Origin: Euprymna scolopes | Taxonomy: Eukaryota | Direction: 5' to 3' (one strand) | Assembly: GCA_053919585.1 (NCBI GenBank) | Contig: CM132828.1 | Length of the DNA stretch: 64,000 nt | In this document: positions 1-64,000 of the stretch, piece by piece | Layout of the letters: each line of letters begins with the position of its first letter | Position numbering within the stretch: the first letter of the stretch is position 1 | Made by a program: the position numbers and the translations under genes | The notes under the pieces: model-generated | Seen by the model: the letters and a program-made list of their open reading frames with translations, nothing else | Told to the model about the DNA's origin: nothing | The model's database searches: none

Positions 1-612
1 GGACCTGCTAAGTCACAATGCACAAGTGAGAGAATTTTCGTAGCTTTTTTGTCTGGCATTAGTCTTATATCTTTTGTCATTTTCCCCTGTGCACACACAT
101 CACAATTTGGGAGATCGTCTGAAGGTATTATTTTCATGCTTTCGACTACATTTGGTAATTTTTTAATATCAGCTGTATTGCAGTGTCCTAGAATTTTATG
201 CCAGGTTTCCAAGTCGTGACAGGCAATTTTTGAGGGAACCATACTTTTTAAATAATATAGTTGGCCATTTTCTTTAATGTCAAATACAGTTTCATGGGGT
301 ATATCAATTTTGATGTATTTTGGCCAAATTGTATATTCGCACCTTGTTTAAGTGCCACCTGCACGGAAAATATGTCTTGCTTAAATGTAGGTATGAACAG
401 AGCATTTTTTAGAATACAGTTACAGATTTCGCCTTTATTATTTTTAGGGATATTTTAGCATCGCCTCTTTTCAAGACTATATCATTTATTTGACTACCGT
501 CGGCAAGTTTGAGAAAATGACTTTGAGGATTAAAATCAGATTCCTTGGTGATAACGTGCACTGTAGCACCACAGTCTACAAGGAGATTTTTACCGTATTT
601 AAAAGAAACAAC
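1..612 (-). mobile_element. Ty1/copia LTR retrotransposon pol fragment (protease, GAG-pre-integrase, start of integrase); runs off window start
   Basis: Minus strand reads NLLVDCGATVHVI (copia protease D-S/C-G-A), HDLETWHKILGHC (~181-220, GAG-pre-integrase WHxxLGH) and LSLVHCDLAGP (1-32, integrase HxDxxGP), in copia PR-IN order; frameshifted. Confidence 0.85.
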
Positions 613-670
613 ATGATTTAATAGATTGATTGAGATTGTCGGACTGACTTCCTCATCTTGGTTGTTGTTG

Positions 671-714
671 TCACAACGTTTTGGCCGTTTTGCCCTCCGG
701 CCTTCGTCAGGTGA
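671..714 (-). ncRNA. Second hammerhead copy with mutated core (GAAA to AAAA), probably inactive
   Basis: Reverse complement of 998-1041 except CGGCC-AAAAC in place of CGGCC-GAAAC. Confidence 0.7.
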
Positions 715-997
715 ACGATTTGTTAGGAGTCTCAAACCCAACCCTTTATTATTATTACGGGGGTACCGTGTTCGGACTCCAGCTAGGCTTTGGGACATAT
801 GGCCGAGTGGTCCTAGACGTTGTATCAAAGTTTACAGTTACCCAAAGGTGCTGACTTCAATCCTGAATGAAGGCAGTGAAAAAGTAACATTGAAAAACAG
901 AGAATCAGCAACTATGTCCCAAAGCCTAGCTGGAGTCCGAACACGGTACCCCCGTAATAATAATAAAGGGTTGGGTTCGAGACTCCTAACAAACCGT

Positions 998-1041
998 TCA
1001 CCTGACGAAGGCCGGAGGGCAAAACGGCCGAAACGTTGTGA
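998..1041 (+). ncRNA. Minimal type I hammerhead ribozyme (Penelope-type)
   Basis: TCAC-CTGACGA-A-GGCCG(GAGGGCAAAA)CGGCC-GAAAC-GTT-GTGA: stem I TCAC/GTGA, CUGANGA and GAAA core, 5-bp stem II, palindromic loopless stem III (AACGTT). Confidence 0.8.
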
Positions 1042-1150
1042 CAACAACAACCAAGATGAGGAAGTCAGTCCGACAATCTCAATCAATGAAAACAACTCAT
1101 CTAAAAAATACAGACAATTACTATGATTTAATAGAATTAAAATCCTCTAT

Positions 1151-2151
1151 AATAAAATTATTTTGTTCAATTTAAGATTCTATTCTAATATTTATTTTTT
1201 GTGAATTAAAATTTAAAACAGTGAAACTAACAGAATAGAATATAAAAAAAAATAAAATTATTTTGTTCAATTTAAGATTCTATTCTAATATTTATTTTTT
1301 GTGAATTAAAATTTAAAACAGTGAAACTAACAGGATAGAATATAAAAAAAAATAAAATTATTTTGTTCAATTTAAGATTCTATTCTAATATTTATTTTTT
1401 GTGAATTAAAATTTAAAACAGTGAAACTAACAGGATAGAATATAAAAAAAAATAAAATTATTTTGTTCAATTTAAGATTCTATTCTAATATTTATTTTTT
1501 GTAAATTAAAATTTAAAACAGTGAAACTAACAGAATAGAATATAAAAAAAAATAAAATTATTTTGTTCAATTTAAGATTCTATTCTAATATTTATTTTTT
1601 GTGAATTAAAATTTAAAACAGTGAAACTAACAGAATAGAATATAAAAAAAAATAAAATTATTTTGTTCAATTTAAGATTCTATTCTAATATTTATTTTTT
1701 GTGAATTAAAATTTAAAACAGTGAAACTAACAGGATAGAATATAAAAAAAATAAAATTATTTTGTTCAATTTAAGATTCTATTCTAATATTTATTTTTTG
1801 TGAATTAAAATTTAAAACAGTGAAACTAACAGGATAGAATATAAAAAAAAATAAAATTATTTTGTTCAATTTAAGATTCTATTCTAATATTTATTTTTTG
1901 TGAATTAAAATTTAAAACAGTGAAACTAACAGGATAGAATATAAAAAAAAATAAAATTATTTTGTTCAATTTAAGATTCTATTCTAATATTTATTTTTTG
2001 TGAATTAAAATTTAAAACAGTGAAACTAACAGAATAGAATATAAAAAAAAATAAAATTATTTTGTTCAATTTAAGATTCTATTCTAATATTTATTTTTTG
2101 TAAATTAAAATTTAAAACAGTGAAACTAACAGAATAGAATATAAAAAAAAA
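1151..2151. repeat. Near-perfect 100-bp tandem repeat, 10 copies
   Basis: Unit AATAAAATTATTTTGTTCAATTTAAGATTC...CAG(A/G)ATAGAATATAAAAAAAA restarts every ~100 bp (1151, 1251 ... 2050). Confidence 0.97.
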
Positions 2152-2271
2152 CTCCTCCATCATTTATTTTATTGAATGTTAGATTGAATTGAAGTTTTAA
2201 AAATAATAAATAAATCATTAAATCAATTTACAGCACCTTATTATAACTTCAATATAAAACACAACAATTTA

Positions 2272-3177
2272 TCTATATATCTATAAAAGTGAAAGTCTGT
2301 GTGTGTGTGTGTGCGTGCGTGCGTGTCTCTCTGTTTACATTTCCCTACACAATAACTCTGTCAATTTTCAGTTTACAGACTCGAAATTTGATATACAGGG
2401 TATGGAGATTTGGAAGAATCTTGGTAATCCGTTTTAGGCTAAAAATTTGGCTGTTAAGGGATCAAAGTTCAACGATTTGACCTTTGAGAACTCTATCAAA
2501 CTTCTCTGCCAATTTTGGGTATAAACAATGGAAATTTTAGATATAGGTTCCTTGGACATGGATCTAACTTAATAACTTGATTTGAGCCCAAAACAATAAA
2601 TATTAAAGGGTCATAATAGGGGTCAAAGTAAAAAAAAAAATTGACCTCTGCAGTCTCTACCAAACTACTAAAGACACTTTCTGGTCTAAACATTTGAAAT
2701 TTGACATAAAGGGTATTCAGAGATAGGGCAAGCTTTTTAATCGGTTTGGGTCGAAAATTTGAGCTACCAATATATAAATGTACGTATGTATGTTTGCATG
2801 TCTACCTAAAACTTTCGACAGAGGCGACAGATTTTCACAAGATCAGAATCGTTTTGAAGCTTGACCCTTCAGACGACAAATACCGAAAAATTGGCTAGAA
2901 ACATTAATTTCTTCACCCTCAACTGGGCATTTTTCTACAGAGAGGGGTCGCTTTTTTCACCGATATTTTCGAAAGTCATTCCCTCTTTTCCATTGTCTAG
3001 CCTTAACTTAAACCTACATCACTTCCGGTTTGGCGGCGGTCCTAACAGCAAAGACGTCATGTTTTTTTCCTGTTCTTTTCCTCCTTCGCGGTATGGGTTC
3101 GAGCCTGCCTTCCTACTACCACTTTTTTTTTTTTTTGCTCAACACACACCTCCAAACACCCAAACAACCCATGCTAG
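2272..3177 (+). mobile_element. Non-autonomous Helitron inserted in satellite
   Basis: A|TCTATATAT start, (GT)n near the 5' end, ends CTAG|T; 2770-3177 is homologous to 16860-17228. Confidence 0.7.
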
Positions 3178-3184
3178 TATCTAA

Positions 3185-6100
3185 ATAAAACAGTACAACA
3201 TTAAATCAAATGAATCAGACAGGATTTTTACTGTTAAAAAATCAGTTTAAAACACCTTATTATAACTTCTAATATAACTTCACTATAAAACACAAAATCG
3301 TAATAGAATTTAACATTGAATTAAATAAATCAAATAGGCTTTTTATCATATTTTATCATGTTTGTTTTACTGTTTAAAAATCAATTTACAACAACTTATG
3401 ACTTCAATATAACTTCAATATAAAACACGACCATATCATAATAGAATTTAACATTGACTCAAATAAATTAGAAATGATTTTTATAATCTTCAATCATGTT
3501 TATTTTACTGTTTAAAAATTAATTTACAACACCTTATTATAACTAAAATATAACTTCAATATAAAACAATATCAGAATAGAATTTAACATTGAATCAAAT
3601 AAATTACTAATTATTTTTATCATATTTAATCATGTTTGTTTTTCTATTTAAAAATCAGTTTACAACACGTTATTATAACTTAAATATATCTTCAATATAA
3701 AACACAATATCTTAAAGAATTTAACATTGAATCAAATGAATTTACAAATTATTTTTATCAAGTTTAATCATGCTTTTTACTGTTTAAAACTCAATTAAAA
3801 CACCTTATTATAACTTCAATATAACTTACAATATAAAACATAACAATATCAGAATAGAATTTTTATGTTTGATTTATTGTTCATAAGCCAATTTAAACAC
3901 CTTATTATAACTTCAAAATAAAACACTAAAATATGAGAATAGAATTTTACATTGAATCAAATAAATCGGAGAAATTTTTATCTTATTTAATCATATATAT
4001 TTTACTGTTAAAATGAATTTACAACACCTTAATATAACTTCGATGTAAAACACAGCCATATCAGAATGCAATTAAACATTGAATTAAATAAATCAGAAAT
4101 TATGTTTATCAGATTAAATAATGTTTGTTTTACTATTAAAAAGCTAATTTACAACACTCAATGCATAACACCTTATTATAATTCAATATAACTTCAGTAT
4201 AAAACAATTTAACATTGAATCAAATGAATCAGAGAAATTTTTATCATATTTAATTATGTATATTTTACTGTTAAAAATAAATTTACAACACCTTATTTCA
4301 ATATAACTTCAATATAAAACATACACAAAATCATAATAGAATTTAACATTGAATCACATAAATCAAAAAATGCATTTATAATATTTAATCATGTTTGTTG
4401 TTTAAAAATCTATTTATAACACCTCATTATAACTTCAATATAACTTTAATATAAAACACAACAATATGAAAATAGAATTTTACATTGAATCACATAAATA
4501 AAAAAATGCATTTATAATATTTAATCATGTTTGTTTTACTGTTTAAAAATCTATTTATAACACCTCATTATAACTTCATTTTTTTTTATTTATGTGATAC
4601 AATGTTAAATTCTATTTTGATATTGTTGTGTTTTATATTAAAGTTATATTGAAGTTATAATAAATAGATTTTTAAACAACAAACATGATTAAATATTATA
4701 AATGCATTTTTTGATTTATGTGATTCAATGTTAAATTCTATTATGATTTTGTTGTGTTTTATATTGAAGTTATATTGAAATAAGGTGTTGTAAATTTATT
4801 TTTAACAGTAAAATATACATAATTAAATATGATAAAAATTTCTCTGATTCAATTGATTCAATCTTAAATTGTTTTATACTGAAGTTATATTGAATTATAA
4901 TAAGTTGTTGTGCATTGAGTGTTGTAAATTAGCTTTTTTATAGTAAAACAAACATTATTTAATCTGATAAATATAATTTCTGATTTATTTAATTCAATGT
5001 TAAATTGCATTCTGATATGGCTGTGTTTTACATCGAAGTTATATTAAGGTGATGTAAATTCATTTTAACAGTAAAATATATATGATTAAATATGATAAAA
5101 ATTTCTCCGATTTATTTGATTCAATGTAAAATTCTATTCTCATATTTTAGTGTTTTATTTTGAAGTTATAATAAGGTGTTTAAATTGGCTTATGAACAAT
5201 AAATCAAACATAAAAATTCTATTCTGATATTGTTATGTTTTATATTGTAAGTTATATTGAAGTTATAATAAGGTGTTTTAATTGAGTTTTAAACAGTAAA
5301 AAACATGATTAAACTTGATAAAAATAATTTGTAAATTCATTGGATTCAATGTTTAATTCTTTATGATATTATTGTGTTTTATATTAAAGTTATATTGAAG
5401 TTATAATGAGGTGTTATAAATAGATTTTTAAACAGTAAGACAAACATTATTAAATATTATAAATGCAATATAACTTCAATATAACTTTAATATAAAACAC
5501 AACAATATCATAATAGAATTTAACATTGACTCAAATAAATACATGTTTTATCATATTTAATCATGTTTGTTTTACTGTTTAAAAATCTATTTACATTACC
5601 TCATTATAACTTCAATATGACTCCAATACACAGCAATATCATAATAGAAGTTAACATTGGATCAAATAAACTAGATAGATGTATTTTCATATTAAATCAT
5701 ATATGTTACAATCAAGTTACAATACCTTAATATAACTTCAATATAAAGTCAATATAAAGCACCAAAATATCAGAATATAATTTTACATTGAATTAAATAA
5801 ATATAACTTCAATATAAAACACGACAATATCAGAATAAAATTTAACGTTGAATCGAATAAATCAAAGAGGATTTTTTATCGTATTTAATCATGTTTGTTT
5901 AAAAATCAGTTGACAACACGTTATTATAACTTGAATATAACTTCAATATAAAACATAACAATATCATAGAATTTAACATTGAATCAAATGAATCAGGGAA
6001 ATTTTTTATCACATTCAATCATGTATATTTTACTGTTTAAAAATCAATTTACAACATCTTATTTCAATTTCAACATTTCAATATTAAACACAAAAATGTC

Positions 6101-6366
6101 AAAATAGAATTTAACATTGAATCAAATAAATTAGAAATGATTTTTATATTCTTCAATCATGTTTGTTTTACTGTTAAAAATCAATTTACAGCACCTTATT
6201 ATAACTAAAATATAACTTCAATATAAAACAATATCAGTAAAAGAATTTAACATTGAATCAAATAAATTAGAAATTATTTTTATTGTATTTAGTCATGTTT
6301 GTTTTACTGTTTAACAATCAGTTTACAACATCTTATTATAACTAAAATATAACTTGTATATAAAAC
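3185..6366. repeat. AT-rich diverged satellite, ~135-bp monomer
   Basis: ATAGAATTTAACATTGAATCAAAT...CACCTTATTATAACTTCAATATAAAAC recurs at ~135-140-bp spacing; 4577-5467 is in reverse orientation. Confidence 0.92.
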
Positions 6367-9300
6367 TGTGGTGAAAATTGTGGAAACGTAGGCTTACCTC
6401 TTAAATGGCCTCGGTGTGCGCTTTACTGACGCAGCATCATGATGCTGAAAAGGGTCTAACATGGCGCCTGCAGGCTTATATTACAATGTGTTCTCGCAGA
6501 ATCTCGTGTGCTCTCGTGCACATATGCAAATATATAAAAACAGGTCACTGGAGCAGATGGGACAGATGTGAAAACGAGTCTAAAGAAAGTACCGACGGAC
6601 GACACTGTTGCAGTGAGCTGAGGTTTTGTGTACTCTCTTTTTTTCTTTGCAACAACAAGCTATTTCGGCATACATTTTTTACCATGGACAGACTTGATCT
6701 GAAGCTGATACCCGAATTTGACGGGTCCCTGGCTGGTCTTTCGATGGTTGAATGGCTGGAGAAGACCGAGCGCATTTGCCAGTTGTGCAAAATTAAGGAT
6801 CCAGCTATGGTCATCCCATTGAGGCTCACTAAGGGGGCTTATGCCATGTACCAGTAGCTTGGGGATGAGGCAACAATTGATAATTGCTAGCTGGTTCCAT
6901 ACCCAGAGAATGAGTTCTGGTCACCAAAGGGGCTGATTCCCCTGATGGCCGTCAGGCAAGAGAATAAACATAAGGTCTGACCCATCATGAATTACCGGTA
7001 ACTCAATGAACACGTCGACCACACATGGTGGGGGCTTACGTCTGCGCACATAAGCTGAGAGAGTGGTGGCAGCAGGAGGGGCGTACACAGCAATCCTGGA
7101 CCTGCGAAGAGTCTACTTGCAGATACACGTTGAAAAATCGCTGTGGCCGTTCCAGACGGTCAAGATCAAAGGGACTCGTTATTGTTTGACCAGGCTGGGG
7201 TTCGGCCTGAATGTGACCCTGAACATTATGACAGCGATTATGCAGGTGATCCGGCATCAGGATGAATGCGTGCAACAGGCAACGTCGTCGTATATCGACA
7301 ACATTTTTGTGAACGAGAGCCTCATGTCTGCCCAGGCTGTAAAAGAACACTTTGAGAGATTCGGACTGTCGTGTAAGGAGCCAGAGTGCCTGTAAGATGG
7401 AGCGAAAATTCTTGGCTTCTGGGGAAGAGGTGGTGACATCCCGGAAGATTCCATCCAACATCACACCTCAGAGCATTTTTTCCGTTTGCGGAAAACTGGT
7501 GGGCCACTTCCCCATGTGTGGGTGGCGGTGGCGGCCATAAAGCGACGTGCAACGTGCGACTTCCATGTCAACGGGATGGAATGATGAGGTGCACGATCTC
7601 ACCCTGAGAAGCATGCTGGTGGAAGCTGTGGCCAGAGTGACTGAGGACAACCCCGTGCGAGGGATCTCATGCTTCAACAGGAGCGAGTTTATAGTTTGGG
7701 TGGACGTCAGCTCACTCGCCTTTGACGTTGCTCTGGCAGTGGACAGATTTATCGTAAAAGATGACTGCTGGATTCGGCCAGAAAATGATGCTGGTCACAT
7801 AAACATGGCTAAGCTTGATGCTACACTCAAAGGGGTAAATCTGGCACTTCAGTGGCAGGCCAGAGTGCTACACATCGTCACAGACTCTACATGCGTGCAT
7901 CGGTGGATATCCGATGCCTTGAGTGAGAAAGCACGGTTGACAACGAAGGCATCGGCTGAAATGCTAATACAGAGATGACTTGCTACCCTGACCGAGATCA
8001 TCAAGGAATTCAACCTGGCTGTAGATGTGACACTGGTGCAGTCCTGTCAGAATCACACGGATCGCCTGACCAGAGTGCCATGCCATTGGCTGGGCCTGCC
8101 GAAAGAAGTGGACGAACCAGCACCTGTGAATTGCGCCGTGGTGGGGTGTTGGCTTAGCCTGGACCGTGTTGCCAAAGCGGGCACCCCTGTGTAAACCGAA
8201 CCCTTTACTTTGCCAGGCTGGTCGACCCCTATGTGTTAAAGAGGGACGTGAAATCTGTTGTGAGGAGCTGCAAAACCTGTCGGTCGATCAACCCAGCACT
8301 CGTTCAGTGGAATAAGGGAAAACTGAGTTTGAGAGGAAATTGGAACAGGCTCACAATGGACATAACTCACCACAATGGCGGGCATTTTTTGCCGCTCATC
8401 GATTGCGCACCGTCTAGATTTGGATTGTGACAGCCCCTTTGCTGGCAGGACTCGGCCGCCGTTGTCCGTGAGCTGGAAAGTATCTTGTTGAAATACTGAT
8501 CGACAATGGCACCGCCTTTGTTAGCGAGCAGTTCAAACAGTTTGCAAACAGCTGGGGTATACGTCTGCGATTTTGGTGCGCCGATATGCCTAGCGAGAAG
8601 GGAATTGTTGAGAGAAACCACAGGACCATCAAAACCATCACAGCTAGGAAGGGGTGTATGGTGCCTGAGGCTGTCTACTGGTATTATGTCACCCCTAAGG
8701 ACAACATTTCACCCTCCGCCGTGCCAGCCGAAGCACTGCACAGGTACCACGTCAGGGTGAGAGGCATGGAGACCAGCCCACTGCCTGAGCTGGAGGCGAT
8801 GAGAGAGAGTTTCTAAGAGGGGGATGTCGTCTGGGTTAGAACCCCCTGCCAAGTGCACTACATGCTACGGAACCGAGCGTATTACTGAGGTGATCAGCCC
8901 GCAATCGGTGCGGGTCGAAGGGGTGCCTCGTCACATTAAGGATCTTCGATCGATATCACAAGTGCAGCCACCACTAAGTGATGAGAGCGAGACTGGATCC
9001 GAGATCAGTGAACCATCATTCTGAGTTATGCCGACTTCGTCGGACAGTGACCCTAAGATTAGCAGCTTTAGGTTCACGAACCTGAAACCGAGGACGAAAG
9101 CACAAGCGAGGACGAAGCCCTCGGTTTCCCTCTCCGAATAAGCGCTCGAAGAAAAAGGCCACTGTGTCCCTGCCCTCTCTGTGATGATGATATCAGGGGG
9201 AAGTGTGGCGAAAATTGTGAGAACGCAGGCTTAAACGGCCTCAGTGTGCGCTTTGCGAACGCAGCGTTATGATGCTGAAAAGGGTCCAACATGGCGCCTG

Positions 9301-9507
9301 CATACATGTAATATACAATGCAATCTCGCAGAATCTTCTGTGCTCTCGCACACATATGCAAATTTGCAGGACTCTGTCTTTTATAAAAACAGGTCACTGG
9401 AGCAGATGGGACAGACGTGAAAACGAGTCTACGGAAAGTACCGAGGGACGACGCTGTTGCAGTGAGCTGAGGTTTTGTGTACTCTTTTTTTTTTCTTTGC
9501 AACAACA
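6367..9507 (+). mobile_element. Degenerate Ty3/gypsy LTR retrotransposon with both LTRs, internal deletion in gag/protease
   Basis: LTRs 6367-6657 and 9204-9507 (TG...CA), 5-bp TSD AAAAC (6362-6366, 9508-9512), polypurine tract AGGGGGAAG before the 3' LTR; RT-RH-IN order. Confidence 0.93.
6684..9070 (+). pseudogene. Disrupted gag-pol of the gypsy element
   Basis: gag-like MDRLDLKLIPEFDG; RT ILDLRRVYLQI / RLGFGLNV / YIDNI; RNase H VWVDVSS, HINMAKLDA, VTDS; integrase CKTC, MDITH, GIVERNHRTIK; many stops and frameshifts. Confidence 0.88.
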
Positions 9508-10580
9508 AAAACACAATATCAGTAAAAGAATTTAACATTGAATCAATTGAATCAGGGAAATTTTTTATCACATTTAATCATGTATATTTTACTGTTAAAA
9601 ATCAATTTACAACACCTTATTTCAATTTTAATATAACTTCAATATTAAACACAAAAATGTCAGAATAGAATTTAACATTGAATCAAATAAATTGGACAGG
9701 ATTTTTATAACCTTCAATCATGTTTGTTTTACTGTTTAACAATCAATTTACAATGCATTTTTATAACCTCAATGTAACTTTAATATAAAACACAAGAATA
9801 TCATAATGGAATTAACATTGAATCATGTTTGTTGTACTGTTTAAAATTCAATTAAAACACCTTACTATAACTTAAATATAAAACACAACAATATCAGAAT
9901 AGAATTTAACATTGAATCAAATAAATCAAAGAGGGTTTTTTTTATTATCGTAAATCATGTTTGTTTTACTGTTAAAAACTTCAATGTACAACACTTTATT
10001 ATAACTTAACACTTTAATTCACAACACCTGAATATCAGAATTCAATCTAACTCTGTATAAATTAAAATAAATCTAACAGGACATTTATTAAATTTAATCA
10101 TGTATTTTTTACTGTTGAAAACTTTAAAGTGTAACACTTTAATATCAGAATTGAACCTAACATTAAATAAAATAAATTAAAAGGATTTTCATCACATTGA
10201 ATCATGGTTGTTTTCAGGTTAAACTTCTATTCAAAACACATAAATATCAGAATTGAATGTCATATTGCATAATGAAAATGAATCAAAAACCATTTTTATT
10301 ATATTCAACCATGTTTTTTTTCAAATCAAAGAGGATATTTTTCATATTTAATCATGTTTTACTGTTTAAAACTTTTATTTATAACACCTAAATATCAGAA
10401 TAGAATCTAACATTGAATAAAATAAATCAAAATGAAATTTTTATCACATTCAATCTTGTTTTTTTTTTAACGTCTAAAACTTCAATTTACAACACCTTAA
10501 TATCAGACTAGAATCTAACAGTTTACTGTTTAAAACTGCAATTTACTGCACGTAAATATCAAAATTAAATATCAGAATAT
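9508..10580. repeat. Continuation of the AT-rich satellite (more diverged, some ~105-bp monomers)
   Basis: Same AATATCAGAATAGAATTTAACATTGAATC / AATCATGTTTGTTTTACTGTTTAAAA motifs; resumes in register after the gypsy TSD. Confidence 0.88.
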
Positions 10581-11048
10581 CTTGCTTCTGGACAGAGTTC
10601 AAAAGAGTCCTCAACCTGATAGCTCCTGAACTTCATCTAGCCTTCAACCTCTGTCCCATCAACTAAATGTTGCATCCCTTTGCCTATTCTTCAAGTATTT
10701 TGATGGTGGATGCTTTGATGAACTACAAACCCTTGTACCCCTCAACGTAAATACCCGACAAGCAGCAAAATCCCACCCCTACACAGTAGAGATCCCTAGA
10801 TGTAAGAAAGCCTTCTACTCCAGTAGTTTCTTCCTCAGAACTGCTAGACTTTCGAACTCCCTTCCGGTTTCCTGCTTTCCCAACTGTACTGACATGCAGA
10901 AGTTCAAGTGTAATGTGAACAGACATCTTGCTTCTCAACTCCCTACATAGAATCCCTGCAACTTATGTCCCAGACACTAGCCCCCTACATCAAAATGGCA
11001 CTGTGCCTTGTTTGGGGTGAAAATGGAATAGAACATCAAAAACAAAAA
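10581..11048 (+). mobile_element. 5'-truncated 3' end of the CR1/L2-group LINE family found at 51840-55580
   Basis: Co-linear with 55110-55580 (CCCAGATGTAA, TTCTACTCCAGTAGTTTCTTCC, CCCTACATAG, GTGCCTTGT...GGTGAAAATG, A-rich tail). Confidence 0.88.
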
Positions 11049-11132
11049 GTATTAAAAAATTTAGAACTTATTAAATTGCCAAAAATGGTGCTATATCTAT
11101 ATATATCTATATATATATATATACATAGGTAT

Positions 11133-11415
11133 GTATACAGCATAATTGCATTGACATACCGGTTCTCGTCAGATCACTGAAGTTAAGCAATGGCGAGCCT
11201 GGTTAGTACCAGATGGGTGATCATTTGGGAATAGGCAGTTTATGTGCTCTCCGCTTATCTTGGCATTTGTTTCTAGTCGTCTTGTATATTCACTTGCCAC
11301 TCGTATTTAACAATGTCGGCTCAGGAGAGTCAATAATAAGACTTTCCAATAAGACTTTCATGCGCAGGCACCCCTTCATGGGTAACCATAGTCTGTCAAA
11401 GACTGAGGGCGTCCT
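11133..11415 (+). mobile_element. 5S rRNA-derived SINE (SINE3-type) with 11-bp TSD
   Basis: 11133-11248 is a decayed 5S rRNA (CCGGTTCTCGTCAGATCACTGAAGTTAAGCAA...GGTTAGTAC...GATGGGTGA...TGGGAATA) fused to a ~165-bp non-5S body; TACATAGGTAT at 11122-11132 and 11416-11426. Confidence 0.85.
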
Positions 11416-11689
11416 TACATAGGTATATCTGTACTTGTAGCCAAACTAAATGTTGAAATGCTCCTATCTTTGGTTCTATTCAGACGAAACTACAAAAAAG
11501 TTTGCAGGTTTTTTGAAGATTATTATACTATTCTATGGTTTAAATTTTATGACAATTGGTAAAAAGAACCTATATTTTCAAACCAATAAAATATTCCCAA
11601 ATTTGGCTACATTTGTATATATAGTGTGCTGGCAGGCAGCTTCAATTTTGGTGCTTTGGTTGTCGCCCCTGTGGCCTTGCCAGGCAATC

Positions 11690-12021
11690 CCCAAAACCTC
11701 TGACCTTGATGGAGGGGAGACTAAAACTAGCTGCTATGGTTTCAAATGATCTGAAATAACAGCAGGGGAGACTTGATTCCAAATATTTTCTCAAATGTTA
11801 TCTCTCCCCTCTTTATGTTTCATACATAAAGGGAATTTCATAGTGTAGAAGGATATTTTGATACTGGAGATATTCATAATCGTACCCTATTTCCAAAAGA
11901 GGAGACATATCACATATGAGAAATATTTGGAATCAAGTCTCCCCTTGCTTTTATTTCAGATCATTTGAAACCATAGAAGCAGTTTTTAGTTTCTCCTCTA
12001 TAAAGGTCAGATGTTTTAGGG
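11690..12021. mobile_element. MITE-like inverted-repeat element (~125-bp arms)
   Basis: CTATGGTTTCAAATGATCTGAAATAA...GGGGAGACTTGATTCCAAATATTT mirrored by AAATATTTGGAATCAAGTCTCCCC...TTATTTCAGATCATTTGAAACCATAG. Confidence 0.7.
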
Positions 12022-12199
12022 AAATATCAGATATTTTGTAATTCATATGCAAAATTAGGAAAACAAATGACTATGATTTAAACGTTGGTAAAGGTGAAGT
12101 ATCTTTCTACCCACAAAAAATCCTTTAAAATTATCACGATTTTAGGTTTTTGAAAGTGATGAAAAAGAAAATAACAGGTAAAATCACAGGAAAGAAATT

Positions 12200-12712
12200 A
12201 TAGTTTTTAAAAAGTGGGGGATCACTTTTCTATATTAATTTTTGATAAAATGAACACAATTTAGAAACCTCTTTGTGGCAGGGGAGCATCTGTTATTTCT
12301 TTTAGGAGTTGTGGTTATTCGGTAATTTTCGCATGGTAGACCAACAAAAAACCTACCTTAAACTTGTTTCCATAGGTTTTTGGATGTGCTAAAAACGAAT
12401 ATTGCATTAAAATGTTCTACAAATAAGTATTTTTTTGTGTATTAAGCAATGTAATTCTTTATGTTATAAGTGGTGGCCATTGGTGTATGCTTATTTGCAG
12501 AAAATTAAAATGCAATATTCGTTTTTAACATGCCCGAAAACCTATAGAAAGCAAGTTTTTTAAGGTAGTTTTTTTTGTTGGTCTACCAGGCCACAATAAA
12601 CATCACCCCCTAAAAAAGAATAGCAGACACCCCTAAAAGATGGCCATTAAGTGGGTGTTCCATTTGCGCAAAATTAATATAAAAAAGTTATCCCACATGT
12701 TTTGAAACAATA
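12200..12712. mobile_element. Diverged foldback/MITE (~230-bp arms)
   Basis: TGGTAGACCAACAAAAAA...AAAAACGAATATTGCATT (12334-12408) mirrored by AATGCAATATTCGTTTTT...TTTTTTGTTGGTCTACCA (12509-12588). Confidence 0.65.
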
Positions 12713-13455
12713 ATGTGCAACCTTAAGGGCAAATAACACATAGCTCACTACACAATTCAGGTCATTAGCTTTCAAACGAGCCTTAATTTGGTACATCTTG
12801 ATAAATAGTTGGCAACATTTAGAACTTACAAAATTAACGAAAAAGGTGGTATATCTATATCTATATATGTTTGTATATACTTGTAGCCAAATTGAATATT
12901 GAAATGTTCATATCTTTGCTTCTATGGGAAGAAACTACATGAAAATTTGCAGGCTGTTTAAAAATTTTAATAATACTAGCAGGGCCTCTGGCATTGCTCG
13001 GTCATAAAATATGCTTAAATATGATATTTTGATTAATGTAGTTTTCATATTTATATTATACTAGCTGTACCCGGCCACGCGTTGCTGTGGCTCAGTTTGT
13101 TAAAATGGAACACATGTGAAAGTAGAGAAAAGTTTGATTCTTTTTTTCAAGAGAATGTACAAATTATTTTTTTTTTTTTAACAGATGTTAAGAAAATAAA
13201 CAGAAAAATACTTCCATCATTAATTATGCAAAAAAATAAATAAAATGTTGATTTAGTGTTTCAATAGTCTTATAAATTACGATAAAACTTGCTGAGTATG
13301 CACTGTTTTACGGTTGTTGTAAAAATGGAATGGAAACTTAAATTTTGCTTCATTTTAATCTTTCTTAATTTTTTAATTGTGCCCCCCCCCCAACGAATAT
13401 AATCAAAACAGTAACATTCAACAGTTGTACTTTATGTATATAAAACACAAAATGG

Positions 13456-14050
13456 GGGTTTGTATTACTGTACACATAGATTCGAAAAAGTTGTCAAAAA
13501 ACAAATATATAACAAATAAATGTTATCAAAGGTAAGTTACTTTTCTGTCAAACTGGATATATTTTTTGTGTTTTTATTCAATGTAACATATTTATTCAGC
13601 TCGAAAAACATACAGTGTTTACCGATGTATTCGAAAATTCAAGATGGCGTCTCACACCCTCTTTAACACCGTAAGTATGGAAAAAGGTGTTATAAATAAA
13701 AAAACTATACAAAATACTATTAAAAACCCGCCGAATATATGTCAACCTATGTCACGGTAACATATATTGAGCGAGTTTTTAACAGTATTTTATCCGGTTT
13801 TTTATTTATAACATCTTTTCCCACACTTACCGTGTTAAAGAGAGAATCAGACTCCATCTTGAATGTTCCAATACATCGGTAAACACTGTATGGTTTTCGA
13901 GCTGAATAAACATGTTACATTGAATAAAAACACGAAAAATATATCCAGTTTGGTAGAAAAGTAACTTATCTTGCCTTTGATAACATTTATTTGTTATATA
14001 TTTCTTTTTGGACAACTTTTTCGAATCTATGTGTACAGTAATACAAACCC
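13456..14050. mobile_element. Foldback element, ~290-bp arms with almost no spacer (MuDR/Foldback-like)
   Basis: GGGTTTGTATTACTGTACACATAG...CTATGTGTACAGTAATACAAACCC; flanks CACAAAATGG / CACAAAATAT suggest an 8-10-bp TSD; an extra right arm lies at 15530-15635. Confidence 0.82.
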
Positions 14051-14191
14051 CACAAAATATTTATTAAAAAAAAAAATTTAAAAAAAAGTTAATAGCGAAA
14101 GGGAAATAATTTCATTTTTAAACGAAAAAGTCAGTTTACCGAACTTACTGTATTAATGCTATTTTTTTTAAGCAAGAAAAAAAAAAAAAAA

Positions 14192-14841
14192 GGTAAATAT
14201 CCAGATACGCTACTACAGAACACCGACCACTCTAATTTGTTTTTTTATAGGTAATTGAGGTCGCTGACAACGAATCTGATAGTCAAACTTGGGGCAAATT
14301 TACCGTTTGCATGGTATTTACCCCTGAACCTACAAACTTCTTTCCACCATTTTGCAGCATCCGTTTATGCTACGCGCATGCACGCTGTAGCATAAACGAC
14401 GGCTTCACCAAGCAAACTATGTTGGGGGGAGGGGATTTTTTTTTCCAGGACATAGAAATTTCTAATTTTCAAAAATACATTGTAGCGCTTTTTGGGTGGA
14501 AAATTTAAAAGTAGCTGAAAAAGAAATAAAATAAGAAAAGGAAAGCACACCAAGTTGGAGTAGGGGGGGGGGTAATTTATCTGTTTTTTTTTGTTTTTTT
14601 TTTTTACCTGGAACATCGAATTTTAAAATTTTCCGTAAGTAACGCACCGACATTTACCAATTAGAACACCATTTAACATTTTCCGAAGATTTTACTTTGT
14701 ACATTGGGGGCGCGAGCGGGGAGGGGGGAGCGGATGTGATGTTGACGCGCGCGCGCCTGCCCGCCCGCCCCAACATAACATCCCCCCCCCCAACAAATTA
14801 GAGTGGTCAGTGTTCTGTAGTAGCGTATCTGGATATTTACC
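14192..14841. mobile_element. MITE with 50-bp TIRs, possibly Merlin superfamily
   Basis: TIR GGTAAATATCCAGATACGCTACTACAGAACAC(C/T)GACCACTCTAATTTGTT at both ends; inserted in a poly-A run; GGTAA fits the Merlin GGNRM terminus; internal GC-rich hairpin ~14724-14791. Confidence 0.75.
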
Positions 14842-16852
14842 AAAAAAAAAAAAAATATTTAGGTTCGGCTATAAATTCCTAAACTCATTTCACCTTAAAT
14901 AATTTAGGTGACTGAAATAGGAATCTAATTGAATCTTTAATTTCCTGAATAGTATCCGATAATTCATTTTTCTTCGAGTTATATCGAATACATTAATACA
15001 GACTTTAGGGGCTTTTTTCGTAATGTTACTGTAAAAATTATTTTTTATTGTTACAAATTACGATGCTTTAAAAAAAGCAAAAATAAATTCTTGCGTTTTT
15101 TATTTACTACTGAAAACCATAACTTTAGTAAAGGTATTTTTTATTTAAACAAAATAAAACATTTTCACCAAGAGTTAAGTAAAAATAATTAGTTCATTAT
15201 ATTCTGCGATCATTATTTGAAAAATACTGCAATTTTCATTAAAATTCGTTAATTTCCTGATTTTTGGTGAATTTTTAAGTAAAGGGAAGAATCAAAATGT
15301 GTATACACTTTGAGCGTCGGCATTCATTTTTCGACCACGTGTGGTTAATTTAAATTAAAGTTCAATCACATGGTTATATTATCAATAAACCCATTGAAAA
15401 TTTACCATATTGTAAACACATTCTGTTTACATTAAGCCTGTGGTGTTTTTTTAGTGATGCAATGTTGTCAACTGAGATTTAAAAAAAACCCGCGAGATCA
15501 GGAGAAAGAAATGTCCAGAAAATCGCTAGCCAGTTTGGCAGAAAAGTAACTTATCTTGCCTTTGATAACATTTATTTGTTATATATTTGTTTTTTGACAA
15601 CTTTTTCGAATCTATGTGTACAGTAATACAAACCCAAACTTCGGAGATTGGAATCCCCCCCCCCACCTAAAATGTACTTGGAAAAATCGATTTTATAGTG
15701 AGATTTAAGAATGGTTAGTTGAAAAAAAGGTGAAAAACAAAAAAAATAATCAATAAATAATTGTTACCAAAGGCAATAAATGCTACTTTTTTTTTACTTA
15801 CATGAATGAGTTTATTTTATGTTTTAAAGTATTTTCAAGCAATCTAATGCGGGTGTCTCTGGGTGCCAAATACCTCCAGATTTTCTAGAATTTCCCGCTA
15901 GATTGTAAACGAAATCTCCAGATCTAGCAGGAAAACCGCTAAATTGTAACACTGGTCACGTGACAGGAAGCGGTAATAAATAATTGTCCCTAAATAAAAA
16001 AAAATCGCCTCTCGGTAAAAAGAAATCCACCTATTTATCATAGAAAAATTAAGTATAATGTTATAATTAAAAAGGAATATATAAAAACACACATTGATAT
16101 AGTAAACATATTATACCAAAACGTGGAAGCCATCCGTCCAGTGGTTTTTTAGACAATTAACTCCGAACGAACCAACATTTACATTTTTATATATATAGAT
16201 TAGACACAATATATAGTAATGATTTGAAAAGTTAAAATAAGATGATTCATTCCCCACCACTGAAAATCAAAACCAAACGTTTAGCTTATGGTTTATTTTT
16301 TCCTCTGCCTATACTAACTGAGACTGACTGTTTGCTGCAAGGCTATAAATTAAAACATGAACTAATAGCTATTACATTATTCATGTATATTCATAATGCG
16401 GCCGTTCGACCTTCATGTGGCAAATTAAATATTTTTCAATTTTCACACTTTTGTAGTGATTTTCCCAGGCTAAAACTTAAATATAAAGTTTCACATGGGT
16501 TCAAATACCTTATATATGTAGTTTCATTTATGGAGACCAAAAACGGTAGAAGTTTGGTAGGAAAATTCTTTTAAACAAAAATATATATGCATATATAAAT
16601 ATATATGGAAAGTTACTATAACCGTTTTATGCAACTATTACGCAAGTATAAATCATGTAGAATATCTGCATGATTATAATTACATGTAATAGTTAACTAA
16701 ATATGATCATCCCATGAGAAAACAAAAAAGACTAATAGGAATTGATTAAAATGAATGTTTAAAAGAATATGCAAATTAGCTAAATCTTTTGCTAGTGAAT
16801 GCAATTCCACAACCCATATATAACAAAGTTATGTTTTCTTTTATTATATAAA

Positions 16853-17228
16853 TCTTACCTGTATGTTTAAATGTATGTATGTATGTATGTATGTTTGTAT
16901 GTCTGCCTAAAACTTTTGACAGAGGCAATGGATTTTCACAACAAATATCGAAAAATTGGCTAAAAACATTAATTTCTGGGCAGTTTTAGACAAGGAGGAT
17001 TGTTGCCATTTTTACAAGTCATCGTATTGCTTGGATTGACTTCCCTTAATTTCAACGTTCCGAACTTCTGGTCATGTCATGGGGTAGTGGTAAGATGTCA
17101 GATTTTCTTTCATTTTCTTTTCTGCCTTTGCGTCACAGGTTCGAGCCTGCCTGCCTATTACCAGATTTTTTGTTTTTTGCTCACAGCACACCTCCAAACA
17201 CCCAGGCAACACCGGGCACCCAGGCTAG
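16853..17228 (+). mobile_element. Short Helitron copy related to 2272-3177
   Basis: (GTAT)n, GTCT(A/G)CCTAAAACTTT, GGTTCGAGCCTGCCT, CACACCTCCAAACACCCA shared; imperfect 3' hairpin CCCAGG..CCGGG and CTAG|T end. Confidence 0.7.
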
Positions 17229-17287
17229 TTTTAAATAAACAGAAAGAAGACTTGCTTTTTTTCTGCTTTGGTCCAAGATCAAAGTGT

Positions 17288-20200
17288 CTAATAGAGTTAA
17301 TTAAAAAGGCACTAGTGGGGCGGTTATCAGGAGTAAGTGGTAGGTGGGTCTTAAATCTAAAATTAGAGGATTCTCTGTCAAGTATTCCAAGCACCTCGCA
17401 CTAGATAAGACCAAGACGAAGAAGCAGCTAGAGCAGAAATTAATCTGGCTACATGGGAGGGAAATAGGGTTTGTCAAGAACTAGCTAAGCAAGACCTTCT
17501 GCGGGAGACTAGTGAGCATTACGAAGGTCAAGTAGAGCTAGGCTTAGAAAGATAGGCAATGAAGCAGTGAACTCTGATGTGGATGTGCATCATGAGGTTT
17601 CTAGGCGTGGCTTGGACAAGTACATTGGTAAAGTCAAACATCTGAATGGATGCACCTTGGAGTTTACTCGAGAGATCTGCGAGGGGTTTCTAGAATATTT
17701 TGAAGAGCATTTTACGCAACATCCCGATCTTCCGATCAACGAGTTTAGTAACGATTTGGCCGACTCTCCCCATCTCGAGGCGTCTAGGGCGGCTAGTTGC
17801 GAGGGCCGGTTGACGTAGTGGGAGATTTTTATTGCGCTAAAGCAGATCAGCTATGACAGATCACCAGGACTTGATGGTTTGCCATACGAACTGTATTTGA
17901 GGCTGTTGCCCATGTTTCTACATCTTCTGACAGATGTGTTCAATCATTGGTTTTCTCAGGAATCCATCCTGGGGCAAGTCATCAAGGGAGTGATCACATT
18001 GCTCAGGAAAGGTGACGGTCATGGTGACGACGAATTAGATGACTACAGGCCCATAACTCTGCGTTTAGCAGAGTTGAAGATTTTGCCCAAGATCTTGTCG
18101 AATCAACTGCAAGTTGTTATTGGCGACTTGATCAAACCAAAACAAAATGACGCTGTGAAGAGGAGATCGATTCAGAACAATTTGCACCTGATCCGCATCA
18201 TCCTAGAGAAGGGATAGGAGATGACACAGAAGTCATGCTGATCAATTTAGATCATTCCAAAGCTTTTGATAGGGTCGGCCATCGCCTCCTGACATCTGTC
18301 TTAGATACTGCCAATTTTAAACTGGACTTCTGCAAGTTGATCTCTGAGATGTATTGCCATCCATGATTGTCGTGCAAGTCAACGGAAAGCACTCGAAACC
18401 CTTTATTATCTCTCAGGTGGTTCATCAGGGTTGTCTGCCGTCACCCCTACTCTACATCCTGGCGTTGGAGCCACTACTCTGCAAGCTAAGACGTGGAGAG
18501 GCAAATTCAGCCCTGCATGGAATAGCTCTACCTGGCGGCTTGGCCACCAAAGTATCCGTGTACACCGATGACGTCACGGTCTTTGTGTTGAGCTTCAGAG
18601 ACATTGAGATTATGTCGGAGGTGTTTGCTCGGTACGAAAGAATTACAGGAGCCAAAATAAACCGCAGCAAGTCGGTCGGACTGTGGTTGGGCACCTGGAG
18701 TGGTTACGCAAATCTACTGGCACCTTTCAGCTGGACAGATGGCCTGGTTTGGGTCCCTGGTGTGTGATTGGGACAGGGTCTCCAGCTCAAAAAGAATTGG
18801 TCGGAGGTATGGTCAAAGGTGGAGGCTGTAGTCAACTTGTGGCTTCCTAGGAAACTTTCCTTAAGAGCCAAGGTGTGCGCCATGTACGTCTTCCTCTAAT
18901 CCTTTACCGACTGGCCATACTTTTCCTGCCTGCACAACACCTAAAAGTTCTTGTCGAACTCTTGTCCTCGCTTCTTTAGAACAAAGGAAGACACTGGGTG
19001 AGCAGACAGGTCTGTATTTAATGTCCTTGTGAGGGAGGCATAGGAATGCCGGACTTGAAGTGTCATTGAGACGCTGAAAAGCTGATATTCCTGAGCCACT
19101 ATCTGCAAGAAGACTAACCATGGTACCCTGCTATTATTGCCGCCCATCCTGATCTTGTTCTTGACCTCTCTGTCGAGAGCCGTTGCAGGCCGCGGAGAGA
19201 ATCTGCCATCCTAAAAGAGTGTCAAGCCACACTAAAATGACTACCAAGGTCCAGCGACCTTAAGACTGCTGCCCATAGGGAACTCCACAGGGATCTAGTG
19301 AGAGGGGGGGGGCTCCCAACTATTCACTAAGCGTGCGTTTGGGTTGGCAGCAGAGTGAGATCCATTCTGTGTGGAGTTGGGCGTCAGATTCGAGTCATCG
19401 GAACAACTTGGAGTTCTCTCTGACCTGGCGATTGGCTCGAAATGCACTTCCTCCAAACAACGTACAATGCAGTTTTGGTTTTTTGGAGTCCTTGTTGCAG
19501 AACAACAGCCATAAAAACGACTGATCACGCTTTCTTTGATTGTCATAAACTCCACCAGTGCTGGTCATATGTTGTTAAAGTGACAGCTCACATTGATCCT
19601 AGGCATCCTTGCCCAATTACCGTATTCAATGTTGTTGACAACGTGAGGCTGGTGTGGTATCAGGAAACACAAATTGTCTACATTACTATTCTGACCGTAG
19701 CAAGAATGGTAATTTGGACGTCGCAACTGCAAGGTGGCCAGAGGGGGTATTGTCCTTTTTTGATCAGTATCTGATCGCTTTCTTTAAACACCAACTACGG
19801 GTGAAGATGAGATTTGATAGAAAGAGGCTGCATCACATGGAATTTGACAGAAGATGGATACACGTAGCAAGTCTGCGCGTGCGAAAACAAACCAAATGTG
19901 AATATGTGTTCCCCATCAAGTGTAATCTAACTTTTAGCCTCTTAGTTTGCCAAGTGAATGCTCCATTCCTTCTCAACTAGGTAGCCTCCAAGATCCTCAC
20001 CCCCTCCTAACTGCAAGTTTTCTTTTCACCCCTCCCTCTAAATTTCACTCATCTTGGAGAAAAAGAAATCTATCACTAACAACCCCTCTCACCCACCAGG
20101 TTTTCTTTTCTCCATTTCATCCCATCTAGAGAGCACCCCCATTTAGAGACTGTCCCACAGGACCTTTACAAACCGAAGTGGAACGGACGGTCTATCAACT

Positions 20201-20547
20201 AGACAAGGTTATGAGGGTCCTACTAACCACTTTAGTATTTTTCCTTCCCTTCCCTCGACACAAATGAATTATTGTATCATTATTGTTATCTTCTTTGTTA
20301 TTTATTACAAATCAATAAAAATCTTTTAAACAATTGAGTTCTAAGTAGGACGCCCCCAAGTACGAAAGGGTGAATGCAGTATTATGGTGAAAGAAGATTC
20401 TAGCTAAGAGAAACTTTTGTTTAGTTCTAGAGTGACAAGCATGACCAACGACCCTCATTTTCCCCCCTTTTGAGTTGGCCTTGTGTCTAAGTGTTTTTTC
20501 ATGTTGAATTACATTGTATTTTTAGCCCGAATAAAATATTTAATATC
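17288..20547 (+). mobile_element. Element A: 5'-truncated Tx1/L1-clade retrotransposon (decayed ORF2 RT + C-terminal zinc region, long type-I 3'UTR)
   Basis: SPGLDGLPYELY, YRPITL, QGCLPSPLLYILALEPL, YTDDV, HAFFDC; 3'UTR ends AATAAAATATTTAATATC just before the U2 motif. Confidence 0.88.
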
Positions 20548-20570
20548 TCAAAGTGTAGTATCTGTTCTTA
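20548..20570 (+). other. U2 snRNA-derived joint motif (branch-point recognition region), representative copy
   Basis: TCAAAGTGTAGTATCTGTTCTTA matches U2 nt ~27-49 as I recall it (UCAAAG form, as in Drosophila U2). Other copies: 24614-24636(-), 29057-29079(+), 32808-32830(-), 35013-35034(+), 40983-41001(+), 42556-42578(+), 48061-48078(-, decayed), 48790-48810(-), 49031-49051(-), 56301-56321(+). Confidence 0.88.
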
Positions 20571-22715
20571 CTACATTTTTTTCTTTGGCACGTGTCAATG
20601 CTGTTCTAGCAACACCTTCTTGTGCCATGAACACATTGATAAGCTTTTTGCGGTAGCGTTCTTTCCGCACCCCCACTTTGTCTTTCTTTGCTCTCTCTCC
20701 CTGCGAGAGGAGGATATGAGCTGTTAATTACGACCTTCCCACGAAGGAGAGTCGGACATTCTTTCCCTCTTGCCTTCAATTAATTCCCCACTCCCTCTCT
20801 CAGTTCTGTCTCCCCTCTTGCAGCTCTCCACTTTGGATGCCATCTCCATGTTGGTCAAAGCCGTGAATTTTGGATTTTATCGCACCCTTTGACTGACCAT
20901 GAAAACCACAGACACTGGAAGAGAGTAAAAGAAGGCAAACCCCAGCATGGAGTTCATGACTCCGCCAAAGGACAACACCCCATATGGGGGAGCAACATTT
21001 AAAAACAAACGAAGGGGCATACTGCCTTGATAATATGGAGGCAAGGGCAGCAGCCGCAAAAGACCGTGGCCGGGGGAAATGCTCCCCACTAGAGCAACTC
21101 CCCTAAAGAGGGAGCTAATTGCAAAACTGATGAGGCATACCCAAGAGGTCCTCCAAACCAACGGGTAGCAGACCCAAAAGATATTACTGGGGGAGAAGCT
21201 CCGCATAAGGGCAACTTCCCCCCAAAAGGAGAAAATTACAAAAAAAAAAAGGCATACCGCCTGGAAGTAAATGTTGGCAATGAGGCAGCTGCCTCAAGAG
21301 ACACAATGAAGGGGGATGCTTCTCCAGAGGGAAGCTTCCCGAAAAAGGGAGCCGTACTGGACACACTCAAGGAGAGCGCGGGAGAATGAGTCTCTAAAGG
21401 GAAACCCATCTCACAAAACACCTTCAAGACAGCAAAAAAAAATCATCCAACCCCACAAAAGACTCCATTACCCAAGTTGTCAGAATAGATCTGCATGGGG
21501 TAAAACTGCTGAAAACAGACTCTCTCTGCAGGAATATAAAGACTTGTACTTCACCAAGTACTAAAAATATATTGAGGGGAATGTCCTCCAGCCAATTCCT
21601 GGGGACTGGGAGGTAATAGAACACCAGGGAAAATCAGCTCAAGAGAGTGAAAAAGGAAGAAATGGCAAAGCTCCTCCAGAAATTGAATATACCCACCAAG
21701 TATATACACCAGAGGAGCTTTCTGATGTTGGACATACTGCTCCCAATAAGGATGAAGCAGAAAGGTTCTCACGCACAGAGCTTAAATGCACAGGAGTCCA
21801 CCAGCTGCTGGAGTACCAGGACAGGAGAAGAACCCAGGTACAAATATTTAATGCTCCTGCTTATCTACACGCAGAACTGATTGGAACCTTCTTCAGTAAG
21901 TTTGGAGAGATGGAGCAAATGAACCTGGCATACTTCAAAAATGGTGTCCACCTGGGAGGCTATACAGTAGCGATGCGGGTAAAAAGAAGAGGGCTTCTTA
22001 GGCATACTAGCAGCAATATCCTTCAAGAAAGCCAACATGATGGTGGTGGTCGAGGGTTAACACCCTCACTGCTGGTTCTGTCAGAAACAGGGCCACATAG
22101 CAAAGAACTGCCCAAAAAAAACATTTCCAAGCCAATCTGCACCACAAGTGAACACAGTTCCAGCAGCGGGGGTGTTGACAACCACTGAAACTATGAAATT
22201 TGCCAACATCAGCCCTTGAGTCAACAAAGCCCAAGGGAACCAAGGATCAGTGAAGTATGGTGGCAAGGCGTAAACGAAAGAACACATATCTCCACCTCAA
22301 CCTCACCACCTACTAAATAGCAGCAACAACAACAACAGTCGCAGCCACAATGACAACAGCAGCAGCAACAATATCAGCAGCAGCAGCGAGAGCAACAATG
22401 GCAACAGCAGCAGCAACAATATCAGCAGCAGCAGTGAGAGCAACAATGGCAACAGCAGCAGCAACAATATCAGCAGCAGCAGTGAGAGCAACAATGGCAA
22501 CAGCAGCAGCAACAATATCAGCAGCAGCAGTGAGAGCAACAATGGCAACAGCAGCAGCAACAATATCAGCAGCAGCAGTGAGAGCAACAATGGCAACAGC
22601 AGCAGCAACAATATCAGTAGCAGCAGTGAGAGCAACAATGGCAACAGCAGCAGCAGCAACCGAAGCAACAACAGCTGTTGCAGCTGAAGCCTTGAAAACA
22701 GCTGCAACAACAACC
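20571..22715 (+). mobile_element. Element B: Tx1-like structured 5'UTR + decayed type-I ORF1
   Basis: ATG at 20899; CCHC knuckle CWFCQKQGHIAKNC at 22070-22111; ends in CAG/CAA-rich repeats. Confidence 0.8.
22350..22650 (+). repeat. 48-bp tandem repeat (~6 copies) in ORF1 tail
   Basis: Unit GCAACAATGGCAACAGCAGCAGCAACAATATCAGCAGCAGCAGTGAGA. Confidence 0.92.
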
Positions 22716-24613
22716 ACTTTGCTGTTTTGGCTTTGGCTGCTGCTATTTTTGCTGCTAAATGATTGTTGTTGCAGCTGTTTTCGTGGCTTTGGCTGAGGCA
22801 GCTATTTTTTTTGCTTCAGCATCTTCAGCTGCTGCTGCTATGGCTGTGGTTTTGGCTGCAGATGCTGTGGAGGCTGCTGTTGTTGTTGCTGCCTTGATTG
22901 TTGGGTTGGTGGTTTGACGTTTGCGGATGGGGTTGTAGGCTTCCGTTTCTGGCTCGTCACCATGCTCCTTTCCTCTCCCTTAACCTCCTGTGATGTTCTG
23001 AATTCACTCGACATTGGGGTTGGTGCTGCGGTTGTAGGAGTGGTGACAGCTTTATTTGATTCTGGTGCTGTCTTGGGGGTTGGGACTGCCTTTGGTGTCA
23101 CTTGAGTCGGGATTGATTTTTTGTGGCAGCTTTGGCCATGTGACTCTGCTTGTGGCAGAACAGCAGTGCGGATGGCAGCCTTCCACCACTACCATCATGC
23201 TGGTGCCCTTGAAGGTCAGCAGTGCTGCTATCACCAGAAATACCTTTCTCTTCAGCCTCATTACCACTGTGTAGCAGCTCAGGTGTATGCTGGTTTTCTA
23301 TTGTACCGGGGCCACCTGCTCCACCTCTACAAATTGGCTGAAGAGGGGGATCCCAGGAGTTCTGATGGTATTTGAGTTGGTATGTTGAATATCTGCACCT
23401 GACTACTTCTTGACCTGGTATTCTGGCATTAATTTGGCTCCTCCATGCTTTATTTCTTTGAGGAAGAGTCTCTCCGCATCCTCCTTGGTGGGTAGGAGGA
23501 TGTTTGACATGACAAAGCTTCTCTGGTACATGCATAGTGTTGGAAAGTTCAATTTGTGAAGGAGCCCCACTATGTCTTCTTTTCCGTCCCTAGGAGACGG
23601 TTTTCTGGTATGTTGGAGGTAACAAAGGACAGGACTCTATCCTCGTCTGGCCCTGGCTTTATTATGTATTGCCTGTACTTGGTAAAGTACAGGTCTTTGT
23701 ACTCTTGAGGGGACAGTTGCTTTTCTGTGGTCTTTCCCCATGCAGACTCTCTTGTTGGTGTTGGTGTTGGTGTTGGATCTGTGGTGGGGCTGGATCGTTC
23801 TTGGGGTTCTTTTTTGGAGGGCATTCCCCTTTCTGCTTTCTTTGGGGACCGACTCTCCTTGGTTGATGTTTCTTCCGGAAACAGCTTCCGTTTTGAGGGA
23901 GTTGGTTTCTTGGGAAGCGTTGCCCTCTTTATTGTCCTTGAGGGCATCTGCCCCTTCATTGTTGTTGAGGTCCAGGTGGTATGCCCCCTCGTTCTTCTGA
24001 TTTGCGCCTCCCAAAAGGACTGCACTTTGGGGCTAGTGCCTCTTTACTGCACTTTGGGGCTAGTGCCTCTTCCTTTGTGTGGTTAGAATGGGATGCCCCG
24101 TTCGACATTGGTTTTTCTCCCCGTTGTTTGGTAGTGTTTTTGCTCCTCCTGGTGGGTAGTTGTATTCTAGAGGAGCAGCTGCTTCTGTGGTGGCCTCCAG
24201 GCTGGAGGTATCCATAGTAGCGACCACCGGGCTGAGGTTGTCTGTCTGAAACTCTTCGGTTCGTGTTCGTCTCAAATGTCGCAAAAACAAGTGATGTGAG
24301 GATAGTGTCAGTAGTGCTGAGTCAAATTTGGTGCCAAAAAGAAGTAGCGCCAAAAGTGATAAAAGGGGAGATAGACCTGAGAGAGGAAGTTGGGAGTTAA
24401 TTGAAGGGCAGAGAGAAAGTGTGTTAGACCCTCCTTCACGGAAAGGTTGGAATTAACAGGTCAGATCCCCCCTCGCAGGGGGAGAGCAGAAAAAGTTAGA
24501 CAAAGTGGGGGTTGCGGACAGAACGCTACTCCAAAAAAGCATGTCACTGTGTTCCGGGCATAAGAATATGTTGCCAGAACAGCACTGCCTTGCGCAAAAG
24601 AAAAAAAATGTAA
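22716..24613 (-). mobile_element. Element C: Tx1-like 5'UTR + decayed type-II ORF1
   Basis: ATG at 24215 (MDTSSLEA), SAWGK..LSPQEYKDLYFTKY block, knuckle remnant ~23125-23170; same leader as B. Confidence 0.8.
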
Positions 24614-24636
24614 TAAGAACAGATACTACACATTGA

Positions 24637-26165
24637 ATTATATATTTTTTATTTACTGTGAAAAATTTACAGCAAAACAGTAATAATCAAAAAATTAGGC
24701 ACAAGGATACTCAAAAATTGGGGAGGGACTGTCTATAGTCATCCTCGTCACTGTACCTTTGCTCGTCTATGCTTGATCCTAGCTAAAGTTCTCATTCACC
24801 ACAATACCTCAAGCACACCGGGAGTCATCCTACCTAAGATTCCCAAATCATTTTGTGTGTGTGTGCGTGTGTGAATATGGATGCTTAGGCGGGGAACACA
24901 AACTCCAACTTGGCAACTCACTATCTTTATCCATCATCGGTCAAAGGCCTTGGGGTACAATCTTTTCCTATCACATCTGATCTTTACCTTCATCTGCTGC
25001 TTGAAGAAAGGGACCAGATCCTGATCAGCAAAAGATTCAACCCCGCGATTCTCTTGCACTCTTGAAATCCATAATCACCATTCTGGCCACAACCAGGATC
25101 GACAGAAACACCATTCATCTCTCTTTGTCCACGGCGGTGCTGTGCTGTGGATAACATAGGACATGTCCAGCAGGCGAGGCTGCTCGGGATCGATGCAAGC
25201 CATCAACTGCTTGACGTACTGTCTGAGTCTGCTGCAAATGAAGAACGCGTGTTGTGGTGTTTCCTGACTTGAGTCCTGCAATGATAACACCCTGGCGACC
25301 TCACTAATCTGGCATTTTTAAGTATAGCATTGAGAGGCAATGGATTTTGGGCCAATCGCCAGGTCAAGAAGAACTCAGTTATTTAGATGACTGGAACCTG
25401 GTGCCAAGCTCCACCAGTAGCAGATCTCCTCCTTCAACAACCCCAGATGCTTAACGAGCAGGTCGTCGGCAGCCCCCTTCACTAGTTCTTTATATAGTTC
25501 CTTTCTAGTCAGCCATGAAAGGTTGCTGGAACTTGGGAGGTTCCTTAGCGCAGCCTTACACTCTCTCTAGAACTGCGTGTTGCTTCAACAAAATGCGCCT
25601 CAACATTGTGGTTGAGGATGAGGTCCAGAAAAAAAGCTTTAACTGTGGGGTTCCATGCATATTATTCTATCAAAATTTGGCTTAGGAAGGCCAACCTCTC
25701 AATGACACCTCGTCGGGCATTCCCAAACCTACATCACACGGACGTTGAACACAGACCTGTCTGCGAACCCAATGTTTCCCTTTGTCCCTAAAAAGTGAGG
25801 TCAACTTGCTCTGTAGGAACTTTAGATAGTTCTCAGGCAGGGGGAGTACAGTCAGTTTGTAAAGGATTAGCGGTAAGACGTAGATAGCACACGCCTCCAC
25901 CCTGCCCTTCAAGGATAGTTTCTTTTGAACCCACAAGTTAAACACGGCTTCGACATTTGACTTTACCTCCGACCAATTCTTTTTCAACTGGAGGTCCAGT
26001 CCAAATGACACGCTGAGGATCTGAACCAGGCCATCAGTCCAGCTGAAGGGAGCGGGAAAGGAGTTGGCGCCCCTCCAGGCTCCCAACCACAGATTGGTCA
26101 ACTTGCTGTGGTTAATTTTGGCCCCTTCCGTCTTTTCATAATGTGTGAGCACCTCCATCGCATAG
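24637..26165 (-). mobile_element. Element D: Tx1-like ORF2 3' portion + type-II 3'UTR
   Basis: GAKINHSK, LWLGAWRG, LSLKGR, ETPQHAFFIC; UTR with (CA)n mirrors 28772-29056. Confidence 0.82.
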
Positions 26166-26169
26166 CTTA

Positions 26170-28768
26170 AGGACATTCTCCTCAATATATTCCTCGTATG
26201 CAATCTGGTCGACAGGTTTTGCATCAAGCAGGGAAGTGAGATGTGGACGTGGACCAATAGTGTAAACCCCTACCCAAAAACACCTATCTGGATGGGATTT
26301 TAGTAAAAAGAAGTGACATAGAGCTCCTGTATTGTCCCATGTTCCAGTGGCTAAGTCAGTCAAACCACTAGTTATGGCCTGTCTGAATCTGGGGAATATA
26401 CCCAAACTAGTAGGGTATTGGAAGTTGAATACCTCCCTACTGGAGATACAAAACTTCCGAGTAAAACTAGCTAGGCTCATCCAAGAGACATTGGTGTTGG
26501 CAGTTACGGGGAGTAGATGGTGGGTTAGCCTGAAAAATAAATTAGAAACTTCTCCGTCACATACTCTCAACACCTCGCAGTAGATAAGGCCAGGATGAAG
26601 AAGCAGCTAGAAGAAAAATTAGCTAGGGCCACGAGTTTGAGGAATACTGTAGATCAGGAACTAACTAGGCGGAACCTTCGACGCGAGGCTAGCAAGCATT
26701 ACAAGGGCCAAGTAGTTAGGGCTAGGCTTAGGAAAGTAGGTAAGAAAGCTGTAAACTCCAATGCAGATACACGTAGAGAGGTCTCCATGCATGGATCAGA
26801 TAAATATAAAGTTTGTGTCAAGCGTCCGGATGGACGCACCCTGAGATCGACTTGGCAGATTTGTGAGGGCTGTCGATAGCATTTCAAAGAGCATTTCATG
26901 CAACAGCCCAATCTCCCTGTCCACAAATTTGGTGACTATTTGACCGACTCTCCCTGCCTCAAGACAACTAGAGCGGTTAGTTGCAAGGGCAGGATAACTA
27001 AGCAGGAGGTCCTGAGTGTGCTGGAGGAGGTCAGCTGCAACAAATCACTGGGACTTGATGGTTTCCATTACGAATTGTATTTGAGGCTGTCACACATGTG
27101 GATACCGATTTTGATGGATATGTTTAACCATTGATTTGATGAGGGTTCTATCCTGAGTCAAGTCACTAGGGGAGTGATCACATTGCTGAGGAAAACAGAT
27201 AGGCATGGCAGGGAAAAACTAAAGTTAAAGATTTTGGCCAAGGTCTATCAAATAGGCTGCAGGTTGTTATCGAAGAATTGATTGAACCTGAGCACTACTA
27301 TGCTGTGAACGGAAGATTGATTCTAAACAACTTGCACCTGATTCGTATAATCTTGGAGTGAAGGATAGAAGATGACACGGAAGGCATGCTGATCAATTTG
27401 GATCAGTCCAAAGCTTCCGATAGGGTCGACCATCGCTTTCTGGCATCTGTTCAAATGGGCTTCTACAAATGGATCTCCATACTGTATCACACACTGATTG
27501 CAGTGGTACAGGTAAATAGAAAGCATTTGAAATCTTTTGCTATCTCCCGGTCCATGCATAAGGGTTGTCCGTTGTCTCCCCTGCTTTATGCCCTTGCGTT
27601 GGAGCTGTTACTTTTCTATCTGAGGCAGGATGAGACAAGTTCAGTCCTGTGTGAGATTGAGAGTCAGAGTTTCCGCATTCGCTGATGAGATCACCATCTT
27701 TGTGTCGAGCTTCCGAGACATCGAAGCAGTGACAGAGGCGCTCACACGGTACGAAAAAAGACCAGGGAGGCCAAAATCAACCCCAGCAAGGCGACCGGTC
27801 TGTGGTTGGGAGTCTGGAGGGGCGCTGACGCCCTTCCTGCTCCCTTCAGCTAGACTGACAGCCCTGGTGATTCCTCGACCTGGCGATTGGCCTGAAATTC
27901 GTTGCCCCTCAATGCCATACTAAAAAGTGCCGGACTAGTGGGATCACCAGGGTGTCTTTGTTGCAGGACTCCAACAGAGGAAATGTCAGAACACGCTTTC
28001 TTCGATTGCAGTGGACCCAGATGGTAATGGGCATATGTTAACGAGGTGATGGCTTGCGTTGATCCCGAGCAGCCACGCCCGCTGGATGTGTCATATGTCA
28101 TCCACAGCGCATAGCCGCTGTGGGAGAGGGAGAGATGAATGGTGTTTTTTGTAAACCTGGCTGTGGCCAAACTGGTGATTATGGAGTTCAAGAGTGTAAG
28201 AAAAGCATGGGGTTGAATCTTTTGCTGATCAGAATCTGGTTTCCTTCTTCAAGCATCAGCTGAAGTAAAAGATCAGATGTGAGAGAAAAAGATTTTACTC
28301 TGTAGCCTTTGACCAAAGATGGATAAAGATAGTGAGTGTGTGCATGCATAGAGATGCCAAGTTGGTGCACACAGTTCAAGATTCTGCATAACTTCAGACC
28401 CATAAAACAAGTGTTTTGACTAGGTTTTTAGCTAACTGTGTTTATTGGCTCACTCTATCCCTGATAGGAAATCTCCAAGATATCCACACCCTGATCCTTT
28501 CTTTTTTGTCCCTGGCTACTCCCAATAAGAAACTTCACATACTTCCTCACACAACCACAGTTTCTTTTATCTTGCCGAGAATTTCAGCCACATATAGAGG
28601 ACAACTTGCTTGTTTTCGGCCAACACCAAGCCAGAAAACAGCTAGAGAGTGTTGGGGGGATCTGACTAATAATTTTATATTTTTTGTACTTTATCCCCCC
28701 CATCCCAAGCCAATGAAATAAAATTAAACAAACTTTTTATATAATTTTATGTTTACCAATTTATTTCA

Positions 28769-28846
<78 letters not shown>

Positions 28847-29056
28847 TTTGGAATCTTAGGTAGGACAACCCCCGGTGTGCTTGAGGTATTGTGATGAATG
28901 AGAATTTTAGCTATACACAAGCAAAGACTAGCAAAGGTAAAGTATTGAGGATGACTATAGACATGCCCTCCCCAATTTTTGAGTGACCTTGTGCCTAATT
29001 TTTTGTCTATTACTGTTTTATTCTAAACTTTTCAGAGTCAGTAAAAAATATATAAT
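26170..29056 (+). mobile_element. Element E: Tx1-like ORF2 (APE C-terminus, RT) + type-II 3'UTR with (CA)n at 28772-28840
   Basis: GYWKLNTSLL, GLDGFHYELY, LDQSKASDRVDH, GCPLSPLLY, AFADEI; decayed, with internal deletions. Confidence 0.85.
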
Positions 29057-29079
29057 TCAAAGTGTTGTATCTGTTCTTA

Positions 29080-30960
29080 CCACATTTTTTTCCTTCGCAC
29101 AGGGCAATGCTGTTCTGGCGACACATTCTCATGCCTGGAACACACACTCAAGCTTTTTTGGGGTAGCGCCCTGTCCACACCCCTCACTTTGTGTATCTTT
29201 CTCTGCTCTCTCCCTGTGAGGGGGGATCTAAGCTGTTAATTACAACCTTCTCACGAGGAAGGGTCGGATACACTTTCTTTCTTCCCTCTAATTAACTGCC
29301 CAGTTCCTCTCTCAGTTCCATCTCCTCTCTTATCGCTTTTGACGCCACTTCTTTTTGGTGCCAAATTCAGCTCCCCAGTACATTTTTGCGACATTCGAGA
29401 TAGAAACCAACCTAAGAGAGTTTCAAACAAACACCTTCAGCCTAGGAGCTGCCACTATGGATACCCCTAGTCCGAGGGCCACCACAGAAGCAGCTGGTTC
29501 CCCAGAGGACAACTCTCCATCAGGAGAAGAAAAAACACCAACAAATAACAAATCCTCATTAATGGACATACCCCTGAAGGGGGAAAACGTACCAGCAGAT
29601 CCTCATGGGGCGCCTCTCCCAAAGGGGAGAAAAATCAATGTCGAACGGGAAATCCCACTCATGCCACAAAAAATTAAAGAGACACTAACCCCAAAGGACA
29701 ATAAAGATGGCAGTGCTTCCCAGGAAGGCTGCTCCCCCAAAAGGGAAGCAAATCAGAAGATCAAGTGGGTATACCAACTGGACCCACCAACAATGAAAGC
29801 GCAGATGCCCTCAAGGACAATAAAGAGGACGACGCTTCCCAAGAAGCCGACTCTCCCAAAATGGAAGCTGTTCCCGGAAGAAACTTTAACCAAGGAGAGT
29901 CAGTCCCAAAAGAAAGCAGAAAGGGGGATGCCCCCCAAGAAAGCAACACTCCCACAAAAGGATTGCATACGGACTACGGGTAGGCAGGAAGCATCGCAAA
30001 AAAACAGACAGATGCAACCGCCATTAAATAATCTCAAAAACGATCCAACACCACGAAAGAACCAACACCAACACCAACAAGAGGGTCTGCATGGGGAAAG
30101 ACAGCAAAAAACAAATGTCTCCTCAAGAGTACATAGACGTGTACCTGAGGAGCTTTGCCATGTGGGACATCTTCCTACCCACCAAGGAGGATGTGGAGAG
30201 TCTCTCCCTCAAAGAAATGAAGCATGGGAGAGTCAAATAAATGCTGGAATATCAGGCCAAGACAAGGAGTTAGGTGCAGATATTCAATGTTATAACTCAA
30301 ATACCTGCTGAACTCCTGGGATCCCTCTTCCGTCAGTTCAGAGAGATGGAACAAATGACCTCAGTATGGTCAAAAAATCGGCATACACCTGGGCGACTAC
30401 ACAATGGCAATGAGGCTGAAGAGAGAGGGATTCCTGCCGATACCAGTGCTGCTGACCTTCAAGGTCACCAGCATAATGGTAGTGGTGGAGCGCCATCATC
30501 TGCAACCCTGCTGGTTCTGCCACCAGCAGGGTTACATTGCCAAGAGCTACCCTAAAATTCAACCCCAACTCGAGTAACACAAAAAGCAGTCCCAACCCTC
30601 TAGACAACACCAGAGTACAATCAAGCTGTCACCACCTCTACAACCACGGCACCAACCCCAGCGTCGAGAGAATCTAGAAACACGGAGGCCAAGGGGAAGG
30701 AATGGAGCATGGTGACGGGCCGGAAATGGAAGCCCACAATCTCATTCACAACCATCACACCGCCAACCAACAATCAAGGCAGCAACAACAACAGCAGCCT
30801 CCACAGCAGCCCCAGCCACAGTAGTAGGTGGAGCAGCAGCTGTTAACGCCGCAGAAGCAGCTGCAGCAAAACCAACATCTGTCATAGCCGAAGCTGCGGA
30901 AGCAACTGCAACAATAACAAACGCTTCAGCAGCCAAAACAGCAGCCGAGGCAGCAGCAGC
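29080..30960 (+). mobile_element. Element F: 5'UTR + type-II ORF1
   Basis: ATG 29457 (MDTPSPRA); knuckle CWFCHQQGYIAKS ~30510-30548; homologous to C. Confidence 0.8.
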
Positions 30961-32807
30961 AAAGTGGATGTTGTTGCAGCTGTTCTTGTTGCTTTGGCGG
31001 CTATTGTTGCTGCTTCTCTTGTTGCTGCTGCTGATATTATTTCTGCTGCTGTTGCCGTTGCAGCTGCGACTGTTGTTGTTGCTGCTGAGTAGGTCGTACG
31101 GTTGAGGTGGAGATATATGTGTTCACCACTGTCCTCCACTGATCTTTGGTTTATGCCCTGCCACTGTACTCCACTGCTCTGTGGTCTCATTGGGCTTTGT
31201 TGACTCAAGGGCTGATGTTGGCAATTCCTTAGTTTCAGTGGCTGTCGCCACCCCCGTTGCTGGAACTGTGTTTACTTGTGGTGCAGGTTGGCTTGGAACC
31301 CCTTATTTGGTCAGTTCTTTGCTATGTGGCTCTGTTTCTCACAGAACCAGCAGTGAGGGCATCGACCCTCGACCACCATCATCATTTTGGCTTTCTTGAA
31401 GGATATTGCTGCTGGTATGCCTAAGAAACCCTCTTTTTTTACCCACATCGCTACTGTATAGTTTCCCAGGTGGACACCATTTTTGGAGCATGCCAGGTCT
31501 ATCTGCGTCACCTGTCTTAACTTAGCGAAGAAGTTTTCCAGCAGTTCTATGTGTAGATCGGCAGACTCATTAAATATTTGTACCCGGATTCCTCTCCTGC
31601 TCTGATACTCTGGCAAGAACTTGACTTCTGCGCATTTAAGCTCCGTGCGTGAGAACCTTTCTGCTTCATCCTTGTTCAGTAGTAGTATGTACCACATTGC
31701 AAAGCTCCTCAGATGTATATACTTGGTGGGTGTATTCAGTTTCTGGATGTGCTCAGCCATTTCTTCCTTTTTCGTTGCCTCGAGCCAATTTTCCCTGATG
31801 TCTGAAGTGATGAAGGACAGAACCTTGTCCTCCATCACCTCCCCGTCCCTAGATATTGGCTTGAGGATGATCTAAATATATTCCTTATACTTGGTGAGGT
31901 ACAAGTCTTTATATTACTGCAGAGTCTCTTTTCAGTGGTTTTACCTCATGCAGATCCATTTGATGGCTTGAGCAAGGGGTCTTTTGTGGCGTTGTATGAT
32001 TGCTTTGCTGTCTTGGAGGTGTTTCGTGAGACAGGTTTCCCTTTAGAGGCTGATTCTCCTGCGCCCTACTTGAGTGTGTCCAGTATTGCTCCCTTTTTTG
32101 GGGAGCTTCCCTCTGGGCGAACATCTTCCTCCATCATCTCTTGAGGCAGCTGCCTCCTTGCCAGCATTCAATTCCATGCGGTATGCCTCTTCTGTTTGGT
32201 AGTTTTTTTTCTTTTTGGAGGAAACTGCATTCGCAGGGAACTTCTTCCCCGGTAATGTCTTTTGGGGCTGCTGCCCCTTGGCTTAAAGGACCTCTTGGGT
32301 GTGCCTCCTTAGTTTTGCAATTAACTCCCTCTTAAGGGGAGCTGCCTCCGTAGGGAGCATCTCCCTGGGCACAGTTTTTTGGGGATGCCTTTGCCTCCAT
32401 GGTATCCGGGCAGTACCCCCCTTCCTTTTTAAGTGTGACTCCTCCATTTAAGGAGTCGTCTTTTGGGAGTGTCATCATCTCCATGATGGGGATTATCTAT
32501 TTGTTCTCTCTTCCAGTTTCTGCGGTCTCGATGGTCAGTCAAAGGGTACAGTAAAATCCAAAATTCACTGTTTTGACTGACGTGGAGACAAACAGAGGAG
32601 TCGACTTTGGCGCCAAAAAAAAAGTGTCGTCAAAGGCGGCAAGAGGGGAGACAGAATTGAGAGAAGGAGTGGGGAGTTAGTCTGAGGGATGAAAAAAAGT
32701 GTGTCCAACCCTCCCTTGCGGGAAGGTCGTAATAACAGCTCAGATAAAAAAAAAAGCTTGACATGTCTCCTGAACTACACTGTCCTGCGTGAAGGAAAAA
32801 AATTTAC
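30961..32807 (-). mobile_element. Element G: 5'UTR + type-I ORF1
   Basis: ORF 31311-31838 ends CPHCWFCEKQSHIAKN; homologous to B. Confidence 0.8.
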
Positions 32808-32830
32808 TAAGAACAGATACTACACTTTGA

Positions 32831-33797
32831 GATATTAAGTCTTTTATTCAGGCTAAAAATACAATGTAATTCAACATGAACAAAAGCTTAAGCACAAGGT
32901 CAACTCAAAAGGGGGAAAAGAGGGGATCGTTGGTCATCCTTGTCACTCTAGAACTAAACAAAATTTCTCTTTGCTAGTATCTTCTTCCACCATAATACCA
33001 CATTCACCCTTTCGTACTGGCAGATATCTTGCTTAGAACTCAATTGTTTAAAAAGTTTTTTATTGATATGTATAAACAAAAAAGATAACAATGATGATAT
33101 AATAATTCATTGGTGTTGAGGGCAAAGGAAGAAAAAATACAAAAATAGTTAGTAGGACCCTCCCAACCCCGTCTAGTTGATAGACCGCCAGTTCCACACT
33201 GGTTTTTAAAGGAACCTGAGGTCCTGCTTGACAGTCTCTAAGTGAGGCTGCCCTCTATATGAGATGAAATGGAAAAAAGGAAAATTGGTAGGTGAGGAAG
33301 GTTGCTAGTGATAGATTGATTTCTTTCTCTCCAAGATGGATGAAATTAGGAGAAAGGGGTGAAAAGAAAAATTGCAGTTATGAGGGGGTGAAGATCTTGG
33401 AGGCTTCCTAGCCTAGAAGGGATGGATCACTCACTCGGTTAGCTAAGAGGCTAAAAATTAGATTATACTTGACGTAACTGTTCACTTCCTCCACACCTTG
33501 GCGTGGAACACGTATTCAAATTTGGCTCCTTTCCATACACACAGACTTGTTACGTGTATCAATCTTCTATCAAATACAGCATGATGAAGCCTCTTTCTAT
33601 CTCATCTGATCTTCATCCATAGTTGGCTTTTAAAGAAAGTGATTAGATCCTTATTAGGAGACCCCCCACCTCCAGGTCACCTTGCAGTCACGATGTCCAA
33701 ATCACTATTCTCACCATTGCCAGGATTGTAATCTAAACCATTTGTTTTTTCTGGTCCCATAGCAGCTTCACATTTTCAACAACATTGGATACAGTAA
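32831..33797 (-). mobile_element. Element H: type-I 3'UTR + extreme ORF2 C-terminus
   Basis: Reverse-complement homologue of ~19620-20547. Confidence 0.82.
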
Positions 33798-35012
33798 TCA
33801 GCAACAACAACAACAACAACAGCCCGAGCAGCAGCAACAACAACAATGACAACAGCCACAGCAGCAGCATCAACAGAAGCAGTAACTAGAGGAGCAGCAA
33901 CAACCAACGGTCCCCACACTAATCAAGACAGGGAACAAGTGGAGAAAATGCTCGTCTGAGGGTGAATCCGATAGCGAGAAGGAGAAAAGCCCAACCTTAC
34001 CACTCCCCGGTTCATCCGAAAGAAAGAAGAAGAAAATTGAAAGAATGAAAGGTGAGGAAAAAGTGCCCCCCCCCACTACCAGTGAGCATACACAACTCCT
34101 AACACTAATGCACTTCCACCCCCAAACCAGAAACCGCAACAACACTAGAGACTGCACCAACACCAATACCACCACCAGACACCACATAAACACCTGTCCC
34201 TACACCAATGCAAATTGAGCCACAACCCCACAAAGTAAAGAATGAACCTGGGAGGATGAGAGAAACTTCAGCTTCTCCCAATTGTGAACTTACTCCAACA
34301 GGAACCTTCACCCTTGAAACGAGGGAGGAACTTTGTTTTGTAGACCCCTCGGCTGTGGCAACAGATTTACCACACTGGCAGAAAACAAATTTAAAACATC
34401 TGCTGGATTGCCAACAGATTTTTAGATGGGTCCAAAGCTTTCGATAGGGTAGACCATTGCTTCTTAGCATTTGTCTTAGAGGCCGCTGGTTTTAACCGGA
34501 CTTCTGCAAGTGGATCTGCGTGATGTATCGCCAGCCCATGGCTGTCGTACAAGTCAACGAAAAGTGCTCAAAACCACATGTTATCTCTTGGTTGTTTTGT
34601 CAGTGTTCTCTGCTGTCACTCTTGCTTTACATCCTAGTGTTGGAGCCACTGTTCCACGAGCTAAAACCTAGGGAGGCAAATTTGGCCCTGTGCTACATAG
34701 CTGTGCCTTGTAGTGTCCGCGTCTGGTGATGACATCATGGTCTTTGTGACAAGCTTCCGAGACATTGAGACCGTGTCAAAGGCACTTTCTCGGTAACAAA
34801 GAATCACGAGGACCAAGATAAACTATAGCATGTTGGTCAGACTGCGGTTGATCGTGTGAAGTGGTAACACAAAACTTCTGGCGCCCTGCAGCTGGACGGA
34901 TGACCAACGACCCCAATTCTTTCCCCCTTTTTGAGTTGGCATTGTGCCTAAATTTTGTGTTCATGTTTAATTTATATTGTACTTTTTTTCCTGAATAAAA
35001 GATTAGATATCA
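33798..35012 (+). mobile_element. Element I: internally deleted Tx1-like fragment (ORF1 tail, RT piece, last ~115 bp of 3'UTR)
   Basis: HWQKTNLKHLLDC shared with J; KAFDRVDH-type RT segment from ~34430; 3' tail GATGACCAACGACCC...AATAAAAGATT. Confidence 0.72.
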
Positions 35013-35034
35013 CAAAGTGTAGTATCTGTTCTTA

Positions 35035-38000
35035 CATTTTTTTCTCTTCTGTGAGGCAGTGCTGTTCTGGCGATACACTCTCATGCTTGGAAAACACTGA
35101 CAAGCTTTTGTTTTTTTGTGGGGTAGTGTTCTGTCTGCATCCTCCAATTTGTCTACCTTTCTCTGCTCTCCTCCAGCGAGGGGATATCCGAGCTGATAAT
35201 TCCGACCTTCCTGCGAGGGAGGGTCAGAAAAACTTTCTCTCTTCTCTTCAATTAACTCCCCACTCTCTTTATCAGTCCTATTCTCCCTTTCACGCCACTC
35301 TTTTTAGCGCAAAAGTCGGCTCCCCACTTCAGACGGCGTCATCATGTCAGTCAAAACCATGATTTTGAACTTTACTTCTACCCCCCCCCCCCTCTTTTGA
35401 CTGACCATGGAGATTGCAGACGCCCAAAGAGAGGGACCAGCGACACCCCACAGCACAGAAAAGACCGCTCCCCCAAAGGACGACTTTCCAAATGGGGGAG
35501 TAACACCAAAAAATCAAGAGGCATACAGTCTGAAAAACATAATGGCAGGAACAGCAGCTCTAAAAGATTGTACCCCACAAGGGCAGCTCCCCTAAAAATG
35601 GAGACAACACAAAATCTGAGGCATCTGACCATACGGGACCTCCAAACCAAAAGGGCAGCAGGTTCAAAAGACATTTGCCAGGGAGATGCTACCCACAAAG
35701 ACGGCTCTTCAAAAAAGGGAGCTAAACAACTAATTGAGGAGGCAGACTGCCTGGAATCATCTGGAAAAACCACAGTAGTCCCAAAAGACTTTACCAGGTA
35801 CAAAGCCTTCCCAGGAGAGTAGCTCCCCTAAAGAGGGAGGTTAATCCCAAATTGATGGGATGTACCGCCTGAAGTCACAAAATAAGTGGGCAGCAACCCT
35901 ATTAGACCTGACCAATAGAGAGGCGCCCCAAAAAGGAGGCTCCCCAAAAAGGGAGACAAAACAAAGCCCAACCCCACAAAGGACACTGCCAACCCACCAC
36001 CACCAGCAAATTCAGCATGGGAAAGGACCTCGAACTCAAAACTGACCCTGGAAGATTACAGGTCTCTCTACCTTACCAAATACAGGCAGTACATTGAGGG
36101 AAATGTGCTCCAACAAACACCAGCATCATAGTAGGCAATTGCAGACAGGGTTCTGTTGTTTACAACATCAAACTTCCAAGCAAATTGCCTCTTCGGAACA
36201 GATAAACAAGAGATGGCGGAGCTCTTACAGAAGCTCAACATCTCGGCAACCTTCTTTTGCCGAAGGAGCTTCGCTATGTGGGACGTCCTCTTCCCCAACA
36301 AAGAGATGGTAGAGGAGCTTACCCAAAAAGAACTGAAGAGTGGCAGCGTGGATCTGTTCCCTGAGTACCAAAGGAAGCAAAAGACCCGGGTCCACATTTA
36401 AAACACGCCCTCTGAATTCTGTGCTGAAATAATTAGGTGTCTTCTTCAGCGAGTTCGCGGAGGTGGAACAAGTGGACCTGTTAAGGTCTTGAAATGGCAG
36501 CCATAACTCTGACTATGTGGTGTCATTGAGGCTAAAGAAAGAGGACTTTCTGGCAATTCCAGTGGTGCTATGTCACCATAACTGGAACATGACAATCATT
36601 GTGGAAGGCTGCCATCCATACTGCTTGTTTTGCCAAAAACAAGGACACCTGGTTAAAGAATGCGCTAAGAAACTTGCTGCCAGCCAGCCATCAGCAAAAG
36701 CCGCCTTGAAACCAGCCCAAGAAGATTGGCTAAATCCCCGGAGATAATGAAGGAAGGTTGGAGCACATTGGTGAGTCACAGGAGGAAACTACAGCCACCC
36801 CTGTCGTGGTCCAACACCTGCTCCAAAGCAGCAGCAGCGGCCATAACAACGAAAAGTGGCGGAGCAGCAGCAGCCACAAGCACAGCCGTAGCCAAAACAG
36901 CAGCGGCAGGCAAAGTAGCAGTAGCAAGTGAAGTAGCAGCAGCAGCCAAAGCAGCAACAGCAGAGCAATCAGGACTTCAGTCCCAACCAAACAGGGGACA
37001 AAGAGGAAAACTAAAAACGCTTCTGATGAAGAGGAAGCAGAGAACGAGAGAGAGACTATTGCTACCTCACCCCTCACGGGTCCTACAAAAAAACAACAAA
37101 AAAGAGTAAAGAATGAGGGTGAGGAAGTGGTCATTGCCCCTATAAACATACGCTATCCCAAACACTCAATACTGGCACAAAACACACACCACCAATGCTC
37201 ACTTCCAGAACAATGACACATGCACACACACTACAAGCTCTGCTCCCACCACCAGCACCGGTCACCAAACCCACCCCCATACATGCCAAACACTGGCAGA
37301 AGATAAATTTTAAGCCATTGCTGGACTGCCGACAGATAGGAGAAAAAGACATTGAATTCCTCAACAACTTCCCAGATACCACCCTTGTAACAGTTTTCAT
37401 CAGGTCGCCCGCTGGTTGCAAAACTCCGGTTTGGTAGATGGTGGAAGCTGCCATTGAGGCAATCCCAGGAACCAAATTAGTTAGACTGTGACCCTTCCCT
37501 AGAAGAGCTTTAAACCTAATGTAAGGGAAGGGTTCCAATCCTGGTACGCCCATCACTATACCAGGCCTTAAAACTAACATACCCCTTGGACATTGACGGC
37601 TTGCGCGATGCAGTCAAATTACCAAGGAACTGATCACCCAAGCATTGCGCACTGCGTTAGTGTCCTCTCTCTGGAGGACTTTTGAACCGTGGGCGACACT
37701 GAATTGGAAAGTAACCAACCATAGCTCTTTACTTGGCAAGTTTGAATGCGAGGGGCTTGAGGTTCTCAGACCAGGAGGCTCGTGTCCTGAGAGACCTTCT
37801 GTCCCTGGGAGTGGATGTGGCTGCACTACATTAGAGGCACACTTCATTTTGTCCATGGATTCTCAGGTGCTGTCGAGAGATTACAATGTGTTTTAGTATA
37901 TGTGAACCCATGGCGAAATCATGTGTCCCTGCTGGTGAAATGCACCATCTCTGATGGTAAACGTTGTTCATAGGAACAATGCGGGGAGGCTAGTTGTGGC

Positions 38001-40982
38001 CGATGTTGCTGTCAAAAAGTGTATGTTTCAGGTGATTGCAGTTCATGCATCTAGTGCCTCTTGAGAGAGGGTCTCCTTCTGCAATCTTGACAATTTTATC
38101 GTGGGTCCGAAGCGTGTAGTTTTTATGGGGGATTGGAACACCATCCTTGACCCTAGTATAGATAAGTTAGTAGGTGAAGCTAGAAGGTCAGAGACGTGTG
38201 AAACCAGCCTGACTGCCCTAATGGCTAGATGCAATTTGGTTAACAAGTTCCACGTCAAGCACCCAGGGAGGGAGATGTTGACCAATAGTGTAGACTTCTG
38301 CCCAAACACCTATCTGGAGAGGATGTTAGTAAAAAGAGGCGACATAGAGCTCTTAGATTGTCCCACATTCCACTGGCTCGAACAGTTGGATCATAAACTA
38401 GTTGTGGCCTGTCTGAATCTGAGGAATAGACCCAAACTAGGAGGGTACTGAAAGTTGATTACCTCCTACTGGAGATGCAAGACTTCCGAGTAAAACTAGC
38501 TAGACTCATCCAAGAAGCCTCAGTGGGATTGGTTATAGGGAGTAGATGGAGGTTTAGCTTAAAAACTAAAATTAGAAACTTCTCCGTCACATACACTCAT
38601 CACTTCACAGCAGGTAAAGCCAGGACAAAGAAGAAGCTAGAGGAAAAATTAGCTAGGGTCACGGGTTTGAGGGATACTGTAGGTCAGGAACTAGCTAGGC
38701 AGGACATGCGACACAAGGCTGGCGAGTGTTACGAAGGCCAAGTAGTTAGTGCTAGGTTTAGGAAATTAGCTGATAAAACTATAAACTCTGATGCAGAAAC
38801 ATGTAGGGAGGTCTCCATGCATTGCTCAAACAAGTTTATAGCTAACGTCAAGCACCCAGATGGACGCACCCTGAAGTTTACTTGGGAGATCTGCTAGGGA
38901 TTTTGAGAGCATTTCAAAGAGCATTTCACACAACAGTCTGATCTCCCTGTCCATGAATTTGGTAACTATTTGGCTGACTCTCCCTGTCTTGATGCGGCTA
39001 TTTGCGAGGGCAGAGTAACTGAGCAGTAGGTCCTGACTGCACTGGAGCAGATCAGCTGCAGCATTCGTCAGGACTTACTGGTTTGCCTTATGAATTGTAT
39101 TTGAGGCTGTCATCTATGTGGATACCGATTTTGATGGATGTGTTCAACTACTGGTTTGACGAAGGTTCCATTCCGGGTCAAGTCAAGAAGGGAGTGATCA
39201 CGTTGCTGAGGAAAACAGATAGGCATGGCAGGGAAGAACTAGATGATTACAGGCTCATAACTCTAATAAAAACAGAATTAAAGATTTTGGCCCAGGTCTT
39301 ATTGAATCGGGGGCAGTAGTGGACACACTCAAGGAAAGCGTGGAAGAATAATCGCCTAAAGGGAAACCCATCTCATGAAACATGCCCAAGACAGCAAAAC
39401 AATCATCCAACCCCATAAAAGACCCCCCTGCCCAAGCCATCAGAGGGAGCTGCATAAGGTAAAACCGCTGAAAAAAGACTCTCTGCAGGAATATAAAGAT
39501 TTGTACCTCACAAAGTAGCAGGAGTATATTGAGTGGAACATCCTCAAGTACATACCTGGGACTGAGAGGTGATGGAAGACAAGGTCTTGTCCTTCATCAC
39601 TTCGGACATCAGGTAAAATCAGCTCAAGGGGGTGAAAAAAGGAAGTAATGGTGGAGCTCCTCCAGAAACTGAATATACCCACCAAGTATATACATCAGAG
39701 AAGCTTCGCAATGTGGGACATACTGCTCCTAACTAGGACAAAGCAGAAAGGCACTCATGCAGGTAACTCAGATGCTCAGTAGTCATGCTGCTATCAGAGT
39801 ACCAAGGTAGAAGAACCTGGGTACAAATATTTAATGCTCCTGCTGACCTACACATAGAACTGCTGGAAAACTTCTTTAGTAAGTTTGGACAGGTGGAGCG
39901 GATGGATCTGGCGTGCACAAAAAATGGTGTCTACCTGGGAAGCTATGCAGTAGCGACGTGGGTGAAAAGAGAGGGCTTCTTAGGCATACCAGCAGCCATA
40001 TCCTTTAAGGAAGCCAACATGATCTTGAGTATCCTTGTCCGATTACCGTATTCAGTGTCATTGACGACATGAGGCCGCCATGGAATTGGGAAAAGCAAAT
40101 GGTCTACATTATGATCTTGGCTGTGGCGAGAATGATGATTTTGACGTCGCAACTGCAAGGTGGCCAGGGAGTGTTGTCTTTTTCTTATCAGGATCTGATC
40201 GCTTTCTTTAAACACCAACTATGAGTGAAGATCAGATATGAATAAAAGAGGCTGCATTGCACAGCATTTGACAGAAGATGGATATATGTAGCAAATCTGT
40301 GCGTACGAAAAGGAACCAAATTTGAATATGTGTTCCCCACCTAGGTGTTGAACGCGCAGTTCTGTCAAGTGTAACATAATCTTTAGCTTCTTAGCTAGCT
40401 GAGTGAGTGCTCCATCCCTCTCCGACTAGGAAGCCTCCGAGATCCCCACTCATTCTTAACAGCAATTTTTCTTTGTAACCCTCCCTCTAAATTTCACCCA
40501 TCTTGGAGAGGAAGCAATCAATCACTAACCCCTCATCCTTCACCCACCAATTTTTTCTTGTCCTCATTTCATCCCATCTAGAGGGCATCCTCACTTAGAG
40601 ACTGTCCCACAGGAGATTAGGTTCCTTTACAAACCAAAGTGTAACAGGCGGTCTATCAACTTGATGGGTTTGAGAGGGTCCTAATAACCACTTTTGTATT
40701 TTTTCTTCCCCCACCCTCAGCAAAAATCAACTATTGTACCATTATTGTCATCGTTTTTGTTTTTACACATTAATAAAAAATGTTTTGAACAATTGGGTGC
40801 TAAGTAGGACGTCCCCCAGTATGAAAGGTAAATGCGGTATTATGGTGGAACAAGATACTAGCTAAGAGAGAATTTTGTTCAGTTCCGGAGTGACAAAGAT
40901 GACCAACGACCTCCACTATCCCCCCTTTTGAGTTGACCATGTGCCTAATATTTTTTTCATGTAAATTTTTGCCTGAATAACC
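35035..40982 (+). mobile_element. Element J: longest Tx1-like copy (5'UTR, type-III ORF1, ORF2 APE + N-terminal RT), joined to a type-I ORF1 fragment (39310-40024), ORF2 end and type-I 3'UTR
   Basis: ATG 35407; CLFCQKQGHLVKEC ~36621-36663; APE SLNARGL ~37737, MGDWNTILDP, DHKLV; PYELYLRL. Confidence 0.82.
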
Positions 40983-41001
40983 TCAAAGTGTAATATCTGT
41001 T

Positions 41002-42555
41002 ATAAGTACATTTTTCCTTTGCGCAAGTGGCACATTGTCATGCCCAGAACACACTGACAAGCCTTTTTAAGGTAGCCTTCTGTCTGCACCCCCCAAGTTT
41101 GTCTATCTTTCTCTGCTCTCCCTTCGCCAGGGGGGATCTGAACTGTTAATTACGACCTTCCTTCGAGGGAGGGTCGGACACATTTTCTCTCTTCCCGCCA
41201 ATTAACTCCCCATTCCCTCTCTCAGTTCTATGCCCTCTTCTTGCTGCCTTTGGCACAATTTCCTTTTTGGCGAGAAAGTCAGCTCTCCACTTTGGATGCC
41301 GTCTCCACGTCAGTCAAGACTGTGATTTTGGGATTTTACTGTACCTTTGACTGGCCATGGCGACTGAAGACACTGGAAGAGAGAAAAAGGAGACAACCCC
41401 CAGCGCGGAGATGATGACTCTCCCAAAGGACAACTCCCCAAATTGTGGAGCAACACTTAAAAATGAAGAGGCGTACCACCCAAATAACATGGCGGCAGGG
41501 GCAGCAGCCTCAAAAGACTGTGCGCGGGAGATGCTTCCCATAAGAGCAGTTTCCCGAAAAAGGGAACTAATTGCAAAACAGGAGGAGCACACCCAAGAAG
41601 TCCTCCAAACCAAGGGGCAGCAGCCCCAAAAGATATTACCAGGGAAGAAGCTTCCCGCGAGGGCATCTTCCCCTTAACAGAAGAAAATGACTAAAAAGAA
41701 GAGGCATACCACCTGGAAATGAAATGAATGCAAGGAAGCAGCTGCCTCAATAGACATGATGAAGGGGGATGCTTCTCCAGAGGGAAGCTCCCTGAAAAAG
41801 GGAGCAGTACTGGACACTCAAGAAGAGCACGGGAGACTCAGCCCCTACAGACACCATGTATATACACCAGAGGAGCTTCGCAATGTGGGACATACTGTTC
41901 TTCAACAAGGGTGAAGCAGAAAGGTTCTCACACAGAGAGCTTTTATGCACAGGAGTCAAGCGGCTGCCGGACTACCAGGGTAGGAGAAGAACCCGGGTAC
42001 AAATATTTAATGCTCCTTCCGATCTATGCACAGAACTACTGGGAGCCTTCCTCAGTAAGTTTGGAGAGGTGGAGCAGATGGACCCGGCATGGTGTCAACC
42101 TGGGAAGCTATACAGTAGCGATGCAGGTGAAAAGAGAGGACTTCTTAGGCATACCAGCAGCAATATCCTTAAAGGAAGCCAAAATGATGATGGTGGTCGA
42201 GAGTCGATGCCCTCATTGTTGGTTCTGTCAGAAACAGCTGGATGGCAAAGAACTGCCTCCCAAGCCAACTTGCACCACAAGTAAACACAGTTCCAGCAGC
42301 GGGTGTGGTGACAGCCACTGAAACTTAGGAATCACCAGCATCAGCCCTTGAGTCAACAAAATGCAAGGAGACCAAGGATAAGTGGAGTATGGGGGCAGGG
42401 CGTAAACGGAAGAACACATCTATCTCCAAAAAAATAGAAAAATAGGAAAAAGACAAGCCTTTTTCCTTTCTTGACCTTTGGACAAGATTGTGGATTTTTT
42501 GTTCTCCTTTTATCCATGTTATATTTTTATTAACCTGAATAAAAGATTTAATACC
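41002..42555 (+). mobile_element. Element K: ORF1-only (type I) derivative with short 3' tail
   Basis: ATG 41357 (MATEDTGREKK), CPHCWFCQKQ; ~130-bp tail with AATAAA, then the U2 motif. Confidence 0.78.
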
Positions 42556-42578
42556 TCAAAGTGTATTATCTGTTCTTA

Positions 42579-45213
42579 CTAACTTTTTTTCTTTCTCACA
42601 AGGCAGTGCTATTTTGGTGACACATTCTCATGCCTATAACACACTGACAAGTTTTGGTTCTATTTTGAGTTAGCATTCTATCTGCAACTCCCACACTGTC
42701 TATCAGTCTCTGCTCTCCTCATTATGAAGGGAGATCTGAGCTGTTAATTATGAGGGAGGGTCGGACACACTTTCTCTCTTCCCTTCAATTAACTCCACAC
42801 TCCCTCTCTCAGTTCTATCTCCCCTCTTGCCATCATTGCTATCACTTTTTTTGGTGCCAAATTCAGCTCCCCACTACGGATGCTGTCTCCACGTTACTCA
42901 TTTTACTGACAGTCGTGATGGAAATCAACTGAAAGTGTCAAATCCTTGGGGGCCACCACTATGGATACCCCAGCCCGGGGGCCACCACAGAAACAATTGC
43001 TCCCTCAGAAGACGACTCCCCATCAGGAGGAGCAAAAACACCAATACACAATAGAGTGTACCACCCAGACAAAGAATTAATAAGGGGCGTTCTCCTGAAG
43101 AGGGGAAATCTACCAGCAGCACTCCATGAGGACAACTCCTCTCCAAAGGGGAGACAAACCAATGCCGGATGGAGCATCTTGCTCATGCAATAACATGGAA
43201 GAGACACTAGCCCCAAAGGACAATAAAGAGAACAGTGCACTGCAGGAGGATTGCTCCCCCAACGAGGAGCAAATCAAGAGAATGAGGTGGCATACCGCAT
43301 GGACCTCATAAACAAGGAAGAGGCAGATGCCCCCAAGGACAATAAAGGGGACAACGCTTGCCAATAGGCCGACTCCCCCAAAATGGAAGCTGTTTCCAGA
43401 AGTTACATCAACAAACTAAACTGTGTTTTGGGTGATTACAGTTCATGCACCCAGCATTGATCGCAAGAGGGTTTCATTCTTTGGTCAGCTCGGCGCGTTC
43501 ATAGAATGTCGGAAGCGAGTAGTGCTGATGAGGGAATGAAATGCCATCTTATACACCGAGATAGATAAGGTAGGATGCAAAACTAAAGGGTCAGAGAAGT
43601 GCGAGTCGAGCCTGGCTGATCTGATCACTAGATGCGGTTTGGTCAACAGGTTTCGGGCTGAGCGGGAGATGAGGAAGTTGACCAATAATGTTTTCTCCTA
43701 TCCAAATACCTATTTGTACAGGATGTTTGCTAGGAAAGCTGACATAGACTTCTTATCTTGTCCCACGTTCACTTGGCTAGGCCAGACACACCATAGACTA
43801 GTTATGGCCCAGGTGAAGTTAGGAAATAGGCCTGAGTTAGCAGGGTACTGGAAGTTTAACACCTCCCTTCTGGAGATACAAGATGTTTGAGATAAATTAA
43901 TAGAGTTAATTCAAAAGACACTAGTGGGAGCAATTATCAAGAGTAAGTGGTGGGTGGGTCTTAAAGCTAAAATTAGAAAATTCTCCATCAAGTATGCCCA
44001 GCGCCTCACACTAGATAAAACCAAGACGAAGAAGCAGCTAAAGCAGAAATTAGCCTGGGCTATGGGGGAGGGCAATAGGGTTAGTCAGATCTTCTGCACA
44101 AGACTAGCAAGCATTAGAAAGATCAAGTAATTAGAGAAAGGCTTATAAAGATAGAAACCGAAGAAATCAACTCTGATGCGGACGTGTGTCACAAGGTGTC
44201 TAGGTGTGGCTCTGACAAGTATATTGACAAAGAAAAATATCTGGATGGACGCACATTAGAGTCGACTTGGGGGACTTGCAAGGAGCATTTTATGCAGCAG
44301 CCCAATCTTCTGGTCAACGAGTTTAGTGACTATTTAGCTAGTTGTAAGGGCCAGGTGATGGAGCAGGATATTTTTACTGCGCTGAAACAGGTCAGCTGTT
44401 ACAGATGGCCGGGACTCAATGGCCTTCCATACAAATTCTATTTGAGGCTGTCGCCTATTTTTCTGCCTCTTCTGATGGGAGTGTTCAACCATTGATTTTG
44501 AGGCAAGTCACCAGGCAAAGGAGTGATCACTTTGCTGAGGAAAGGTGACAGGCATGGCAGAGAAGAATTAGATGACTACAGGCCCATAACTCTGCTAAAC
44601 ACAGAGTTGAGGATTTGGGCCAAGGTCTTCTCGAATCGACTGCAGGTTGTTATCAGCGACTTAATCGAATTGGAGCAAAACTACACTGTGAAGGGAAAAT
44701 AAATTCAGAACAACTTGCACGATCCTGAAGGAAGGGATAAAAGATTGCATGGAAGCTGTGCTGATCAATTTAAACTAGTTCAAAGCTTTCAGTAGGATTG
44801 ACCATGGTTTTTCTGGCATCTGTCTTAGAGGCTACTGGTTTTAAACCAGACTTCTGCAAGTGGATATCCATGATGTATCGATAACCCACGGCTGTCGGAC
44901 GATTCAACAAAAAGCACTCAAAACCCTTTGTTATCTTTCTTACTCGGTTCAACAGGGTTGTCAGCTGCTGCCTCTGCTTTATGTCCTGGCTTTGGAACTT
45001 CTGCTCTGCATGCTGAAACGTAGGAAGGAACATTCGACCCTTCATGGAACAGCTGTGCCTGGCGGCTTGGCCACCAGAGTGTCCGCGATGATGTCACGGT
45101 CTTTGTGTCAAGCTTTTGAGACATTGAGATCATATCACAGGCTCTCAGTTGGTATGAAAGAATCATAGGGGCCAAGATAAACCGCAGCAAGTCGGTCGGA
45201 CTGTGGTTAAGCG
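42579..45213 (+). mobile_element. Element L: 5'UTR, type-II ORF1 start, deletion, ORF2 APE/RT
   Basis: ATG 42961; GYWKFNTSLL, PGLNGLPYKFY, YRPITLLNTE, QQGCQLLPLLY. Confidence 0.8.
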
Positions 45214-48060
45214 CCTATGCTGAGTAAACATCAAACCTATTTACCAGCACCTGACAATCCCCGTCCAAAATAAAGTGGGTCTCCTGAACGATATCTACCT
45301 GGAGAGACACCAGATCTCTCAGCACATGCATGGCTTTGATCAACAGATTTAAACAGTGACACACATGGGACTGAAGTCCCTGGGAGTGAGGACATGGCAG
45401 TCCTGTCCAAGACTGCCTAAAAGCATCCCCCATCCAAGACAAATGTTATCTTGAGTGTCCTGTAAAACGAAAGGTAAACATAAAGAGGAACCCTACCTTT
45501 GCATCACACTGCCAGCTGCTTCAGTGATGAATGCTCATCGTCCACCAGCTGCTGGTTCGGGAATGCCTTCTTACCCTCCTCCACCATGCTTCATAGGGCT
45601 CTGGTTCGGTTGTCCATTTGTCCTCTCACAAATGTGGTCAGCATTGGAACGTCCTTGAACTTTGTGGGGTCCGTCATGCTGTCCCCCTAGACATAAACAA
45701 AGTTTCTTAGTTTGTTGTAAGATGCCTCCTGCTTACCCTTAAAGTCTAGGTAGGCTTGCAGAGGGTCAGTCTCACACTTGTCTCCAGGCTGGAATGGAAG
45801 TTTCTTTGTCCGTTCACTACTGATTGGAGGGACGGGTTTAGGTTTTCCAGGCTCTCCTCTCGCTTTTTGTCAGGAGGCCTATCCTTGGAAGAAGTGTGTG
45901 AAGCGTTTTTTTTTTTTTTGGGGGGGGGGGGTTGTAGGAGGTGGGTAGTCTTCTCAGCTTGAGAGGTGTTTGGGAGCTGAGGTTTTTCCTCCTTCGAAGT
46001 CTTTTCGAAGGGGGTGGGCTGGGAGCTGCCTCCCTGCTCTTCTTATACTTCTTCCTCCCGGTCTTTTCTTTGTTCTCCACCCGAGCCGAGCTATCAATCT
46101 AAACCTCTCCCTCAGATACTGCTTCTTCTTCCGACTCAGGTGGGAAGTCCGGAAGCTTCCATTTGCCCCTATTGTTGGTGTGGCGTCCTCCGTATTCATG
46201 GGTTCACTAGTGCTGGGAGCCTCTTGCTGTTGCTGCCGTTGCTGAAGTTTTTTCTGCTGTTTCTGCTGCTGTTGTTGTTACTGCTGTCATTGCAGCTGCC
46301 GCTGTTGTTGCCAGTGCTGCTGTTGAGTAGGTGATGAGGTTGCAGCAGAGATGAGGGCATTCTTCTGTTTAATCCTCGCTACCATACTCCACTGACTTTT
46401 TGTCACTTCACTGGACTTTATCGATTCTGGGGCTGGAGTCTGTGACTCCTTAACTTCAATAGTGATGGTTGTTGCTGATGCTGTGTTCACTTGTGGTGCT
46501 GGTTAGCTTGGAGCCGTTTTTTTTGGGCAGTTCTTTGCCATGTGGTCCTGTTTCTGACAGAACCAACAATGAGGGTGTTGACCCTCAACAACTTGCTGGT
46601 AGGAAGCCCTCTCTTTTCAACCTTATTGCAACTGTGTAGCTACTCAAGTGAACATCGTTCTGTTTTTGGAGTGTTCGGGTCCACCTACCCCATTTCCCCA
46701 AACTGGCTAAGGAAAGACCTCAATAGTTCTGGAGTATTGAAAATCTGTACTCAGGTTCTCCTCCAACCTGGTACTCCGGCAGCAGCTTGATTCCTCCGCA
46801 TTTAAGCTCCCTGTGTGAGAATTTTTCAACATCGTCTTTGTTAGGGAGCAGTATGTTCCACATTGAAAAGCTCTTCTGATGTATGTACTTGGCAGGTGCA
46901 TTCAGCTGAAAGAGCTCTGCTATCTTCTGCTTTTTCAGACCCCTGAGACTGTTTTCCCAGAGGTCGGAAGTGACAAAAGACAGGATCTTGTCCTTTATCG
47001 CCTCCCGATCTTCTGGTATAAACTTGTGGACGTTCCCCTGAGTATAATCCTTGTACTTTGTAAGGTACAAGTCCTTGTAATCCTGTGGGGAGAGTCTCTT
47101 TTTAATGGTCTTATCCCACGCCCATCCCTCTGATGGCTTGGGGTGAGGGGCTCTTTTGTGGATTTGTTTACTCTCTTGGAGGGTTTTTTGTGAGTCGGAT
47201 TTCAATTTACAGGCCGATTCTTGCATGCTTTCTTTTGATGTGTGCAGGACAGCTCCTTTTTTCAGGCAGCTTCCTTCTGGGGAAGCGTCCCCCCTTAATA
47301 GTGTCTCTGTAGGCAGCTGACTCTGCCAGTGTTTGTTTTCAGGTGGTATGCCTCTTTTCCTGGGAGTTTTCTCCCTTTTTGGGGCAGTTACTCTTTTCGG
47401 ATCTTCTTCCCCGGCAATGTCTTTTAGGGCTGCTGCCTCTTGGTTTCGAAGATCTGTTTGGTGTGCCTCTCGTTTCTGCAGTTTGCCTCCTCCTTAAGGG
47501 AACTGCTCTCATGTGGAGCATCTCCTATGGCCAAGGTCTTTTGTAGCGGTTGCTCCTATCTCTATCTAATCTGGGCGGTACACCCCTTCGTTTTTTGTGT
47601 TGTTCTCCCATTTGGGGAGTCATCCTTTGAGGAAGTCGTCTCTTCTGTGCTGGAGAATGTTGCTGGCATTTCTCTTCTGCCATCTGCAGTCTCCATGGTC
47701 GGTCAAAGGGCAGGTAGAGATAAAGTCCAAAATCACGGTTTTGACTGACGTGGAGACAACGTACAAAGTGGGGAGCCGATTTTGCGCAAAAAAAAAAAAA
47801 AGTGATGCCACAGGTGGCAAGAGGAGGAGATAGAACTGAGAGAGGGAGTGGAGGAAAAAGAGTAAGTCTGTCCGACCCGCCCTCGTGGGAAGGTCGTGGT
47901 TATTACCTTAGATCCTCCCCAGCTCAAAGGGAAAGCAGTGAAGGATAGACAAAGTGGAGGTTGCGGAGAGAATGCTAACCCAAAAAAGCTTGTTAATGTG
48001 TTCCACGTATGAGAATGTGTCGCCAGAAGAGCACTGCCTCACACGAAAGAAAAAATGTAG
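45214..48060 (-). mobile_element. Element M: 5'UTR, ORF1 and ORF2 APE start
   Basis: ATG 47696; LSPQDYKDLYLTKY; APE VDIVQETHF at 45215-45442; leader homologous to B and J. Confidence 0.8.
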
Positions 48061-48270
48061 TAAGAACAGACAGTACACGTAAAGACTACAATTTGTATTA
48101 TTAATGTTATCAATTTTGTCGCAGCTTTCTTTTTTAGATTTAATAAAAAATATCGCTGCATTAAGCGTCCTAAATTATGAGATGAGAAAATGAACAAATC
48201 TCTTTGTAAAAGAGAGTTATCTCCCTTTTCACAGTGAATGATTGTAAAACTGTGCCAACTTAATTTCACA

Positions 48271-48271
<1 letters not shown>

Positions 48272-48310
<39 letters not shown>
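48272..48310. repeat. (TA)n microsatellite
   Basis: Directly visible. Confidence 0.95.
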
Positions 48311-48312
<2 letters not shown>

Positions 48313-48530
48313 TGAAAGTTTACAAAAAAAACCCAGAAATAAACAAAACATTAGGCACAAGGTCACTCAAAAATTGGGTGGGGGTTGTCTATGATCATCC
48401 TCGTCACCGTACCTTTGCTAGTCTAAGTTTGATCCTAGCTAAAGTTCCCATTCACCACAATACCTAAAGCACACCGGGGGGGGGGGGGTCGACCTTCCTA
48501 AAATTCTGAAATCATATTGTGTTTGTGTGT
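48311..48530 (-). mobile_element. Isolated type-II Tx1-like 3'UTR end
   Basis: TTAGGCACAAGG..ACTCAAAAATTGGG...TCATCCTCGTCAC matches 24695-24850. Confidence 0.78.
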
Positions 48531-48550
48531 TTAAAATTTTTTTTTTTTTT

Positions 48551-49051
48551 CGTAGCCAAGAAGCCTTTTTTGTATTTCTTGGATTTTTTGGTATTTATTG
48601 GTATTTATTTGCTTCCTGATAAAATCAAAATGTGACACAAGATCGTTTTTAATGTTGGGGAAAACGAGCTCCACTTAAACGAGGGCAAAAAAGGGTGCAC
48701 TCTGGCAGTATCCAAATAAATAGTAATTGTCTCAGTATGAAGGATTTCCCCTACATTGACCAAGGACTAATTAAGTTAAGTAAAACATCAGAACAGATAC
48801 TACACCTTGAACAACAGAAAAAAAATCAAGCCTTTTTTCTATTTATTGGTATTTATTTGCGTCCCCATGAAAGCTATATGTGACACAAGGTCGTTTTTAA
48901 TGTGAGGGGGAAACCAGCTCCCCAAAAACAAGGGTAAAAAGAGGGCACTCTGGCAGTATACAAAAATTGTAATCGTCTAAGTATGAAGGGTTTCCCCTAC
49001 ATTGACCAAGGACCAATTAAGTGAAACATCAGAACAGATACTACACTTTGA
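48551..49051 (-). mobile_element. Two tandem ~240-260-bp non-coding mini-units, each headed by the U2 motif
   Basis: 48551-48810 and 48811-49051 share CCCCTACATTGACCAAGGAC, CACTCTGGCAGTAT and TGTGACACAAG(A/G)TCGTTTTTAATG. Confidence 0.75.
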
Positions 49052-49182
49052 GGCATCAAATCCTTTATTCAGGTTAAAATACAAACATGAACAAAATTTT
49101 AGGTACGAGGCTAACTCGAAAGATGGAAAAAATGGAGTTCATTGGTCATCCTTATCACTCCAGAACTAAACAAAGGTTCTCT

Positions 49183-50543
49183 TGTGACAAGTACTGTGGA
49201 CCGGACAACGTCGGGTTGTCTTGCTTGTTGCGGAGCAGTCTCCTGGGTGGTCCTTTTAACATGAGTTCAGGAGATTTCACATTGTTGAATCTAAGTGGTG
49301 ATGATAATAAAAAGAATAAATCTGTTTTCTTAATAGATAATCAAAATGCCCCACGCACTGTACCTCTGTTGGGATCATAAATGAAGATTGTAACTCTGTG
49401 GAAAAAGGCCACTTGAGTTTTATTTGACCATCAGGATATGAAGTCAAGTAGTTAAACTGTCCAGTGGTTTTAATTATTGGATTGACCGTGAAATCACTTT
49501 GGAAATAGGGTTAACTATGATGACCGATTCACTTATCCTACTTTATACATATGGTCTTTCGGAGACCACTCCCACGAGTAACAGTAAAGGGTAGAGACAG
49601 AGAGGGAGAGAGAGACAGACAGACAGACACAGAGAGAGAAAGAGAAAGTCCCAAATAGAAAGGGGGCATAAACTAAAAGTTATAGAAATAATGTAAAGAA
49701 ATGCTTTTTAGCAATTGGGGAGAATTTATTGGTGAGGAGAGTCTGTTGTACAGGCCGTTGGACATGTGGTCCAACAGCCTGGCTGAAAAACCTTAATTCA
49801 AACCATTATAATCCTGCACCCAGAAGTCAGTCTGATTTACCAAGCTTATAAAGGCTCCTAGCTCATGTCCTTACTGAGTCTGTACCTGTAACAACATTGA
49901 ATAATTAATGTTACTAAAAAGACTGTCTTTGTGATTTCTTTTGTTGTTGCCTGTGGTTGTGAAATGAATTCTTCCCTAGACCGATGTTTCAAGATGCAGC
50001 AGAGGAGAATGCATCTGCCTGTGAAAGAGGACCTCCTCCTCAATGTCCAACATCAGACGACCAGCTGACGTACCCCTGTGGTAGTTACCGACCAGCGATC
50101 CTGAGAGCAGAACTGTCACATGAACTTAGGGTTATGCACGAGTTGCGTGTTCAAGTAGAAAATCGATGAGTTCCAGCAACCAGCGAGCGTCTGGCATAGA
50201 TATGAAGGTCCTAACCACTAGACAAAGAAAAGATAAAGATAAAAACTAGACGATCAAACCACAACAAGGAGTTATGAATAAGTCTTCACCAGTTTAAAGA
50301 CTTTTAATTCACAAGGAGTTCCAGAGTTAAATGTTCTCAAAAGCTTTTGAAAAGTTTTGAAGATTAAAAGTCGTGCAAAAAGGGTCCAGACGCAAGGTTA
50401 TTGAATGTTATTTGACCGGTATATTGAATTTTATTTTATTTTATTTTCAAAAATGTAGCCTCGAGCCGTTGGGTGTGGGGTTACCTTTAAGGTGCATCCC
50501 AACTCTGCTCCCGGCGACGGACGACGCAGCACATAGGGTTATA
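49183..50543. mobile_element. Probable solo LTR (1.36 kb) interrupting a minus-strand type-I 3'UTR
   Basis: Termini TGTGAC...GTTATA (CA decayed to TA), 4-bp TSD CTCT (49179-49182, 50544-50547); host UTR (49052-49182 + 50548-51180) is continuous when compared with 32941-33060. Confidence 0.72.
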
Positions 50544-51839
50544 CTCTTAGCTAGCACCCTCTTCCAATATAATACCACATTCACCTATTCATATTGGGGA
50601 ACGTCCAACTTAGAACCCAATCATTTAAAACATTTTTTATTGAATTGTAAAAACAAAAACGATAACAATAATGATATTACAATAATTAAATTTGTGTCAA
50701 GAGTGGGGGAGGAGAAAAAAAAAATTATAAAAGTAGCTAGTAGGACCATCCTAATCCCATCTAATTGATAGACCACCTGTTTCACTTCAGTTCGTAAAGG
50801 AACCTGATATCCTGTGAGACAGTCTCTAGGTAGGGGTGCACTCTAGATGGGACGAAAGGGAGAAAAGAAAAATTGGTGGGTAAGGGGGGGATGTTAATGA
50901 TTGATTTCTTTCTCTCCAAAATAGGTGAAAATTAAGGTGGGGGGGGGAGGATTGCAATTAGGAGGGGTTGGAGATCTTGGAGGCTTCCTAGTCGGGGAGG
51001 GATGGGGAACTCACTCGGCTAGCTAAGAGGTTAAAATTAGGATCGGGATGGGTCCAATAGACTCCGGAATTGTGCACTCCACACTTAGGCAGGGAGCACG
51101 TATTCAAATTTGGCTCCTTTTTGTACACACAGACTTGCTATGTGTATCCATCTTCTGTCAAATATGGCGTGATGCAGCCTCGGGGGAGCAACACTTAAAA
51201 ATGAAGGGGCAGGGGTGGTAGTCCCAAAAGACAATGCACAGGAAGATGCTCCCCTAAAGAGGTAGCTAATTGCAAAACTGAGGAGGCACACCCAAGAAGT
51301 ATTTCAAACCAAGGGGCAGCAGCCTGAAAAGACATTACCAAAGAAGCTCCCTGTGAGAGCAGCTTCCCTCAAAAAGGGAGAAAATGATCAAAAAGAAGAG
51401 GCATACCGCCTAGAAATGAATACTGGCAAAGAAGCAGCTGCCTCAAGAGACACGGTGGAGGGAGATGTTCCCTAAAAAAGGGAACAGTACTGGACACACT
51501 CAAGGAGAGTGCGGGAAAATCAGCCTCTAAAGGCAAACCCGTCTCATGAAACACCTATAAGACAGCAAAACCATCATCCAACCCCATAAAAGACCCCTCG
51601 CCAAGCCATCAGAAGGATCTGCATGGGGTAAAACCATTGAAAAGAGACTCGCTACAGAAATATAAAGACTTGTACCTTACCAAGTACAAGGAATATATTG
51701 AGGGGAACATCCTCAAGCCAATACCTGGGGACTGAGAGGCAATGGAGGACAAGGTCCTATCCTTCGTCACTTCGGACATCAGGGAAAATTGGCTGAAAGG
51801 AGTGAAAAGAAAGAAATGACAGAGCATCTCCAGAAACTG

Positions 51840-54800
51840 GTAACATTAACTAACTACGCGGGGTCACAGAAATACCTGGATTAGAACCCAGGCATGGAGC
51901 AAACCCTCTCAGTACTGACGGACTCAGTAGATCTTCCCAGATCATCTGTCTAGGAGAAGGAAAACTCTGAAACTAAACCAAAGGGGAGGGAGGCCTCTTC
52001 AGTCTTGGATGATAACCTTCCTAGAGCTGGTGACTCAAACAAATTACCGGTTTGCAAACCTAATTTGCTTAAGGAGTAGATAGGTTTTGTCTATTGCCCA
52101 GCTTCCATACTCCTTCTTTGCCTATTAGTCAGGCGCAGAGACACTATCACAGTGATTCGACAGAAACACCCAGTGGTAGATCTTGTTTCTTGTCTAGGGC
52201 AACGAATGCCGTTTCCCAACTCCCGACACACCCCACCCCTAAAACTGGGCACTTGAGAGTGCTTGAGTACCACATATGCCTGAGCAATTAGATTTGGTTG
52301 ACCTTCCTCTGATGGGTTGAGGGTACCGGATTGACAGTTACTGGCTGCTGTTTCCGACTGGTAGTACAAGAGCCCTGACTCTTTGGTAGCGCTTAGAGTG
52401 GCTGCTCCATCAACAGTTATATAATATCGGGATGTTTGTAGTGCCATGTCGCGCATGGAAAGGGACCCTGCACTCATCCCCGGTGGGCTTTCCTGAGGCC
52501 ACAGTCCTAGTTGAAGAAGGGTCAGCTGATGGTCTACTTGTGATGCATGTGTGATACTCTGCATAACCTCCTGTTCAACTCCCCCTTACCTAACTAAAAC
52601 TCGTAAAAAAAAATATGATGACAGTACAATCTAAAAATAAGCTTAAACCAGGCTTAGGGTCAAACAAATCCAACTTTCCTCCTCCCTTGAGGCTTGCATT
52701 CACAAATATCCGTGGGCTTAGAACTAATTTAGCTGATGTTGAAGCATTTCTCCTAACAAATACCCTGGATATCTTAGCGCTAAGTGAGACTAACCTACAC
52801 TCCTCTATCCCTTCTAACTACTTTAACATGCCTGGATATCTCCCACTCTGCCGTAAGGACTCTGACAGACACATGCACGGACTTGGAGTTTACATTCGTA
52901 ATACCCTTCCCTTGACTAGAGAAACAAACCTAGAATCGGATGATCAAACCTTTATGTGCAACACAACGTTAACTACTTTTACTTTCTCTACCGCTCTCCC
53001 TTGACCCAAGACTGCACCATAATAAACAAAGTCTCTGACAGCATAGACACAGCACTCTCCATCGACACTAGCGCCCAAGTACATGTATTTGGTGACTTTA
53101 ATGTCCATCACAAAAACTGGCTTGGATTCTCTACTTACACAGATGCAGCAGGCAGCACAACTCATAGCTTCTCTATATCTCACCCCCTATCACAAATTGT
53201 TACTTTTCCAACCCGTTTCCCTGACCAGGAAGAATAACACGCATCACTTTTAGATCTGTTTTTGACCACAGTTCCTGATTGTATAACGAATGCCGACAAC
53301 CCACTTGGGAATGCTGATCATGCAGTGATAATGGTTGAAATCGCCCTAAACTCTAGAGCCAAAACTGAAGAGCCAGTGCTCAAAACAACGAGATATTATA
53401 AAAAGGCTGACTTGGAAGCCATTAGAGATCTTATCAGAGATGCCCCATGGGGAAATATCTTTTCTCTTCCTGCTGAACAGTGTGCAAACGAGACCACTGA
53501 ATGGTTCAAAACTGCAATCAAAGCGCATGTTCCCATGCGGAAATTTTATAGCAAGCCCCACTCTCCCCAACGGTTTACTTCGACCTGTGCAACTGCCACT
53601 GCTCAAAGGCAGCATGCATACCGCAAACTTAACCGACATAAGTCCAATTCAAACAGACAGAAGTACATAGAAGCTAGAAGTAACGTTAAGAAAGAAATAG
53701 TGACAGCTAAGAGAGAATTTATGGAAACCACTAAAAAACGCATAGAAGCACAAAAACTAGGAACTCGTGACTTCTGCAAAATCTACAACAGTGTAGTAAA
53801 TAATGGGCAATCAACAATTCCCCCACTAACCAACAATCACGAGGTTGTTTGCTCAGCAACCAAAAAGGCTAACATGCTTGCCAGTCGATTTGCCTCAAAC
53901 TCCAAACTGGACCTTTCCAACCACCCCCTACCTGAATTTCCTATGTGGACGGACGCCACGCTAGACGATCTACAAATCACCCCTGCTCAAGTACATGCTA
54001 TCATAAAAAATCTTGACACTTCAAAAGCATGTGGACCCGACCTCATCCCAGCTGTGCTATTAAAAATGTGCGCAGCTGAAGTAGCTCCAGTTCTCTCCAA
54101 ACTCTACAACAAATATCTTAATGAATCTTGTTTTCCGGGCTGTTAGAAAACTGCTTCTGTGGTACCAGTATTCAAGAATTCTGGCGAAAGAACTGACCCA
54201 TTAAATTATCGCCCCATTAGCCTCCTCCCACTTTTTGCCAAAATATTTGAGACCTTAATCAACCATGCTCTAGTCCGTCACCTTACAGATGCTAAGCTTC
54301 TGACTGACAAACAATATGGATTTAGACAAGCCCGTTCCACAGCAGACATTCTAACTGTAATCTCTGAACAGATATACTATTCACTGGACAAAGCGGGGGA
54401 GTGCAGAGTGGTAGCTCTAGATATATCTAAGGCTTTTGACAGGGTATGGCATGAGGGTCTCCTCAGGAAGATTAGATCATACGGTATCACTGGTAGAATA
54501 CTTAGCATAATTAAATCCTTCTTAGATAAGAGAAAAATCCAGATTGTCCTCAACGGTCGTACATCTAAACAATATGATATAAATGCGGGAGTGCCCCAGG
54601 AGTCTATCCTTGGACCTCTGCTGTTCCTGATATTCATAAATGACCTCCCCGACAAAATTGACTCTGACATGGGTATATATGCTGATGACACCACACTCTA
54701 TAACAGACACGACAGGAAAACAAATGAACACATATCTAAAGAAATGGCAAAAACTCTAGAAGATGACCTCCAATCTGTAGTGGAATGGGGACAAAAATGG

Positions 54801-55580
54801 ATGGTCACGTTCAATGCCGCCAAGTCTAAACTAGTTTCATTCAATAATTACAAGAAACCTTTTCTACCACCTATAGCAATGGCCAACGACTCTTTATCTG
54901 AGAGCACGTCTTTCAAGCTCCTTGGTCTAACGTTCACAGGAAACATGAGTTGGAACAATTACATCGAGGGCATTGCCAGGAAGGTGGGCTCTCTCTACCG
55001 TGCTAGAAAACTACTAACACCCAAAAGTATCCTATACCTCTATAAGGCAACCATTCACCCATGTATGGAGTATTGCTGTCATATTTGGGCTGGTGCATTG
55101 GCTACTAGTCTCGCTCCTTGACAAGGTTCAAAAGAGAGTCGCAAATCTGATAGGCTCTGAACTGGCATCTAAGCTTCAGCCTCTGTCCCATCCACGAAAC
55201 GTTGCATCCCTCTACCTGTTCTACAAGTATTATAATGGTGAATGCTCTGATGAACTGCAAGCACTTGTGCCTCCACGCCGTGAACACCCTCGACAGACCC
55301 GACAGGCTGCAAAATCCCACCCCCACATTGTAGAAGTCCCCAGATGTAAAAGATCTTTCTACTCCAGTAGTTTCTTCCCCAGAACCGCTAGACTTTGGAA
55401 TTCCATTCCAGGTCCCTGCTTCCCCAACTGTACTGACGTTCAGTTCAAGTGCAACGTGAACCGACATCTTGCTGCCCAAATCCCTACATAGTACCCCAGT
55501 AGTTGTTGCCCCTGTTAGTAGCCCCCTACACCAAAGTGGCAATGTGCCTTGTATGAGGTGAAAATGTAATAAAAAAAAAA
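51840..55580 (+). mobile_element. Near full-length single-ORF LINE of the CR1/L2 group
   Basis: ~770-bp leader, APE-RT ORF, short 3'UTR and A-tail ending ~55580. Confidence 0.88.
52615..55490 (+). pseudogene. APE endonuclease-reverse transcriptase ORF with few lesions
   Basis: TNIRGL, LALSETNL, GDFNVHH, ADHAVI; ACGPDLIP, NYRPISLL, LDISKAFDRVWH, GVPQESILGP, YADDT, EYCCHIW; about 4 stops/frameshifts. Confidence 0.92.
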
Positions 55581-56321
55581 TACTTGCCAAGTATATACAC
55601 GAGAGGAGCTTTGCGATGTGGGACATACTGTTTCCCAATAATGACAAAGCAAAACGGTTCTCATGCAGAGAGCTTAAATGTGCAAGATTCAACCTACTGC
55701 AGGAGCACCAGGGTTAGAGGAGAACCCGGGTACAAATATTTAATGCTCCTGCTGATCTACACACAAAACCACTGGGAGCCTTGCTCAGTAAGTTTGGAGA
55801 AGTAGAGCAGATGGACCTGGCATGCTCCAAAAACGATGTCCACCTGTCAAGCTATACAGTAGCAATGCAGGTGAAAAGAGAGGGCTTCCTAGGCATACCA
55901 GCAGCAATAGCCTTCAAGGAAGCCAAAATGGTGGTCGAGAGTCAACGCCCTCACAGCTCGTTTTGTTAGAAACCGGGCTACATGCCAAAGAACTGCCTCA
56001 AAAAAGCGGTTCTAAGCCAATTTGTACCACAAGTAAACACAGTTCCAGCAGCGGGGTGGCGACAGCCATTCAAACTAAGGGATCATCTTCAGCCCTTGAG
56101 TCGACAAAATGCAAGGAGACCAAGGATTAGTGGAGTAGTTGCAGGACGTAAACGGAAGAACACATCTATCTCCAAAAAAATAAGAAAAAGGCAAGCCTTT
56201 TTTCTTTCTTGATCTTTGGGACAAGATTGTGCATAAATTTTTTGTTCTCTTTTAGTTTAAGTTGTATTTTTATTAACCTGGATAAAAGATTTAATACCTT
56301 AAAGTGTAGTATCTGTTCTTA

Positions 56322-58267
56322 CTAACTTCTTTTTTCACGCAAGGCAGTTCTATTCTGACGACACATTCTCGTGCCCAGAACACAGTGACAACGTTTTGTT
56401 CTTTTTTGGGTTAGCATTCCATCTGCAACTTCCACTTTGTCTCTCATTCTCTGATCCCCCCCCATGAGGGGGAATCTGAGCTGTTAATTACGAGGGAGGG
56501 TCGGACAAACTTTCTCTCTTCCCTTCAATTAACTCCCCACTCCCTCTCTCAGTTTTATTTCCCCTCTTGCTGCCTTTGGCATCATTTTTTTTTGGCGGCA
56601 AACTTGGCTCCCCACTATGGATGCTGTCCTCACGTCACTCGTTTTATCGACATTCGAGACAGAAATCAACCAAAAGTGTCAAATGGACACCCCCAGAGGC
56701 CACCACTATGGATACTGCCACCATGGAAACAACTGCTCCCTGAGAAGACGACTCCCCATCAGGAGGAGCAAAAACACCAATACACAACAAGGCATATTGT
56801 CCAGATCAAGGGACATTACTCTGAAGGGGAAAATGTACCAGCAGCTCCCCACGAGGGCAACCCCTCTTCAAATGGGAGAAAAACCAATGTCGGACAGAGC
56901 ATCTTGCTCATACAAGAAAAAGGAAGTGGCACTAGCCCCAATGGACAATAAAGGGGACTATACACCACAGGAGGACTATTCCTCCAAAACGGAGAAAATC
57001 AGGAGAACAAGGTGGATACCGCCTGGACCTCATCAACAAGGAAGGGGCAGATGCTCCCAAGAACAACGTGGATACCGCGTGAGCCTCACCAACAAGGAAG
57101 GGGACAATGCTCCCCAATAGATGACTACCAAAAAAGGAAGCTGTTTCCAGAAGATATATCAACAAAGTAAACTCAGTCCCAAAAGAAAGCAGAAAGGGAG
57201 ATAACCCCAAAAAAGCAATACTCCCACAAAAGGATCTCACATGAGCTCTGGGAAGGCAGGAGGCATTGTCAAAAAAACTGACAGGGGCGACCTCCATTAA
57301 AGAACTCTAAAAACCATCCATCGCCAACAAGAAGGTCTGTATGGAGGAAGACAGCAGAGAAGTAACTGTCCTTTCAAGAATACAGATACCTGTACTTGAC
57401 CAAGTATAGGTAATGCATAGAAGGGGCAGAAATAAAGCCAGTGCCAGGCGCCTTGGAAGAGTAGAGTCCTGTCACTTGTCGCCTCCGACGTACCAGAAAA
57501 CCGCCTCCTGGGGAAAAAAAGGAAGACATGGTGGGGCTCTGCCACAAATTGAACTTTCCTGCACTATACGTGTACCAGAAGAGCTTCACCAACTGAGACA
57601 TCCTCCTACCCATCAAAGAGGATGCAGAGAGGCTCTTCCTCAAAGAAATCAAGCATGGGAGAGTCAAATTAATGCCTGAATACCAGGGCATAAGAAGAAA
57701 TTGGATGCAGGTATTCAATGCACCAACCGAAATATCCGCAGAACTCCTTTGATCATTCTTCAGCCAGTTTGGAGGGGTAGAACAAGTGGGCCCCAGTATG
57801 GTGAAAAACCGGCATACACCTGGGCTGCTACACAGTGGTAATAAAGCTGAAGAGAGAGGTTTCTTCCTGGCAGTACCAGTGCTGACCTTCAATGGCGCGA
57901 GCATGATGGTAGTGGTAAAAGGCTATCACCTGTCCTACTGGTTCTGCCATGAGCAGGGCCACATGGCTAAGACCTGCCCCAAAAGGTCAACCACAACTCA
58001 ACCGACACCAAAGGTGGTCCCAACCCCAAAGACAGCCCAGTGTCAGTCCAATCAAGCTGTAACAACTCCCACAACATTGGCACCAACCACTTTGCCAAGG
58101 AAAACCAGTATCGTACAGGTGACCAATGGAGAGGAATGGAGCTTAGTGATGAGCCGGGAACAGAAGCCCACAACCCCATCCACCACTATCCCACCGCCAC
58201 AACCAGCAACAACTCACCAATCGAGGCAGCAACAACAGCATCAGCGTCCACAACAGAAGATGGGTTA
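56322..58267 (+). mobile_element. Element N: 5'UTR + type-II ORF1
   Basis: ATG 56708; YWFCHEQGHMAKTC knuckle ~57935-57977; runs directly into the minisatellite. Confidence 0.8.
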
Positions 58268-61200
58268 ACAACAACAGCTGCTGCAGACAAAGCTGAAGCC
58301 ACTGAAGCAGCCACAGTAACAACAACAGCTGCTGCAGCCAAAGCTGAAGCCACTGAAGCGGCCACATTTACAACAACAGCTGCTGCAGACAAAGCTGAAG
58401 CCACTGAAGCAGCCCCAGTAACAACAACAGCTGCTGGAGCCAAAGCTGAAGCCACTGAAGAAGCCACAGTAACAACAACAGCTTCTGCAGACAAAGCTGA
58501 AGCCACTGAAGCAGCCACAGTTACAACAACACCTGCTGCAGACAAAGCTGAAGCCACTAAAGCAGCCACAGTAACAAAAACAGCTGCTGCAGTCAAAGCC
58601 AAAGCCACTGAAGCAGCCACAGTAACAACAACAACAGCTGCTGCAGCTAAAGCTAAAGCCACTGAAGCAGCCACAGTAACAACAACAGCTGCTGCAGCCA
58701 AAGCTGAAGCCACTGAAGCAGGCACAATTACAACAACAGCTGCTGCAGCCAAAGCTAAAGCCACTGAAGCAGCCACAGTAACAACAACAGCTGCTGCAGA
58801 CAAAGCTGAAGCCACTGAAGCAGCCACAGTAACAACAAAAACAGCCGCAGCCAAAGCTAAAGCCACTGAAGCAGCCACAGTAAAAACAACAGCTGCTGCA
58901 GCCAAAGCTGAAGCCACTGAAGCAGCCACAGTAAAAATAACAGCTGCTGCAACCAAAGCTGAAGCCACTGAAGCAGCCACAGTAACAACAACAGCTGCTG
59001 CAGACAAAGCTGTGTACGAGCCTTTTTCAAGTCTCACACGAAACACACATTCATATTTCAAGCTGTCATATACATATGCGCACACAAACATACGCGCCCA
59101 CGTCCACACATGTACACTTATTCACGTTCGCGTACATACACTCACATTCACGTATATATATACACACACACTTACGTATACACATGTAATCACACACGCG
59201 AACACGCACGTGGACGACGTCACTTCCGCTTTCTAAGGAAATACGCATGCGCAAAACACACTCTGGAAACGAGTATAAAACAAGGCGATAAGCTGTTTCT
59301 AACTCTCTTCAGGACCAACTTACAACGAGAGAGGTTGGGCTAACAAGCCGCCGCCATTTTGGCGCACGCGCACCTCACGCCCACTTCCTACTATGTATGG
59401 GGCACGAGCGAATGACTGTATGTATACATTCTCCCTCTTTCTCTCTCCATCTACGACTGGCCACTAAGAACACCTTCGCGTAGCTGACTACTAACTGATG
59501 ACAACTCTAATATCCTCTTCCTTGCCTACACGCTGGATTCTCATTTCCACTACAACACTCACTTCAATTCCCACGCGCGAACAAACAATAATAACCTGAA
59601 CTTGAGATGAAAACACATTTCCTATTCTTGCTACAACACCAGTTCTGTAACGAACATGGGATACATACGCGCGGACATGTTATATCAAAAACGTTCATTT
59701 CTTTCAACAGCAAATAAACAACATTTATCTTATCCATCAATTGAGTCTTTGTTTCCTTCAATTCCCATTCGTTTCATTATTCTTTTGTAACGGGATTGGG
59801 GTATTTATATATCCTAGTCCCCTACAGCTGAAGCCACTGAAGCATCCACAGTAACAACAACAGCTGCTGCAGCCAAAGCTGAGGCCACAGAAGCAGCCAC
59901 AGTAACAACAACAGCTGCTGCAGACAAAACTAAAGCCACAGGAGCAGCCACAGTAAAAACAACAGCTGCTGCAGCCAAAGCTGAAGCCACAGAAGCAGCC
60001 ACATTTACAACAACAACTGCTTCAGACAAAGCTGAAGCCACAGAAGAAGCCACAGTAACAACAACAGCTGCTGCAGCCAAAGCTGAAGCCACTGAAGCAG
60101 CCACAGTAATAAAAACAACAGCTGCTGCAGCCAAAGCTGAAGCCACTGAAGCAGCCACAGTAATAAAAACAACAGTTACAACAACAGCTGCTGCAGCCAA
60201 AGCTGAAGCTACTGAAGCACCCACAGTAACAGCAACAGCTGCTGAAGATAAAGCTGAGGCCACAGAAGCAGCCACAGTAAAAACTACAGCTGCTGCAGCC
60301 AAAGCTGAAGCCACTGAAGCAGCCACAGTAACAACAACAGCTGCTGAAGACAAAGCTAAAGCCACTGAAGCAGCCACAGTTAAAACAACAGCTGCTGCAG
60401 CCAAAGCTAAAGCCACTGCAGCAGCCACAGTAAAAAGAACAACAGCTGCTGCAGAAAAAGCTGAAGCCACTGAAGCAGCCAACGTTACAACAACAGCTTC
60501 TGCAGACAAAACTAAAGCTACTGAAGCAGCCACAGTAAAAAACAACAGCTGCTGCAGCCAGAGCTGAAGCCACTGAAGCAGCCACAGTTACAACAACAGC
60601 TGCTGAAGACAAAGCTGAAGCCACTGAAGCAGCCAGAGTAATAAAAACAACAGCTGCTGCAGACAAATCTGAAGCCACAGAAGCAGCCACAGTAACAAAA
60701 ACAGCTGCTGCAGCAAAAGCTGAAGCCATTGAAGCAGCCACAGTTACAACAGCTGCTGCAGACAAAGCTGAAGCCACCGAAGCAGTCACAGTAACAACAA
60801 AAACACCTGCTGCAGACAAGCTGAAGCCACTGAAGCAGCCACAGTAGCAACAACAGCTGCTGCAGCAAAAGCTGAAGCCACTGAAGCAGCCACAGTTACA
60901 ACAACAGCAGCTGCAGACAAAGCTGAAGCCACTGAAGCAGCCATAGTAACAACAACAGCTGCTGCAGACAAAGCTAATGCCACAGAAGCAGCCACAATAA
61001 CAACAACAGCTACTGCAGCCAAAGCTGAAGCCACTGAAGCAGCCACAGTAACAACAACAGCTGCTGCAGCCAAAGCTGATGCCACTGAAGCAGCCAAAGT
61101 AACAACAACAGCTGGTGAAGACAAAGCTGGAGCCAATGAAGCAGCCACATTTACAACAATAGCTGCTGCAGACAAAACTGAAGCCACTGAAGCAGTCACA

Positions 61201-64000
61201 GTAACAACAACAGCTGCTGCAGACAAAGCTGAAGCTACTGAAGCACCCACAGTAACAGCAACAGCTGCTGAAGATAAGGCTGAGGCCACAGAAGCAGCCA
61301 CAGTAAAAACTACAGCTGCTGCAGCCAAAGCTGAAGCCACTGAATCAGCCAAATTTACAACAACAGCTGCTGCAGCCAAAGCTGAAGCCACTGAAGCAGC
61401 CACAGTAACAACAACAGCTGCTGCAGACAAAGCTGAAGCCACTGAAGCAGCCACAGTAAAAACAACAGCTGCTGAAGACAAAGCTAAAGCCACTGAAGCA
61501 GCCACAGTTAAAACAACAGCTGCTGCAGCCAAAGCTAAAGCCACTGCAGCAGCCACAGTAAAAACAACAGCTGCTGCAGCCAAAGCTGAATCCACTGAAG
61601 CAGCCAACGTTACAACAACAGCTTCTGCAGACAAAACTAAAGCTACTGAAGCAGCCACGGTAAAAAACAACAGCTGCTGCAGCCAGAGCTGAAGCCACTG
61701 AAGCAGCCACAGTTACAACAACAGCTGCTGAAGACAAAGCTGAAGCCACTGAAGCAGCCACAGTAACAACAACAGCTGCTGCAGACGACGCTGAAGCCAC
61801 TGCAGCAGCCACAGTAACAACAACAGCTGCTGCAGCCAAAGCTGAAGCGACTGAAGCAGCCAAATTAACAAGAACAGCTGCTGCAGACAAAGCTGAAGCC
61901 ATTGGAGCAGCCACAGTAACAACCACAGCTGCTGCAGACAAAGCTGAAGCAGCCACAGTAACAACAGCTTAAGAAAAAGCTGAAGCCAATGAACCAGCCA
62001 TAGTTACAACAACAGCTCCTGCAGGCAAAGCTGAAGCCACTGTAGCAGCCACAGTAACAACAACAGCTGCTGCAGGCAAAGCTGAAGCCACTGAAGCAGC
62101 CACAGTAACAACAACAGCTGCTGCAGGCAAAGCTGAAGCCACTGAAGCAGCCACAGTAAAAACAACAGCTGCTGCAGACAAAGCTGAAGCCACTGAAGCA
62201 GCCACAGTAACAACAACAGCTGCTGCAGGCAAAGCTGAAGCCACTGAAGCAGCCACAGTAACAACAACAGCTGCTGAAGCCAAAGATGAAGCCACTGAAG
62301 CAGCCATAGTAACAACAACAACACCTGCTGCAAACAAAGCTAAAGCAACTGAAGCAGCCACAGTAGCAACAAAAGCTGCTGCAGCCAAAGCTGAAGCCAC
62401 TAAAGCAGCCACAGTTACAACAACAGCTGCTTCAGCCAAAGCTGAAGCCACTGAAGCAGCCACAGTTACAACAACAGCTGCTGCAGACAAAGCTGAAGCC
62501 ACTGAAGCAGCCACAGTTACAACAACAGCTGCTGCAGCCAAAGCTGAAGCCACTGAAGCAGCCACAGTAACAACAACAGCTCCTGAAGACAAAGCTGAAG
62601 CCGCTGAAGTAGCCACAGTCACAACAACAGCTGCTGCAGACAAAGCTGAAGCCACTGAAGCAGCCACAGTAATAAAAACAGTTGCTGCAGCCAAAGCTGA
62701 AGCCACTGAAGCAGCCACAGTGACAAGAATGGCTGCTGCAGGCAAAGCTGAAGCCACTGAAGCAGCCACAGTAACAACAAAAGCTGCTGCAGCCAAAGCT
62801 GAAGCCACTGAAGCAGCCACACATACAACAACAGCTGCTGCAGACAAAGCTGAAGCCACTGAAGCAGCCATAGTAACAACAACACCTGCTGCAGACAAAG
62901 CTGAAGCCACTGAAGCAGCCACAGTTACAACAAAAGCTGCTGCAGACAAAGCTGAAGCCACCGAAGCAGCCACAGTTACAACAACAGCTGCTGCACACCA
63001 AAGCTGAAGCCACAGAAGCAGCTACAGTAACAAAACAGCTGCTGCAGCCAAAGCTGAAGCCACTGAAGCAGCCACAGTTACAAAAACAGCTGCTGCAGCC
63101 AAAGCTTAAGCCACTGCAGCAGCCACAGTAACAACAACAGCTGCTGCAGCCAAAGCTAAAGCCACTGAAGCAGCCAAAGTAACAACAACAGCTGCTGCAA
63201 CCAAAGCTGAAGCCACTGAAGTCGCCACAGTTACAACAACAGCTGCTGCAGCCAATGCTGAAGCTACAGAAGCAGCCACAGAAACAACAACAGCTGCTGC
63301 AGCCAAAGCTAAAGCCACTGAAGCAGCCACAGTAACAACAGAGCTGCTGCAGCCAAAGCTGAAGACACTGAAGCAGCTACAGTAACAACAACAACAGCCG
63401 CAGCTAAAGCAAAGCCACTTAAGCAGCCACAGTAACAACAACAGCTGCTGCAGCCAAAGCTGAAGCCACTGAAGCAGCCACAGTTACAACAACAGCTGCT
63501 GCAGACAAAGCTGAAGCCAGTGCATCAGCCACAGTAACAACAAAAGCTGCTGCAGCCAAAGCTGAATCCACTGAAGCAGCCACAGTAACAACAACAGCTG
63601 CTGCAGCCAAAGCTGAAGCCACTGAAGCAGCCACAGTTACAACAACAACAGCCGCAGCCAAAGCTAAAGCCACTTTAGCAGCCACAGTAACAACAACAGC
63701 TGCTGCAGTCAAAGCTGAAGCCACTGAAGCAGCCACAGTAACAACAACAACAGCCGCAGCCAAAGCTTAAGCCACTTAAGCAGCCACAGTAACAACAACT
63801 GCTGCAGCCATAGCTGAAGCCACTGAAGCAGCCACAGTAAAAACAACAGCTGCTGCAGCCAAAACTGAAGCCACTGAAGCAGCCACATTAACAACAACAA
63901 CAGCCGCAGCCAAAGCTAAAGCCACTGAAGCAGCCACAGTAAAAACAACAGCTGCTGCAGCCAAAGCTGAAGCCACAGAAGCAGCCACAGTTACAACAAC
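58268..64000 (+). repeat. 51-bp minisatellite (~95 units, runs off window end)
   Basis: Unit ACAACAACAGCTGCTGCAGCCAAAGCTGAAGCCACTGAAGCAGCCACAGTA (reads TTTAAAAKAEATEAATV); interrupted at 59013-59826. Confidence 0.96.
59013..59826 (+). mobile_element. Solo LTR (814 bp) inserted in the minisatellite
   Basis: TGTA...TACA termini, 4-bp TSD GCTG (59009-59012, 59827-59830), TATAAAA 59274-59280, AATAAA 59713-59718. Confidence 0.85.

What the first reader, a model, noticed from the sequence alone, without database searches (positions are those of the whole stretch)
17275..56321. A U2 snRNA branch-point-recognition fragment is the shared joint of a multi-family retrotransposon train
Seen: TCAAAGTGTAGTATCTGTTCT(TA) occurs at least 11 times (20548, 24614, 29057, 32808, 35013, 40983, 42556, 48061, 48790, 49031, 56301). 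It almost always sits exactly between the A-rich/AATAAA 3' end of one element and the 5' leader of the next, in the same orientation. The elements joined belong to different families: three ORF1 types, two long 3'UTR types, ORF1-only derivatives and non-coding mini-units. No intact U2 gene is present. Established: this is the GUAGUA region of U2 snRNA, and Keno (Tx1 clade) and Utopia elements insert site-specifically in this part of U2. Inference: a guild of U2-targeting Tx1 elements duplicates a ~21-23-bp target at each insertion, or carries it, so each insertion leaves a fresh landing pad and arrays can grow independently of real U2 genes.
Basis: partly seen in the sequence, partly recalled or inferred. 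Interest (0 to 1): 0.92.

Follow-up and report, generated by a model that had tools for sequence, protein, structure and literature searches.

The report
U2-fragment joints in a LINE array
A 40-kb graveyard of dead LINE retrotransposons is stitched together by a 21-23-base piece of U2 spliceosomal RNA, best explained as the duplicated target site of U2-targeting elements that kept inserting next to each other, a known way to build arrays seen here in a new lineage and at a new position in U2.

Summary
The 21-mer TCAAAGTGTAGTATCTGTTCT occurs 10 times with at most 2 mismatches (0 expected). There is also a degenerate copy at 48064-48084 and a 13-nt U2 match at 17275-17287. It equals U2 snRNA nt ~27-47/49.

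Each copy sits between a LINE 3' end and a LINE 5' leader, or a 220-bp mini-unit. The elements are decayed L1/Tx1-group LINEs with APE and RT domains and a zinc-knuckle ORF1.

Three 3'-end types, three ORF1 types and the mini-unit combine in seven ways around the constant joint. The joint is 4% diverged from its consensus against 17-22% for the flanks. Related LINEs elsewhere share the 3' box and leader but have other joints.

The best reading is repeated site-specific insertion with a 21-23-bp target-site duplication, as described for R1 tandem arrays.

Corrections:
- The joints lie on both strands (6 plus, 5 minus).
- Four joints are two pairs copied by a 6.5-kb-arm palindrome.
- All copies are dead.
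- The 3' junction lies 12 nt upstream of the published Keno/Utopia site.
- Tx1/Keno membership could not be tested.
- Growth independent of U2 genes is not shown.

This is a new variant of a known kind, of moderate interest.

The parts
17275..17287 (+). J0, the left edge of the array. AAGATCAAAGTGT equals U2 nt ~23-35. It extends 4 nt (AAGA) beyond the usual joint into U2-specific sequence and directly abuts a 5'-truncated element.
   Evidence: unique exact match. Similarity to U2 nt 1-22 further upstream is weak (p~0.03).
17288..20547 (+). 5'-truncated LINE: decayed ORF2 aa ~274-1140 plus 3'UTR type A.
   Evidence: RVT_1
20548..20570 (+). Joint J1 (21/21, followed by TA).
20571..22659 (+). 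Leader, ORF1 type 1 and an internal 48-bp repeat. It ends at a tail-to-tail breakpoint.
22660..24613 (-). ORF1 type 2 plus leader, on the minus strand.
24614..24636 (-). Joint J2 (1 mismatch).
24637..26173 (-). ORF2 aa ~698-1140 plus 3'UTR type B. It ends at the palindrome centre.
26202..29056 (+). ORF2 aa ~173-745 and 975-1137 plus 3'UTR type B.
29057..29079 (+). Joint J3 (1 mismatch), the palindromic duplicate of J2.
29080..32807 (.). Leader plus ORF1 type 2 on the plus strand, meeting ORF1 type 1 plus leader on the minus strand tail-to-tail near 31000. This is the duplicate of 20571-24613.
32808..32830 (-). Joint J4 (21/21), the palindromic duplicate of J1.
32831..33798 (-). 3'UTR type A plus the end of ORF2. 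This is the outer end of the palindrome arm.
33799..35011 (+). Internally deleted remnant: low-complexity inter-ORF region, RT aa ~584-743, and the last ~110 bp of 3'UTR type A.
35012..35034 (+). Joint J5 (1 mismatch).
35035..40982 (+). The most complete element (5.95 kb), bounded by joints on both sides. It holds the leader, ORF1 type 3, a low-complexity repeat, an ORF1b-like piece and ORF2 aa 3-543. An intruding ORF1 fragment (39309-40023) follows, then ORF2 aa ~1045-1140 and 3'UTR type A.
40983..41003 (+). Joint J6 (2 mismatches).
41004..42555 (+). ORF1-only (HAL1-like) unit of 1.55 kb: leader, ORF1 type 1 and the short 3'UTR type C. It is bounded by joints on both sides.
42556..42578 (+). 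Joint J7 (1 mismatch).
42579..45218 (+). Leader, the 5' part of ORF1 type 2, and ORF2 aa ~104-730. It ends at a tail-to-tail breakpoint.
45426..48060 (-). ORF1b-like piece, ORF1 type 1 and leader, on the minus strand.
48064..48084 (-). Joint J8, degenerate (16/21). The upstream 3'UTR type B fragment (48292-48529) is separated from it by (TA)n and a ~200-bp insert.
48585..48789 (-). Mini-unit 2, a non-coding unit of ~205 bp with a LINE-like 3' box.
48790..48810 (-). Joint J9 (1 mismatch).
48811..49030 (-). Mini-unit 1 (220 bp), bounded by joints on both sides. It carries CGACCTTGTGTCACA, which resembles the LINE 3' box, and AATAAA signals.
49031..49051 (-). Joint J10 (21/21).
49052..51181 (-). 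3'UTR type A, interrupted by a 1.36-kb insert at 49184-50543.
51249..56298 (+). ORF1-only unit with 3'UTR type C (51249-51839 and 55587-56298), split by a nested, unrelated APE+RT LINE at 51840-55586.
56299..56321 (+). Joint J11 (1 mismatch).
56322..64000 (+). Leader and ORF1 type 2. The element's internal 51-bp repeat is expanded to more than 96 copies and runs off the window.

Best explanation
The region is an old, dead array of site-specific L1/Tx1-group LINEs and their non-autonomous derivatives. These LINEs have an APE endonuclease, an RT and an ORF1 with a CCHC knuckle. The derivatives are ORF1-only units and a 220-bp mini-unit sharing the LINE 3' box. Their target is the most conserved stretch of U2 snRNA.

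Inferred mechanism. The endonuclease nicks the bottom strand between U2 nt 26 and 27 (AAGA|TCAAAG) and reverse transcription is primed there. The top strand is cut 21-23 nt downstream, after GTTCT or GTTCTTA. Every insertion is therefore flanked by two copies of U2 nt 27-47/49. Each copy still holds the recognition sequence, so later insertions of any subfamily land beside earlier ones. This gives head-to-tail units separated by exactly the duplicated 21-23-mer, as described for R1 tandem arrays.

The array was probably seeded in a U2 gene or pseudogene, whose 5' side survives as AAGATCAAAGTGT at 17275-17287. Afterwards the array was reshaped by an inverted segmental duplication (a palindrome with 6.5-kb arms), by further inversions and deletions, by a nested foreign LINE, and by expansion of an internal 51-bp repeat.

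What is shown: the joint's U2 identity, its exact position between element ends, the variable partners, its excess conservation, its absence from related LINEs, and the rearrangements. What is inferred: the nick positions, the TSD origin of the joint, and seeding in a U2 gene.
For: (1) There are 10 near-perfect copies, one degenerate copy and one partial copy, against 0 expected.
(2) The joint is identical to U2 nt ~27-49 in the AAAG variant.
(3) The joint's boundaries are sharp while its partners vary. On the 5' side there are four kinds of 3' end (A, B, C, mini). On the 3' side there is the leader or the mini-unit. Seven different combinations of 3'-end type and downstream ORF1/mini type occur.
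(4) The joint is a conservation island. It shows 7 changes in 168 positions (4%), against 17-22% in the 60-115 columns on either side. Pairwise identity is 92% against 69-70%. This fits diverged subfamilies entering a constant target and does not fit amplification of one composite unit.
(5) All joint mismatches are private singletons, so each copy decayed independently from the same 21-mer.
(6) Three units start immediately after one joint and end immediately before the next: the 5.95-kb element, the 1.55-kb ORF1-only unit and the 220-bp mini-unit.
(7) Related LINEs from other assemblies have a homologous 3' box, an AATAAA end and a homologous leader. In place of the U2 piece they have a different short joint, and they also form head-to-tail arrays. 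The joint is therefore a swappable, target-like module.
(8) At the left edge the U2 match extends 4 nt beyond the joint and abuts a 5'-truncated element.
(9) The ORF2 remnants map collinearly onto an APE-RT-zf ORF2 that aligns end to end with human L1 ORF2p at E=6e-72.
(10) Precedent: R1 copies in tandem are separated by the 14-bp 28S TSD, explained by insertion into the TSD (PMC2718515). The double-insertion model is set out in PMC5932611.
Against: No solitary insertion in an intact U2 gene is visible, so the TSD is inferred and not observed. No U2 nt 50-188 flank occurs anywhere in the window. Similarity to U2 nt 1-22 left of 17275 is weak (p~0.03). Four of the joints are two duplicated pairs, and J7/J11 may be a third pair, so independent junction events number about 7-8 and not 11. 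All copies are 65-88% identical and non-coding, so activity cannot be judged. Within the palindrome arms the joints changed less than the arms did (2 changes in 42 columns against about 8 expected). Plain neutral decay after insertion does not predict this. No copy of this family with the U2 joint was found outside the window.
Confidence: 0.65

Rival explanations
1. The U2-like 21-23-mer, or its first 13 nt, is carried by the element RNA and not duplicated from the target. One route is read-through or co-transcription of flanking target sequence that is then used for annealing during target-primed reverse transcription. Another is a terminal segment acquired once from U2. The staggered cut could then be short, for example at the Keno site GTA|TCTG with only an 8-10-bp duplication. 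Arrays would still form because the endonuclease recognises the motif.
For: The final sequence is indistinguishable from a 21-23-bp TSD. Every unit in an array is followed by a joint, so read-through transcripts would carry it. The published Keno/Utopia 3' junction lies inside the motif (PMC6136364). Crocodilian Tx1 families and SINEU carry U2-derived 5' sequences (PMC4494074). Mismatches are somewhat more frequent in the first 13 nt (7 in 130) than in the last 8 nt (1 in 80).
Against: By homology with relatives that lack the motif, the elements end at ...AATATC or ...AACC, immediately before TCAAAG. A carried segment should diverge among subfamilies as the rest of the UTR does, but it is 4-5 times better conserved. 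Template switching to U2 snRNA would add U2 from nt 1, not nt 27-49. The 7/130 against 1/80 difference looks too small to be significant; no test was run.
Confidence: 0.17
2. Only one or two junctions were ever made by insertion. The rest of the array arose by unequal crossing-over, segmental duplication and inversion of composite units, followed by deletions that created the apparent families.
For: An inverted duplication with 6.5-kb arms copies two joints. J7 and J11 are collinear over about 2 kb. J9 and J10 are a tandem duplicate. There are six orientation switches without joints. Relatives occur as near-identical tandem units, 99.6% identical in L003/L004.
Against: Seven different partner combinations surround the joint. 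3'-end types A, B and C and ORF1 types 1, 2 and 3 differ by far more than deletions, being largely unalignable at the nucleotide level. The joint is 92% conserved pairwise against about 69% for the flanks, which neutral decay of one amplified composite cannot give.
Confidence: 0.1
3. The joint is maintained by selection or conversion because the array has a function, such as a safe-harbour landing site or a U2-like RNA decoy.
For: The joint is a conservation island. It changed less than the surrounding palindrome arms (p~0.01-0.02).
Against: The excess conservation is largely explained by a constant target combined with diverged subfamilies. Of all 21-nt windows in the arm alignment, 2.4% are also identical. 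All coding capacity is lost. There is no evidence of transcription or function.
Confidence: 0.04

Closest known systems
Keno (U2 snRNA-specific Tx1-clade LINEs of vertebrates, lancelet and Hydra; Kojima & Fujiwara 2004, as cited in PMC4640811 and PMC4494074)
   Same: It is an APE-type two-ORF LINE that inserts in one orientation into the conserved 5' region of U2 around GUAGUA. ORF2 has L1/Tx1 architecture.
   Different: The 3' junction here is |TCAAAGTGTAG (U2 26|27). The published Keno 3' flank starts at TCTGTTCTTATCAG, 12 nt further downstream (PMC6136364). The joints here are bare 21-23-mers in an array without U2 genes. The host is probably a mollusc, since named relatives are cephalopod. 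RT phylogeny was not done.
Utopia (U2-specific RLE-type non-LTR elements; PMC4640811)
   Same: It has the same target region. Reptile families make 20-bp TSDs, and occasional tandem insertion in U2 genes is reported.
   Different: Utopia has one ORF with a restriction-like endonuclease. Here there is an N-terminal APE domain and an ORF1. The 3' junction also differs.
R1 tandem arrays in Drosophila (PMC2718515; PMC5932611)
   Same: Head-to-tail copies of a site-specific APE LINE are separated by exactly the target-site duplication (14 bp, or 33 bp in the D. melanogaster X array). This is explained by re-insertion into the duplicated target and later expansion. Arrays can lie outside functional target genes.
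   Different: The target is U2 and not 28S. Several subfamilies share one array, together with ORF1-only and mini non-autonomous partners. The joint is longer.
HAL1 ('half-L1') and LINE-dependent SINEs sharing a 3' tail
   Same: ORF1-only units (41004-42555; 51249-56298) and the 220-bp mini-unit keep the LINE ends or 3' box and occupy the same target.
   Different: Mobilisation in trans is inferred only from their position between joints. No promoter or young copies were seen.

Membership tests
Keno / Tx1 clade | ORF2 with an N-terminal APE endonuclease, RT and a C-terminal zinc-finger region; ORF1 with a CCHC knuckle | tested here: met
   ORF2 remnants map collinearly to aa 3-1140 of related intact ORF2s that carry PF03372, PF00078 and PF13966. 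The relative aligns with human L1 ORF2p over residues 5-858 at E=6e-72. The ORF1 translation at 31311-31838 shows C-x2-C-x4-H at its end, and the completing Cys follows the printed ORF. This shows the L1/Tx1 group only.
Keno / Tx1 clade | RT-domain phylogeny places the element inside Tx1, next to Keno | not testable with these tools
   No labelled Tx1, Keno or L1-clade reference set was available. Named relatives are only 'hypothetical protein' entries from Argonauta, Muraenolepis, Branchiostoma and Pinctada.
Keno / Tx1 clade | 3' junction at the Keno site, with 3' flank TCTGTTCTTATCAGTTTAAT | tested here: not met
   All 10 clean joints begin at TCAAAG, 12 nt upstream. By homology with motif-less relatives the elements end just before it.
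Keno / Tx1 clade | Copies flanked by U2 snRNA gene sequence on both sides | tested here: inconclusive
   Only U2 nt 27-49 lies between elements, and nt 23-35 at 17275-17287. No nt 50-188 is present anywhere.
Utopia | Single ORF with a C-terminal PD..D/ExK restriction-like endonuclease and no APE domain | tested here: not met
   The APE domain and a separate ORF1 are present.
TSD-joined tandem array of a site-specific LINE (R1 type) | Head-to-tail units separated by a constant short piece of the target and nothing else | tested here: met
   The joint is 21-23 nt and lies exactly between the 3' end and the next 5' end in 10 copies.
TSD-joined tandem array of a site-specific LINE (R1 type) | The units are independent insertions, differing in subfamily, truncation or structure | tested here: met
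   There are seven partner combinations, plus a 5'-truncated element, ORF1-only units and mini-units. Two or three pairs are duplicates.
TSD-joined tandem array of a site-specific LINE (R1 type) | The joint equals the TSD of solitary insertions in the native target | not testable with these tools
   There is no solitary insertion in the window. The host genome is not available, and two metagenome scans found nothing.

The most novel reading that the evidence does not exclude
This LINE clade escapes dependence on its host-gene target by building its own landing pads. Internal 21-23-mer joints would be fully competent targets, so a guild of autonomous, ORF1-only and mini elements propagates inside self-made arrays far from U2 genes. 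Sister lineages would have switched to other joints (TCGTCGACAACC.., AGCCAACCTCGC..) and built their own arrays. That would make target switching and the birth of LINE-derived satellites two sides of one process.
Probability: 0.2. Interest if true: 0.6.

Novelty: new variant of a known kind. Interest (0 to 1): 0.42.

Why it matters
U2-specific LINEs (Keno, Utopia) and TSD-joined tandem arrays (R1) are both established. This locus combines the two in what is probably a mollusc lineage, with a cleavage position 12 nt away from the published one. If the inferred cut sites hold, a different register of the same invariant U2 segment has been adopted as a target. That makes a useful comparison for how APE endonucleases acquire sequence specificity.

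The array also shows autonomous, ORF1-only and mini elements sharing one target. Relatives with homologous ends but other joints offer a natural series for studying target switching and the origin of LINE-derived tandem repeats. The practical value is for repeat annotation: these bare U2 21-mers are retrotransposon joints, not U2 pseudogenes.

Tried and rejected
- An ORF1 homology search with the 175-aa ORF1 piece found nothing.
- Source names gave no Tx1 or Keno label, so clade assignment by annotation failed.
- Rfam searches at permissive thresholds found no further U2 pieces and did not recognise a U2 5' half left of 17275. My own alignment of U2 nt 1-26 there scores no better than 3.4% of random window segments, so I treat only the 13-nt exact match as evidence.
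- RNAalifold on the conserved 3' box from 11 copies and relatives predicted no consensus hairpin. The box is a linear motif as far as these data show.
- The U2 motif is absent from all five related loci fetched. Two exact-pattern scans of JGI metagenome contigs, one for joint plus leader and one for 3' end plus joint, gave no hit.
- Two related contigs could not be read because the sample file is too large.
- Twin priming was considered for the orientation switches and rejected. Both arms at the 26190 centre carry their own 3' ends and joints, so this is a palindromic duplication.
- Template switching to U2 snRNA was considered as the source of the joint and rejected, because it would add U2 from nt 1.
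- ARAGORN found no tRNA in the tRNA-like stretch near 17070-17170.


Full report
**Observation**

The 21-mer TCAAAGTGTAGTATCTGTTCT occurs 10 times with 0-2 mismatches, and none is expected in shuffled sequence. Six copies are on the plus strand (20548, 29057, 35012, 40983, 42556, 56299). Four are on the minus strand (24616, 32810, 48790, 49031).

It is degenerate (16 of 21), and its upstream partner has been pushed away by (TA)n and a ~200-bp insert.

A twelfth, partial copy opens the region. AAGATCAAAGTGT at 17275-17287 is unique in the window.

The window holds no U2 gene and no other U2 fragment, even at permissive thresholds. There are no N runs.

**Identity of the motif**

Aligned to the Rfam U2 model, the motif and the two bases after it cover UCAA-GUGUAGUAUCUGUUCUUA, with one extra A. 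That extra A is a natural U2 variant. A published U2 primer pair reads CAAAGTGTAGTATCTGTTCTTATCAGC, and its reverse primer is the complement of TCTCGGCCTTTTGGCTAAG (PMC3464664). The joint therefore equals U2 nt ~27-47. In the leader-type junctions it continues through nt 49 (TA).

**What the joint connects**

In every oriented copy the upstream side is the end of a 3' UTR. An AATAAA signal lies 8-15 nt before the joint, there is no poly(A), and about 60-90 nt upstream there is a conserved box (CCCC...TTTGAGTTGGCCTTGTGCCTAA).

The downstream side in 9 of 11 copies is one conserved leader (TAC.ACATTTTTTTC...GCTGTTCTGG...) that runs into an ORF1. In the other two copies it is a 220-bp non-coding mini-unit.

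tblastn with intact ORF1 and ORF2 proteins of related elements maps the coding remnants:
- ORF2 pieces collinear with aa 3-1140 of an APE-RT-zinc-finger protein.
- ORF1 pieces with a CCHC knuckle.
- A low-complexity repeat between the two ORFs.

All are broken by stops and frameshifts. The longest ORF2-derived open frame is 191 aa.

The closest intact relatives come from ENA assemblies and are about 50% identical over the best 150 aa. One of them aligns with human L1 ORF2p over residues 5-858 at E=6e-72. Their only named relatives are a cephalopod (Argonauta hians), fish, lancelet and a bivalve. The nested foreign LINE's best named hit is also a cephalopod. The host is therefore probably a mollusc, but this is not established.

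**Families around the joint**

Pairwise comparison of the flanks gives these groups:

| Feature | Type | Junctions |
|---|---|---|
| 3' end | A | J1, J4, J5, J6, J10 |
| 3' end | B | J2, J3, J8 |
| 3' end | C | J7, J11 |
| 3' end | mini-unit end | J9 |
| ORF1 body | type 1 | J1, J4, J6, J8 |
| ORF1 body | type 2 | J2, J3, J7, J11 |
| ORF1 body | type 3 | J5 |

There is one leader family, 73-88% identical.

The joint is thus flanked by seven different combinations: A|1, A|3, A|mini, B|2, B|1, C|2 and mini|mini.

Three units begin right after one joint and end right before the next:
- a 5.95-kb near-complete element (35035-40982);
- a 1.55-kb ORF1-only unit (41004-42555);
- a mini-unit (48811-49030).

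**Not a simple train**

Self-comparison shows that 19616-26173 and 26202-33798 are the arms of a palindrome. The aligned span, 19616-25368 against 27874-33798, is 79.5% identical counting substitutions only. The arms meet at a ~30-bp centre. Consequently J1/J4 and J2/J3 are duplicated pairs and not separate insertions.

J7/J11 are collinear over about 2 kb and may be another pair. J9/J10 belong to a tandem duplicate.

There are six orientation switches, near 22.5, 26.19, 31.0, 33.8, 45.3 and 51.2 kb. Those inspected carry no joint, so they are rearrangement breakpoints.

A different, nearly intact LINE is nested in one ORF1-only unit at 51840-55586. I count about 7-8 independent junction events.

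**Is the joint interior to an element or target-derived?**

Four results favour a target-derived joint.

1. Partners recombine freely around it.

2. It is a conservation island. It shows 7 changes in 168 positions (4%), against 17-22% in the flanks. Pairwise identity is 92% against 69-70%. All mismatches are private singletons. Diverged subfamilies entering one constant sequence predict this pattern. Amplification and neutral decay of a single composite unit do not.

3. Related LINEs keep a homologous 3' box, an AATAAA...ATC/ACC end and a homologous leader. Between them they have a different short sequence: TCGTCGACAACC.. in L003/L004 and AGCCAACCTCGC.. in L002. None of the five related loci contains the U2 motif. 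Those relatives are themselves head-to-tail arrays of full-length units, with periods of 7.55, 6.59 and about 6.8 kb. The L003 units are 99.6% identical.

4. At the left edge the U2 match runs 4 nt (AAGA) beyond the joint's usual boundary. It stops at GTGT, directly against an element truncated at about ORF2 aa 274. This is what a 5'-truncated insertion into a U2-derived target with a small target deletion would leave. Similarity to U2 nt 1-22 further left is only suggestive.

**Mechanism**

The best explanation is site-specific target-primed reverse transcription into U2. The bottom-strand nick would fall at 26|27 and the top-strand cut 21-23 nt downstream, duplicating the target. Each duplicate remains a target, so further insertions stack head to tail with only the 21-23-mer between them.

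This is the mechanism inferred for tandem R1 elements, which are separated by their 14-bp 28S TSD (PMC2718515). It was generalised as double insertion followed by unequal exchange (PMC5932611). Occasional tandem insertion in U2 genes is also noted for Utopia (PMC4640811).

The nick positions and the TSD origin are inferences. A variant in which part of the joint comes from read-through RNA cannot be excluded from this window. Nor can the window show whether internal joints, as opposed to the U2-flanked array ends, were ever reused.

One small anomaly remains. Inside the palindrome the joints changed less than the arms (2 changes in 42 columns against about 8 expected). Only 2.4% of 21-nt windows of the arm alignment are identical. 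This may be chance or rate heterogeneity.

**Comparison with known systems**

Keno (Tx1, APE) and Utopia (RLE) both target this part of U2. Their published 3' flank begins at TCTGTTCTTATCAG (PMC6136364; PMC4640811). Here the 3' flank begins 12 nt upstream, at TCAAAG.

The elements are not Utopia, because they have an APE domain and an ORF1. Whether they are Keno relatives with a shifted cut, or a separate acquisition of U2 specificity within the L1/Tx1 group, needs an RT phylogeny with reference sequences that I did not have. L1-Tx1 elements are reported as part of the ancient coleoid repeat set (PMC8967140). I found no report of U2 targeting in molluscs.

**Verdict**

It is over-stated on the number of independent insertions, on uniform orientation, on Tx1 membership and on independence from U2 genes. 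The array-building principle is already known. I rate the finding a new variant of a known kind, of moderate interest.

Noticed in passing
window 19616-26173 and 26202-33798: A large palindrome with arms of about 6.5 kb. Over the aligned span 19616-25368 / 27874-33798 the arms are 79.5% identical counting substitutions only, and they meet at a ~30-bp centre where two truncated ORF2 copies lie head to head. It duplicates two joints and a tail-to-tail breakpoint.
   Followed up: partly
window 22343-22659 and 58266-64000: The low-complexity stretch after the ORF1 zinc knuckle is tandemly expanded. There are 48 bp x 6.6 copies at 98% matches inside an otherwise old element, and 51 bp x more than 96 copies running off the window end. 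An internal LINE repeat is turning into a satellite.
   Followed up: partly
L002; L003/L004 (one contig, merged); the P0285 locus (no DNA): Related LINEs in other assemblies form head-to-tail arrays of full-length units, with periods of 7.55, 6.59 and about 6.8 kb. The L003 units are 99.6% identical, and the protein clusters have hundreds of members. Their short joints are not U2, and their targets are unidentified.
   Followed up: partly
window 51840-55586; also 10580-11033: A different, nearly intact APE+RT LINE is nested in an ORF1-only unit. Its ORFs are 129, 294, 320 and 132 aa, and its best named relative is from the cuttlefish Acanthosepion pharaonis at 58%. A 3' fragment of the same LINE (78% identical) lies at 10580-11033.
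   Followed up: partly
window 11141-11245: A 5S rRNA-like sequence (48.3 bits, above the Rfam threshold) lies about 100 bp downstream of the LINE 3' fragment and a (TA)n tract. Whether it is a gene, a pseudogene or a SINE head was not determined.
   Followed up: no
window 1151-2151, 3226-6366, 9508-10520: AT-rich satellites: a 100-bp unit x 10 at 99% matches, and a 136-138-bp unit present in both orientations. GC content is 19-30% here against 44-49% in the LINE array.
   Followed up: no
window, about 60-90 nt upstream of each joint; mini-units 48585-49030; L002, L003, L004: A 3' box (CCCC...TTTGAGTTGGCCTTGTGCCTAA) is conserved across all 3'UTR types, the mini-unit and distant relatives. RNAalifold finds no consensus hairpin. 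The core GGCCTTGTGCCTAA resembles U2 nt 11-25 (GGCCTTTTGGCTAAG); this is probably coincidence.
   Followed up: partly
window 17060-17170: A tRNA-like stretch (GGTTCGAGCC box) lies just left of the array edge. ARAGORN calls no tRNA.
   Followed up: partly
joints J1/J4 and J2/J3: Within the palindrome the joints show 2 changes in 42 aligned columns, against about 8 expected from arm divergence. This hints at constraint, conversion or low mutability (p~0.01-0.02).
   Followed up: partly

Follow-up and report, generated by a model that had tools for sequence, protein, structure and literature searches.

The window, a 64-kb stretch of Euprymna scolopes DNA, can be recognized as a pile of decayed and rearranged elements of one kind of LINE, which is described below (Table 1). 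Self-comparison of the window yielded nine copies of a multi-hairpin leader, one of them internally deleted, and thus bore out the repeat that had been noticed in a sequence-only reading of the same DNA. The leaders are preceded by blocks derived from U2 snRNA, located at 20551 (+), 24633 (-), 29060 (+), 32827 (-), 35015 (+), 40986 (+), 42559 (+), 48080 (-) and 56302 (+), and U2 nt ~27-47 sits ahead of every leader copy in the window. When the 20-nt U2 block was searched with up to three mismatches, 11 matches were found in the window and none in 100 shuffled sequences; two of the 11 adjoin a different leader type. The first reading had delimited the shared leader as 20571 to 20830. The sharing was confirmed, but the core reaches to ~20852 and the element starts at ~20569.

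The decayed ORF2 upstream of this leader contains an RVT_1 match (18348-18764, E 3e-9), and the 3' end of the upstream element, as defined from 3' junctions, includes its own copy of U2 nt ~27-39. We place the nick between 20560 and 20561, so that a putative Keno-type 3' target starts at 20561. The decayed ORF1 downstream is followed by a short-unit repeat and then by an inversion. The copy beginning at 42559 is preceded by a U2-like head and the ~70-nt 3' end of an element.

Table 1. Positions of the leader copies and neighbouring features in the 64-kb window
Feature	Position	Strand	Remarks
Decayed ORF2 (RT) and 3' end of an upstream element of the leader's own family	17289..20560	+	79-81% identity to young full-length elements over 3.3 kb
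U2 snRNA fragment, nt 27-47, with the branch-point-recognition sequence	20548..20568	+	identical to the genome's U2 genes (L001-L012)
H0, predicted 11-bp fold-back of the U2 fragment (20550-20560) with the element start (20569-20579)	20550..20579	+	in MFE and centroid structures
H1, predicted hairpin; 3' arm deleted in the youngest subfamily A3	20596..20638	+	
H2, predicted hairpin; one subfamily-level G-C/U-A swap	20650..20673	+	
H3, hairpin with U-led 3-nt bulge in the family consensus, decayed here; also in sister family D	20690..20721	+	
H4, a hairpin whose consensus form has a GNRA loop; family D has a homologue	20731..20754	+	
Pyrimidine tract, with the last part of the shared core; in this copy H5 is deleted and the consensus CCACGTCA box has decayed	20760..20852	+	
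Decayed ORF1, type X (CCHC knuckle type)	20899..22493	+	73% identity to the L046 ORF1 region; translations
U2 fragment and leader copy	24280..24633	-	
U2 fragment and leader copy	29060..29400	+	
U2 fragment and leader copy, internal deletion from H1 3' arm to H3	32590..32827	-	
U2 fragment and leader copy	35015..35370	+	
U2 fragment and leader copy	40986..41340	+	
Leader copy, U-A form of H2, H4 5' arm deleted	42559..42910	+	
U2 fragment and leader copy	47730..48080	-	
Leader copy, U-A form of H2, H4 5' arm deleted	56302..56660	+	

Judged by sequence, the leader is the 5' UTR of a ~7.1-kb Keno-like APE-RT LINE that inserts in U2 snRNA sequence; the assignment as Keno-like is based on the domains and the U2 target site. 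In 20 stretches of 10 kb the leader opens elements of 6.7-7.4 kb, which mostly end at a second U2 fragment, and the full-length young elements measure 7.0-7.2 kb. ORF2 of a young element (L061) contains the domains Exo_endo_phos (E 9e-12), RVT_1 (E 5e-30) and zf-RVT (E 6e-7). Its endonuclease matches human L1 ORF2p chains (E 3e-10), and no match to it was found among viral contigs. ORF1 carries a zf-CCHC knuckle scoring below the Pfam cut-off. The nearest homologue with a named source among the 120 listed, none of which bears an element name, is from Argonauta; the RTs of cephalopod relatives (P0001-P0091) are about 54-76% identical.

The 3' target of Keno has been described as beginning with TCTGTTC (PMC6136364). 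In the short family B this sequence lies directly 3' of the element end in most of the top matches (100 ends), and families A and D reach it through a U2-like tail of their own, corresponding to U2 nt ~23/27-39. Since the A and D ends copy U2 bases upstream of the nick, each insertion would rebuild the target and arrays can grow. Head-to-tail arrays with periods of 7,126 and ~7,625 bp were found, with AATAAA just ahead of each unit junction, and the youngest subfamily, A3, has intact ORFs and occurs in tandem arrays. With exact patterns, at least 1,202 and at least 4,310 junctions were matched; the youngest A subfamily counted 211 copies and family D 1,020. U2 genes themselves hold few of the copies, almost all of which sit in dispersed 5' fragments of U2 and in tandem arrays. 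A real U2-gene insertion was found in one of two pattern hits, and the native 5' end of U2 is absent upstream of it; downstream of this copy, 7,127 bp long, come U2 nt 28-196, the complete remainder of the gene, and a flank 98% identical to a U2 locus.

U2 heads are also carried by a short element, family C, in which ~160 nt follow the head and target site duplications (TSDs) enclose head and body together at several loci; no poly(A) tail was seen on this family. The U2 head being the target of the LINE, family C would seed new target sites. Taking into account that heads also precede 5'-truncated stubs and that TSDs flank the head together with C, most U2 heads are likely to be pre-existing targets, and the notion that the LINE RNA always brings its own U2 head was rejected. 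Among 43 young 5' junctions, 19 were classed as variant heads (one of them a misclassified B end) and none as native-like. Two double heads and the locus L242 point towards LINE RNA carrying its own U2 head.

The sequence-only reading had regarded the leader as more conserved than the ORF1 N-termini behind it, and had taken this as a sign of function. Compared with L061, the leaders of 12 young elements were 0.90-0.99 identical and the windows from RT to the 3' end mostly 0.94-0.98 (lower, 0.80-0.94, in L050). Identity of ORF1 was 0.51-0.63 in two type X elements and 0.72-0.81 in most others; two elements sharing the ORF1 type of L061 were 0.96-0.98 identical throughout. In an older element the leader matched at 0.84-0.87, and ORF2 and the 3' end at 0.76-0.88; for the window copy the corresponding identities are 78% for the leader and 81% for the upstream ORF2. 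Proteins of ORF1 types X and Y share 47% identity. The leader of young full-length elements is thus conserved far above ORF1, but not above ORF2 or the 3' end. These comparisons show, at the level of sequence, that ORF1 has been exchanged under a constant leader and ORF2, as has been reported for LINEs of the Jockey superfamily (PMC4120745). Because ORF1 is the exchanged part, the same leader stands before different ORF1 types; and since the leader has evolved in step with ORF2 and the 3' end, its conservation does not bear the argument drawn from it in the first reading.

Hairpins H1-H4, as first described, and a fifth, H5, are present in the majority sequence of the family; the copy at 20571 is without H5. 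Individual window copies differ from the described strings by 0-7 letters; in some copies several helices were not found within seven changes, and the 5' arm of H4 is gone from two (Table 1). Two GNRA loops had been proposed, of which that of H4 stands in the consensus, whereas the H3 loop is not GNRA in the young subfamilies. The helix GTTAATT/AATTAAC enclosing H4 is broken in the young subfamilies as well, and A3, the youngest subfamily and one represented in RNA, has lost the 3' arm of H1. The three bases after the A that precedes the H3 bulge were TCC in 47, TCT in 35, TTC in four and TCG in one of 87 pattern-selected leaders. Just before the end of the shared core lies the CCACGTCA box, which we take to resemble ATF/CREB-type sites.

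Folding z scores were -5.2 for the window copy and, for a young copy, -9.2 on the plus and -5.5 on the minus strand. Along one intact element the leader windows scored -3.4 and -8.8 and 13 other windows between +2.0 and -6.6 (12 shuffles each); stable folding is therefore a property of the leader, though not of the leader alone. Covariation over 58 hand-set pairs in 32 copies, among which decayed ones give little power, was not above that of shuffles (0.115 against 0.114; 175 of 500). RNAalifold, applied to the same number of copies, returned just 17 pairs in three helices (-8.6 kcal/mol), a low yield that is explained by the pairs broken in decayed copies, and its output was not used. Mutation rates were 0.28-0.30 at CpG sites, 0.15 at other G/C and 0.07 at A/T positions; fast CpG decay therefore creates false A-U pairs in stems. 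This bears on the three double changes in H2 that had been called compensatory at 42667-42690. One of them is a real, subfamily-level swap from G-C to U-A (in 25 old copies U-A 12, G-C 7, other 6) and represents a single evolutionary event; of the other two, one has the A-U form in one of 32 rows and one lies on two CpGs, where decay alone gives A-U. The H2-H3-H4 module is common to families A and D, whose ORF2s are 66% identical. In family D, H4 keeps its GNRA loop, while one of its pairs is compensatory, another consistent and a third broken; the ~750-nt leader of this family contains a second H2-H3-like module upstream.

Searches of Rfam with the window at gathering thresholds, and with six loci and two young leaders at E<=10, returned only 5S, U2 and chance-level hits; the leader matched no IRES family, and neither twister nor any other Rfam ribozyme was found at either setting. 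A descriptor of HDV-like ribozymes, whose fold is a nested double pseudoknot (P1-P2-P3-P1.1-P4) with a catalytic C, matched four of 58 copies on the sense strand, compared with two of 58 shuffled sequences, and 33 of 58 on the antisense strand. The antisense matches mostly re-use the arms of H4 and are devoid of the P1.1 GG. An HDV-like ribozyme was therefore rejected, as was a hammerhead, for which loose core words occurred in only five of 58 copies. These results suggest that the leader is likely non-catalytic. Of the functional structured RNA proposed initially, what stands is a structured 5' leader; its conservation and its covariation do not set it apart. Nor does the structure appear to be needed as described, since A3 is intact without the 3' arm of H1 and with one GNRA loop, and a distant LINE (L309, see below) does without the leader.

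The leader is covered by contigs from four RNA runs. The contigs of RNA runs X19 and X20 were almost identical, and these two runs do not count as independent. Single RNA-library contigs join an upstream 3' end or a U2 fragment to the leader, uncut, in agreement with the earlier suggestion of co-transcription. Letters diagnostic of the youngest subfamily dominate the RNA contigs (311 of 477, 394 of 641, and all of the depth in two runs). Over the whole element, RNA runs gave long, near-identical contigs and DNA runs thousands of divergent ones. These observations fit transcription of young copies through the junction, although contigs reveal neither start, strand nor cleavage and DNA carry-over is possible. 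A candidate splice from leader to ORF2 (794 to 3367 in L231) was dismissed; it was seen in one contig of one RNA run with 29 letters on the short side and no GT donor, and is taken as a deletion copy.

The U2 target and the following fold-back were absent from the sequence-only reading. The first 8-16 nt of the element are antisense to the U2 branch-point-recognition sequence just upstream; they match U2 nt 30-45, which form the arm for pairing to the branch points of introns. Complementarity was surveyed in 168 junctions, grouped by family, by pairing the first 22 nt with U2 nt 27-45; some of these junctions, in particular those of family G, had been collected with a pattern that itself picks out antisense starts. 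Median duplex energies (number of junctions in parentheses) were -9.9 for A (58), -17.9 for C (25), -17.2 for B (23), -9.1 for G (18) and -8.7 for D (5), compared with -3 to -5 for windows further downstream. The first window was the best partner of U2 in 20 of 58 A, 18 of 23 B, 23 of 25 C, all five D and 15 of 18 G junctions. The low count for A, where the median shuffle p of the first window was 0.06, reflects other sites in the leader that also pair with the U2 fragment. Families E and F had no fold-back, and in none of their starts was the first window the best partner.

Pairing extends over 13-16 nt in the common starts of B and C, where all six distinct departures from complementarity are G-U; the family D start has two true mismatches and young A starts one bulge. 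Metagenome U2 genes were left out of this tally. If one third of changes were G-U-compatible, six G-U among eight departures would have a probability of ~0.02, by a hand calculation over events that are not independent. Five of the six departures in B and C are A-to-G changes, which editing of the hairpin RNA could produce, RNA editing being heavy in cephalopods. Whether they reflect tolerance of G-U or editing, such departures imply that the pair would have to form in RNA. A reading of the leader start as a 3' splice site (branch point, polypyrimidine tract and AG) agrees with the old A and C starts and with some of D, but fails for young A1-A3 and for B; it is not favoured.

A pattern scan of metagenomes returned at least 122 stretches, of which 119 junctions were scored and 79 loci searched by tblastn. 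Almost all scanned loci are native U2 genes of other eukaryotes, and tblastn gave one hit. Three of the 119 junctions had energies below -9 kcal/mol and 116 above; L309 was the strongest among the matches listed. At L309 native U2 nt 1-45 is followed, after a 10-bp fold-back and no long leader, by a LINE with a CCHC ORF1, whose ATG lies within ~50 nt, and an APE ORF2 (30% identity). At this one locus the fold-back thus appears to recur where the long leader is absent. Antisense complementarity to U2 nt 30-45 is accordingly shown by the junctions of five families here and by one distant LINE.

The ~300-nt leader as such would be an ordinary, lineage-specific LINE 5' UTR, and the feature of interest is the U2 fold-back. 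In our preferred reading, which we hold to be fairly probable, the leader acts as a 5' control module without catalysis, and its first bases mask the upstream U2 branch-point-recognition sequence by folding back on it. The RNA would start upstream, within the U2 head or as read-through of the preceding unit, and would retain the U2 fragment, no cleavage taking place at the junction with the leader. H0 would then form in the chimeric RNA and hide the branch-point arm, which would stop a truncated U2 head devoid of an Sm site from acting as U2 or being handled as such. H2-H5, the pyrimidine tract and the CCACGTCA box may serve transcription and translation of the element, as in other LINE 5' UTRs, and be lineage-specific; by analogy the leader probably includes promoter elements. 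The anatomy, the target and the complementarity are shown by the sequences, whereas pairing in vivo and masking are what we infer.

The leader might alternatively be an internal RNA polymerase II promoter acting at the DNA level, its hairpins, H0 included, being by-products; the fold-back could have arisen during integration, by snap-back or twin priming, followed by drift. Most copies lie far from U2 promoters, one real U2 insertion standing against the thousands of junctions counted above, and a promoter would also agree with the CCACGTCA box at the end of the shared core, with the non-significant covariation, with the youth of A3 despite the loss of the H1 3' arm, and with an observed/expected CpG ratio of 0.8 in the leader against 0.37-0.51 in ORF1. 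However, this ratio is equally high in ORF2 (0.68-1.18), H2 and H4 each contain one compensatory pair, the departures in H0 are mostly G-U-compatible, and H0 recurs in the distant LINE L309. Taken together, we consider a promoter with no role for the RNA structure unlikely. For H2-H5 a promoter is compatible with the preferred reading, the main difference being H0.

Head-to-tail arrays of regular period, the strong folding of the leader and the H2-H3-H4 module shared with as distant a family as D could all be accommodated by a self-cleaving ribozyme with an unrecognised fold, which would release RNA of unit length from tandem or U2-headed co-transcripts in the way HDV-like ribozymes do for R2 and L1Tc, and R2 ribozymes have been described as able to cut in upstream target sequence (PMC3774820). 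We regard this as improbable in view of the Rfam and descriptor results, of the RNA contigs that run uncut across the junction of U2 and leader, and of L309, which has no such leader. Slightly less probable still is a role of the antisense start in trans or at the DNA level, in which it would pair with nascent U2 RNA or, in target-primed reverse transcription, with the displaced top strand of the U2 target (nt 30-45), and would help to anchor the 5' end of the RNA at the site. The complementarity does span the presumed nick (nt 39/40) and is strongest in the short non-autonomous families, which must compete for the machinery; on the other hand, should one RNA carry both the U2 head and the start, a hairpin in cis would outcompete such pairing, family E uses the same site without complementarity, and 5'-truncated copies devoid of the start are also found behind U2 heads. 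An IRES, or another element for translating ORF1 from inner units of polycistronic array transcripts, is very improbable: pyrimidine tracts and stable hairpins precede ORF1, A3 has no ATG ahead of the ORF1 start in the open frame, and RNA contigs cross the unit junction, but no Rfam IRES matched, the structure varies between active subfamilies, and with AATAAA just before each junction inner units need not share one RNA.

The element resembles Keno (KenoDr1, KenoFr1 and Keno-1_SSa, of the Tx1 group; Kojima and Fujiwara 2004, as cited in PMC4640811, PMC4494074 and PMC6136364) in its APE endonuclease and RT, its two ORFs, its U2 target and a 3' flank starting from TCTGTTC. Unlike Keno, the copies here are mostly in dispersed U2 5' fragments or tandem arrays instead of U2 genes, families A and D rebuild the target with 3' U2 nt of their own, and the host is a cephalopod, a group absent from the Keno hosts in the available portions of these three papers. 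Those portions do not mention for Keno an antisense start such as is present here, and the literature searched contained no mention of a hairpin or antisense start for Keno or Utopia; Repbase and the original description of Keno, which were outside the search, may describe Keno 5' ends. Utopia, an RLE-type LINE at the U2 site of Keno (PMC4640811, in the portion available), shares the 3' target position, the occasional tandem insertion and the occasional loss of the upstream 5' part of U2, as at L242. It is described there as having a restriction-like endonuclease and generally one ORF; the APE domain and the two ORFs rule out that the present element belongs to it.

Among structured 5' modules, those of R2 and L1Tc/ingi are reported to contain an HDV-like ribozyme, that of L1Tc acting also as internal promoter, and upstream target sequence can stay in R2 RNA (PMC3774820). 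Common to these and the present leader is a structured 5' end kept across otherwise different elements (PMC4758252); in contrast, no HDV-like fold was found here, and the pairing with the target is a simple hairpin with a short loop. Family C, a short element with a U2-derived head, recalls SINEU and the U2-headed Tx1-Mar families of crocodilians, whose sites are shared with Tx1-type LINEs (PMC4494074). The differences are that the U2 head here is the target of the LINE and that no poly(A) was seen on family C, whereas SINEU groups are described with poly(A); how SINEU is transcribed is called an open question in the same source. In its sequence pattern, an A, a U-led pyrimidine bulge and G-A-G predicted to pair with C-U-C, H3 resembles the arginine-sandwich bulge of HIV TAR and 7SK (PMC6189040, as far as available), but the strand order is permuted, with the bulge on the 3' arm, and the motif is so short that a chance match is possible.

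As a tentative extension, which we would rate as possible but rather doubtful, U2-targeting LINEs across animals and their short parasites may have evolved an anti-U2 strand, a decoy branch site in their first bases that ties up the branch-point-recognition arm of the co-transcribed U2 head and thereby disarms a fragment poisonous to the spliceosome, or anchors the RNA at the target; a U2-headed SINE would scatter targets, the LINEs would rebuild them, and the TAR-like bulge might recruit an elongation factor or an arginine-rich partner from ORF1.

The findings bear on how LINEs that target snRNA sequences are transcribed and avoid harming splicing, and this genome offers intact, very young and RNA-represented copies together with thousands of junctions. 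They also illustrate the exchange of ORF1 under a fixed 5' UTR and ORF2, and the seeding of targets by a U2-headed short element. The rule that emerges is that the start of the element is antisense to the arm of U2 that reads intron branch points. If this were true also for the named Keno and Utopia elements, it would be a general design feature of U2-targeting elements, with a bearing on tools for site-specific insertion.

The U2-derived heads lying directly upstream of the elements were found to have evolved: stem I occurred in variant forms, either closed by a C-UUCG-G loop or paired throughout (loci L215, L217, L225, L188, L019 and L055), and the native form was found at none of the 43 young junctions that were classed. 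Two loci (L226 and L237) had double heads, which suggests that the head is sometimes carried in with the RNA. The head and the antisense start (the first bases of the element, complementary to U2) together make up a 73-bp tandem repeat at L178:1015-1530, a minimal satellite-like version of the U2-element junction. A second U2 variant lies in a 764-bp unit that is repeated in tandem more than 35 times (L010-L012, contig C9).

Besides the Keno-like family A, the U2 site harbors a second young LINE, family D (L228, L229), which is about 7.6 kb long, has intact ORFs and is present in at least 1,020 copies. Its leader of about 750 nt carries repeated hairpins and contains twice a module resembling the predicted hairpins H2-H3; at several loci the start of family D is replaced by 5' parts of family B type. 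A distant Keno-like LINE was found in a metagenome contig (Ga0056133_10033944, L309 672-2829) with a native U2 5' end upstream; this element has a very short 5' UTR, an ORF1 with two CCHC knuckles and an APE ORF2.

In H3 of the window (20690-20721) and in the consensus H3, the residues of the bulge agree in sequence with those named for the TAR/7SK arginine-sandwich motif in PMC6189040, the strands being permuted relative to that motif. The bulge is three nucleotides long in family A and in module 2 of family D, and two in module 1.

A single RNA contig of library run X13 joined position 794 of L231 to 3367, i.e. the leader end to a point just before ORF2, with ORF1 gone. As the GT donor is absent at this joint, the contig probably represents an ORF1-less deletion copy.

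Lodged among the U2-site elements of the window is a nearly full EN-RT ORF2 of an unrelated LINE kind, followed by a short poly(A). It shares 28% identity with the ORF2 of family A and is presumably CR1-like; similar insertions were found at L044 and L051. Several of the pile breakpoints (window ~21690, 39310, 41850, 51840 and 55580) map to roughly the same part of the type X ORF1, around element positions 1170-1190 or 1525. This clustering may reflect a recombination or insertion hot spot.

Further features of the window
Feature	Position	Strand	Score
100-bp tandem array	945-2240		
5S rRNA-like copy	11141-11245	+	48 bits
Family B	48788-48807 and 49029-49048	-	
EN-RT ORF2 of unrelated LINE	52600-55581	+	
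51-bp tandem array	57971-64000		

Short elements also occupy the U2 site. Family B consists of non-autonomous units of about 180-250 nt that form tandem runs at the common site (L252, L251, L236) and have hairpins of their own and a strong anti-U2 start. The starts of the 90-500 nt units of family E (L057, L058, L071, L074, L088-L091), in contrast, are not antisense to U2, and this family is a natural control and counter-example for the antisense element start. Family C, an element of about 160 nt, has a U2-derived head in front (L249:7638-7800, L256 reverse complement 7894, L251, L161, L113 and many further loci). Target site duplications of 7-14 bp enclose head and body at L256, L251, L161 and L113; when six arrays were checked, duplications were clear in two, weak in one and not evident in three. 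Family C looks like a SINEU-type element seeding U2 targets that are later filled by LINEs.
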